A stretch of 64,000 nucleotides of DNA from contig NMRA01000533.1 in the NCBI GenBank assembly GCA_002633005.1, forward strand, positions 234,494 to 298,493, in the 5' to 3' direction. Position 1 is the stretch's first letter. Each line of letters starts with the position of its first letter. The notes under the pieces were generated by a model, which did not search any database, was not told where the DNA came from, and saw nothing but the letters and a program-made list of their open reading frames with translations. The DNA comes from Phoronis australis (lineage: Eukaryota; Animalia; Phoronida). A program made the translations under genes and the position numbers. Below, piece after piece: positions 1 through 64,000 of the stretch.

Positions 1-59
1 ACTGTCATTGCATCTGAGATATCATATAGCTGAACAAACTTACCGCTGTGTGAGTACAT

Positions 60-1760
60 AGTTTCACAACGAAGCCAAGAAAGCCAGGAAACTGTGCGAA
101 AATAATGTCGAGAGTTCACTTCTTTAGACTTTCCAGGGATTGAAGGTCTTCTCGTCCGCACGGCCTTGGCTGCTACAAACCCTTGCAACAAAACACCTAG
201 CTACAGCACCAATTCAAGAGTCACTTTTGCATACCAAGGAGCTTGGACACGAAAAATTAAGAAATTTGTTCAAGACAGATTATCATTGATAAATATGATA
301 ATTCAGATATGTCAATTCATGCACCTATGCGCAAAAACAATGCCCCAACATTTGCCAACTTATATGATGTGGTGAAACAAACCAAAGATAAAAATAAGAA
401 AGTTGTTCTTCAGGCAGACAGGGATGTACTTCAGTGTCTAGCGACAGCTTATGAGGCGGGTCGGCCAGTTGATTTGCCGTCTTTGCTCAAACGCGAGCGT
501 CTTCCAGTCCATGTTGTCTTGCAGAAAAGAGTGGCACATTGCGCACTGGATGTAAATCTTCACTTGTCGAAGTATTAATAGCTATCATATCGACTGTCCT
601 GAAGCAATTACTGATAGCGAAGCATTGCTGGTAACTCTTGGGAAGCCTGATGGTGATGTGATCTTCAAATATCTGGCTGATTCATTCATGAAAACAGTGC
701 TAAACACAGGATTTTGATATCATAAAATTGATATTGTATTTGTCAGATGCAGACAAAAACCAACGAAGGACAAAACAAGAAAACAGCGCACTAAAGGAAC
801 ACGGCAAATCAGGTGATTTTTTGAAGGCTGTGATGTACCTCTTCCTCAAAACTGGTCATATTTTCGGACACTGGCTGAGAATAAAGCAGTCCTAGCACAT
901 TTCTTGTCAGAGAAACTGTGTTTGTAGACACCTAAAGATAAAGAGGTTATGGTTGCAGGAGGGTGCAAAGATAAGCTTGAAGTTAATTAAATCATCTAAA
1001 GATGACTGATTTGAGGACTCTGAAATCCACACATGAAGAAGCAGATGCAAGAGTGGTATTGCATCCTGTCCACAGTCAGTTTTTTTCCAGGGACACCCTA
1101 TGTTCTACAGCTTCTGGTATCGGACTTCCAACAAATGCAATGTGAGCATATCTGACAGATGCCATATATACCTATTGAAGCACATTTCAACAAACTACTA
1201 CAAGATTCAACAACATTCTTGTTTGCTCTTCATTCCGTGACCGGGTTTGGCACCGACTCGTACTTTGCAAATCACATGAAACAATCATCATGGAATGTGT
1301 TCCTAGACCATCACAGATTACTTAAGCACCTCTGCATTGGTGAGCTCAATGAGAAAATTACGATGGCTTCAGAAGTATTTGTCTGCAGAATATACAACAT
1401 GACCAGAACAGAACAGACGAAGCACGCCATTTACTATTCTCCAAGCCCGTGAACCCAGAAGTCCTTCCCCCAACGCATAATGCCCGCCGTTTCCATCTGA
1501 TGGGAGTGCACTATCAGGTCAAGGTATGGCAAAATGATCTTTGTTCCATACCTGAGCTCCCAGAACCCTGTGATATGGGAGGGCCACACACAAACTTATG
1601 CTTGCAGCCCATGCTGATGACACAGAGTACAATCTCAGACAGCTGCCTAGAGATGGTATTGTGTGCATGTGTGCATGCCAGAAACAACGCAACAGTTGAC
1701 AATGCAGTAGCAAGAAATCTGGATTTCGATGCATATCATTATGCACATGGCAACAACATA
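60..1760 (+). mobile_element. Decayed Academ (AcademX-like) DNA transposon ORF, C-terminal XPG/PIN-like nuclease and Cys-rich region
   Basis: Frameshifted fragments carry STHEEADARVVLH (~1026-1065), ALHSVTG (H2TH-like, usually HALTGCD), LPPTHNARRFHLMGVHYQVKVW and a terminal Cys cluster. There are many stops and frameshifts. Confidence 0.65.
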
Positions 1761-2228
1761 TTCATGATCAGATTCCTTGTATGCAAACTATTTGATTTGC
1801 CTGGCTTCAGGCATGTTAAAAAGTACCAAAAGTGTACGGTAAAACTAATCTAACAGGCCTGAAAACAATTCATGCAACAGAGAATCTAATGTCTTCAATA
1901 ACAATAACTAAATTGCTTTTCATGAATGTAAGATAACGGGATAGTGTAAACATTTGTCTTTACATTCCGTCAAAATAGTGACAATTTGCTTAACGAGCAT
2001 TGCAGGTTAACGACTATTTTTTCCACATTCTGTAAGTATACATCTATAACCCAATGATTGTGAAATAAATTGCTCCAAAAATGTCTTTAGCATGTTTGTT
2101 GACCATGAAAATATAAGTATAAACACCTCATTTTTCAAGTTAGACTGCAGGAACACAAACTTAAGACGCAAATTACATTGAATGGTAATGGCGACACCTA
2201 ATTTGCATAATTTGTTTTCAGAGATGCA

Positions 2229-2557
2229 TTTTTTTTTTTTTTAATTTTTTTATTTTCCCAGTTCAACATAAGTAAGGACAAAGGTCTGGGATTCCCTTGC
2301 CTTACTTTACAATTCAATGAAAATAAAGTTTACTAAGTTAAAAATATACGTGAACTGGATTTTGAAATAGATTTAACAAAAGAAAACAAAAACATACAAG
2401 ACAATATAGTAGTATATGGCTCTGAAAAAAGGAGGGGGGAGAGTATTTTGGAATGATAAAATATCCTTACATTGCTATCAGATTATGCATTTGTGACCAC
2501 CTGTTTGTAAATTTTTCCATTTGTAAATTTTTTGAATAAATATGTTTTTCACAGGAG
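2229..2557 (-). mobile_element. 3' end of an L1/Tx1-type LINE (ORF2 C-terminus, 3'UTR, poly-A)
   Basis: The minus strand reads CEKHIYSKNLQMEKFTNRWSQ, a typical ORF2 end. Poly-T at ~2229-2255 is the tail. It stops at the single N at 2558. Confidence 0.65.
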
Positions 2558-3523
2558 NATCCCTGCAGAGGAAATTTTTCATTATGCTTTCTTTGTAAAT
2601 ATGTAATTAAAATAAAATATAAAATAAATTACCACTTAGTAGTTGTTTCTGAATTGGAGAAAGTTCACTCTCAATCATGTTGAGCCACTTTCTTAAGTAG
2701 GTTATGAAATGTTTCGTAAACAGGCCGGGCAGGAATCTACGAGATTTCAAAATCATGTCGATTATTAATGTACAAAATTAACTTTAACAAAAGCAGCCGG
2801 TCTGATGATGGCGACCAATAGATATCCATAGTTAGAGCCACGCCACTCATATTTCCCATTATTCGATATCGAAGATAAACAGATATAGTGTGTTGAGTTG
2901 CTGAGTTCGGCACGTAGCTAGTAAATATCCTTCTTTCTCAAGAACTTATAACAGTACGATCTACCGATGACAGTATTTTATACAAGAATATAACTATCAT
3001 GCTGCAGAAGTCGTAGTTATTGATAGCGACTGTCACGGAAGTGGAAAAGATGATCAGGAATTCCAGCCTCAGGAATACAGGACCAAGTTCGATGTGGAGA
3101 CGGGAAATTTGCTGACTTCGATCGTTAAATCTTCGTACACGTATATCAACAGGCTTAGTCATACAATCTATGACCGCTGAACTAGCTGTTTGTTCGTCTC
3201 ACTGGTTCATGAGTCCTACAGGAGATAAGCAAAATGATATTCCGCACAAGTATCCAACTGCCTTGTTGTTTTTTTGCGAATAACTAAATTTTCAAGTCAT
3301 TAACGGATTTTAATTAACACTAAGCAAACTTTTATAAGTTGCCAGTTGATTATACCTGATATCTGATTAAGATAAATCCGGTTAGCAGATTCGTGCTGGC
3401 GGTGTGAATGTTAACACTACTGCGGAAGAGATCATGTTTTTCAGGACACCGCCCTAGTCACTTACGGGAGTGTACCCAAGGACTTTCTGCAGGTCCTCCG
3501 GCTTTAGCCTTTTTTTCTTCTCC

Positions 3524-4095
3524 TCAAACATCAAGATTCTGAAAAAATGATCTTTCGGAACCATCGAGTATGATAGCAGTGTCATCTGCATATTGAACTA
3601 GTTTAAATTCTTGAGCTCCAATCTGTATACCTTTTATATTTTTGTTTTTCCTAAAGAGATTTCCCATAATCTCAGCACATAGTAGAAAAAGATAGGGAGA
3701 TAAAGGATCTCCTTGTTTACAGCCTCTACCCATTTCAAAGAATTGAGAAGTTTTTCCATACTGAATTACACAAGCCATAGCTCCCTCATTGAGCAACGAT
3801 ACCCACTTTTTAATGTTTGGGCCAAAATTAAAAAAAGACAGGGTTTTTTGTAGAAATACCCAGGAAACTGAATCGAACGCCTTCTCAAAATCCACCAGGA
3901 CCAGTAATCCAGGGATATTCAATTGGTCAGTTGCACAGATAAGATCATAAATTAATCGAATATTTTCGCCAATAAATCTACGAACAATAAAACCTTTCTG
4001 GTTTTCGTGGATCAAGCAATTTAAGACAGACTTAACACGTTCAGCAATACATGCTGAAATTAATTTATAATTTATATTGAGCAATGAAATTGACA
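3524..4095 (-). mobile_element. L1/Tx1-type reverse transcriptase fragment
   Basis: ISLLNINYKL, NQKGF, VDFEKAFDSVSW, GCKQGDPLSPYLF and QYADD motifs. Confidence 0.95.
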
Positions 4096-7000
4096 ACGAA
4101 GGCGTCATATAACATGAGTCTTGTATAGTACGACATCACATAGAGTGTAATAGAATTATAGGTTCTACCATAGATACTCGTTATCTATAGTCTATCGTTC
4201 CACCGGTGAGTGATATGTGTCCAGTTGATTTTTTACAACAAAGGTTACCACTAAGTAGACTGGAAGAAAAACATAAACAATAGTGAGGGGGGGAGGGGGG
4301 GTTGCAAGAGTCATTCAAGAGTGTTGTTTNGTGGGAGGTAGGTTACATACGAGCTTCAAGCGGCAACACACAGCCGTGTGCACAATTTTTGTTGCTTCTG
4401 TCAACAACATGGTGTCTGCAACCAGATACGATTTTCTCTGCCTTGCTTTTTCCAAAAAGACATCTGAGTTATTGAACACATTCCTACGAGTGAACTTAAT
4501 AATCTGTGCACGTTTTCACTGCATGCGGGCAAAATTAAATCAATTATTTCCACCTAATAATATGTAGAAGATTTAGCATAGGTTGTGTAACGACAGTTAA
4601 TAAACATGATCATTTCTACTTTATCAAAGTCTCCAATCGGACAATATCCTATCGCTCAAGGAAAACTGAAGTCAGCAGTTTAAAAAGTTGTGATTCGTTT
4701 GAATTTGATGTTAATGCGTATAAGCTGTCTAGATCACAATCACTGTGTTTGGATTGAAGTAGAAAAGAAAGCGTCAAAATCAGTTTCAAGTTCAATTTCG
4801 AGTACAAAGATTGGACCCCGGCCCCACATGTGCCTAAACAAGCTCGTTACGTTTACACCTTTGTACTCACATCAGTTATAATCTAGTTTGGAAGTAGAGT
4901 TAACCATTCAACTTATTATCAAAACCGTTGGTAACTATTTTCCTAATTATCATGTCTGCTCTCCACCTTTTTCATACAAATACAATTCAAACAATCGTTT
5001 CCTACAGCCACAGATCCGCATTAGTGAGTTAAAATCTTTGTTAAGCTCACCTTCCGACCGTCTTAGAGGCATCAAGGGCTTGAACACATATAAACATTGC
5101 AAATTTTTTAGGTTGAAAAAAGTTTGAAATATTTGCTGTCTTGCGTGCAATTATAATTTCGATTGCATAGATTTAAATATATGCAATCTGGATTAGTATT
5201 GAAATAATAATGAAAGTACGCATAATTCATGTCGCTCCACATCTACTAGTCATCTAATCATGTCTTCAATCAACTCGTTTTCACTTCAGAGACATCTCAG
5301 ATTTGAAGACATTTTAAAATTTTTAAGTTGATCATGTTTTCCTCTATTTAATGTTTGAGAGTAATTCTAATTCATATTGCATATATTAATTATCATAATC
5401 CATGCAACTCCACATATCTAGTCAATTAATGATCTTCTCCACCAACTCGTTTGCACCTTATGCTCAATGTACTTGAAGGCAAAAACAATGTCAATGGAAG
5501 TACCTAGAGAAAGCATTAATGCAGCCTGTTCAAGCTATCTGAGGAGGTGAAAAGAAGGCTATGTAGACCAATCTCATGTGAAAGCGGATTTTGTTTGATT
5601 GGAGGAAACGCAGTCCAAAAGAGGAACTCAACTCTGTTCTTAAGCTTTTCACCACATTTTGGCCTTATGGAAGCACTGATAGTTCTTTGTAATGATGTTT
5701 TAACTTCATTACGAAGTCAGCTTTGATACACACTGTGAGTGAATTCCACGTTGAATTCCCAACATTATTGAAAATATGTAGGAACCTTTTCATGCAACTC
5801 CCCTAATTAAAAGTCTCCAAGTTCCTACTTATTTTCAGTAAAATACGGGCTCTGTTCTTAAATGTTACTAGTCAATGAGGAGCTCATGATGAAGATAAGT
5901 TGAGAAAAAAACATAACATTTTTGAGTTAAGAAAGGCGCAAACGCACCGACGAACCGACCAATGTTCCCTAAGAGTCTGCTCATGACATGTGGTGTATCA
6001 AACTGCCACATATCTTATGTCTCGAATCCTTTCACAATTATGATGTTTGAGTTTTTGGTGTGAAAGAGCCAGTTTTGAAGTAAGAGTCCTTATATCAGAG
6101 TCATTTATAAAAACTACCCTCGCTTTGGTTCAGTTTTCTGGGATGAAACATAGGCCTCATAAAGAAAAGACACAATAAGAAAAGGCTTGGTTCTCGCCTC
6201 CTATAACATCTTAAGGAAAACCTTGTCATACCAAGGGGCCTTCCAAGACATAAGAGGTCACGTGAATAGAACAGAGAGCGATTCTTTTGCTAGGTAGTTA
6301 GGTCTCTAAGGTAGGACAAATTTCTTTTCTTGATAAAATTGTCAAGCGAAGCCACATCTCATGGGAACTACTACCCTGACCATGTAACACGAAGTTAACG
6401 AGCAGAGGATGACAGTTCATCAAACCGGAAAAAAACGAAACAATCTAACAGGTGTAGGAATCCGTGGAAAGTAGCATCCCTCTACGGCAAGTGTAAACAG
6501 TGTAGACACTTCCGATAGTCGAAATAGAGTGCTACCTAGCCGAACGGAAATCGGAATACGTTCACCTGCTTTACATGTATTTCTATCGAGACATCGATTC
6601 GATTTTTAGGCACGACAGGTCGTTCTGGAACATCTGTCTATTCATCCGACAGCCTTTACGGCTTCGTTACTACGCAACTAATCAAAATGCGTAGAGTTGT
6701 TAAAACCATACAACAGTAGTGCGGGTGACCTGTTCTTCGTCTAAAATATAATTAACGACATTTTAATTTCAATACCCAACTAACAAAGCACTGAGTTTCC
6801 CACATAGTTTGTTGTTCTATTCAGCTTGCTTTCTTTGTAAACAAACATTAATGACACGGAGGTAAATTAGCTGTATAGGTCATCGTGGACTGTTTTATTC
6901 AGCTTAGTTCGCCTGTTTGTTCAATCAGAATTTTTTGTGCATGACACAGATATTAGCTCGCTCTATAAAGGTACATAAATGTCTCATAAGGTCTCACGCC

Positions 7001-7139
7001 GAGATATTTTCGCAGTAAGTCACATCACAGTGTATATATATAGGAACTGAATAAGAGCGTTCTAAATTACATCTGTGATCAATGTTCTCAAATGGATTTA
7101 AGTTGAGCCCAGTGGTATGAATAGTAAGAGCATAGTTAA

Positions 7140-7925
7140 ATAACTTGAGATGTTTTTATTAACAAAATTACGTTTTTCTAAATTACTAAAATACCTTGTT
7201 GGTTTTTCACCATTTTCTATCCACTGAGCNTTTCTAAATTACTAAAATACCTTGTTGGTTTTTCACCATTGTCTATCCACTGAGCACGAGATCTCAATAT
7301 TATACCGTCGATGTATTCCTTCCTAATTTCTTCATACTCGGCCTGAAGAATTTCTAGCCAATCACTAAAAAATTGAGAATCAGTATTCTGAACGAACTGG
7401 GGGACAGTATTTATTAGTCTTTCTAAACGTAGTTTTCTATTTTTCTTTTCTTTATTTTTGAAAGCACTATATGACAGAGTGAAGGATTTAATGTTTAGTA
7501 AGAACATGTTGAACAGTAAAGCTTCGTCAATATCAGAAGCGTATACACTTTTGGTGTCTTGGATAATGATTTTTACTTGCTCCACATACTTTTTGTCCCG
7601 GAGTAGAGAAATATTAAATTTCCATAAGCCTCTACCACGTTCAAAAGAGTGCAATTTTATCTTCAACCGAATGGCTGAATGGTCAGTTCTGTAGCCCGGG
7701 ATTATCTCCACTGTGTTTAACAAAGATAATAACTCGTCGGAAATTAGAAAAAAGTCAAGGCGAGATTTCTTAACTGGGTTTTTCCTACTCTATGTAAAAG
7801 AGGAACGGTCTGGATTGTAAACTCTCCAAGGGTCAACTAAATTAAACGTTTGCTTTAAATTTAAAACTGCTTTTCTAGCCTGAGGATTGTTCAGATTGAA
7901 ATAACCAAAACAGTCCCGGTCATAA
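7140..7925 (-). mobile_element. L1/Tx1 ORF2 fragment: end of APE endonuclease and linker
   Basis: SRLDFFLISD, GYRTDHS, GLWKFNISLL and RSRAQWIDNGEKPTRYF motifs. Confidence 0.9.
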
Positions 7926-7959
7926 TCTGTTCGGAAGTGTTATCCGAAGTATTAAACGC

Positions 7960-8360
7960 AATAAGATTCACTGCGTCATAAAGTATAAATTCGAGCTTTT
8001 TAATACAAGGTTGAGACCCATCTCTCGTCGATGTATAAATATAATGTTGAGCGCGGGTGTATATGGTATTGAAGATTTCGCTTAGATTGACAATGAAGCG
8101 TACATTGATGGTTCAGCGTGTAAGTTAAAAACTTTACTTATGAAATGATGTAAAGAATTCCAGAAACGTTTAGCACAGAAGCAGCTGTAAAACATATTAT
8201 GGAAAGTCTCGCCACAGTAGGGACATTGATCAGTTTGTGAAATACCAAATATTTTTAACATCTTGTTTTTACAAATTCTTTTGTGGATGAAAACGTATTT
8301 AAACATTGTCAAATGAGGGTTTAAGGGTAGACTGAAAGGGAGACTAATAGTATATATTTC
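7960..8360 (-). mobile_element. L1/Tx1 ORF2 C-terminal zinc-binding fragment
   Basis: FKYVFIHKRICKN...CPYCGETFHNMFYSC...FW, a CCHC-type C-terminal motif. Confidence 0.8.
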
Positions 8361-9994
8361 TTTAAAAGGGGACTGTAGTCAAAATAATGTTGCAGTTAAT
8401 CGGTTCCAGCCTACAAATAAAACTCACATTTGCCTGACTTGCGCGCCAAACAAAAGCCGATTAGTATTTATGGTCAAAACGCTGAATCCTGAAATCGATC
8501 GCTGATTGGCTGATGTGTCAGTGACGTGACCGGCGGGGTTTCGGCTGCTTTTCGTATTCATTTCCTATGCAATATTGTGAAGAGTTTATCTTTGTATCAG
8601 TGAAGATATCAGCTAGTTTGGTCAGAAAACAGGTAGTATCAAGCTGTAACCAGATGGCGGTTGCCCAGTATAAGTTGAACTAGAGAAACAACGAGAAGTT
8701 ACCTTCACAGAAAAATTGTTTAGAGCCAACTTGACTTGGCTGTGCAATAGTTTACCCTGTTCTTCTAATCAAGTGCATCCCTTCATGTTTCAGTACCAGT
8801 TGTGAAATGTTGCTAAGGTGAAAATGATTATCAACAATTTGTTATTGCTGTGTAGTTCAACTACACACTTACCTTCAGGGGTACAGTACAACTTACATTG
8901 GCAACATTAACACATGTGCTGTTTGGGGAAGGATGCACTTGTCTTCTGTTTCAATTTGCTCTAGGGTAACTTGCTGTCTGGGTATGGCTTGTCAGATTTG
9001 CTAAGAGTAACCACAATCCTGCCGTGTATCAGTAACTAGTGCTATTTATTACTTAAGATTTAGTTAAGTTAGGATAAGTCACTAACACAATTTCTCCAGG
9101 TTTTTGTAACTGAACCTAATTGACCTTCTGGTGAACTCTTTAAACGTTGCAAAATACTTGTTGTTGATTGACCTGGCAGTGATTTCACATTGAGAATTAA
9201 ATATCTCTCATTACATTTATGAATTGACTCACACTTGGTTTACCATTGTATAACAATATCTCATCCTGCGGGCATTCATGAAACTGAGATTAAATTTGTG
9301 GTAAGCTTATAAATACCTGGACACAAATTTTACCTTTATCATAAGTACTAGTTAAGATTTTTAAGTAAGACATATTAAGTACTAATAGCTGTAGTGCATA
9401 TTAGATAAGAATGCTTATGATAATATGATAACCACAGTTTCGATTTGAGGTGCCATAGGTTGAATTCACACCAAAAATGTAAAAAATTACTCTGTTTGCT
9501 TGTCACTCTTCATCTGGTGCATTAATTTAATTTGCCTTGGTAAGTAATTTGTAATTGAGTTATCCATGTAATAAATCTAGTTTAGCTAAAATAATCCAAT
9601 CATTTGGCTTGCCATGAATCTTTGGTAGCACACAGTCACCGATTGCCATGAGGTAATGGAGGTATTGAGATGTATTGCAATTTGTTGAAAGCAAATAATT
9701 TACAGAACTTGAGATTGTGCTTCCATGGTCATTAAAAGTCTCATTCGTCTAAAATTGGGCTATATGACAAAAAATTTTAAACTTCATTTTAATATCTTTC
9801 ATCTTTCATTACTGTTACTCGTAGTCAGTTAATTGAAACAACCTTGATTAGATGTCACATTTTAGGCTCATTCATTGGCTGAAAGAGTTGAGGGAGGCAC
9901 AGCATAGAGAAGCTCCGCCTGAAATGTGTTGTATAAAGGAACGAGCGCCATTACCGCCATGTCCAGTGATGGTGACTGTTGCAACGCAGACACN

Positions 9995-10741
9995 GCAGCT
10001 AGAATGTTGTTTCGGTCAGTCATCATCACAAATTTAACAACAATTGCTCTAGGAGCATCGGGCTTTCTGGATTGCTGAGGTTTCGGCAATCTGTGGCAGT
10101 TAGAAAACATGAGCGAGTTAACATAACTGTGCTGAAGTAGAAGTTTTTTTTCTATGAAGCCTTTGACTACCTGTTCAACATTTTCAACATTTTTACCGGT
10201 TGTGTCACGAATGGGTTCATTTATACCGTAGAACAGGAGATTATATCTTCTAGACCTCCATTCATCATGAGCTAAACGCTTTTGCAGAATGTCAACTTGG
10301 TCAAGCCTACGGAGGTTTGCCTCTTGAATTTTATTTTCCACTGCGTCTAGTCTGTTAAAAATAAATTCTTGTGTTGTTTCTAAATCCAACATTCTGTCCT
10401 CCACCTTAGAAAATCTATCAGAGAAGACTGTTTCCAAGCGAGTAGTTGACTCAATGATTAGGAACTTCAATTCGGACAAGGTTATCGTTCCGTCAGAGTC
10501 TGAGCTGAGTTCTACCGGCGTGGAAACTGTCATGTCGGCCTCACAGTCACTGGCGATAGCAACATTTCCAGAGCTTTTGCTAGTAGAAGCGCTTTCGTCC
10601 GGATTCGTTTCTTCTTGTATTGCGCTTTGAGAGCGAAGTGCTTTTCGTTGATTTCTACCCGGCATAGTTATCAAAAATATTGGCAAAATTCCCAAGAAGA
10701 CCAATTAGAACGCCTTCATTGGCCGAGACCGGAACCGGAAG
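9995..10741 (-). mobile_element. 5' end and ORF1 (coiled coil + RRM, L1-type) of a LINE; ATG at 10665, truncated at N 9994
   Basis: Coiled coil, then SRRYNLLFYGINE...CHRL...PRAIVVKF. A near-identical copy lies at 63363-64000. Confidence 0.85.
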
Positions 10742-10935
10742 TTCACGTCCGTCGTGTTTTAGTAGGGCTGGCGTTTCACCGATTACACGCTGGGAGGCGC
10801 TTTCGTTATTGATTTCTCGCCTTCAACTTGCTCCTTAAATCCCTCCTGTCCCACCAGCCCCACATTTATTTTTGGATTCACAAGGGAAGTTTCTGGGCTA
10901 ACCCCAACCACCTCTACCGCCCGGACGGAGTCCAC
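10742..10935 (+). pseudogene. SGNH/GDSL-hydrolase-like fragment of the type carried by retroelements (e.g. DIRS/Ngaro)
   Basis: FNLLLKSLLSHQPHIYFWIHKGSFW...LYRPDGVH ends in a DGVH catalytic-type motif and has one in-frame stop. It is cut by the N at 10936. Confidence 0.45.
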
Positions 10936-11019
10936 NGGCATAGTTATCAAAAATATTGGCAAAATTCCCAAGAAGACCAATTAGAACGCCTTCATTGGCC
11001 GAGACCGGAACCTCTTGGC

Positions 11020-12490
11020 ATGGAATCTGTTTGTTCTGTGTTGGTGACATTCCAGACTGCTGGAATTTCTAAGAACCTGAATTTCTTTCTTCATTGGTTT
11101 TGGATTGGCGTTACCTGATCTGTCAATATTTGGAAGTGGGATGTTGAATTTTCTGGCTTTTATGATGGCATTCAGTGCTTAGTCTACCAACATATGCCCC
11201 CTCAGTGCTCTATCCACACTTTTTCCATTTAAAATAAGGATCACACTGTTTGATGCATGCACCGTCAAAAGAAATTCTTGGGGTCCTGTGCCTGACACTA
11301 CGTATCCAATAGATCCCAGAAAGCTCATCTCAGTATATCTACCAAGCCTGGCTAAGAACAAGTGACTTCAGATCACTGTCGTTTTGTTTGCTGGCACTAA
11401 TTTTTTCTAGAATCAGTTACCTATGTTCATAAAAATCATGCATATTAAACAAATTGTGCGTCCTAACTATTAAAATTTAATTAATAACTTTTTGTTACAC
11501 AATCCTATTTGCTTTTCATCAAATTCAGGTGAAATCAGCAGCCAAATTCTCAATACATGCCAGCAGCAGACGAAATGGATGCTTGGGAACAACTCATAAT
11601 ACCTCCAATAGCAGAGAAAAAAGCCACTTCCAGCCCAATTTTATTAAGGGTTTGTGTAATGAATAAGCCAATAACTCCACCAGAATAACATATTTTTCTA
11701 ACAAATATTATTTTTGATACCTCAAATGAATATATTTTACAGAAAAATAATTGAGTTTGTGAAATTTATAATGAAAATTTAACTAAAGCCTTTTCTGAAA
11801 AACACACCAACTTTTATGTTATATAATCTAAAATGTGATTAAAATTCCACATTTAGTATCTAAATCTTAAAAACAAATTATAGAAACAATCCACTCATTA
11901 ACCCTGACTGCAGATTGTAAAATGTTTTTGTGTAAATGCGTATCAAGTTACAAACAAAGTTTGCAGAGCGTAATTGCGGTAAATTGGGGTTTGTGAATTG
12001 GCAGCCATTTTGGCGGCCATTTTGTCAGCCATCTTGATTTTTTTCGCAAACCAGTGACCAACTGTAAGGTCCAGATATTTTCAATTGTCTAAGATACAAA
12101 AGAATTAAACTTTTGCCATTTTCATGGCAAAATATAAAAAGAAATGTTGCAACATGTACCAAATTGCCGTTTCGGCCGCCATTTTGTCGGCCATATTGGT
12201 TTTATTTTATGGAAAATTGGCATCTTTTGATTGGTATGCCTGTTATGAAAAGTATATAATCAATGACAAACTTAATTGTTTTATTTTTAGCTGTTACATA
12301 AGAGTAATATGCCAGAAAACAGTAAACGTCAGTTTTGTCGGCCATTTTTTCCGCCATCTTGAAAAAGCGACTTCCGCCACTCCGATTTCGGTAGATTTTT
12401 TTTCTGACACCAAGGGATGATTGAAGATGCAATTTATGCAAAAAAACCTTCTGTTGCAATTTTTTCTAGGTTGGGCCCTCTGGAGCCCTA
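11020..12490 (-). mobile_element. Academ-like transposon relic: terminus at 12490 plus transposase fragment (11179-11361)
   Basis: RLGRYTEMSFLGSIGYVVSGTG...NGKSVDRALRGHMLVD resembles the Academ transposase core. The end reads TAGGGCTCCAGAGGGCCCAACC on the minus strand. GGCGGCCATTTT/GCCATCTT subterminal repeats lie at ~12000-12360. Confidence 0.6.
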
Positions 12491-13932
12491 GAATGACTGT
12501 GACACGTAACTGGCTCGCAATGTAAAGCTACAGCGAAAACGAAGAGGTAAAAGAAACACGTCTGAACGTCATCAGAATCCACACTCTAATGACTCGTCAT
12601 ATGTGCGCTCTCATCTCATGTAATCTCGAAGTGAAGTTAGCAGTGAGTTAGCATTCCTAAGAATCCCAAGTACCTCCCATTTCTGTTTGATCGATAAGAC
12701 GTTGTGCTACATGTATAGTCAGTGATGACGTATGCTTCAATGGCAGTGAGTTTGCGCACAAACTGAGCAGACATCTGATCAGCCAAATAGGTCCAACCCT
12801 CCCACTTCCCATATTGAAAAATAAGGAAAACGTTTACATGCGCATTCATAGTATTTAAGCAATTATAATCTGTCTGCAACTTGCCGTGTCGGACAGTTTT
12901 CGGAGATGACATGACAATAAACAATAGCGAACTTGCAATCCAGTCGGCATAGCGATTACGCATTAGTCAGCGCAAAGCCTACTAAGATTGATAGGCGTAA
13001 CAATCATGACTGATTGACGTGGAAAGTATATAGAACGTTTCAACCGTTTTACTGTTACCACAGCATTTTTAGAAATACAAACGTAGCAAAGCGCACATCC
13101 CCAAAAATACAAGAGAAAAGTTTCTGTGCTTATCTGTAGGGCTTGTCATGTGAAATGATTCAAAAATTTTCGTTCTTTGCGAGCAATTTTTGACAGAGTG
13201 AAATGGGTCGGCGAGTTCGTTGACTTGTACGCTGTCGGGCAAACACATGCGAGAACTGTTCTGTGCCCCCTATTGAGCAAGTTTTGAATAAAATTCGTTG
13301 ATTTTCAAGTCGCGAAATACTGGGCTGGACAGTAAAAATAATGGACGCGATGATTGGTTTGTTCAACTCACTATCATAACAGTAACACTGTTTGGTTCGT
13401 TTAAGGACATCGACACGTGTTTGAAAACTGGCCAATAGCGTCATTGACATGTCACCGTGTCAGAAATTATTCGTTTCGTGTCCGAAGGTGACGCGTCCCA
13501 TAAGGTTGCAAGCTCTCGGATCAAATGAACTCGAGTCTGGAGAAGCAAATATGAGTATCAGTGGACCTTTGGTAAAGACAAGAGTGAGAAATCCTCTGTC
13601 CTCTACTGGGTGTAAGTCTTTTCAAGCATTCCGTGAGTGAGAGTCTCACTTTTGAAAAGTACGGCACGCTGCTTGGCAGTCATGTCTTATTGAACCAACT
13701 CGCGAATGAGTCATTAGACGGTCTAGGCACTCGCCATTGACTGACGGGTTATTGAGTGAACGCAGACGTCAGCTAGCAGTATAGTTACTGCAAAAGTTGC
13801 CTGCGAAGTGAGAGCTCGGTAACATTGGCAATCACACACTTAAGTTATATTACATTAGCTGGTAATTCGAGCTTGCTTTTGTCATATGCACAAGAATAGG
13901 GTGAACATTTGGGAGCCCAAACATTGGGATGN

Positions 13933-14458
13933 ATCGACAGGTTAATAACCCAAAGTCACGGATTAAGTTGATGGAGATTTGTACAGAATTGTCTATTGTT
14001 GATGTGTGACGGGAACTAAACCCCAGTAGTAAAGAATATACTTGGAGAGCTGGAAGTAAACGATCCAGACTAGATTTTTTTCTAATTTCTGAACACCTTT
14101 TAGCTGATATTGACGACTCCATAATAGAATTCGGTTACCGTTCCGATCATTCAATGGTAACGGTTTTTTTTAAAGTGATGTTTCCAGGAGTAGAAATCAT
14201 TTTGGAAGTTTAATAATTCTCTCCTAAAGAACTCTGAGTATATTGCTGCAGTCAAGAATACTATTAAATTAGTTAAACAACAGTATATGACTGATGACAT
14301 TCAGACTGTTGATAGTACAAGTAATTCAAATTTACAATTGTCTATAAATGATCAACTTTTTCTTGAAACGTTGTTGATGGATATTCGCGGCAAAACAATT
14401 TCCTTTGCTACTTACTTAAAAAGAAAAAGTGATAGAGTTGAACAGCAACTTATCAAAG
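13933..14458 (+). mobile_element. L1/Tx1 endonuclease C-terminal and linker fragment, bounded by single Ns
   Basis: YTWRAGSKRSRLDFFLISE, GYRSDHS and WKFNNSLL motifs. Confidence 0.85.
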
Positions 14459-15661
14459 NGCTGCTCCATTTTAGACGCACATACAAAAGCATGAAACGGG
14501 CGAAAACTCAAACATTTTAAATGGGGATATTCTTGGGGCACATCATATTATTAAAATAATGACAATTATTTCGCTTTTGGTGTTTTCAAAAAAAGATGAA
14601 GTAGATGAAACACCAGTTTGGAGTTGAGCAAGGTCCGTGTCCCTATATAAAGTACAGAATTGCGGTGGCACATGAGTCTACTGAAAGCAGACACTCTGGC
14701 AACCAAACATGTGCTAATGACTGGACAGGTCTATCAAATACTTTGAAAATAGTTTGAACATTGCAACATTTGAAATACATTGTATATTTCTTTCTGAGTT
14801 GAAAGGGCCAACTTCTCTCTTTGATTAACTGGGAGTCTTACTAATCTTACAATGTGGGTGTCCAAACTGGAGAAATTCTGATTGACAGGGCATCCAAATG
14901 ATACATTGGGCGTCCTTGCCAGAGTGTCCACATTAGTGCTAGGGCGTCCATTTGGACGCCCAGGACGTACGCTGCATGAAGGCCTGGTTTACCTTTCTCC
15001 TCTCTTCACCTTGATACTCTCCATAGAGCCCAAGGCCTCCTCAGCAAGAAAGTCAGCCAAACCAGGCCCATTAGCTAATCTGTCCTTCTGTTCTCCAGAT
15101 AACGTGCCATAAAGCTGGTTGACCACACAAGCACCCCACTGTGGATATAATACACATCTCAGTTACAAAAACAATAACACATGTCAAGTTTGAAATCAGA
15201 AAACACTCTTGAGGAGCCACGCATAATGGTGTGCTATTGTTGTCAAATCAACGTCAGTGCATGCCCGCCATGTTGTGAAAAACTAGAATGCCCAATAGTT
15301 GGATCTGTCCGATANACGACAAGTTTCATCAAAATCTCCATGTTAAGCTGCTTTGATGAAAAATAAAGAGGCCAACAGGAGGTGCTACAGTAGACATACC
15401 TATCCAAAAATCGACTGGTGCATCCACACAATTTATTGTCTCAAATTTCAACTTTTCACAATAACCGATGGACAAAATTAAAATTAAAACTGTCAACCGG
15501 GGAAGATAACCAAACCCATCTGAAAATTAACTGGCAGTCTGGTATTGACACATTTCCACCACAAACTTTTTGCGAAAAGTTTCATCACAGAAACTGATCT
15601 GCGGCATCCACCCAGCAATGAAATTGCCTACACTCAGCTAGAGTGTGGATGCTGTGCGTGA

Positions 15662-16079
15662 ACTTGGAATCCTGCTTATTCTCAAGATTAAGCTGAAGTG
15701 AGTGTTGCGTGAACTTGGAATTGGATGTTCTTTAAGGCAAAAAGGTGACATCTTTGTTCGGTGAAAAGAATTTTTGTAATTATTTGCCTCACAAACAACC
15801 ATTTTCTCCTTTACCGTAACTTGTGTCGCTGAAACGGAAGAATATGTGAATGGCTAAATGACGCTAAATCAATTATTGGTGAAACTGTGATCGCCCGTAG
15901 TTGAAAAAGTTGGTTAAAATTGACAATATTTTACTCAAATGTAACTTGATTTAGTTCAGAGCAAATTTTTATGAACATGAACGTGATAATTTGAGTGAAC
16001 TTGTCAAGTTGCCTCGCGAATTCCAAGTTCACGCAACACTCACTTCCGCTTAATCTTGAGATTAAGCAAGATTCCAAGT
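15662..16079. mobile_element. MITE with ~60-bp terminal inverted repeats
   Basis: ACTTGGAATCCTGCTTATTCTCAAGATTAAGCTGAAGTGAGTGTTGCGTGAACTTGGAA (15662-15720) is the near-perfect reverse complement of 16021-16079. Confidence 0.75.
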
Positions 16080-18840
16080 GATGGTTTTTCAGTGGAATTT
16101 TTTAAATTTTTAAAATTTTTTTGGGCTGACATTGGACATTTCGTCGTTCGCTCACTTAATACAGGTTTTGCTGTTGGCCAGTTATCCTCAACACAGAAAG
16201 AGGGAGTGATCACCTGCATCCCTAAGGGAGCAGATAAAAGTAAACATTATTTGAAAAACTGGAGACCCATATCCTTGCTCAATGCGACATATAAATTGGC
16301 TTCTTCGGCATTAGCTGAACGGTTAAAATCCATTTTGGGAAAAGTAATCAGTAAGGACCAGACAGGTCTCGTTTCTGGAAGAAATATGAACGAAAATATC
16401 CGAGTGCTATATGATTTAATGTTTTATGCCCAACAAACCTGGATTGCTTTTTACTGATTGATTTTGAGAAAGCTTTTGATTCATTGTCGTGGAATTTTAT
16501 TCAAAAAACTTTATCGTTCCTTAANATGACAGGTGAACTTAAAGTAACGTCATTGAACTGCAGAGGGCTGGGTCTCCATGAAAAACGAAAAGATGTACTC
16601 AACTATTTAGGAGAAAAACAATACTCCATCTATTGCCTACAGGACACACACTTTACTAAGAGAGAAGAAAACAATATTAGATCAATGTGGGGATATAAAT
16701 GTTTTTTCAATTCAAATTCCTCAAACTCCCGTGGAGTGGCGATCCTCTTTAAGAACACTTTTGAGTGGAATTTTATTCAAAAAACTTTATCGTTCCTTAA
16801 TTGTGGTTGGTCGATCAGAAGGTGGGTGAAAGTCTTTTACAGTAATATTAAGTCCTGTGTTGTCGTAAATGGTCACCCATCTTCTTGGTTCAATATTTCG
16901 CGTGGCTGCAGACAAGGTGACCCATTGTCTCCCTACATTTTTATATTGTGCGCGGAGATTTTGGCGTATTTAATCAAGAATAATAAAAATATTGCTGGTG
17001 TAATTGCTGGGAATAAGGAATATTTAATTTCGCAATGTGCGGACGACACATCAGTTACGTTGGATGGGTCGAATTTGTCATTGACTACCACTGACACTGG
17101 ATGTGTGTACTACATTTGTTTGCTAGTGTCTCCGGTCTCCAAGTGAATGTGGATAAAACAAAAGCCATATGGTTTGGAAGTAAAACTGGTAGTGATGACG
17201 TGATTCCTACAAAAGAAATTTTGTCTTGGACAAAAAAATCTTTTAGATTTTTGGGTGTGGATTTTGACACTCAATTGGATAGTATGACGCATAAGAACTT
17301 CACTGCAAGAATAACTGAGATCAAGTCTTTACTAAAAAGTTGGAGTCGACGAAATTTAACGCCGTTTGGTAGAGTAATGGTAATTAAAACATTAGCTATT
17401 TCTAAACTTAATTTTTTGTTGTCAAGTTTACCAAATTCATCAGTGAAAGTCTTGGGTGAATTGAATACGACATTTTTTAGATTTGCATGGCAGGCCCGTA
17501 ATGATAACATTAAACGAACTGCGGCCTGTTTAGGACTTGATCAAGGGGGAATTCAAATGGTTAATATGGATTCTTTCAGCAAAGCTTTAAAACTCGCTAT
17601 GGCCCGTAGATATCTGGAAAGCCCTGCGTCTAAAAGTGGTGAATTACTGTACGCACTCTACCCGTTCTTAAAGAATTTTGCTTCATTTGGAGATGACTTT
17701 ATTAAGTCGAAGTTAACTCTAATTGGTAATTCCTACTGGCGCGACGTATTTGAAAGTATGTATCTTTCTACAAGAAAACAATTGTTGCAAGTAAAGAGGA
17801 CTTTTTGAACCAACCTTTGTGGTTTAATAGTAACTTTGCGATCGGAGGCACAGGTGTTTTTTATAAGCCTTGGTTTGTAAAAGGCTTAAGATTTATTAGA
17901 GATATGTATACCTCTGATGGTGATTTTGTTAGTCTAAACAATATGAAAAATAAGTTCGACGTGAAAACCAACTTTGTAGAATATAATGGTGTTGTTTCTG
18001 TTCTAAGAAGGTTTCAAAAAAGTTTATTTCAAAGTAAATTTAAAACTGTTAATGTCTACTCTCCTTGCATGCCTTTAACAATTACTCACTTACGGAAAGA
18101 TTTGAAGGGTTGTAGACATATTTGTTCAGTCTTTAATAACGTTAAGAAACCTAAGTAAGAGTCTAAATGGGAAATAGAGCTAGGAGATAGTTTAGATTGG
18201 AAGAAAATATATGCTTTACCTTACAAAATTACAAAGGATCCCCATATAAGATGGTTCCAATTTAGAATACTACATTATAGAATTATTGCAACAAATACCT
18301 TTTTAGTCAAAATATGTGTTAGGGATTCTGATCTATGTTCCTTTTGTAATAAAGCTCCAGAGACGCTGTCACACCTTTTTTGGGAATGTAGCTTTGTACA
18401 AGATTTCTGGAAGGAATTCGAAAAGCTACTTCAAAAGTGTGGCATTCAGCTTTCCAACTGTCTGTCTTACGATATTGTTATTCTTGGACTTTACAAGACT
18501 CAAGATTTCCTATTTAACATTTTACTTCTACTAGCTAAACAGTACATTTACAAAGAGAGATGTCACAAAAATATACCTAATTTTCTCAAGTTCGTTACAA
18601 AAACTTATGAATACTATAATGCTGAAAAATTAAATGCACATAACAACTTTGTACATGACAGCTTCTCTGCAAAATGGGAAAAATTTATTGTTCATGTTAA
18701 GTTCATGTAGAAGATATTTACTTTAAACGAGATATAAGAATGGTCTTCCTGAGGTGTGCATGCGTGAATGAATGGTGTACTTATTTGTTTGTTTGTTTTT
18801 GTAATTGTTTGTAAAGGATAATAAATACATTAAAAAAAAA
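16077..18840 (+). mobile_element. 5'-truncated L1/Tx1-type LINE (RT to poly-A), frameshifted
   Basis: DGFSVEFF, NWRPISLLN, DFEKAFDS, GCRQGDPLSP, ADD, C-terminal CxxC..ET..HLFW.C, then AATAAA and A-run at ~18820-18840. An endonuclease N-terminal piece (SLNCRGL, CLQDTH) is wedged in at 16526-16763. Confidence 0.95.
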
Positions 18841-21111
18841 TTTCAAGGGCATGGAGTCTTCTACATGTCCATGTTATTATTTTTAGTTTTCTCGCGGGGG
18901 CAGCTTCGCTATAAGGGTACAACTTACTGCTGGTTTTTCACAAGAAGGAAATGTACCTACACGGAAACAGTTCCAGTGTTACCATGATAACCGATATTTC
19001 AATGTCGGTGCCGTTTTTACTGACATTGGTCATGAACCTGTCATGCGATATCAAAATTGTTCAGAACTGACTCTGTTTGAAGCAGAAACTAGAGTAGAAA
19101 ATTTGGTCAAAAATGACTCATTCCACATCAAGAAATTGCCTCATTTTGCCCCCCAGAACACTTCCCTTGTATCTCCTAAACCACCAAACTTTGTGGTGTC
19201 ATACTGCACCCAATTTCTCTCATCCGTAATGTGATTTATCAGACTAAACATGGATCTGAATGCCTGACCCCCCACCTTGCCGCTTGTTGGCTGTACAGTG
19301 GTCGGTGGATTCGTGGACTGATACTTAATCCTAGTTTTTTCCCGTAACTCGAAAGACCTAACGCATTTGCTTCTTGGGTGATGTCACCTTTGTAAATTAA
19401 CATTGATTTCACTTCAAGTAGCCGAATGCAGGCTAATAAACAAAAAAACACCACTTTCACTAAATGATCAGTTTTGCACATGTCCGAATCTTGTTCTTTG
19501 GCAGTGACTCCAGTTTGAAGGTGCGCGACTCTTGTTCTAAAGTGAACGGGTCTCGTGAAAAGTTCGCGATTACTAAGCCTCCTCTATAATTCATTAACAA
19601 AGATCCACTTAACCGACACAATTTATAGAAAAGTGGAAATAATGAAATGTGGGCTTTTAATTAGAAATTAATCAAAAGGTTTTCCCACCTTCCGCTTTAA
19701 CATTTTACTTTCAAGAATTTGAAAAAATGACATAATCTATACGAGTACGAATTGGTGGAAATTTTTAGTAATTTAGTGGAAATTTACATCGTATGAAAGT
19801 TTATCCTACTATGAGAGAAGACAATTTTGAGAAAGAAGTATACAAAAATGGACGGTTCATCTGATGTTTTTAATTCCCACTCACAATCTAATCAAGTAAA
19901 TCACGACATTAACTCCCACAAACGTATCTCAAAGGCAACCTCACAGTTACATTATTTTTTACAGCCGAAAAAGCTGTTGAAGAAATTAGGTTTGACCTCC
20001 AAACCTATAAAACAACAAAATCCGTTAGATTTTTGTGATTTTATTACGAATCGCCAATTTTCCCCGCTGCCAACCCGAGATTCACTCCGTCAAGGCGGGT
20101 GTCTTTACCAGTTAAATACGTTGAAACTACACTGGACTTACTCGAGCGGGATTCAACTCCGCCAGCAGAGCGTTACACTGGGTCCGCAGAGGGTGCAGAT
20201 GCAGGCAAATCACGACTTTTCTCGTCGACAATGTCACTTCAACACGATAGCACGTGCTGGGTTTCTAAGCTGCTCAGTCTAAGACCGGTTGACTAAAATG
20301 GTCAAAACTGGTGGCTTTATGGCACACATTTCACTCGCTGAAGCCCTGAACAAACGTTAGGAGTTGGAAATCATTTTTATCAGGGCGTGGGCACGTTTGA
20401 GATGATGGCTATACGTTTTGATTAACATTTTAGGTATTATGTAAAAAAGGAAATGAACCATTAAGGTGGTGTAGCAGCGTAGAAAAATGTCAAGATAAGG
20501 GTTTATAACTTTGTGCTCGAGTTCATTATGAGTTTCTAGATCAATTTCGCATTAGATGATCCAGATATTCTAGCTAAAAAACGACTAAAAACGCGAGATT
20601 TCGAGTTAACGAAAATTCGAAATTTCGAGTTCATACTCGAACTTTTAGCCTTAATCATTGGGTCATAAAGAGCAAACTAGGATTACGCAGTTATTCCCGA
20701 AAGTCATTGACTCTAATGTAGGATAACAGACACTGATCTTAAATTCGTAGAGTAGTAAAAGCCAAAAATAGTTTGAAGTTCGATCTAAGGTAAAAAAAGA
20801 TTAGAACCTGGACACTGATCTGTGTTACGTAGACGCAAGTAACGGCTGGACAAGCTAGTGTGGTAACGTACACCGTTTGTGGCATGGCGATGGTGATCCT
20901 GCGTTCGCCCTGGGTGCATCTTCACGGGAACTGAATGGTGGAAAACGTACCCCAATGTATGATACGTGACATGCATGTTGACAGAATATTGCCTAAATCA
21001 GAACCAAGTTCAGTCAAGTTTATGGTGGTGGTTTGTATTCATGTAACTACGGTAATAAAAGCTTTCCTACAACACGTGGTGCTTTCAACACAGATCTAAG
21101 TCACTAGGTTG

Positions 21112-24100
21112 TCAAATTCGTATCAAGGTCTTTCTACTCAGCTCTGAAATCCAAGCGTACAGAACAGCTGCACTCGCGTCACACGCTTCGACGTCCTTCT
21201 CTGAAACATCCCCAAGAATATCCAATGCCTTTGTCGCAACATCTGGTCGAACATCTGATATTTGTAAACCGTTTAAACGCTGTAGCAGTTCTGGGTCACC
21301 AGGAGTGTCTTCCAACGTGAAAAAACGTCGGCATGACTCCCAGTCTATAACATCCTCTCCAAGGAGCAAAAGAGTTGCTTTGACAACGCTAAAAAGTGCT
21401 TTCGGTGGTTCGTCACAATTCACCATCGACCCCAAACTATCGGAATTGATGCTGATAGCTGCCGATTTCAATAAATCAAGCTTTAGTAGTCCATCGTAAA
21501 GCATCTGTGCAGTATCGAGTTCACATTGCAAGTGTTTTTTAACCGAAGATGTTTCTGCTGATAACATTGCATGATGGAGAGCAGCCATGTCCTTATTGTT
21601 TATGGCCTCTTGAAGAGGTAATTTTAAGGGCAGAACAGCAAGATTCTTTTTAACATTTCGCATTACAGCCTGATTTGGCGAGGCGTATTGCTTGTTTTTG
21701 GCTAAAAATTTCCTGTACTCATCCAAATGTAGATTGATGTCGTCAACGTTCCCAGCAGCGATGGCCTTTTCTATTGTCGACAGATATTTGTTATGTTCAA
21801 TTTGCACGCGTTCTGTAGGTGCTAACATACTTTGAAGTGTTTCCTGGGCTTTGTCGATTAAATTCTGGTCTAAAGTAAATTTAGGGTACAGTTGAATGAA
21901 CTTCTTGTATTCCTTTACCTTTGCCTCAATTAGGGATTTGTCTCTATTTGCAATAGCTTTGAAGGCGCTTGTCTTAATTGAATTGTACAGCTTATCCAAA
22001 TCTTTGCCCTCCTCTAATGCAGATATCTGACATACAGCTTGATTTGTCACCTCCGTGTCTTCTTCCACAGAACCTTTGTGTAGCTGAATGAACGCCTGGT
22101 AGTTGTCCAGGGTAGTTCGTATTTGAACAAGCTTCGACGAGGCCATGGCGTCTTGCAGCTGTCTCCGTAACGAAAGCTCCTCATGCTGCTCAGCGTCTGC
22201 TTTCCTATGTTGCTTAAGCGCGTCGTTAACTCTAGTTATAAGTTTCTTGTCTGCCTTCGTGTCGCTGGACTCGCAAAATTGATTGTAGTCAGAAAGCAGG
22301 CCTTCCATTGCTGTAAAGTCGTTTCCTGTCAGTGCCTCGTTTATTTTTTCTATTAATGTCTGAGCTTTGTCTGCGTTTGCCTTTATTGCCATCTTCTTTT
22401 TGATAACAGTCTTTGCGTCGCATTCAAGCTGGGTGTCAATCTCCAAACTATGCACCTTGCAGTATTCCAAGTAGTCTTCAAGCCTCTGCTGAATCGTGCT
22501 GTAGTTGTTTTCCTTTACGGCGCGTAGCAGCCCGTCTTTGAGGCAGGCTTCCTCTCTCATGGTGATCGCCTCTTCTAGAACGTCATCTTCGTGTAGCTCT
22601 TCATTCTCCATCAAACAGTGATCGCACATGCCAATCACCCAGGCGTACATGGAACCTGCTCCATGGCTAATCTCTCGCACCTGCTCCTGTGTGAAGCCTG
22701 CCAATAGACGTTTGGCACGATCGGCTACCTTCGGTCGCAGTCTGTTGATGTCGTACTCACGAATGCGAGCCAACAATCCAGGGTAGTCGTGAGTACGAAT
22801 TGTGGTGCTCCGTCTCTGACAGGTCGCCCAGTCATTCACTTCACTTTCCGGGTCGCCTAGTATAAGAAGTGTCGCTTTCACCACCTCATGGACAAACCGA
22901 GGTGGTTTTTTGTATTTCCTGATCTCTTGTAAAAGGTTTCTGTCAAACTGAAGCAGCGCAGATTTTGCCTGTTCTATATTTTCTAAGCTACAACACAACT
23001 CTTTTGCCGTATTAAGTTCGAGCTTAAGGCAATGTGCACGTCCACTCTCGTTGATAGTTTCAATGGTCTCTTTAATACCTGTTATGTTGCGTTCTACAGC
23101 CGCTTCAATTAGTCGCGCTTTTAATTCCAAAATTTGGATGGAGTTTTCGGATTCCACGAGCAGATTTCCATCCAGGTGCAACCAGTGGCATTCAGAATGC
23201 GTTGCTTGCTCCTCTGAAACGAAGCCTACGTAACTCGCTAGGTTGTTGGCGATGTCAGTCTTGTTGTCTGAAAAATTTGACTCGATCAGCGCATCTTTTA
23301 ACGCCTGGTGTTCACATTGTAAGCGTCTTACTCCTGCAGCTATTTCTTGTAACAAGTTTTTCGTGTCCCGTACAAGTCCATCATCGGCGACTACAAGGTC
23401 GTGGTACAACATATGAAAGTGCTCGTATTTCTCCAGCGCCTTTATGATTTCTTTTTTGTTCCGAGCCTCATAAGCAGTATGCAATTCGTCTGCTATACTG
23501 TCGTGAACGTCCACAAAGTTGTCCCCGTCTAATTGCATACATTCCAAAATCTCGATCATGCTGTACGCCAAGTCTGTAAGTTGAGTATTGACAGTGTCCA
23601 ATTGTAAGTTGTCACTGTAAAATAGATTGATCTTTTTCAAAACTCGTTGAAGTTCTTCGATGCACTTTTCCTTGAAAGCATCCTCTAACTGTTTTCGCAG
23701 CTCAGATTCCCCAAAAGCCACTGCTTGAAATTTGCCAATCGTCTTTTGAGTCTCCCTTTGCAACTCCACGTCGATTTCTACATTGTCTCTTACGTGGTGA
23801 GACCGACAAAACTCTTCATACTTTGAATGAGCGTCAATGATGTCTTCATAGATTTGTCCTCTCAAGGTAGTTTTTAACTCTTCTTTCAAGAACTCTTCCT
23901 CAGCTCTAATTATCCTCTGACGAGTTTCGTTGATTTCTTGTTCTCTCGCCTGAGTGTCAACAGCCATGAACTTGCAATATGTTTTGTACTGGAATAGATT
24001 TTTGGCTATCGCTGACTCGTCCCTCTCAATTAAAGACTTCCGAAGCCTATCTTTCATAACAGTCTGGCGGCGAACATCATCAACGCACTTCTTGCGCTCC

Positions 24101-24542
24101 TGGTCAACTTTCAATATCGCTTTACGAATGAGTGTCTCATCGGCTTCTATACCAAATTCCACGTGCTCTCGGCAGTAATTCTTGTATTTGGACAAGTAGT
24201 AAGTAACGTCGCAAGCAGAAGCCATCTGAACGGATTCCGCGAGCCACGCTTTGATAATGTCATGCTCGTTTCTAATTAGCGATAGGCGAGCATCGTCTAC
24301 ATCATTCTGGGTCTCTTGTTTACACGATTCAGTTCTTGCCGCATCTAATGTTTGATAGGAAGCAACGTCGAAAGCCTTGATAGACTGTTCTATCTTGATG
24401 CTCTTGCACGACTTCGCCTGCCTCTGTAGTATTTGCTCCACTTGCCGTTTCCGCTTTCGCTGCTGCCTCATCAAGAGAGCAGTGGTAAGTATAAGTAGGA
24501 ACACGAGCGATACCACTAGCGGAGCTAGCCAAGCTGCTGTGT
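21112..24542 (-). CDS. Terminal 3431-nt exon: TM helix, basic juxtamembrane stretch, helical repeats, two dynein-MTBD-like domains
   Basis: Lies within the 1154-aa ORF. Acceptor TTGAC...TCCCATGTTTCAG is in phase 1. WLAPLVVSLVFLLILTTALLM is followed by RQQRKRKRQ. MTBD-like segments lie at ~22628-22960 and ~21135-21465. Confidence 0.9.
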
Positions 24543-27500
24543 CTGAAACATGGGATACGTCAACGATAAAGCTCATTGTCGATAAATTGGGTGGTTAGCA
24601 GAATGAAAAGAAAATTTGTCAACAACTGAGTTATTCCTTTGATTTTAGGGATAAACTGGTTTCCACTAATGCCCAGTCTTTGCCACGTTTTAATTCCCAC
24701 CAATTGGTTTGAAGATGCTAAGAATCCACCTTCTATCAATACGCACTTTTGTGGAAACCAGTAACAAATGAAATGACTGCTGCCTCGACCAGGGTTCAAA
24801 CCCGGGACCACCTGCAATCCGTGTAGACGTGCTTGTCCGCTAAGCCACAGAGACCACAGAATTCTAATCACACGTGTGTTTTGAAGAACTTCGCGTCCAT
24901 GTTGTCAGATATTTGCAAATGCGAGTGATCAAACCAGACTGTGATTCTGCATAGCATAGGCACACAGTAATTTGTGATATCATCACGTGAACTTGTAATT
25001 ACAATCGTGCGTTTTCTGTTCATGCTTGCATATGGTACACCTTTCATTTTATTATTAGTGTTTTGTGTGTTTTGGGTCGTCTTCACGTCTTTTATTTTGC
25101 ACATTGTTTGTAAGGAACCACCACGGACACAAGTGTCTCCCTTTCTGGTGTTACACTGGTTGTGCAGATATTATTTTTCTCATGTTCATATACTAACGTT
25201 TTATATCACACATATACATATACGTTGTACAATAAATGCAAGACCAAGAAGTGAAATAACTGGTATACTGACAATAACTACTGACAAATAAAGTCGCGTG
25301 CAACGGACTACTTTCTCTGAACTCGATAACTCTCTCGAATTCTCACTTATCAGCTGATTACCTGAAAAACAAACCGAAAATACTACGTTTGCCGACAGAA
25401 TAAAATAAAATAAAATAAGAAACAATTGAAGTAAGCTAACGTATATATTAGTAATTTCAAAAAAGTGAGTAAAAAAGCGCAATATGAACCAAGAATGATA
25501 CGATAAAAGCTTTTGTTCGACTAATGAAATACAGGCCACTCGTTCGACGAACTCGATCATTGAAAAGGCGACAATATTGTTTACGAGTTTAGGTACAAAC
25601 AAAAACATGTATTCTAACAAATCAAAAGAAACCAGGAAAACATAGATGCAAACATCGTTTTCTGCAATTTCCTCAATATCGTCTGCTCACTCTCCGCCGT
25701 CCAACTGAGTCAAGACGGCTTATGTTAATGTTCACTTGTTAACAGCTGAATTCATTGTAGTTCCAGTTTCATAGTTGTCAAAGACTAGTTCGATGAGTGT
25801 TAAAATTATGTTTGCCTTGTTCTTATCTTTATCTGCTTGTTTGAAACTTGAGAAGATTATCCACCGAGTCTGCGCTGTCGCTTTCCTTCGACATAGTTAA
25901 TTTATGTGGACGAACGTTTCGTGACAAATATTCCTACGCACGAAAGAAATCCAGTCCGGGCGAAGAAACACGATGAAAATTGCCAAAATGTGTGGTATAA
26001 AAATGTTATACGACGTGTGTTGAAATATGGGCAGTGATGTGGTCTCGGCATGATCAGAGTGAAAATACTTCACTTTGATCATGCCGCGACCAAATCAACA
26101 TACGTCATACAACCTATTTTTATTTGCTGTGTTTATTTTTATCAACTCTGGCATTTTTACTGACATTCATTCATATGTATCGTGTGCACAGCACAATAAA
26201 TTCGATAAATCAATCACACAAGCATATAAATCGGTAAATAAAACAACAAGAATGGATCAACTGAAATTTGAAATTTTCGGATGTAACAACTTCCTGTTTT
26301 TGTTGATAAAGAAAGTTGTTACATCCCAAAATTTCAAATTTCAGTTGATCCATTCTTGTTGTTTTATTTACCGATTTATATTCTTCATTTCATGAAACAA
26401 TAGTATCCTTGGGAGGATCTGGATCGCCTTATTTAGTTTCAGATATATTTTCTACGTTATTTATCACACAAGCATGAAATACTTATTAGATTTACAGCAT
26501 ACACTCACTTAAAGGCGGAACCCAAACACCAACTTGGCCTGTAAAGAAATATCAACATGTAGGGAAGTGATGAGATCGCATTTATAGTACTTACGTGGGA
26601 ACGCTACATTTATTATTAAAAACTAATAGCTATCAAAAGCACAATTCTTGCATGCAAATTGTTCGTTAAGAGGCCTGCACGTTTTTCTGGCATGCATGCT
26701 TCTTAAACCCAGCAGATTCGGAGTTTTACTCACCAAAGCAGTAAGCTGCCGGGCACGTGGGAAGAGCTGGGAGCCAATATGCCACAGTTCCGTTGCCACA
26801 GTTTTTCACTTTAATAGCAATACGCCGACTGCAGCATTCTGTGCCTTGAGACAAGCATGCTTTTGTTTCCATGACACCAGCGTCTGCTTCTGGTATTGAA
26901 CCTGAAATGAATCACTAGTTGATAAAAGGCAGTTGATCATCAAGAGAAGTCAACTTTTCATCTAGCGGCATCTAGCGGCTCACCTAGCACTATGATTTTG
27001 CTAAAAGCTTGTTATAACGAGGTTTTGTCACTTTTTCTAACGAGAAAATGTTCACCGGAAGTTTTTAGGGTTCACTTTTAAGAGAATTGTGTAAAACCAC
27101 TTAACGTCCAGATTTCCTTGAAATTTGTTCAATGCTTATTTAGTGACTTTCCCTCGAACTCATACAACAAAACACTAGCCTAGGTCAACTAGTAAAAGCG
27201 CATATATTCTAAAAAAAAGACCAGAAATTATAAAAATATGTTTTATATTTATAGGTCATTATTATTATTACGTTACCACCTTTTTGAGTCAAAATTTCAT
27301 TTTTAAGAAAGGCACATTCATAGGACAATAATCCCTTGGTTAATTTTAATGAAAGCCGTTTCTAAATGAAAGCTTCACAATTTACCTCAAAACGATGTTA
27401 GGAATTTTCGATTACTCATTTAGTTTTGTTTCTATGCCAAACTGACTTGCAAAACATAAGGTATTTTTGTAAAAACAGCAGTCATATTTGTCTATCTTAC

Positions 27501-30500
27501 AGTACGCAAAAACTAGGCGTTTAAAAGGAAAACACAAACAGCTTTTTTGAGATTGGTGAATAAGTACTAAAACTGGAACGTTTTAGAGAATCTCACCAAT
27601 CGTTTTCGAGGACTCGCGTTCCTAAGTTCAAGTTGAGTCGATATGTCAAAGCCGAGAAAAAGCGAAAAACGTAACGAGACTTCAAAATCTGACAGTTATA
27701 ATTCCTTAATTATTAATCTATACAGGATTAACTGTGAACGCTATTTCAACATTGAATAGCAATGTCAACTGAATTTACAGTGCAAAATTAATTTAATTAT
27801 TACTAAAAGGTTTTAATTTCGTGCATGGGGCTTCATTTACCGCGAATTAATTAGTTCAGAAGGCGGAGCCAGCAGTAAGTAGGCCAAAAGTTCATTGTAT
27901 ACACACCACGCGCCCTCCACAAACGCGTCTCAGTCTCTCAATAACGTTTTACACTTGCTACATTTAGCTGATTAGGTATGACGCCATGAAGTCGCCACTG
28001 CGAGAATCAAAATCAGACAACAATTCTCTCTAAATTTGTTGTAGACTTCGTGTTGACTTCCAAACTATTAACAGTTTTCCTTTGTTTTTTTCCTTTGATT
28101 CACAATTGGTTTCGTGAAATCGCGCATTTACCACCACGCTTCAATTAGAACAGGAAGTAAACAGACAGAAGTCGTAATTGTTCGGAAAAATCGACCAAGA
28201 ATTGCGAAACTCGCGCCATCAGTCCATGCGGTTGTCTTCGGTCTACGTTCGTTGGCCGGCGCTAGAATTTGAATTGAGAATGAAAGTTACGCCTACAGTT
28301 TTATACGCCAACTGGGAGGATAGGAAACCTCGGAATTGATTTGTACGTCTGAGATTTTCAGTTCTGACGATCTCAGATTTCGTTTTGCGACCTGGGATAT
28401 TTGCCAAGTCACCAAATGCGACTTGGCGTTCAACTAAGTGTAGAGCGCTGGAATCCATGACTTTCTAATACGACCGATACTCTTTGTTAGTCCGATAATT
28501 ACGTCCTGACAACTATGTCTAGTCCAGTCACATTATGAGTGAGAAAGATGATCAGAACCAGCGCGGGTTCAAATCGAGAACTACGTTCTGGTGACGAGCT
28601 GAATCGAACTTGATATGTGACAAAGTATTTTAAGCGCCCTATTTGTCAGCTGAAGTCACCGGCCTTGATTTCATCGAACGTCTGACAGACATCGGCGAGA
28701 ATTGGTGATTTTACTATTTTGTAGCTGTATAAGATGAATGTCCATCCTTAACACCCACTACCATGGAGTATAAAAAATCGCGGAACACTAACTGATTTAG
28801 TTGTTTAACTTAGTGCATATGTTGCGTGTTGAAAGGGTGGTGAAAAGGGCTGGTCTATTTTCGGCGCATTGCCCTTTAGTGCATTCAGAAGCCTCATTTT
28901 TTTAAATTAGCCGAGAATAGTTGTCATTAAGAATTAGCTTTCTTTTCTGAAATTATGATAGTAATACGATATTTTGAAAAAGTCACCCACTGACTGGAAG
29001 TTTAAATCACACACGTTATTTCTTATGCTATGTTTTCTTGTATTAAATGTTTTAAAGTCGACTGAACCATTTGAGCGAGTAATGCCAAAAAATGTCTTTA
29101 ACCCTTGCAAGCACTTCACCTTCCATCCAAACTGGGAACCGCGTGCCACATCTGTTTTCCGGTACACACGAAGTGGGCATAGTCAGGGCTTCCCCAGTGT
29201 GGCCAGGGGCGACAAACACGTACCATCCCTCTTCCCAATCGTCCTTGTCACAACTGAGCTCACCACGTGCACCTGCCTCGCTGTCAGTCGGGTGTGCAAC
29301 GAAGAGCCTGGACGCCACCTGTGGGCCGTAGTTTATTATCGTGATCTGGTTTTCGATGGCTACACAGGCCGGCCCGAGCTTCACGACACCTGGTGAACAA
29401 AAGTAATGCACTTCATATTAATGTATGTCACAATGAAAAATAGCGACAGACGTTTACTTATTCACTTATTGCAATGCAAACAAGAACTTGGCCAGCGTTC
29501 TTTTTGAGAAATTCGCGAGTGCACACTGGTTGGACACTATTCGCATTCTGGCAGCCGGGGCTTTGGAAACTGAAGCCGCAGAGGCTTTTGGTTCACTTCA
29601 TAATGTGAGAAATACGCCGTCTGTTGATAAATGTAATGAACGTAAGTAACATTGACTTTTCAATTTCACTCACGACACTGACACGTCTACAAAATTTCCA
29701 CCAGACGGCAATGTTTTGTGGCTCACAAACCAAGTATAATTGCGTCAGCCACGCCGCGACAGTGTATATGTTTGTACGAAAGTATCAACTCCACCTAAGC
29801 AGAGTGGCGCAGTGGAAGCGTGCTGGGCCCATAACCCAGAGGTCCGAGGATCGAAACCTTGCTCTGCTACAATTTTTTTCGTTGAAGCGTAAATTGTTTA
29901 ATGTAATGCTTTTCTCTGTGACTTCGAAAGTGGTCCTGCACCAGGCTAACAATTGCGTTTTTATATTGCTGAGTTAGTCAGACAATTGCTGTTCTCTTAT
30001 CACGTCACTGTATAAAATCCGGTGATTCAGATTCATGGGTCGTTGTTGGCCAAGACGCTGTTAGGAATAGACGTCAAACTTCATTGAACTGGCGGGCAAA
30101 CGAATCCCGTGGAGAGGTCTCTTGAACCTAGGCTATGAGTGCAACCTGGATTCTAGAAAAGCGACTACAAATTTTGTCTTGAGGACCAATTTTATCTCCT
30201 CTCAGACTATTAAAGTAATCTGTATAATCTCTAAACAACCTGACAGAAATTGTACATTGAAATATGTGTATTTCGTGGTCAAAGGATTTCGGTTTTTGGA
30301 AGGAATTTAATGCTTTGATGAAAAATATATGGTCATACCTACGCAATAAGACGACGGGCACTCCATCGTTGGCGGAAGCCAATAGGCGACACTTTTAGGG
30401 CCACATTTCATCACTTGGATGTCGATAGTATAGCTGCAGCAATCCTTCTCAATAACAACACACGCTTTCCTGTCCACAATGCCGTCACTCTGTCGAGGTA

Positions 30501-33500
30501 TTGTTCCTGTAAACCATTAAATGTGAAAGGTCTGCTTCGCGAGGGCAACGCTTTCAAAATTATGTCCACGACTGAAAAGTCATATGAGCCAGTAATCTCG
30601 TCCGCAGGGCAATTATACGATCCGTGAATAATTGTTGGTTAAAGGTCCAGTCAAATGACTGCGTGCATTTGTTCTGCGTGTGAAATTTTTGCCCAAAAAG
30701 TGAATGATACTCTATGGTAGGCCTATACCCTATAGGGAACGATCCCGAGGGTGGGTATAGTGAACCAGCAGAAAGCAATATTGCCCGAGGGATCGGTCTA
30801 TGTGTTTTATTAAAGACCAATGTTGCGTCTTTCCTCCGATTATTTTTCTCTTCTTACTTTTCCTTGCTTTGATTTACTGACACCATCTGCTAGTCAGGAC
30901 TAGAAGCGTTTTATTGGTCAGATTGAGAATAGCGACATCTGATGTTCGGGCGACATGAATGACCATATAGCAAAGACAGGAGGTGGCAATCGATAGCCTT
31001 TTATAGTCACGTTTGAAATTGCCTTCATTCACCAAATTTATTAGAAATTGGCGCTCGCTGGGGTGGCTATGCATTTTAAGCTTTGTGCTATACGTCAAGG
31101 CTGCAAATGGGCTGTGTTTGATTTTTGATCCTGATGTCTTTGACCCCTTGAGCTACTTTTTGCTCAGTCTTGGCTTTTCTAAACCCTCACTGCTTGCAAG
31201 CGGGAAGCTGAAATTTAGCATGAAAGCCAGGTAACTTTCAGACACTTCGGATTTGTAAAAAAAATCTGTCTGGTCGACACCCCCTTTTCCCAGATTTCTA
31301 TAATCTGGAGTGTTGGTAGTCTGAATACATTGTCTCTCAATTCGTAGTAATCCCATGCCTACCAAATGCTGGCTCAGGGGTGAAAACTGATGATTTGGTG
31401 TATTTTTGTTCGTTTTCAAGTAGCCTTCTGCACTTCCGGTGGTGGTAAATGATGAAAAATTGACTTTGGGATCAGTTTCAATAAACTTTGTGCAAGTTTT
31501 TTAAAGTATTTGACCTAGTATACTCTTCATATTATCAGGTTTTGTACATCGTGCGGAACAGACTGTTGGAGTTGGCAAGACTTGGTATTTTAAACCCAAA
31601 AAGTCCACAAAAAACTGTTGCGTGCCACCAGCTGGCCCCAAGAGAACTTTTGAGTTTTCATCCTGAACATTTATATCAAAAAATGATCATGTTATTGATG
31701 CTGTTATTTTGCTGTGAATGCACCATTCCTTGTGCTATTCTTTTCTAAAAAGACATGGTCACGTGACCACACCAATAGCATATTAGTACGAGTCCAAAAT
31801 CAAAATTCTAAAGCGTTTCTACTCTCAACAAAACATATATACTTTTACTGAGTCGGACTTAACATTGCCTGAAACTGGTGAATTAAATTATTGCAAATGC
31901 TCGTCGTTGATTATCGTTGTCTCGATATACGTTGCGTCTTACCGTTCATCCAAACGGGAGACTTGGTTCCACATCGATATTCTGGAACACAACTTGTTGG
32001 CATGTTGGCGGCAATACCTGTATTGTCCTCACCCTCGAACATAAACCAACCTAATTTCGTAAAAAAGAATCTATTACTGGTCATCTAGGCGACTTCTGAT
32101 GCACAATCAAACTCTCAACATTTCCGATACAAAGCGCGTAAAACATTCATGAATGGATTCCCATACCGAACTTTATGTAGACACGGACTATAGGCGCCAT
32201 CTGCCGTGGGATTGTAGGTAAAACAGAAATTGGATACTTGATATTTGTGAGGTCACGTTTTTATAAACACGGTTTACGTTTCATAAGTTCCCCATTGTAA
32301 TGATATTTGGACGTATAATCATGTTCCGTAACAAATAAGCTTAACCAGAAAACGTGAAGCAGACAAGAAGTTTGAAATCACTGGTAATGTTAAGCTGGGC
32401 ATCAAAAGCCTACCTTCTGTCCAATAGTACGAATCACATCTATGGGATTCGATGTCGTCTTCTGGCCGAGTTATCGTGTAACTTGCTCGAGGAATGACAC
32501 TCATGTCATTAGGGACATGCACGATAGTCTCACCAGGAATTGAACACTCTGCTTGAATTATACCTTGGAAATACAGGTGCAGGTTTAGGAGTAACTTTAA
32601 ATGCTTGATGCGTACATTATAAATGAAAACCTATGAAAAACTAATTGAAATTTTCCACTCACGTGAACAGACTCCTGAAGCTGACGTCCCACGAAAAAAG
32701 ACCGAGTAGCTTTACGTGCAATTGTTATACCTGATTTCATCTAGGCTAATAATGAGGGAGTCTTTAATGTGGTATAGCCTTTGAGAAAACTCTCACCGAA
32801 ACAATAAGCCGAAGGACACGCTGGTACATTCGGTAGATTGTAGGCTATTGTTCCTTTTCCGCAATTTTTTACTTCTATCTCAAATGTTTGCTGGCAACAA
32901 TCACCGCTTACGGACATGCAGGCTTGTCTGAGCACCACACCTTCCATTTCCGTTGGCACGTTTCCTGCACGGACATAAGAAAGCGATGTTAAATGTTCGC
33001 ACTCTTTCATTTTGTTTCAGTCCCACAGTACTGATAGAGTGTATAAAATCTGCACCAGTCATAACATTTAAAACTAGAAAGATTATTGTCACGGCGTGAC
33101 AATAACGGACTCTGCGCGTGCGTATTACTGGAATTATTATGGGAAGTTTCTGACAGCAACCCGTTTACCCATATGAAAAGGAATTCTTTAAAATTGTAGG
33201 AGAAATTACATATTAATTTTTTGATGGTCTTTCCACTAATTGACCTCTTCCGGTGCATTATGAGCCCCGATGAGGGAGTAATTGTTAACGCGATTAAAAG
33301 TGTGGTTAATGCTAATAATCACAGATGTTTTACTTTAAGTACTTCAGAATACAAGATGAATGAAGTGGTCAAACTTTTAGAAGAAAAATGCACCTAATGA
33401 CCCCATGGGTGCACCAAATGACTTGAAAATTTAGAATTCAAACTCAATCGCACTTAGTAAACAGATATGTAATTCTGAAGTCTCTGGCTCAAAATTTTAT

Positions 33501-36500
33501 TTTGCACTCAATGACCTTTGACCTATTTTTTTCTGATTGGTTAGGCCTATTGCGAAGTAAAGTAGGGTATTCACTTGGCATATTGACTTACACCAGTGTT
33601 CTGAATTTGAAAAGAATTCCTTGAAAAACGTAAGAGATATAACATTTTAACGTTACATGACCTTTGCCCTAACTGACCTCATCCGGTGCATTTTAAGCAT
33701 CTTTAGGAGAATTATTGCAAAGCCCATGGAAAATGTGTTTAACGCTGAGAATCACAGTTGTCTAACGGTTGACACATCAGAATACTTGCTGATTGAAAAG
33801 GTCAAATTTTCAGAAGAAAAATGCACCTAATGACCCCATATTTGCACTAAATGACCTGAAAGTTTGGATTCCGATTTGACTTACCACTGGCAATCAGACC
33901 TGTCAATTTGAAGTGTCTAGCTTAAAATTGTATATTTGCACCTAATGACCTTTGACCTATTTCACCTGATTGGATGACCTGATTACTTAGAAAAGTGACT
34001 TTTTAAATTGTCATGTCGATATATACCTGTGCACCGAATTTGAAAAAGATAGCTTAAAAACTGAAGGAGGAGTAGCATTTTGAAAATTATATGACCTTTG
34101 CACAAAACGACCTTATCCAGTGCAATATGGAATATGTTTATATAACCAATCAAAATTTATATATTGTCAAAAGTCATATGCTGAATTTAAAGACCGTACC
34201 TGCACCCAATTTGGAGTCATTAAGCCTCAAAGTTGGTCGGAAGAAGAATAAGAAGAATAAGAATAAGAATAAGAATAAAATTGAAGAAAACCCAGGAACA
34301 ACTAGTACTCTGCGCTTACACGCGCAGAGTAATCATCTAGTGTCAGCAACGGGCGTCTTTGCCTTCAGACAGTTCCCAGAATTCAAGTTCCCCTGAAGCG
34401 GTCTTCTGGTGAAATATAACTTACGATTTAGACCATCTGTTATTTTGAAAGTAAGTCCCAAAGTGTTTCCTACTTTCAGATAAAATTTGAGTCCAATACA
34501 GGAAGAAAATTTACTAAAATTAGCGATGGTGTTCAGACAGCAACATAGGTGAAACGAAACGGTCCATAAAAATGCTTATGTCACAACATCGTCGTCCTAG
34601 TTACGCGGGGAAACTTATGATTTGGCTATTTTTAGCCACCTGTGTGCCACTGGACATGATTTCAATACTGATGATGTCACTATCCTAGACTGTGAGGAAG
34701 ATTGGTTAAAAAGGCGTGTAAAGGAAGCTCTCCATGAGCGCATCGAGAGTCCCACTTTAAACAAACGAGGTGGTTTAAGATTCGATTTGTCACACGCATG
34801 GGATGGTATTCTGACGTCAATGGCGCCCGTTTGGTCAAAACGCCACCTATTGGTCAGAATAACGATAACGTCACAAGCCAAGCTGAAGTCCGTGAGATAC
34901 GGACGCAACGTCGCTAATTTTTGTAAGTTTTATTCTAGTATTTGGACACAAATTTTATATGTTTTCTGAACTGGATGTCTCAAAATTTTCATATTTCCTA
35001 CTTTCATTGGAAATTATTTGTGCACTTTGCTGAACATGCAGTTCCGTATAATATGGTTTGACCAGGCGGATTCACGAAGAAGTCTGTTCTTTTCACGAGT
35101 CCAGAAATCGCTCCTTAGTCTGATACTGCGCTAAGGTGTAGAATTTTAATGAGAGGGCAAATAGGACGTCTGATCAGAAGGAACGCCTGAACTTCAAACG
35201 AGTGTTCACAAATGCTGTCTTACAAGTGATTATCGCGTCGTTGATATGCAAAATGATAATATTTCATGGTTAATCATGTGCAATACCAAGGGCCAACAGA
35301 GCCTGACACAAATCATATCATTATGGAGTTCTCAGCGCAGCGTAAGAAAGCAGCTGTGTCATCTCATTTGAGAGAAGAAGAAAAGAAGAGAGATCAGACG
35401 TCTGACCAGCGTTCACATCTGACTTTTTCAAACATTGGATCCGACATCTGATCTGCCTTAAGGGTAATCTTTCTACTCAAAATCGAACTTGGCAGGTTCT
35501 ATTCTACTTTTGAACTAAAACAACCTTTTTCCGTCTCGAAATGGTATACCAAACCGCTTTGCGTTTTTCAGCTTATAATCAAAATAGTTGAATTTGATGG
35601 TTCCATCCACGGGCTTCTGTCTGATGCGGATTTGTTGACATTATTTTGGATACAACTGGGATCACTAGATTAATCCTGGTGTGGCTGGAGAATATCATTT
35701 CAAGTGTGCAGGCAAGTTGTTCTACATTGCCTCTCTACTGCTAAGTCGGTTTTCGAATCGAAAGCAGACAATCTTTAAGTTGACATAGGACCAGACGATT
35801 GCGAAAGATATCAATGAAATATGTTTTCTCAACAGTTTACACTCAGATGGTAGTGTTAGATATTGGACACTGAAACCAAATGTCTAATCGTAAGCCCATC
35901 CCGTCCTAGGTTAGACCGAATATTAATTTTGGCGGTCTTTCAAACGAAATTTCATGACATAAGACTAAGATATTTTGGAAAAACCATGAAACGAGCTTCT
36001 GGTTACGCTTCCATGAAGCATTAGTGATATCACTTCATGCTTAATTGCCCACAGGCGTCCCATTTGAAAAACGACAACAGTTATGCTGATGAAATCGCAC
36101 GAGTTATTCGTTATTAGTGATCATTGAAGCCCATTTTCCGTTATAAAGCTGATTGAAATCAAAATTCAGTTTCTTGGCAGAAGGCGGGTTTATAGGAAAT
36201 TACCTCAACAATTACGTATTTACAATTGCTGCATAAATGAAACCCAGCAAAATGCTTCTACACTCTGCAGGATAAACCACTGCTCGAAATAGGAGTAAAC
36301 GAAACTTCAACATTTTATCAAGTCATCGCGAGGGTGTTCCATTGAAACTGGAACCCAGGTGTAAAATAGATATCCCAGAGTCGAAACAAACTACCGCACC
36401 CTCCAAACACTGAGCTGACCAGCCCGAAAAATACGAACCCCGACCTTTAAAACAGGAACCCCGGGGATCAGACAGGACACCCGGGAGCGAAACACCACTC

Positions 36501-39500
36501 CTGCATTTTCTATCAAAGATACCTAAAGGAATTAATCAACAATGGTCCTCGAAAGTCAAAATAATATTTTTGTTTCTTATTTTTAAAAAAAATGGACAAA
36601 CTATTAAATAATTTGAAATTAACTAAATATTCACTGAGATAACAATGTATTGTGAGTATAGATTGTTTTGAAATTCGCCCACAGATAAGTTGCATGAGTT
36701 TTACCGATAACACTCAAATAACAAAGACAATCCAAATTATGTTTTATTATTGAGAATTTTTACAAAAAAATGAAGAAAACAACCGGAAAGTACTTGAAGA
36801 TGCTTTAACTCAAAGTTTGAGGCTACTAACATCGTCTCAGAAAATTTGAAAAATTGTCGGGTTTCTGGTCCGATCCCCGGGTTCCTGTTTTAAAGGTCGG
36901 GGTTCGTGCTTTTCGGGCTGGTAAGCTGTTTCGAAGGTGCGGAAGTCTGTTTTCGACTCCCGGATATCTGTTTTACACTGGGGTTCTAATTTCGATGGAA
37001 CACCTTGCATTAGTGACGCACGACACTGTACACTTTCGTATAGCGACTGTGCCGGTTAGTGCTCAAGTCGCTTTACTCTTCACTTGCCCTTCATCCAGAT
37101 GGGGTGCTGTGTGCTGCACCGATAAACAGGAACACATTGATTCGGCATGTTCAAGGAGGTCTTCAAGTCTTTTGATGCAAACACGTGCCATCCTGGGAAC
37201 AAAATTTATTAGAAATTCAAATAAATGTGATTTTAAAGAAACAACGTTGCTGTCCCTCGTTCCTTATAACCTAAAATGGCCCTCGATATCGGCTCACATT
37301 TGTATGTTATTTTATGTTATTTCACGACCATCGGTACTTTTGTCTTCTGATTGGCTGAACGCGGTACGACAACATCGGATACTGCGTACCAACGTTGTGA
37401 GGAACACCACTTTTCATTCATGCCGCCCGGAGGTCAGATGCTGCAATTCACAATCTGACCTATCAGACGCTGCGAAGACCACAACCTATCGGCCTTTAGC
37501 ACCGGGCAATAATTGCTTTCTTCGAGCCCTAGCATATGACATGGTACCATCCTCGTGATTGTTCCAAATCTGTGTATTGTCAAGTCTTGCAGGAATCTCT
37601 TTTTACAATTAAAGTCTCAGAACAAAAACTGATTAGATAACTTCTCCCATGGCCGGTTTAAATCTGGGGTACGATTGGTTTTGAAATGATACACATTCTT
37701 GAGAAAATGAATTAGGTGTCTTGGCTCTGAGATAACCAACCCCGCTTGCCCATCAACGGCCTTCCTTGTCTATCAATGACCTTGAGCTTCCCTGTCCATC
37801 AGTGCCCTTGAGCTTCCCTGTCCATCAATGACCTTGCGCTTTGTTGAACAACAAGAAGTATCGTTAAGCATTAAACCGAGGATCACTTCAAGGTCTGTTT
37901 TGACATAATTTGTCGCACTTGACACATATTGTCGCTCGGGCAACAATACGTGTCGGGTGCGACAATAAATGTTCACGACAATCCCACATCAAGAACAAGG
38001 AATGGAATACACTACCTCTATTCGAAGTACACTTTGAAACCTCAGAAACAAATTGAGGACTGGTAATTTCACAGAACAGGCTGGATAAGGTGTTCTTAAC
38101 TGAGGTGTAATACTCAAAATGGTTCACCGTAAGCAGTCAGGAGTCTTCCTAAATGCGGGTTTTGTCTTACCACTGGTCCACCATTGATCTTTGTCACACA
38201 GCAAGCCGTCAACGCGACTTGTCTCGAATGCTACAAACCCTGGAGTCACGTAGCTGCCTCTCGCCCCCTTGTGGATCTGGTATGGCACGGTAATTAATGG
38301 ACTTCCTCTGAGAGTGCACTGGTCACCCGGTAGGCCTGAGAATACAACACCAGCGTTCTAGAACAGAGTTGCGTTCAGTAGACGCAGATCAGTTGCAAGA
38401 GCGGTCTTAGCTATAGAACGAAAACAGTTAAATAATTCTATCTCATGATTCAACATTCCAACCTCGTAAGTTAATCAATTCAGTGGCCGCAGTTTTCCTT
38501 ATGCAGCTGGTAAGGTACCGCGCATACGTCTTTCACTCTCGTGATTTTGCGTTTATTTTGCGTGATTTTGCTTTTTCGAGAGTTTTTCTTTTTCTTCGAA
38601 AATAGTTGCGGGAGCTTTTTTTTCCAGTTGGAAAGATATAAAGACACTCATTTCCTTCAAAGGGGCCCATCTACTCTCGAAAGATGCAAAAAGTAACGTA
38701 ACTTTACCACGATTAACAGTAATTTGGAGAAAATCTCCCGGCCCTTGATTAGGATTTGCAATCGTCTACTATCATTGCTACTATGTACTCTATGTTCAGA
38801 GTGGTTCTAGCTCAGGTGTGTTTCAGGCTAACATTACATTGACGTCAGCTGTTACGGGCTAGCATTACATTGACGCCAGGTGTTACGGGCTAGCATTACA
38901 TTGACGCCAGTTGTTACGGGCTAGCATTACATTGACGTCAGGTGTTACGGGCTAGCATTACATTGACGTCAGGTGTTACGGGCTAGCATTACATTGACGC
39001 CAGGTGTTACGGGCTAGCATTACATTGACGCCAGGTGTTACGGGCTAGCATTACATTGACGCCAGGTGTTACGAGCTAGCATCACATTGACCCCAGGTAC
39101 TGTTACGGGCTTTCAAACTTGAGTCCGTAGCTAATGTCTGTTTTTTTATACTTCAGACGTTTACTAAAATCACGATTTTAGATACCGGTCTCCGAATTGC
39201 AATTTAAAGTCTTGACTGAGACTTCCCCAATAGCGGAGTTGCAACGCCGCCATATTGGAAATGGGTCAGAATGTTGCATTGTGGTTAAGCCGGTAAACAA
39301 GTACGTCGGCAAGCGTGGGGGCGAACCGCCCACAGGGATATTATACGTGTTGTGTGCCTGGCATGCTATAATACCAGTTAACGAAATAAAAAATTTAGTT
39401 ACTACCTGTTTCCCAAGGATCAAGAACTGCGTTAAACATGGGTCAGAGACATCGGTAGAGCTGGTAGCAAAGGCCGACTTCGTGAATTCTTTCCGACTTC

Positions 39501-42500
39501 GTAGTATAAAGTGTGCAGCGCTCATTTTGAGGGCGGCAAGAAAACGTATCCTAGAAACTGCCCAACAATATCTCCCTTCAAAGAAACAGTAACAAATACT
39601 CCACGGCGGTTGGTAGTGAAAAAAAAATTGTTTTCGCTTGACCAGAACCAAGCCAACATGAGCAATTTTGAGGATAATGCCTCTGCACAATCACCTGTTC
39701 TGGGTCGACTCACTTAACGTATGCNNNNNNNNNNNNNNNNNNNNNNNNNNNNNNNNNNNNNNNNNNNNNNNNNNNNNNNNNNNNNNNNNNNNNNNNNNNN
39801 NNNNNNNNNNNNNNNNNNNNNNNNNNNNNNNNNNNNNNNNNNNNNNNNNNNNNNNNNNNNNNNNNNNNNNNNNNNNNNNNNNNNNNNNNNNNNNNNNNNN
39901 NNNNNNNNNNNNNNNNNNNNNNNNNNNNNNNNNNNNNNNNNNNNNNNNNNNNNNNNNNNNNNNNNNNNNNNNNNNNNNNNNNNNNNNNNNNNNNNNNNNN
40001 NNNNNNNNNNNNNNNNNNNNNNNNNNNNNNNNNNNNNNNNNNNNNNNNNNNNNNNNNNNNNNNNNNNNNNNNNNNNNNNNNNNNNNNNNNNNNNNNNNNN
40101 NNNNNNNNNNNNNNNNGCTGTCGGATCTTTCAATTGATAAATTGGAGACGTTACAACTGTAGGTAAGGGCATTTTTCGCATGTAGTTCATGGGCTGGGCG
40201 CTTACTTTAGCAAAGTCTGAAAACGCGTTGGGGCACTTGTTGAGCCATGGGCGCTAATTAGGGCGAATACCGGCAGAATTACATACAGCAGCGTAGTTTA
40301 ATGCACACAAATTACACGTTGTGCAAACCAGTCGGTCATCCCGTTTACCATCAACAATCCCAGTAGCCTTTGCGCACCCTAATTTCCGGACATGCGCAAT
40401 CGTTAAATCGATTCGGTTGCAACTCCGCTATTAACCAACATAGGTTTGCGTACAGGGTTATTGGGGACTTAATGCTTTAGTCGTGAAAATCACCTTTCAT
40501 TGACCTTGTAATTCTCCCATGGGCGTTCTCACGAACAACGTTTTATATCTTGACTACAAATATTTCCACATAAACAATACATATACAATCCCACACACTG
40601 TATACTTTTTTACGATCACCTTCATCTCGGTTTCTCATGAACCACAGACATATCCTTGCCAAATGCAACTGTAAGTCACGGGAATAGTTAGCGAGAAAAG
40701 AATTGTCGTGCCTAAGAAGTGAAATGAATTGAGTTCATGAGATAAAGAGCTTGGGGTGTAGACCAGTTATCATGTTTTATGAACTTCAACAATTCGGGTG
40801 CTGTGTTTAGAAAGAATGTAGACAGCAGTAGCCATACGTAATGCGCCTGACCTAAATATTGGGACGCTAGATTTTCAATGACACACGACGAAGACGTTGA
40901 TCTTACCAAAACAGTACGCTGCCGGGCACGTGGGTACGGCTTCCAAGAAGTACACGACGGTACTGTAGCCACAGTTCTTGACCCGTATGTCGATTGTGTC
41001 GCTGCAACACGACGTTAGGGGCACACAGGCCTTTCGCTTCACCACGCCATCACTCGTGGAAGGAATGTTCCCTAACGGTCAAACACACTTGGTGTTTAAA
41101 CTAAATCTCTTCTGACTGGATGCATTTACTTTATGAAAAATTACGTCAAAGACAATTTCATTATCAGTTTGATACTTAACAGAGACTGAATACCTTTTAT
41201 GGGCGCTAAACATTAACAAATTCTGAACAATCATATTTTGCGCACAGGCAATTTGGGGTCTACTTGAACGACAAGATCGGAAATGGAAAGGACTGCGGAA
41301 CAGTGTCGGATCTAATTAGTCGTACTGGGGATCCAACCATGATTTTTTTGAAAGAAATTGTCCGAGAAAATCCTAAAAACAACTTGCTGACGACATTTGG
41401 TAGTATCCATAGGGATTGGACCCCTGATAAACTAAATCCGCCGTAAAAGCAGAGCATCATTTTACTGTGAACGCATTGCAACATGCGTGTCCAGTTGATC
41501 AGTGAAAATTTTTCCAAACTAATTTGTGAAAAAGATACCAAACCCACTTTTGGCCTATTGACAGTTCTATGAAACGAAATAATGCCCTGTAACCCTCGAC
41601 AGCCGCCGTAAGTTTGGAGCAAAATTTGAAAACCCCTTTCAAAGTCTGCTAAACGGGCAAGCGTGACCAACGCTTTAGGCGAGTTACACGGTAACTGTGA
41701 AGAAAGACCACACACCAAGAACCATAATATTCAACATGTGACACAGGGAGCATGATTTTTAGTTTAACCATGCATTTATCACTCAAGTGGGACACCAATG
41801 GCGCATTAACAGATGACAGAACGAGGGTTAGTTAAAATCACCAAAAATGGGTTTAGTACCTTTTTACTAGAGACACAGATTCATACTGCCTGACCTTGCA
41901 TCCAGATTGGGTATTTGGTACCACATCTGTACTTTCCCACACATGACGTCGGCATGGTGAGCGCTCTTGCCGCATTCGACGGCGCCTCAAACACGTACCA
42001 ACCTGTTCGCAAAGCAAATTCAGAATCCTACATTCTGTCATATTAGCTGTGCAAACGTTAAATGAACTCTTTTGAGTACTAGGAGTAAATAAGCGTAAAA
42101 AACTCTTTTTGTATGACGGTACGAACAAAATGTGAGCGCGTCCCGCTCCAATTTGTCTCCCTCAGGTTGCCATCAATTTTCACCTTCCGGTCGCCACCTC
42201 TCCTCCGGTCATACACCATCGTGAATGGATTTTGGAAGGCTACGCTTAAAACTCACCTGGCTGAAAAGCCGAGCTCTTGCCGTCGCATAGCAAAGCGTCT
42301 TCCGGCATGTTCACGATGGTGTTGATATACGTTGCCCGGTCGTTTTCTAGCGTATACACCATAGTCTTTATGGTCTCTTCCAACCCGCATTGACTTCCCA
42401 TCTCGCCTGAAGTATATGACTGTTAGTCACGGTTAACATTTTATACATAGTCATTTTTACAAACACATAAAACACTTGCGGTAGGCTAATACCACTGACT

Positions 42501-45500
42501 ATGACAATGCTATTCATGATAACAACAAATAACAAGTTATAATTGCACGTGAAACAACGACACCGACTTTTGTAGTAAAGTTAAACAGCAATAAAATCCA
42601 GTTATGAGAATAGCAATCAAAACCCGCTTTAAGGGGATTCTACACAAGTTTAATTTGTACTTTTATATCTTCACATTTTGTGTTTTGGTCTTTGCCTACT
42701 ACGCTTTTTCAGCAAACTGTGTCGAAACCCCCTTAACAAACTTTTGATCTCAACTTGATCTTTTCTCGGACAGTTAGTGTAAGTTTTGATCCTGCAAAAA
42801 TGGCAGTTCTATGTAATTCCTCGAGACCATGCTGGGCGCATCAAATGACACGTGACAAGTTCTGCAGAGCCTGGTCTCGGGAAATAACGACTGTCAGTTC
42901 TTTACAGGTCCAAAACTTAACACAAATTGAATCAAATCAAGTGATTCGTCAATAAAAAAACACATGTGTCTCAACACAAGAATTACGCACATTATGAGCT
43001 CAGGATGTCCACGTGCATCATTCCGTCCAAATAGATTTTAGAATAAAAAGTTCGTTTTCTATATTGACGGGAAGGGGCTCGATTTTACGACATATGTCTA
43101 CATTACAAACTGGAAGGTTCATTTGAACCATATAATCATTCAGCAGCCTAGTAGGCTATATAGGCAGGTACGACATGCTAAACTATTTTTACCAAAGCAG
43201 TACGCTGCTGGGCATGCGTAGTTCCCAGACAGGAAGTAGGCTACTATGCCGTCTCCACAGTTCCTGACCTTCATCGATTGTCTCTGGAGGCAGCAACTGT
43301 CGCCAACAGTGACGCAAGCAGCGGCGTCTACTGTCACTCTCTCTTCATTCGGTATCCGACCTGCGGCAGAACAATGTCGAAAGGTCTAATGCTTGTTCGT
43401 GGCTTTTGCTGTATTATTGTACGACTACTGATACTTCTGACCCCTGATTGGCTGGAACGTGGAACGATAACTTCCGTTATTGACCGACCTCGCTGCGGCC
43501 ACTTTTCTTACATGCCACCCATCAGATGCCGCTATTTGCGATCTGACCAATCAGACTCTAAAGAAACCACTGACACATCCAGCTTCAATTATGTGGCACT
43601 CACTTGTTGAGTTGGCTTAGAATTTGGACTACTGTACTGCATATGAAGGCTGCGAATGACTTTTGCTTGACTTTTTAGTCTGATCTGATTGAAAGCCTGT
43701 TACATGCTCAGTCCTTGACCCACTCTTTGCTCTGTGGTGACTTTCGAAAGTTTCATTGTGTTCGTGAAAGTGGCAGTTGAAATTAGGCAGGATTTGAAGG
43801 TACTGTCCAGTTACGTTGGAGTTGTAAAAAGTATAGTTTGTGGACATCTATCTTTCATCTGATTTTGCAATCTGGAGAGTTTTGGTAGTATGAATGCACT
43901 GTATCTCAGCTCATAGTAATCGTATGGGAATGGCCTAGTACATACAATGCTTTCTCGCGCTTTCAGTTACTGTGCAATGTATGTCACCTAATAAGCATTT
44001 TTAAAAAATCGCATGCAATTGGCGGCTTTGAAGTGAAAGCTGACGATTTGGTATATTTTTGCTCGTTTTTAATGATACCGTTTCCTGTACATTCACCAAT
44101 TTAGAACACAGGGGGAGTTTTGTTAGACGGCGAAAGATATTATTAAAACATAAGCATTTCGTAACTTTCAATCATGTTTGTGTTTGCTTGACTTACTATT
44201 ATTGTTTTGTTCTGTTAAAAGGCGGACGAGGTTTACTGGGAAACCTTATTACTTGTGGCAGAAGTTGAGTGAGTACCCAGAATGCATGTTTCAGCTGTAA
44301 CTAACTACGGCAGCCATTTTGTGTGGTGGTGCACCACCGAAAATAAAAATTAAACTAAAAACTCATATTGATTTCAGTTAAGTTTGGAAATATTTGGAGT
44401 TGTATGAAAGGGCTTACGTTTCAAGTGAACTAACTTGCTTTAAAGTTCGTTTTATGAAACTTTTGACTAAAACAAAGCAGAAAGAACAGCCTTATGATAG
44501 CCGGCTCCACTCGTGGTAGTCTGAAAGATGGAAATTTCACTTTGTAATCAGTCTTGTTGGACTTTGTGCAAGTTGTTTAAGTCTTTGGGTCGGTATACTG
44601 TTCATATCATTAGTTCAGTGAAAACGTTCTTTCTTCCCTGCGAGAACTATTTTGGATCATGCTTAAAGAAAATATGAAAAAGGTAAACGTATGTATTGAG
44701 GTAAAACATCTGAAATATAATTTGCTTAATCGCAGACCAAAGTCCCTCACCGATTACATTTATTTTCTTGAGCGTGCAGCCCATATTCAATGTACAAACA
44801 CGGAACTTTCCACACTTTTGTACCTTTCATCCAAACAGGGTTTCGTGTTCCGCAGTGATACTCAGGCAAGCAAGACGTCGGCATGGTAAGTGATTGGGCC
44901 GAGTCACTGAAGGCTTGGAAAATGTACCACGCTACAAAAATCAAAGAGCGAGTAACTATCTGTATCCAGACCAGTTAGATATGACACAAGTCGACGTGAA
45001 GGTGATAATTAAGATGAATGGCAAAAGCGTATGAGGCGAGTGAAAAGGACTGTTGTGACGTAGGACGATAAATTCCCCAGACAGAGAAGTCCGGGAACTT
45101 ATTTCATAAAAAATGACCTTTCATAGTCAGAAATTTAGTCTTGCGCTCTGTATATTTGTTTCAGAAAATAATAATTCAAAAACGTAATGCAAATCTGAGA
45201 ATGACGACTACTTTGTTGGTCGTTGACGGGGGTAACAACAGCAAGGTTTAGATTTGTGGTCGATGGTTGTTGACTTCAAGGTGTCAACGCAGCAAGACAA
45301 CGTCAGAACTGGGTGACGTTCCGCACACGTGAGAACCTCATTAAAATGCAAGAATTTACGAAGTGCCGACATTTATTGCGAGCACACTACCTTTGATTCT
45401 TCCTGTTCACCTACCTTCATCCCAGTTTTGTCCTCGTTCGTCGCAACGTATCTCTTTGCTTTTATCTGTCCTCATATAAGCAGCACGGTTCGACTCACTC

Positions 45501-48038
45501 TCTGTGTACGGGACAAATACAAGCGCACCGTGGTTCGGCTCAAGCTCGCACAAATCATAAGGAATACCTAACGGAACAACGAGAATGCGACAATCGAATT
45601 AGTGATGGTTTTGCTAGAAGCAAATGGTCAAAAATCCGTTTCACTGAAACTGTTTGACGGCGTTTTAGTGAAAGTTTAGTGTGTTGGTCTGAATGTCGTT
45701 TCAACACGGCAACTTTGCAATCTTTCCGGCTAGCCCACAAGACAATCCTATTCATTACACCACATTACAACCGGCATGCCGTGGCTACAGGCAGTCAATA
45801 GTTATAGACGGCTTGTCAGAGCAAAATAATTAATATGCATAAGAGCACATGTACACACATTGGTGTTAAATGAATGTTACTGACGGACGAAAAACACGTT
45901 TTTGAACTTCCTGAAGTTATTAGCTTTGATCAAGGGCCCTTTTCACGAAACTGACTTTAGCTCATTTTCGACTTGGGTCTAAGATTTGTCTCAACCACCA
46001 AACTTTGAAACTTCCACTCGCGGTAAGTTAGTCAAATTAAGACAAAACTTAAGTCAAAAACTTAAGTCAAACTTCTTGAAACGGCCTTGATACAAATTTA
46101 AGTTTTATATTAAATTTGACATGAATTTAAGATTTGTCTGGGCTAAGTCAGTATTCTTGGAAAGGGCACCATAGCTATAAAACAACAACGTCCGCTGTGT
46201 TTTTGTTATTGTATTTCAAGTCGCCAAGTCGCTCTATTTTGTTATGAAAATACGCATAAAATACTCTACCTCGTAGCGCCTGCGATTTGGCTCAGTAGTG
46301 CACAGAGGTCGGTTGCCTCTACGGAGATATTGAATTTGATTCCGTGCCACTGCTAATTTCTGTCAAGTTACTTTTCTTGCCGATTAATTCGGGGCTTTCA
46401 AGAGATTTCAAACTTTTTTGAATAAACTATGCAATTGCCACTAAATGCATTTGATTGGTCACTGTTCCATCACTGTATGTAATGATACCGCAATTACTTT
46501 TGGTCATGGAAAACATTAGCAGAGTTAGTTTATTACACATCATGTGTTGTGTAGTGAACGTTTAGTTCTGTGTGGGTACCGATGGCCTATTTACAAGGAA
46601 CAAATCTAGATATGCATCTGCATACATATATACTGCGAGGGTTTAAAATATACAATATGTGCAGATGAATAATTGTTTAAGTCTAAATAAGGAACAAAAC
46701 ACTTTAGGGATGATATCTTGTAGGTTTACCTTTTCTTAGTTTATACCACGCGTGGAAGTCTTTGTTCTCAGTGAACTTTATTCGTCCAGTCGATTCCACA
46801 TAGTAACATTTCTTGTTCACCAACCTGTAGCTAAATGCCAAGCAGTTGGTCAGGAGGCAGCATTTGCTTACGCACGACGTCTCCGAAGGTACGTTCTCTA
46901 CTCTGTCCCACTTTTTGTACTCAATACTCTGATATGGTGCGCGTCTCATGTTGCAGGAACCGCGAGTTTCGCGCAGGTCTTCGACTAAGATGAAATGAGT
47001 AGAATACGTTTTCTTTCTATGGACCTGTACGTGTTCTTCAAAAATTCATAACAACCGTGTTTGACAACAATGCAAATGGAAATAACGCGAAAACTTGACA
47101 TGTCTACCCATGGGTTGAACTTTCCTACACTTGCAGATTTGTAGCATTCAGTCCTGTTTAGTTGGCAAAAAAAAAACGAAAATCGAATTAGGTTTGTTGC
47201 TTTCAAGTCACTGGCGACGTGTACATGAGCCATTTTCGAATTCGCAATTTTAGAGTTGGAATAAACTCTGGAGCGTTTTCTTGAGTCACAATGTTCGTGT
47301 TGGTAACGGAAATATACTTTTTTCATGGTGAGGCCCAATTCGGTTTTCGTTTTAGCCAGCTAAACTTGGTCAAATGCAGCTTTTTAAACCCGTCCAAAAT
47401 CCCTAGCCTCGACGGTGCTTAGTGAGTTTAAAGTGAAGTTTATCGCTGATTCGCGCATGTTTTGCATGTTCTGCCTCCAACTAGCCGCAAGCAGTCTCGG
47501 CCCATTGAAATACTTAGCAAAACAAAACTTCATTATATGCTACTTAAGTTTAGGATTCCAAGTACGATTCTTGTCAGTAAGAACATACGTACGAAACCCC
47601 GGAACTGAGTATGCACCCATGATGTATGCGACAGTGTTGTAATGGCTACACTTGGGTGACTTCGCCGGTTCCGCCCTGGTCAAGCGGTTAAGGCATCTGA
47701 TTGGTTTGTAAGCCGTATAGCCGTCGAAAACCAATCTGGTTGGTGCTTGATGGCTACATCCGGCTTACAGACTAATCAGATGTCTTGGGAGTTTCGATCC
47801 GGCGAGGAACCGGCGAAATCAATCAAATGAGATAGCATGTGGCTGCGTACATCGATAGTTCAATTCGAAAACAGGATTTAGTTCTTGTATTTCATTGCAC
47901 CGACCAGTTTGCCAAAAGCCCATAACAAGATCAAGAATTGGCTGTTGATCTGTTCGACTTACCCGCTTGGTTCGAGCAACTGACTTGGTGTGGTCCCAAA
48001 AGTGCGCAGAGAGTCGTCAAAAGGGATAATGTCAGCAT
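21112..48038 (-). CDS. Predicted ~1971-aa type I membrane protein: signal peptide, PAN/apple, 5x UMOD/GP2/OIT3-type D8C, TM, helical repeats, 2x dynein-MTBD-like (17 coding exons)
   Basis: Exons: 47963-48038, 46730-46984, 45415-45567, 44824-44931, 43193-43360, 42257-42406, 41895-42002, 40907-41071, 38171-38335, 37088-37192, 32797-32964, 32414-32563, 31943-32050, 30339-30506, 29120-29389, 26734-26901, 21112-24542. All introns are phase 1 with AG acceptors and GT donors (one GC). Internal exon lengths are multiples of 3, there are no stops, and the total is 5916 nt. Joining them into one transcript is inferred. Confidence 0.8.
24630..24858 (-). mobile_element. Probable tRNA-derived SINE
   Basis: The minus strand has an A-box-like TGGCTTAGCGG and a B-box-like GGTTTGAACCC at tRNA spacing. 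There is no proper cloverleaf, and an unrelated body follows. Confidence 0.55.
26224..26381. repeat. Near-perfect foldback palindrome, ~70-bp arms (small MITE)
   Basis: ATATAAATCGGTAAATAAAACAACAAGAATGGATCAACTGAAATTTGAAATTTT..GATGTAACAACTT is mirrored by its reverse complement after a ~17-nt loop. Confidence 0.85.
26734..29389 (-). CDS. D8C repeat 5 (exons 29120-29389, 26734-26901)
   Basis: AC...LSCDKDDWEEGWYVF...MPTSCVPENRCGTRFPVWME|GSIPEADAGVMETKAC...CC...VKNC...CPAAYCF. Confidence 0.85.
29798..29869 (+). tRNA. Initiator tRNA-Met (CAT)
   Basis: AGCAGAGTGGCGCAGTGGAAGCGTGCTGGGCCCATAACCCAGAGGTCCGAGGATCGAAACCTTGCTCTGCTA has the A1-U72 pair, GGG/CCC anticodon stem and GATCG T-loop. A T7 Pol III terminator follows at 29873-29879. 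Confidence 0.97.
30339..32563 (-). CDS. D8C repeat 4 (exons 32414-32563, 31943-32050, 30339-30506)
   Basis: EC...HRCDSYYWTE|GWFMF...MPTSCVPEYRCGTKSPVWMN|GTIPRQSDGIVDRKAC...CC...VMKC...CPSSYCV. Confidence 0.85.
32797..38335 (-). CDS. D8C repeat 3 (exons 38171-38335, 37088-37192, 32797-32964)
   Basis: QC...LLCDKDQWWTS|GWHVF...MPNQCVPVYRCSTQHPIWMK|GNVPTEMEGVVLRQAC...CC...VKNC...CPSAYCF. There is a GC donor after the middle exon. Confidence 0.85.
33073..34333 (-). mobile_element. Non-autonomous Helentron-associated element (HINE/DINE-1-like)
   Basis: Subterminal IR ACTCTGCGCGTG (33109-33120) / CACGCGCAGAGT (34319-34330), extra IR at 34306-34315, and terminal hairpin TTATTGTCAC-GGC-GTGACAATAA (33083-33105). 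Also an (AAGAAT)n microsatellite (~34240-34278) and ~430-bp internal tandem units starting near 33241, 33674 and 34108. Confidence 0.75.
34475..34970 (+). mobile_element. Penelope-like element 3' fragment (GIY-YIG C-terminus) with inverted pseudo-LTR copy
   Basis: AIFSHLCATGHDFNTDDVTILDCEEDWLKRRVKEALHERIESPTLNKRGGLR. ~34475-34540 is a diverged inverted copy of ~34900-34970. Confidence 0.8.
36331..37006. mobile_element. MITE with ~150-bp imperfect TIRs
   Basis: AGGGTGTTCCATTGAAAC...CGAACCCCGACCTTTAAAACAGGAACCC mirrors GGGTTCCTGTTTTAAAGGTCGGGGTTCG...ATGGAACACCTT. Confidence 0.8.
37773..37836. repeat. Short tandem repeat, 26-bp unit x ~2.5
   Basis: CAATGACCTTGAGCTTCCCTGTCCAT is repeated. Confidence 0.8.
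38825..39111. repeat. Minisatellite, 31-bp unit x ~9
   Basis: GGGCTAGCATTACATTGACGCCAGGTGTTAC tandem copies with no spacers. Confidence 0.95.
39333..39600 (+). pseudogene. Degenerate THAP zinc-finger domain (transposon-derived)
   Basis: CCVPG-C...SYYLFPKDQELR*TWV...YKVCSAHFEGGKKTY...PTI, with stops and a frameshift. Confidence 0.7.
39725..40116. other. Assembly gap (N run)
   Basis: 392 N. Confidence 1.
40907..42406 (-). CDS. D8C repeat 2 (exons 42257-42406, 41895-42002, 40907-41071)
   Basis: QC...LLCDGKSSAFQP|GWYVF...MPTSCVGKYRCGTKYPIWMQ|GNIPSTSDGVVKRKACVPLTSCC...VKNC...CPAAYCF. Confidence 0.85.
42629..42736. mobile_element. Small TTAA-flanked MITE (Kolobok/piggyBac type)
   Basis: TTAA-GGGGATTCTACACA ... 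TGTGTCGAAACCCCC-TTAA. Confidence 0.6.
43193..45567 (-). CDS. D8C repeat 1 (exons 45415-45567, 44824-44931, 43193-43360)
   Basis: C...RCDERGQNWDE|AWYIF...MPTSCLPEYHCGTRNPVWMK|GRIP...ACVTVGDSCC...VRNC...CPAAYCF. Confidence 0.85.
45933..46170. mobile_element. MITE (PIF/Harbinger-like TIRs)
   Basis: GGGCCCTTTTCACGAAACTGACTTTAGC ... GCTAAGTCAGTATTCTTGGAAAGGGCACC. Confidence 0.55.
46730..46984 (-). CDS. Coding exon 2: PAN/apple-like domain
   Basis: SCVSKCCLLTNCLAFSYRLVNKKCYY matches the PAN pattern C-x3-C-x5-C-x-AFSY-x6-C. It is 255 nt with AG/GT ends. Confidence 0.75.
47644..47838. mobile_element. Foldback MITE, family A copy 1
   Basis: GGCTACACTTGGGTGACTTCGCCGGTTCC ... GGAACCGGCGAAATCA, with an internal IR CATCTGATTGGTTTGTAAGCCG / CGGCTTACAGACTAATCAGATG. 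Confidence 0.65.
47963..48038 (-). CDS. Coding exon 1: signal peptide MLTLSLLTTLCALLGPHQVSCSNQA
   Basis: ATG, hydrophobic core and VSC cleavage-like site. Donor is G|GTAAGT in phase 1. An acceptor near 48098 suggests an upstream UTR exon. Confidence 0.7.
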
Positions 48039-48395
48039 TTGCTTTGAAGTCTTCCTAAGTGTGCTATCAAGTCCAAGGCGTGGACAATGAATATGCACCT
48101 GGAATAACATGGAATTTTAAAAGACATGCAAATTCTCCCTTTCCTCTGAATGTCCGTTATGTTCTGAACAAGGTGATAGGTATGTGTTTTCACCCTGTCT
48201 GATTTTAGACTTAGATTTTTTATAGGATGTTTCGGTGCTGGGTTATTTCAGTGAAGCCTGCTTGAGAACATCTCTGGCGTTCTCAATAACGGCACTCTAA
48301 TAGTCGATAATTATAGAGTGTGTGAGAGGAGAGGAGGCCAGTTGAAACATATAAGGAAACTAACAGTAATTCATTTTCTGCCATATAGTGGATAT

Positions 48396-48671
48396 GGTGC
48401 ACTTGAGTGACTTCACCAGTTCCGCCAGGTCACGCGGTTAATACATTTGATATTCTTCTGCGAGCCGGAAGTCGACACCGAGCATCGAACACGTGAGCGG
48501 CAACGCTCCGTAGACCTCGTTTCTTGCGAGAAAAGTAAGGACTTGCAAGACTTCGCAAGATGTCGCCGTGTATTGCAAACGAAGGACGCGAGATTCCTGC
48601 GTCTACGAAACTACTCACGTGCATGTCTCAGGCGACTGACCTGGAACCGGCGGTGTCTACCAAGTGTAGCC
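48396..48671. mobile_element. MITE, family A copy 2
   Basis: GGTGCACTTGAGTGACTTCACCAGTTCCGCCAGGTCA ... TGACCTGGAACCGGCGGTGTCTACCAAGTGTAGCC. Confidence 0.6.
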
Positions 48672-49675
48672 TGTGTGTACCCTTCAGCGGCTCTCTGTTA
48701 GCTTGTAGTAGGTGTCGGTAGAATGTACAACTGAAAGATCATGAGTAGGTTAGTTCTGTTCTTTGCAATCTGTAGAAGGCAAAATAACTATTTAGTGAAC
48801 AGTTTTGCTAAACATTCTTGTCACATGGAAAAGTCTGCAAAACTGATGACAGTGGCTTGATTTCAAAATTGCATTTCATAGCATCCTTAGTTATTTCCGT
48901 TTGCGCTTACAGTCAGACTCATTTAAGACAATACTTACTGAAAATGAGATCAAGAGGATGTCGCGTTGTATCTCGTGAGATAATTTGTTCGCGTTTATGT
49001 TGTGAAAAGTGTAAACAGGAATTTATATATTGTTTGATCCATGAACAGCACGTGCAGTGCAACTGGTGAAACCAAACGCTGTTTACCTAAAGCTGAGACG
49101 CTGTGCCATTTAACTTCTTGTGCAACAGTACACGTTTGTCACTCTTGCGCGCGCCACATCGATATCTGCTGCTTTTCAAAGTATATTTTTCAGTCACAAT
49201 AGTTGGTAAACCGAGTATTGGCTCAAGTCTCAAATACTCCAGGTTGGTTACTTCGTTATCAACAGATATTACGAGGTAAAGTTTGTGCAGTTTCAAGATA
49301 ATTGTAAAGCATGTGGACATGCAGAAAGAAAAATTATCTCCTTCACTAGCTGTTTAGAACAACAGACTCAAATTTACAAGAAATCAGTAGACTTCTTCAG
49401 ATCCTTTCACATCTCGGGTCTGCCTCGTATTTTTTCTCTCGCGCACACAATTCCTTGTTCACGGACGGACAAACTCTGCTCGGGGATGCAACTTCCCCGC
49501 TCACGAACAAACAAGTTGATCGAGCTGTCGGACGATTTTCGTTGCTGTTTCACTTTGTATAAATCATTTGAATATTGTAAAATGTGATGTAGGCTCACGA
49601 GCATCATCACGAGCGTATGCGATTCTAACTTCCGGTATAAGTGTACCCTAGACACACCGTTGGTGTCACTAACCA

Positions 49676-50121
49676 AGGGCGGATCCAGGATTTTAAGTTA
49701 GGGAGGGGGCAGGTTAGCCAATCAGCTAGCTGTATGAAGACTGTCGTCAAAATACAGCTAGGTACCACTGTGTGTATTTCTTCCATAGACCCCGAAATTA
49801 CACACAGCCAGGGTAGTTCTACTCGTCACCTCGCCGTGAAACCTGTATCAACATGTAGAGCTTAAGACCGGACGGGGCGCATGCAAAATATGGGAATCAA
49901 ACGAAACTCACCTTGCCCGATACAGCCGTTTAAGGGGAAATCAATCTAATAAACGTCATGTATATTTAGTATACAGCATTGTGCCAAGACCGTCTAGGGC
50001 CAGGGCAGATTATTATCCAGGATTTTGCCCCTCAGGCATTCGCACCCCCGAACTACCAAATGGAATCTGGGATATTTTAAGGGGGGCCTGGCCCCTTGGC
50101 CCCCCTCTAAATCCGCCACTG
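49676..50121. mobile_element. hAT-type MITE
   Basis: GGGCGGATCCAGGATTTT..GGGAGGGGGC at the left end and GGCCCCCCCTCTAAATCCGCCACTG at the right end. Confidence 0.5.
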
Positions 50122-50549
50122 CTATCATAAAATATGGGTTATATATTTTTTCTTTGTAAATTTGATATCGTAGACGTTAGGTTGTGTACTTTCTGTGAAC
50201 AGGAGAAAACAGTAGAATGTGCTTTTTAAGAATACGGCTACAAAAATATGCGGGATTATTGTTGAGTGTGCCAGACTTCTTGAAGTAATTAGCTATGACT
50301 CAGCTCTTACTCTTGGTATGTTGTACCGACTGTGACCAGAGCTACAACTCAGTAAAATCTGTTGTGTTTTTGTGAACTTGTTGCAAATTGCCAATTCTCG
50401 TAGTTGCTTGCCATGCCGCTGACGTAACCAGCTAAATACGCTCAACTATACCCTCTGTTATATAGTTTCAACAGTGTTAGTTGCTAATTGATCTTGACCT
50501 CGGTTACGAGTCACGACTTGCAGTAGCCACCAAGCGCACACGATACGCT

Positions 50550-50910
50550 GGTTTGGTCATGCAGTCGGAAGCACGGCTACCGATAGGAGAACAGACCTTC
50601 GGATGGGAAGGACGAAACTAACGAGATGGGAAGGACAGACGAGAAATCTGAAGGACTGAGCTTTGCGTGGGAAGGACTGTGAGACGGGATTTTGTTGGAA
50701 AGGATGGGGTTGTAACAATGGCACCTTTGTTTAATTTATTAATACGCCGTCCAGACTCCCAATATTTGAAGGTCTGTTCTGACATATATCGTCGCACACG
50801 TATTGTAGGTCGGGAGACAATATGGGTAGAGTCAGTGTAATAGTTTATGTTACTGCAAGGTCTGTTCTTCCCATCTGAAGGTCCGTCCTTCCCATTTCAT
50901 GACCAAGCCT
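50550..50910. mobile_element. MITE with internal GGGAAGGAC repeats
   Basis: TIR GGTTTGGTCATG / CATGACCAAGCC, with mirrored AGAACAGACCTTC / GAAGGTCTGTTCT. Confidence 0.6.
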
Positions 50911-51069
50911 CATAAGACACCCAGACACCTCAACACTAAATACAAAGTTTGACTGTTTTTAGTAGGACGGGCATTGTTTAAACGTTACACAGTGGTGCTG
51001 GTGTGATGCCATGGACTTTCTTGTAATCTGGGCCCTGCACGTGTTGGTGATTTCATTCTTTCGTCATAA

Positions 51070-54000
51070 ATGTCCAGCTTACAAGATCCTAACCGATGTT
51101 TGAAGTACGAGGAAGTGGTGGCCTATTTAAGGCACAGTGGCCAAGGTCTGTGGCCAACGGACGACCACAATGAAGTGTTTCCAAGAATTGTACTTGGTAC
51201 TTGGTGAGAAGGAGTTTTGGTAGTGAGGGTTTCGTGATTTTTCTCACGTTCTGCTACAGACATGGGTTGTCGAAATGCAATGATCCGTCCCGATATTCAA
51301 GTTCCCAACTACGTAGTGGTGGGGTGGTGGCGTGGTGGTGGTGGTAGCAGCATAGGATTAGATTATTACATTTCTACCACCTTTGGCAATATGGGTGTTG
51401 AAATCTAGACACTTAAAGGCGTCATTTAGCATTTCTCAATCTTGGTTCTGGCGCTTGGTGGCAAACCCACTCTTTGTAAGTGGGGCGTGTCATTTCGACT
51501 CTCGCCCGGCATTTTAGTTTTAAAAGCAAGTGTTCAAGCACATCAATAGCACAAACTCTTTCAAGAAACGTGTACGTGTGTTTGTTATACTTTGCAAAGG
51601 GAACAAGGCTTCAAGTTGATGAACCTGAGTTTGAGTTATGCGGTTAAAATTCCGAATTTTTGTACGTCATCGAAACAAATCATGATCTTTTTCCGGGTGC
51701 AAAAACCCTCCTAAAGTCGCGGGTCTCTGCATTCTCTGACAATAATTGCGGATCAGAGTTTTTCGGATCCCTTAAGATTCGGAAACAATTCTCAATCAAA
51801 TGCTTATGACATCAGTTTGCTCCCCTGAGCGAGTGCCTATATTTGTTTATTCATCGCTTTTCGATAACAGCACCCGCTCAGTTGCTCCAGTAAGCGCGCG
51901 GTTCACAATTGCGTCATCATTATAAATGTGGGGGGAGAGGGATCGACCTCCATTGACTCAAATAATTAAAGAATGTTGACGAGGAAGCTTGTGTAATCAC
52001 GTGCTTCGCTTATAAGACATGGCGATATTTCGCGAAGTCTTGCGTGTTCTTCATTTGCGTTCTCGCCTCAATGGAACGTACGTCTGGGCTCGGGGTCTTA
52101 TCCTTTTACTCGAACTCGAAATTATTTTCGGCATTTACTATCTTGCTTTTATGCGAACTCACGACAAGTGTCTATTATTGTATATGCTCTGAAAATTTAC
52201 TGGCCCGGCTGTCAAGTTCCTGCTATAGCACCTTGTCTACGTTCTTCTCAATCTTTTCCTGTACACTAAATGCGCATGTGCGTGAGAGCCCTATTTGTTA
52301 TGCTATCAACTCTAGGTGAGAAGTTGTTGGTAACTGAGAAAAATGTATAAACCCCATGTAAGCTGTGGTTACGAAACAAAAGCCCCGAAAGTTCACTGGC
52401 TCGGCCGCAAATCCATGCACCGGTCCCGGGCCACCAGGCCAGCGTGTATTTCCAACGCTGCGGTCGAGTTTATAATAGATGTGTGTGTATAACATTATGA
52501 TCCTAGTTTGCACTTGATGGGCCTGGAATTGAGGAGTGAAAACTCTGACTAGAAACTCTATGCATAAACCATTATGTACTAGAACACAGACTAATAACCA
52601 CAAAAGTAGAACTGAAAATGCCAAAAATTAATTTCGAGTTCAATTTCGAGTAAGAAGGTTAGCCCCTTGCCCCGGTGTCAGTTACTCAACCATGATTTGT
52701 GTAGCATGGTGGCTATGTGCGTGCGACCATCAGACGAGTGCAGAGTTAGAGCTCCGTGAGAAAGTGCGATATTTACTTCGACGTGCTAGATGCAAAACTC
52801 GACCTATTAAATTTGTTTGTATTCGTTGCGTAATGGGAAATACAGGTCACGTGCCACTCTCCATAATGGATATTTATCAGCCACGTGATCGTAATTCCAT
52901 CTACTTTTTGTCAACGTTAATTTTCCAGTTTTAAGATAGGCGTGTCAATAGAAAATAATCAATTTTGTGAAAACTCGTGAAATCTTTCCTATGTGCTATT
53001 CCAAACAATTTAATGCAAATCGAAAATGGCAAAAAAAGGTTCGACTTTAACAAAATGGTAATTTTTATAAGAGTTCCCGAAAATGAGTCCCTTTGGTGAA
53101 CAGCACTATCAAAATGATGGGTTGTGCTTTGCTTACCTATAATACACCTCTTTCCCAGGAATTGGAAACTCGAAAACTCCGGTGGGGTATCGCTTATATC
53201 CATGTCATGTTCTGTAAAGAACCAATCTCCTCAATGGACGTAGCATGCGGAATTTGGGTAACTCACCTCGTGTCTTATGTTTCAGGACATACGCGCGGAA
53301 CATTGAACAACTCAGACGTGATGGAGTGACTCACGTTCTAAACGTATCACAGGGCAGTCATTCGTTTCCCCACCTGGAAGCTCGTCCGTCTTTTTACCAT
53401 AGAAGTCGAATTGAATACCTTGGTGTTACCGTCGTAGATGCCGACAACTTCGACATTTCACCCTTCTTCGAGGTTGCTAACCAGTACATTGAGTTTGCCC
53501 TTAGATCAGGAGGTGAGATCGGCGGTCAAGTGAGACCTTAATGCACAGGTGTGCTTCAAAAGTATTTTCAAAAGATTTTTTGTGCTCATAATTTGGGCGC
53601 CGTTTGGATCTGATCTGAACAAATGTCCGACAATTATGTTTGTATAACATTACATGGTATTTCCCTATCAAACGGACATTTATAAAAAATATGTGTTTTC
53701 TGCTTGCAGGTCTGAACAGAGGATGCATTTTATTTTCAAACATCAGTTTCTTAGTACCGAACTCGTGTAGTCACAAAAGAAAATCACTTTAGTAATTTTG
53801 GTTCATCCTCCATTGTGACCGTCTTTTCCAGTGTCTGAACGTTAGTTGGATTTTTCTTCTTGGTAGAATCTCGTTATCATGAACGACTACATTTGCTGAA
53901 AATCAACACACCCCTAAAACAACTTTTGGTATATTCTTCGCCTGCATCACATTTATTAAAGTACCATACTGCAAGACAATAATCAAATAAATAACAAACA

Positions 54001-54920
54001 CGCGCTTTTTACAGTTTTTTGTAAGCTTGATAACCCTAGCCCCTTAAAACTGCTAAACTTTTTTTAATGATTTCGATTAATTTTCTTGGTGGGTGGTTTT
54101 TCCACAGTTGTGCTGTCAATTCTCTCAAGGCGTAGGTCGCATTTAGCAGACGTAGTAAGGAGTTTTCAAATTTTGCTCCAAAATTTGTGGGTTTTCAGGG
54201 GTTACAGGGAATTGTTTTTGTTGCCGAGAACTTAATGAGAAAGTAGTTTTTAATATTTGTTAACAGGTCAATACCGGGTTTGTTTTCCTTTTAAGTACTA
54301 AATATTATATATGTTAATCCTACACTACTACAGATGGTGGTTGGGTGATTTGACATTATGAGGCGACTGCACTTGCTCTAGTCGTGAAAGACGGGAAATC
54401 ACTTTGTGCAAGATTTTCTTAAGTCTTTGGCCAAGTACGGTGGTTATTGTCTCAAGTTTTGTTCACCCAGTGGAACAGAGGTGTGGAACATCCTGTACCA
54501 GGTTTTCAAGGGCCAAAACCAGCAAGAACTGCCCATGTGGGGAGTGCTCTGAGTAAACTAGACGTAGTCACATATCATACATATTCCAGATTTTTCTTCG
54601 CTTCAGGTAAAGTCCTGGTCCACTGCATGCAAGGATACAGTCGTTCGCCAGCTATAGTCCTCGCCTACCTGGTTGCCGTCCGTGGAATACATCTGTTGCA
54701 GGCTATTGAGATAATTAGGCGTCGACGCCCAATTCTGCCCAACCCGGGCTTTGTCCGACGACTGGTCACCCTGCACAATCAATTGGCAATGAGCGGCTTT
54801 GTGACTCGAGTCGACGTAAGAACTTTGGGTTTGGACACTCTTCCGAGCTGTTACCGGAAACGGCATCCACGTCAGACAGGAGCGGCGTTTTCACGAAATA
54901 AGGAGGCATCGGTTAGTTAG
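51070..54920 (+). CDS. Atypical dual-specificity phosphatase, DUSP3/VHR-like, 224 aa (exons 51070-51203, 53286-53512, 54607-54920)
   Basis: NEVFPRIVLG, GVTHVLN, YLGVTVVDADNFDISPFF (general-acid Asp), KVLVHCMQGYSRS (HCx5R), AYL and ILPNPGF. GT/AG introns keep frame (phases 2 and 1). Confidence 0.92.
52084..52676. mobile_element. MITE in DUSP intron 1
   Basis: CTGGGCTCGGGG..CCTTTTACTCGAACTCGAAATTA ... TAATTTCGAGTTCAATTTCGAGTAAGAAGG..CCCCTTGCCCCGG. Confidence 0.55.
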
Positions 54921-55768
54921 GGATTGACAAACAGTGCTGCAAAAGTTACAATAGTGGTCAGGCGAAACTGACTTTTTCTAGAGCGAATAGGAATGGGAAT
55001 GATAACGAAAAATGAATTATTCATTTATCACGTAGATTGTACCCCCAGTCGTACCTTATTCTAAATTTTTACGACCCATTGCCTACGGTCGAAGAGTCAG
55101 AACACCGGTTTACGGTTGTTGGGTCCTTTAGTTTTTACAGTCGTACAGCGTCGCATTCGACATCACGAGCCTACGACAGCTACGACCTCTTGTGAAACAG
55201 GCTTCAACTGGCTTTTTTAACGATTGAATATTAATCCTGAAAATCAAAAGTTGAAATTTTATTAAACAATTCTTTAGTCCTCATCGGATGTACCGAAACA
55301 CGAAAAAAAATGTGTACACGGGGAATGTCGTATTTTCTAATATTGTAACTAGGCCTAATTTTATGAATTATAGTCCCACTACTGGGCCCATGGTAAACCG
55401 TGGTGCTTATGTCGCAAAATTGCCCAGTGAAGGTTTATATTTTTAGAATTTACTCTTATTTAAATAGACGCAAATTGTAAGTCAATGCAAAACACTGAGA
55501 CGGAAATTATAATCATCACTTTACATTCTTTGTCTATTTCACAATTTGAGAGGAGGGCGCTGCCGGCGTTACTTTCTGTCGGAAGGTTTAATGTCGCTTG
55601 AGACTTAAAGTTTGGTCGTGAAAAAGTTTTTATTTTCCGAATGAGTGTTATGATGACAAATATTGATAAGCTATTCTCGTATTGTAACCGCTTGAGTGGA
55701 CGCTCCCACCGAAACATGCCACAAACTGAAACACTTCGTTGCTTTTCATTTCCATGATAAAACTTCAG

Positions 55769-56043
55769 AGGTCAGTTTCGTGAAGCGACTTTGAAGGCTT
55801 AAAAGACTGGTGACAGAAATGTGCTCTTGCGCTCCCCACACTGCAGTCGCGACATGTGAAGTTCAGCCAAGTTATTATCGTGCATCACGGTCTAGAAATT
55901 CTCAGTAACTAGGTTATGTGTATATTTTTGTTCAGAGACTACAGTTTTTGCTCGTGAGGTTTGATTATTCATCAAAAATAGTTGCGTGGTGCGTAAAAGA
56001 CAACATTTCTGACTGTCCGAGTCACTTTTCATGAAAGAGACCT
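55769..56043. mobile_element. MITE
   Basis: AGGTCAGTTTCGTGAAGCGACT ... AGTCACTTTTCATGAAAGAGACCT imperfect TIR. Confidence 0.5.
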
Positions 56044-57499
56044 GTTTATACTCAGCGACAGCAAGGGTTCCGCATCGTCCAAACCCATGTCGACATTATC
56101 CAGATTAGGATCTCCGCCAACGCTAACATATTTGTCTTTCGTTTGTGCTCTTCTGTAAGACTACTTCCTTTGTAAGTGCTACATATAAGTGTAGAGACTA
56201 TCCCCACTGTGGGCTCTCCCACACTGTCTACCTACAAAAGCTGTATCTGCATACACCCGCTGCTTCTATGGAGGCAGGTTTGCATCGACTCCCAGTGCAC
56301 TAGGCACCGACCAGTTTGCGTTTTAGCACACACTCGATAGAGCAATCGAGACTTTTCCACCCACGTATTCCCGATATCACTGTTCCTGTTGCCATATCTG
56401 AGAACTGACGTCTCGAAACAAAAACTTCCACCGAAGGTAATTTAAAGTAGGAACATTTTCTTTCGCGGATCGCGATCCGGTTTTAAGCCAGACTTATCGG
56501 TACTGCTGCTTCGCTCACATTTCTAAAACGTCCCAGAATTAAGATTTGGCGTTATTCACTGGAATGGCCTGTGTCAAGATTTAAGCTCCTCGCGGTCTGT
56601 TGGGGATTGCTCATTAAGCCCTTTTCTCAGTTGAACGCATTTCACTTCTGATATTGGGTCGACTCTATGGTTAGAGGGCGCTTTGTTCGTGAACAAAACC
56701 AAAAAGGGGAATTTGTACAAATATTCCAGTGAGTTAAAGGATGGCATTGGGTTTCTACCAGGTGTGAGCTTTCCTTTCAGACCACAAAAGGGTGGGAGAG
56801 ATCCCCAGTACTAACCACGTAGTCAGGGTCACGAAAGGAATCCCATCTCAAGCATTAAAATTTGAGGTATGATGAAAAAATAAATTTTGTGAATGAATCT
56901 TTTATTATGAATAGCACCAATAGGAACTATCCGAGAGTAGCCAAATTGCGCTCGTGTTTGTGGCGCCCTCTTTCGTTTTGATGGCCATTGTTGTCTTTCA
57001 GTAAGGTGTTATTTGCACAATAAACAACTGTTTCCTTTGAGTAGCAGATAGTTAGATTTCTCCAACCTACTGGTGATGTATAAGGAAGAGAACTCTAGTA
57101 AGTTCATGACAGAAGGTTGATTTTAAAACCATCAACGTTGGGAACATGTTGACCAACGACAGCAAACTTTTAGGGACTTTCAGAAAATAAAAAATATGCA
57201 CATTACGATATTTTATTAAAACTTGAGTTTTCAACGTTAAGGTATACTTGATTCTTGACTAGCTTTAACATAAGGTATAGCTTGGTATGGTGCACAGTTC
57301 CATATTCTCAATTAAAACTTTCAATTTAAATAAGCCTTCATCTCGAAGTCAACATGCAGCCTACAGCCACTCATTCACCAGTAGTCAGAATTGTTCTTGA
57401 AAGTTTCTGCAACTTCTTCAAGACAACTCACTGCTGCCAACAATTAACAACTGTAAAATAAACAAGACTTGTTCTTTATCCCAGCGCCGCCACCAACAT

Positions 57500-62826
<5,327 letters not shown>

Positions 62827-63362
62827 TTATTGATGATAGTCTGACATAACATGCTCGTTATTAGAACCAGTTTTCTCCACTGATTAACGAGCATCAAACT
62901 GGTTTTTCACAATGCGGGCACGTCATGTCAGACTTCTGTCCCATTGTTTATACAGGACGCTGGACCGACCAGGAATATTTGAAAATACACACAAGGTGCA
63001 GCTTTGGAAATCGGCATACTTTTACCTTTCTAGAACCCCAAACACAAGCACAGGGAGAGGGTGTCAACAAAAGGATACGGTGCCAGGGACATGGAACGAG
63101 GACAAGACAAGAACACACAAGAGTTGCAGTAGCACATCTGCACATCTGATCGTGAATCTCGTAAAGTTTTTACTCTGGGCCCCCAAACTCGCAGGCACTG
63201 TTCATGTTGGGAAACCCTTCAAACAGGGGAAAATTTTTCTTGTCGCTCCAAAAGTAGACTCATGGCACTATTTCAATGAAAACTTGTTCAAATAAATGCC
63301 AGGGGTGTACTTTTGAAAAGAATGTTTGCAGTATCAGTTGCTAAGCAACTTGAATTACAGGT

Positions 63363-64000
63363 CTTCCGGTTCCGGTCTCGGCCTATGACGGCGCTCTAAT
63401 TGGTCTTCCTGGGAATTTTGTCAATATTTTTGAAAACTATGCCGGGTAAGAATCAACGAAAAGCACTTCGTTCTCAAAGCGCAATACAAGAAGAAACGAA
63501 TGCGGACGAAAGCGCTTCAACAAGTAAAACCTCTGGAAATGTTGCTATCGCCAGTGACTGTGAGGCCGACATGACAGTTTCCACGCCGGTAGAACTGAGC
63601 TCAGGCTCTGAGGGAACGGTAACTTTGTCCGAATTGAAGTTGCTAATTATTGAGTCAACTTCCCGTTTGGAAGCAGTGTTCTCCGATAGATTTTCTAAGG
63701 TTGAGGACAGAATGTTGGATTTAGAAACATCGCAAGAATTTATTTCTAACAGACTAGACGCAGTGGAAAATAAAATTCAAGAGGCAAACCTCCGTAGGCT
63801 TGACTATGTTGACATTCTGCAAAAGCGTTTAGCTTATGATGAATGGAGGTCTAGGAGATATAATCTCTTGTTCTACAGTATAAATGAACCCATTCGTGAC
63901 ACAACCAGTGAAAATGTTGAGCAAGTAGTCAAAGGCTTCATAGAAAAAAAACTTCTACTTCAGCACAGTTATGTGAACTCGCTCATGTTTTCTAACTGCC
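63363..64000 (+). mobile_element. 5' end and ORF1 of a LINE (ATG 63439, open to the window edge), inside a JMJD6 intron
   Basis: Highly similar to the reverse complement of 10090-10741. It starts CTTCCGGTTCCGGTCTCGGCC and encodes MPGKNQRKALRSQSAIQEE...SRRYNLLF. Confidence 0.9.

What the first reader, a model, noticed from the sequence alone, without database searches (positions are those of the whole stretch)
21112..48038. Single-pass receptor coupling a PAN + 5x uromodulin-type D8C ectodomain to cytoplasmic dynein-MTBD-like domains
Seen: 17 exons splice in frame into signal peptide / PAN / five D8C / TM with positive-inside RQQRKRKR / ~1100-aa tail. The ORF track shows only the last exon and scraps of the others. 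Established: D8C/D10C domains of UMOD, GP2 and OIT3 are extracellular modules, and in UMOD and GP2 they form the decoy branch bound by bacterial FimH. The dynein stalk-tip MTBD (Pfam MT) binds microtubules. Inference: this may be a motor-less membrane-to-microtubule linker or sensor, for example tethering ciliary or apical membrane to axonemal microtubules while binding mucus, particles or microbes outside. I know of no described protein with this architecture.
Basis: partly seen in the sequence, partly recalled or inferred. Interest (0 to 1): 0.88.

Follow-up and report, generated by a model that had tools for sequence, protein, structure and literature searches.

The report
Membrane receptor carrying dynein's microtubule grip
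A transcribed invertebrate gene encodes a predicted cell-surface protein with uromodulin-type domains outside and, inside, two copies of the small domain that dynein motors use to grip microtubules but no motor, so it likely ties the cell membrane to microtubules; the same motor-less domain ends hillarin-like proteins and other predicted receptors in many invertebrates.

Summary
Confirmed, with one correction. Exons 1-14 are modelled, not read-checked. Outside: PAN plus five D10C domains with GP2's cysteine spacing, but without the FimH glycan site, so the decoy reading is unsupported. Inside: a duplicated cassette of helical repeats plus a dynein-MTBD domain. Module 1 folds confidently and matches dynein MTBD (Z 16.0; family profile E 9e-15), keeping 4 of 6 tubulin salt-bridge residues; module 2 keeps none and is acidic. 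The module belongs to a family of 707 hits: it mostly ends hillarin/KY-like proteins and also follows a single membrane helix in acorn worm, tunicate and amphioxus proteins with other ectodomains. None of 172 fetched proteins has D8C. Best reading: a motor-less membrane-to-microtubule tether (0.5); rival: the fold reused as a scaffold, as Chlamydomonas RSP2 suggests (0.33). Ten literature searches found no description. This scan already noted motor-less MTBD proteins in other genomes (several protist), but no receptor.

The parts
47963..48038 (-). Exon 1: start codon and predicted signal peptide (aa 1-25); an in-frame ATG lies 24 codons upstream at 48110
   Evidence: Sequence; hydropathy 1.34 over aa 1-19; no signal-peptide predictor available; not read-checked
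46730..46984 (-). Exon 2: PAN domain (aa 26-110)
   Evidence: Pfam PAN_1 26.4 bits, cut-off 21.4
43193..45567 (-). D10C unit 1 (exons 45567-45415, 44931-44824, 43360-43193; aa 111-253)
   Evidence: 10 Cys
40907..42406 (-). D10C unit 2 (exons 42406-42257, 42002-41895, 41071-40907; aa 254-394)
   Evidence: 10 Cys
32797..38335 (-). D10C unit 3 (exons 38335-38171, 37192-37088 with a GC donor, 32964-32797; aa 395-540)
   Evidence: 10 Cys
30339..32563 (-). D10C unit 4 (exons 32563-32414, 32050-31943, 30506-30339; aa 541-682); sequon at N626
   Evidence: 10 Cys
26734..29389 (-). D10C unit 5 (exons 29389-29120, 26901-26734; aa 683-828); sequon at N809
   Evidence: Best solved match GP2 branch 7p6r, E 7.6e-4; exon 15-16 junction in 7 + 6 RNA reads
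26509..26538 (-).
   Evidence: Both junctions in RNA reads: 5 + 8 and 10 + 8; canonical AG/GT
24472..24528 (-). Predicted transmembrane helix (aa 844-862) followed by a basic cluster
   Evidence: Hydropathy 2.64, the only window above 1.4
23143..24276 (-). Helical repeats 1-6, about 62 aa each (aa 928-1305)
   Evidence: Leave-one-out profiles against 200 shuffles
22978..23124 (-). Repeat 7: helical-hairpin cap whose last helix is the CC1-like stalk stub of module 1
   Evidence: Model; aligns to dynein stalk residues 3263 onward; family cap profile 21.1 bits
22615..22977 (-). Dynein-MTBD domain 1 (aa 1361-1481), net charge +5, 4 of 6 tubulin salt-bridge residues kept
21640..22563 (-). Helical repeats 8-12 (aa 1499-1806)
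21475..21639 (-). Repeat 13: cap of module 2
   Evidence: Family cap profile 27.6 bits against a shuffle maximum of 3.9
21112..21474 (-). Degenerate dynein-MTBD-like domain 2 (aa 1862-1981) and stop; net charge -8, 0 of 6 contact residues
   Evidence: 31% identical to module 1, E 2e-21; alone only E 0.3 to dynein; not folded separately

Best explanation
The gene is transcribed and spliced across exons 15-18 and encodes a predicted single-pass surface protein whose first dynein-type domain likely binds microtubules without a motor, which would tether the membrane, and whatever the outer domains hold, to the microtubule cytoskeleton. Shown: the coding sequence, the junctions from D10C unit 5 to the tail, the domain identities and the absence of AAA domains. 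Predicted: type I topology, the MTBD fold of module 1 with a short CC1/CC2 stub closed by a helical cap in place of the long stalk. Inferred: (1) PAN and five D10C units bind an extracellular protein or matrix ligand; (2) the helical repeats act as a spacer or scaffold; (3) module 1 docks at the alpha/beta-tubulin cleft through helices 1, 3 and 6 as in dynein, at one fixed and probably modest affinity because no ATPase ring slides the stalk and the helix-6 arginine is replaced; (4) module 2, acidic and without contact residues, no longer binds tubulin and serves as a structural end or partner-binding site; (5) the tail arose from the repeat-cap-MTBD cassette of hillarin/KY-like proteins, by repeat expansion and one internal duplication.
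For: Splicing. Fold: pLDDT 84.5; Z 16.0, rmsd 3.2, 141 aligned to mouse dynein MTBD 3err, the top five rows all dynein MTBDs; family profile E 9e-15 to DNAH6, all 60 rows shown dynein chains (one 4583-aa chain bears another label). Contacts: of yeast K3117, E3122, R3124, R3152, R3159, R3201 (PMC7042235 passages), module 1 has R, E, R, A, R, E by the alignment to yeast 6kjo (read by eye); two arginines sit mid-helix 3, where that paper says Dictyostelium dynein uses alternative basic residues. Across 142 modules from 129 of the 150 hits, the E3122 position is Glu in 137 and the R3124 position Arg/Lys in 108; 98 of 142 have net charge of zero or more. [quoted passage not shown] Seven of 150 hits place the module after one strong membrane helix, with EGF, VWA or CLCA-VWA ectodomains in four named ones. 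Leech hillarin is reported at the axon hillock (passage).
Against: No binding or localisation data. The R3201 position is Glu in module 1 and is Asp/Glu in 55, Arg/Lys in only 24 of 142 family modules (Arg/Lys one place earlier in 78), and the K3117 position is basic in only 36 of 142. Module 2 keeps 0 of 6. The conserved Glu could be structural. The same fold occurs in a Chlamydomonas radial-spoke chain (7jtk_C Z 11.8; RSP2 7jrj_I Z 7.1), whose C-terminal part lies on the spoke-head surface (passage), so the fold can be used away from a microtubule lattice. The hillarin-family functions seen in passages involve septins, the cleavage furrow and actin-like patterns, although whether those proteins carry this domain was not checked. 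Exons 1-14 and the signal peptide are not read-checked.
Confidence: 0.5

Rival explanations
1. The receptor is real, but its MTBD-fold modules are repurposed protein-interaction domains. They recruit a cortical partner (septin, actin-associated or signalling proteins) shared with hillarin/KY-like proteins and do not bind the microtubule lattice.
For: Family-wide swap at helix 6 (acidic residue at the R3201 position); module 2 without contacts; radial-spoke chain with the same fold; hillarin linked to septins and the cleavage furrow.
Against: The helix-1 Glu-x-Arg motif that contacts tubulin in dynein is the best-conserved polar feature of the family (137 and 108 of 142); module 1 is basic (+5).
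Confidence: 0.33
2. The tail is a regulated microtubule binder or dynein competitor: ligand binding, tension or proteolytic release changes the register of the short stalk through the repeats, or lets acidic module 2 mask basic module 1, so that binding is switched and not constant.
For: In dynein, CC1/helix 1 movement sets affinity; the cap's last helix is continuous with CC1 in the model; modules carry opposite charge (+5, -8).
Against: No data on intramolecular contacts; the whole-tail model is unreliable (pLDDT 45.9); 101 of 142 family modules end within 60 aa of the C-terminus as a single copy in most proteins.
Confidence: 0.1
3. The 5' part of the model is wrong: some of exons 1-14 belong to another transcript or are skipped, so the tail is joined to fewer outer domains.
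For: Only exons 15-18 were laid with reads; intron 8 holds a 392-base gap; intron 10 needs a GC donor.
Against: All 14 D10C exons lie in order on one strand in phase 1, each unit has exactly 10 Cys, units are 39-49% identical, exon 15 has no start or signal of its own, and no other D10C exon exists in the window.
Confidence: 0.05

Closest known systems
Dynein heavy-chain microtubule-binding domain (Pfam PF12777 MT core; PDB 3err, 5ayh, 6kjo, 6rza; best sequence match DNAH6)
   Same: Fold (Z 16.0), helix order, paired prolines after helix 1, the two tryptophans, helix-1 Glu-x-Arg, short CC1 and CC2 helices.
   Different: No AAA+ ring, linker or long stalk; closed by a helical cap; helix-6 Arg replaced; below the Pfam cut-off; sits in a membrane protein; second copy degenerate.
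Hillarin-like / KY (kyphoscoliosis peptidase)-like proteins of invertebrates (e.g. XP_069137733.1, XP_013404632.1, XP_009018530.1)
   Same: End in the same repeat + cap + MTBD cassette (best identity of module 1 to a family module 37%).
   Different: They are soluble by hydropathy and have transglutaminase-like and KY Ig-like domains (48 of 85 scanned hits carry Ig-like_KY); this protein has neither, and has 13 repeats, two modules and an ectodomain.
Uncharacterised predicted receptors with the same tail: Saccoglossus XP_077867321.1 (EGF), Styela XP_077966891.1 (VWA), Branchiostoma XP_078700756.1 and XP_035689228.1 (CLCA-VWA)
   Same: Ectodomain, one membrane helix, helical repeats, C-terminal MTBD module.
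   Different: Different ectodomains, one module, database gene models that were not checked here; none has D8C or PAN.
Uromodulin / GP2 / OIT3 / VWDE D10C domain (Pfam PF23283)
   Same: Ten cysteines; C3-C10 spacing 6-25-7-1-11-15-5 identical to GP2 in 4 of 5 units and off by one in unit 2.
   Different: Five tandem copies, longer C1-C3 loops, no hairpin cysteines, no FimH glycan site, no ZP module, membrane helix with a long tail in place of the GPI anchor (GPI anchor recalled, not from a call).
Chlamydomonas radial spoke protein 2 (PDB 7jrj_I; 7jtk_C is probably the same protein, inferred from residue ranges)
   Same: A solved non-dynein chain matching the module (profile E 0.048; Z 11.8 over 153 residues).
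   Different: Axonemal spoke-head subunit, not a membrane protein; the primary structure paper was not held, so whether its authors noted the likeness is unknown.

Membership tests
Dynein heavy chain | AAA+ ring, linker and tail | tested here: not met
   No such Pfam hit in the last exon; the 1981-aa model is fully accounted for by other domains
Dynein heavy chain | Long antiparallel coiled-coil stalk | tested here: not met
   Model shows a 26-residue helix before and a 19-residue helix after the domain, closed by a helical hairpin
Dynein MTBD domain | Six-helix MTBD fold | tested here: met
   Module 1: pLDDT 84.5, Z 16.0 to 3err. Module 2 not folded; inferred from 31% identity
Dynein MTBD domain | Sequence homology to dynein MTBD | tested here: met
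   E 4e-5 single sequence, 5e-7 two-copy profile, 9e-15 family profile
Dynein MTBD domain | Pfam PF12777 gathering score | tested here: not met
   14.5 bits against 24; the model also covers the long stalk, which is absent
Dynein MTBD domain | Six tubulin salt-bridge residues (yeast numbering) | tested here: inconclusive
   Module 1: 4 of 6; module 2: 0 of 6
Dynein MTBD domain | Binds microtubules | not testable with these tools
   No tubulin sequence available to the complex predictor; needs an assay
D10C domain (UMOD/GP2) | Ten cysteines with GP2 spacing | tested here: met
   5 of 5 units have 10 Cys; C3-C10 spacing as in GP2; relies on the exon model for units 1-4
UMOD/GP2 decoy module | High-mannose sequon at GP2 N65 or UMOD N275, and disulfide-bonded beta-hairpin | tested here: not met
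   0 of 5 units have either sequon (unit 3 has Asn at the N275 position but followed by Leu-Pro); no extra Cys pair. N626 lies at the exposed GP2 N122 / UMOD N232 position
UMOD/GP2/OIT3 ZP proteins | ZP module | tested here: not met
   Unit 5 is spliced through a 10-aa linker straight to the membrane helix
PAN/Apple domain | Pfam PAN_1 above cut-off | tested here: met
   26.4 bits against 21.4
Hillarin/KY-like proteins | Transglutaminase-like core and KY Ig-like domains | tested here: not met
   Not hit in the tail or in the ectodomain exons scanned
Hillarin/KY-like proteins | C-terminal repeat + cap + MTBD cassette (feature seen here, not a published definition) | tested here: met
   both modules fall with the capped modules in a quick tree, support 90
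Type I membrane protein | Cleaved signal peptide, one membrane helix, positive-inside | tested here: inconclusive
   One strong hydrophobic stretch and a basic cluster; Cys 6.8% outside against 2.3% inside; no signal-peptide predictor; exon 1 not read-checked

The most novel reading that the evidence does not exclude
Invertebrates have an undescribed class of surface receptors that bind microtubules directly through a dynein-derived grip. The capped MTBD is a mobile animal domain, present from sponges to tunicates, that ends hillarin/KY-like proteins and has been fused several times behind a membrane helix to different ectodomains (D10C, EGF, VWA, CLCA). It would give adhesion or sensing a direct, motor-free link to microtubules and give hillarin a molecular reason for sitting at the axon hillock.
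Probability: 0.4. Interest if true: 0.9.

Novelty: new variant of a known kind. Interest (0 to 1): 0.74.

Why it matters
The dynein MTBD is studied as the tip of a motor whose affinity is driven by the ATPase ring. A natural, capped, motor-less copy in a membrane protein would be a direct membrane-to-microtubule link and a natural test of what the domain does when the stalk register is fixed. The finding also assigns a fold to the unannotated C-terminal domain of hundreds of invertebrate hillarin/KY-like proteins and makes their link to microtubules testable with one co-sedimentation assay. If binding fails, it shows the fold reused as a scaffold across animals, as the radial-spoke match hints.

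Tried and rejected
No whole genome is held, so paralogues in the same species were not searched. Word-index homologue searches found nothing, nor did scans of viral and metagenome contigs; the full HMMER search then found 707, so those blanks were insensitivity. The single-sequence model of the whole tail was poor (pLDDT 45.9) and its Foldseek search gave no match at E 0.001; the repeats therefore have no fold assignment beyond the cap, which matches TPR/MIT-like hairpins at Z about 6-7.5, too low to name. No RNA holder was listed by the index; the runs came by species label. Run X3 shows depth of 0.5 or less on the last exon and the contig run X4 none; tissue is unknown, so this is not interpreted. 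Toxoplasma chain 9ya2_L (Z 8.7): the paper's two passages with the searched terms mention no MTBD; left as a weak lead. The FimH-decoy reading was rejected on sequons. The tree is a quick one, has no true dynein rows and leaves both modules unresolved, so no donor or order of events is claimed. ESM Atlas gave unnamed mollusc clusters at 0.86-0.90 and MT clusters at 0.77-0.83: leads only. No complex prediction was sent. The first self-BLAST printed nothing and was replaced by profile tests. Gui et al. 2021 on radial spokes was not held. Literature searches gave no listing that describes a dynein MTBD in hillarin/KY proteins or in a receptor; the library lacks most subscription papers, including Ji et al. 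2001 and 2005, seen only as citations. No supplements were read.

Full report
Gene. The window is animal-like DNA with spliced genes; no genome is held. Reading the minus strand gave 18 exons with AG acceptors, GT donors (GC at intron 10) and phase-1 junctions, forming one frame of 1981 aa. Three stranded RNA runs and one contig run of the same species label were laid on 19000-29700, about 18-19% of each raw run. X1 and X2 cover the last exon at depth about 10-32 on the expected strand, with few differing letters. They show three joints on the gene: exon 15 to 16 (7 and 6 reads), exon 16 to a 30-nt exon (5 and 8), and that exon to the last exon (10 and 8). X3 and X4 show none. The ectodomain and the tail are therefore one transcript at least from D10C unit 5 on. 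Exons 1-14 rest on the model: order, phase, cysteine count, and a profile search that finds these 14 D10C exons and no others in the window.

Outside. Exon 2 is a PAN domain. The five units are 39-49% identical and have 10 cysteines each. GP2's D10C cysteines (63, 85, 107, 113, 138, 145, 146, 157, 172, 177; PMC8930769, passages) give C3-C10 spacings 6-25-7-1-11-15-5, matched exactly by 4 of 5 units and off by one in unit 2. Exon 15 finds GP2 and uromodulin as its four best solved matches. The same paper puts FimH binding on a high-mannose glycan at GP2 N65 or UMOD N275, in a groove formed with a disulfide-bonded hairpin. None of the five units has a sequon at either position or the extra cysteines; the only two ectodomain sequons are N626 (the exposed N122/N232 position) and N809. 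The domain identity holds; the decoy function does not carry over. The ligand is unknown.

Inside. One hydrophobic stretch (aa 844-862) is followed by a basic cluster. The tail holds 13 repeats of about 62 aa. In leave-one-out tests 11 of 13 beat all 200 shuffles; repeat 4 was reached by 1 and repeat 13 by 8, but repeats 7 and 13 match the family's cap profile at 21.1 and 27.6 bits against a shuffle maximum of 3.9. The two halves align over aa 995-1474 and 1500-1970 (score 378, shuffles at most 72): a duplicated cassette of repeats + cap + terminal domain.

The terminal domain is a dynein MTBD. Module 1 finds DNAH6 at E 4e-5 and mostly dyneins below it; module 2 alone reaches E 0.3 and is 31% identical to module 1. 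A model from the two-copy alignment is confident (pLDDT 84.5, pTM 0.78) and matches dynein MTBDs in Foldseek and among 48,161 chains (Z 16.0, 15.8, 13.7, 13.4, 12.1). The match runs from model residue 26, so the cap's last helix plays CC1 and the last helix CC2, as a short closed stub. A 20-sequence family profile gives E 9e-15. Pfam MT stays under its cut-off, which explains why such domains go unannotated.

Does it bind? PMC7042235 (passages) lists six salt bridges: K3117, E3122, R3124, R3152, R3159, R3201. By the alignment to yeast 6kjo (read by eye) module 1 has R, E, R, A, R, E: four kept, one lost beside two arginines, one reversed with an arginine one place earlier. Module 2 has none and a net charge as low as only 2 of 142 family modules. 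In the family the helix-1 Glu (137 of 142) and Arg/Lys (108) are conserved, while the helix-6 position is more often acidic (55) than basic (24), with Arg/Lys one place earlier in 78; DNAH6 has the opposite order. These 142 include about 19 tandem modules of another type. The evidence is mixed. PMC6629372 (section 6) finds the MTBD primed for binding with only helix 1 moving, so a motor is not needed. Against this, a Chlamydomonas radial-spoke chain has the fold, and RSP2's C-terminal part lies on the spoke-head surface (PMC10774353, passage).

Family. The two-copy profile finds 707 of 1.84 billion representatives at E 0.001 or better; the best 150 are all 2303 aa or shorter. I scanned 85 of the 150 with Pfam (the longer and the membrane-bearing ones): 48 carry KY Ig-like domains, often with a transglutaminase-like core. 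Names were looked up for 30: hillarin-like or KY in scallop, mussel, oyster, leech and amphioxus, and uncharacterised or loosely named members in a brachiopod, tubeworm, sea cucumber, acorn worm, tunicates, a rotifer and a calcareous sponge. A hydropathy scan flagged 14 of 150; seven have one strong helix before the module, three have several, and four weak ones (1.9-2.2) were set aside. Four of the seven are named: EGF (Saccoglossus), VWA (Styela) and CLCA-VWA (two Branchiostoma); these are database models. None of 172 proteins fetched by then has D8C. The family's pre-cap repeat profile scores 8-13 bits on four places in the tail (shuffles at most 3.4), so the repeat array is probably an expansion of that unit. 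A quick tree puts both modules with the capped modules and apart from tandem uncapped MTBDs (support 90, not starred), and scatters the membrane-bearing members among the others with weak support. Hillarin is reported at the leech axon hillock and, in Drosophila, at the cleavage furrow with septins (PMC3081291 and PMC3718969, passages).

Novelty. Ten searches listed no paper on a dynein MTBD in hillarin/KY proteins or in receptors; most results were seen as listings only. Earlier notes of this scan report motor-less MTBD proteins in other genomes, several of them protists, and none with a membrane helix or hillarin; they are unchecked and are not support. All domains are known; the architecture and the animal capped-MTBD family appear undescribed. 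I class it as a new variant of a known kind, with a 0.4 chance of a new class of receptors that bind microtubules directly.

Verdict. Observation confirmed with an 18th exon; interpretation partly supported; most likely a motor-less membrane-to-microtubule tether (0.5), next a scaffold use of the fold (0.33). Interest 0.74.

Noticed in passing
window 53218-54917 (+): Exons of a dual-specificity phosphatase (Pfam DSPc), divergently oriented upstream of the receptor gene.
   Followed up: no
window 59442-60966 (-): JmjC-domain exon and a serine-rich exon; resembles JMJD6 (name recalled, not from a call).
   Followed up: no
window, intron 14 (29390-30338), + strand: A tRNA-Met gene lies in the intron on the opposite strand.
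   Followed up: no
window 3527-4135 (-), 15999-18707 (+): Fragments of non-LTR retrotransposons (RVT_1 and zf-RVT). Near-identical ORFs at 9871-10704 (-) and 63400-63999 (+) had no Pfam hit.
   Followed up: partly
window 38818-39098 and 39725-40116: A 31-bp tandem repeat of 9 copies and a 392-base assembly gap, both in intron 8.
   Followed up: no
window 26140-26496: A repeat in intron 17 with high read depth on both strands; probably a dispersed element.
   Followed up: no
PDB 7jrj_I 461-534, 7jtk_C 351-588: Chlamydomonas radial spoke protein 2 matches the MTBD module by profile and fold: a solved motor-less example.
   Followed up: partly
PDB 9fqr_Xl 1173-1491, 9ya2_L 1207-1457, 9e5c_2e 114-414: Axonemal and Toxoplasma conoid chains with middling fold matches (Z 9.2, 8.7, 7.5); may be helical coincidence.
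   Followed up: partly
P0018, P0037, P0053: Multi-pass membrane proteins (one CD20-like) of amphioxus and a rotifer also end in the module.
   Followed up: partly
P0038, P0048, P0049; P0060: KY-like proteins with a weak CARD hit before the module, and a Cyanophora NPHP3-like TPR protein with three tandem MTBDs.
   Followed up: no
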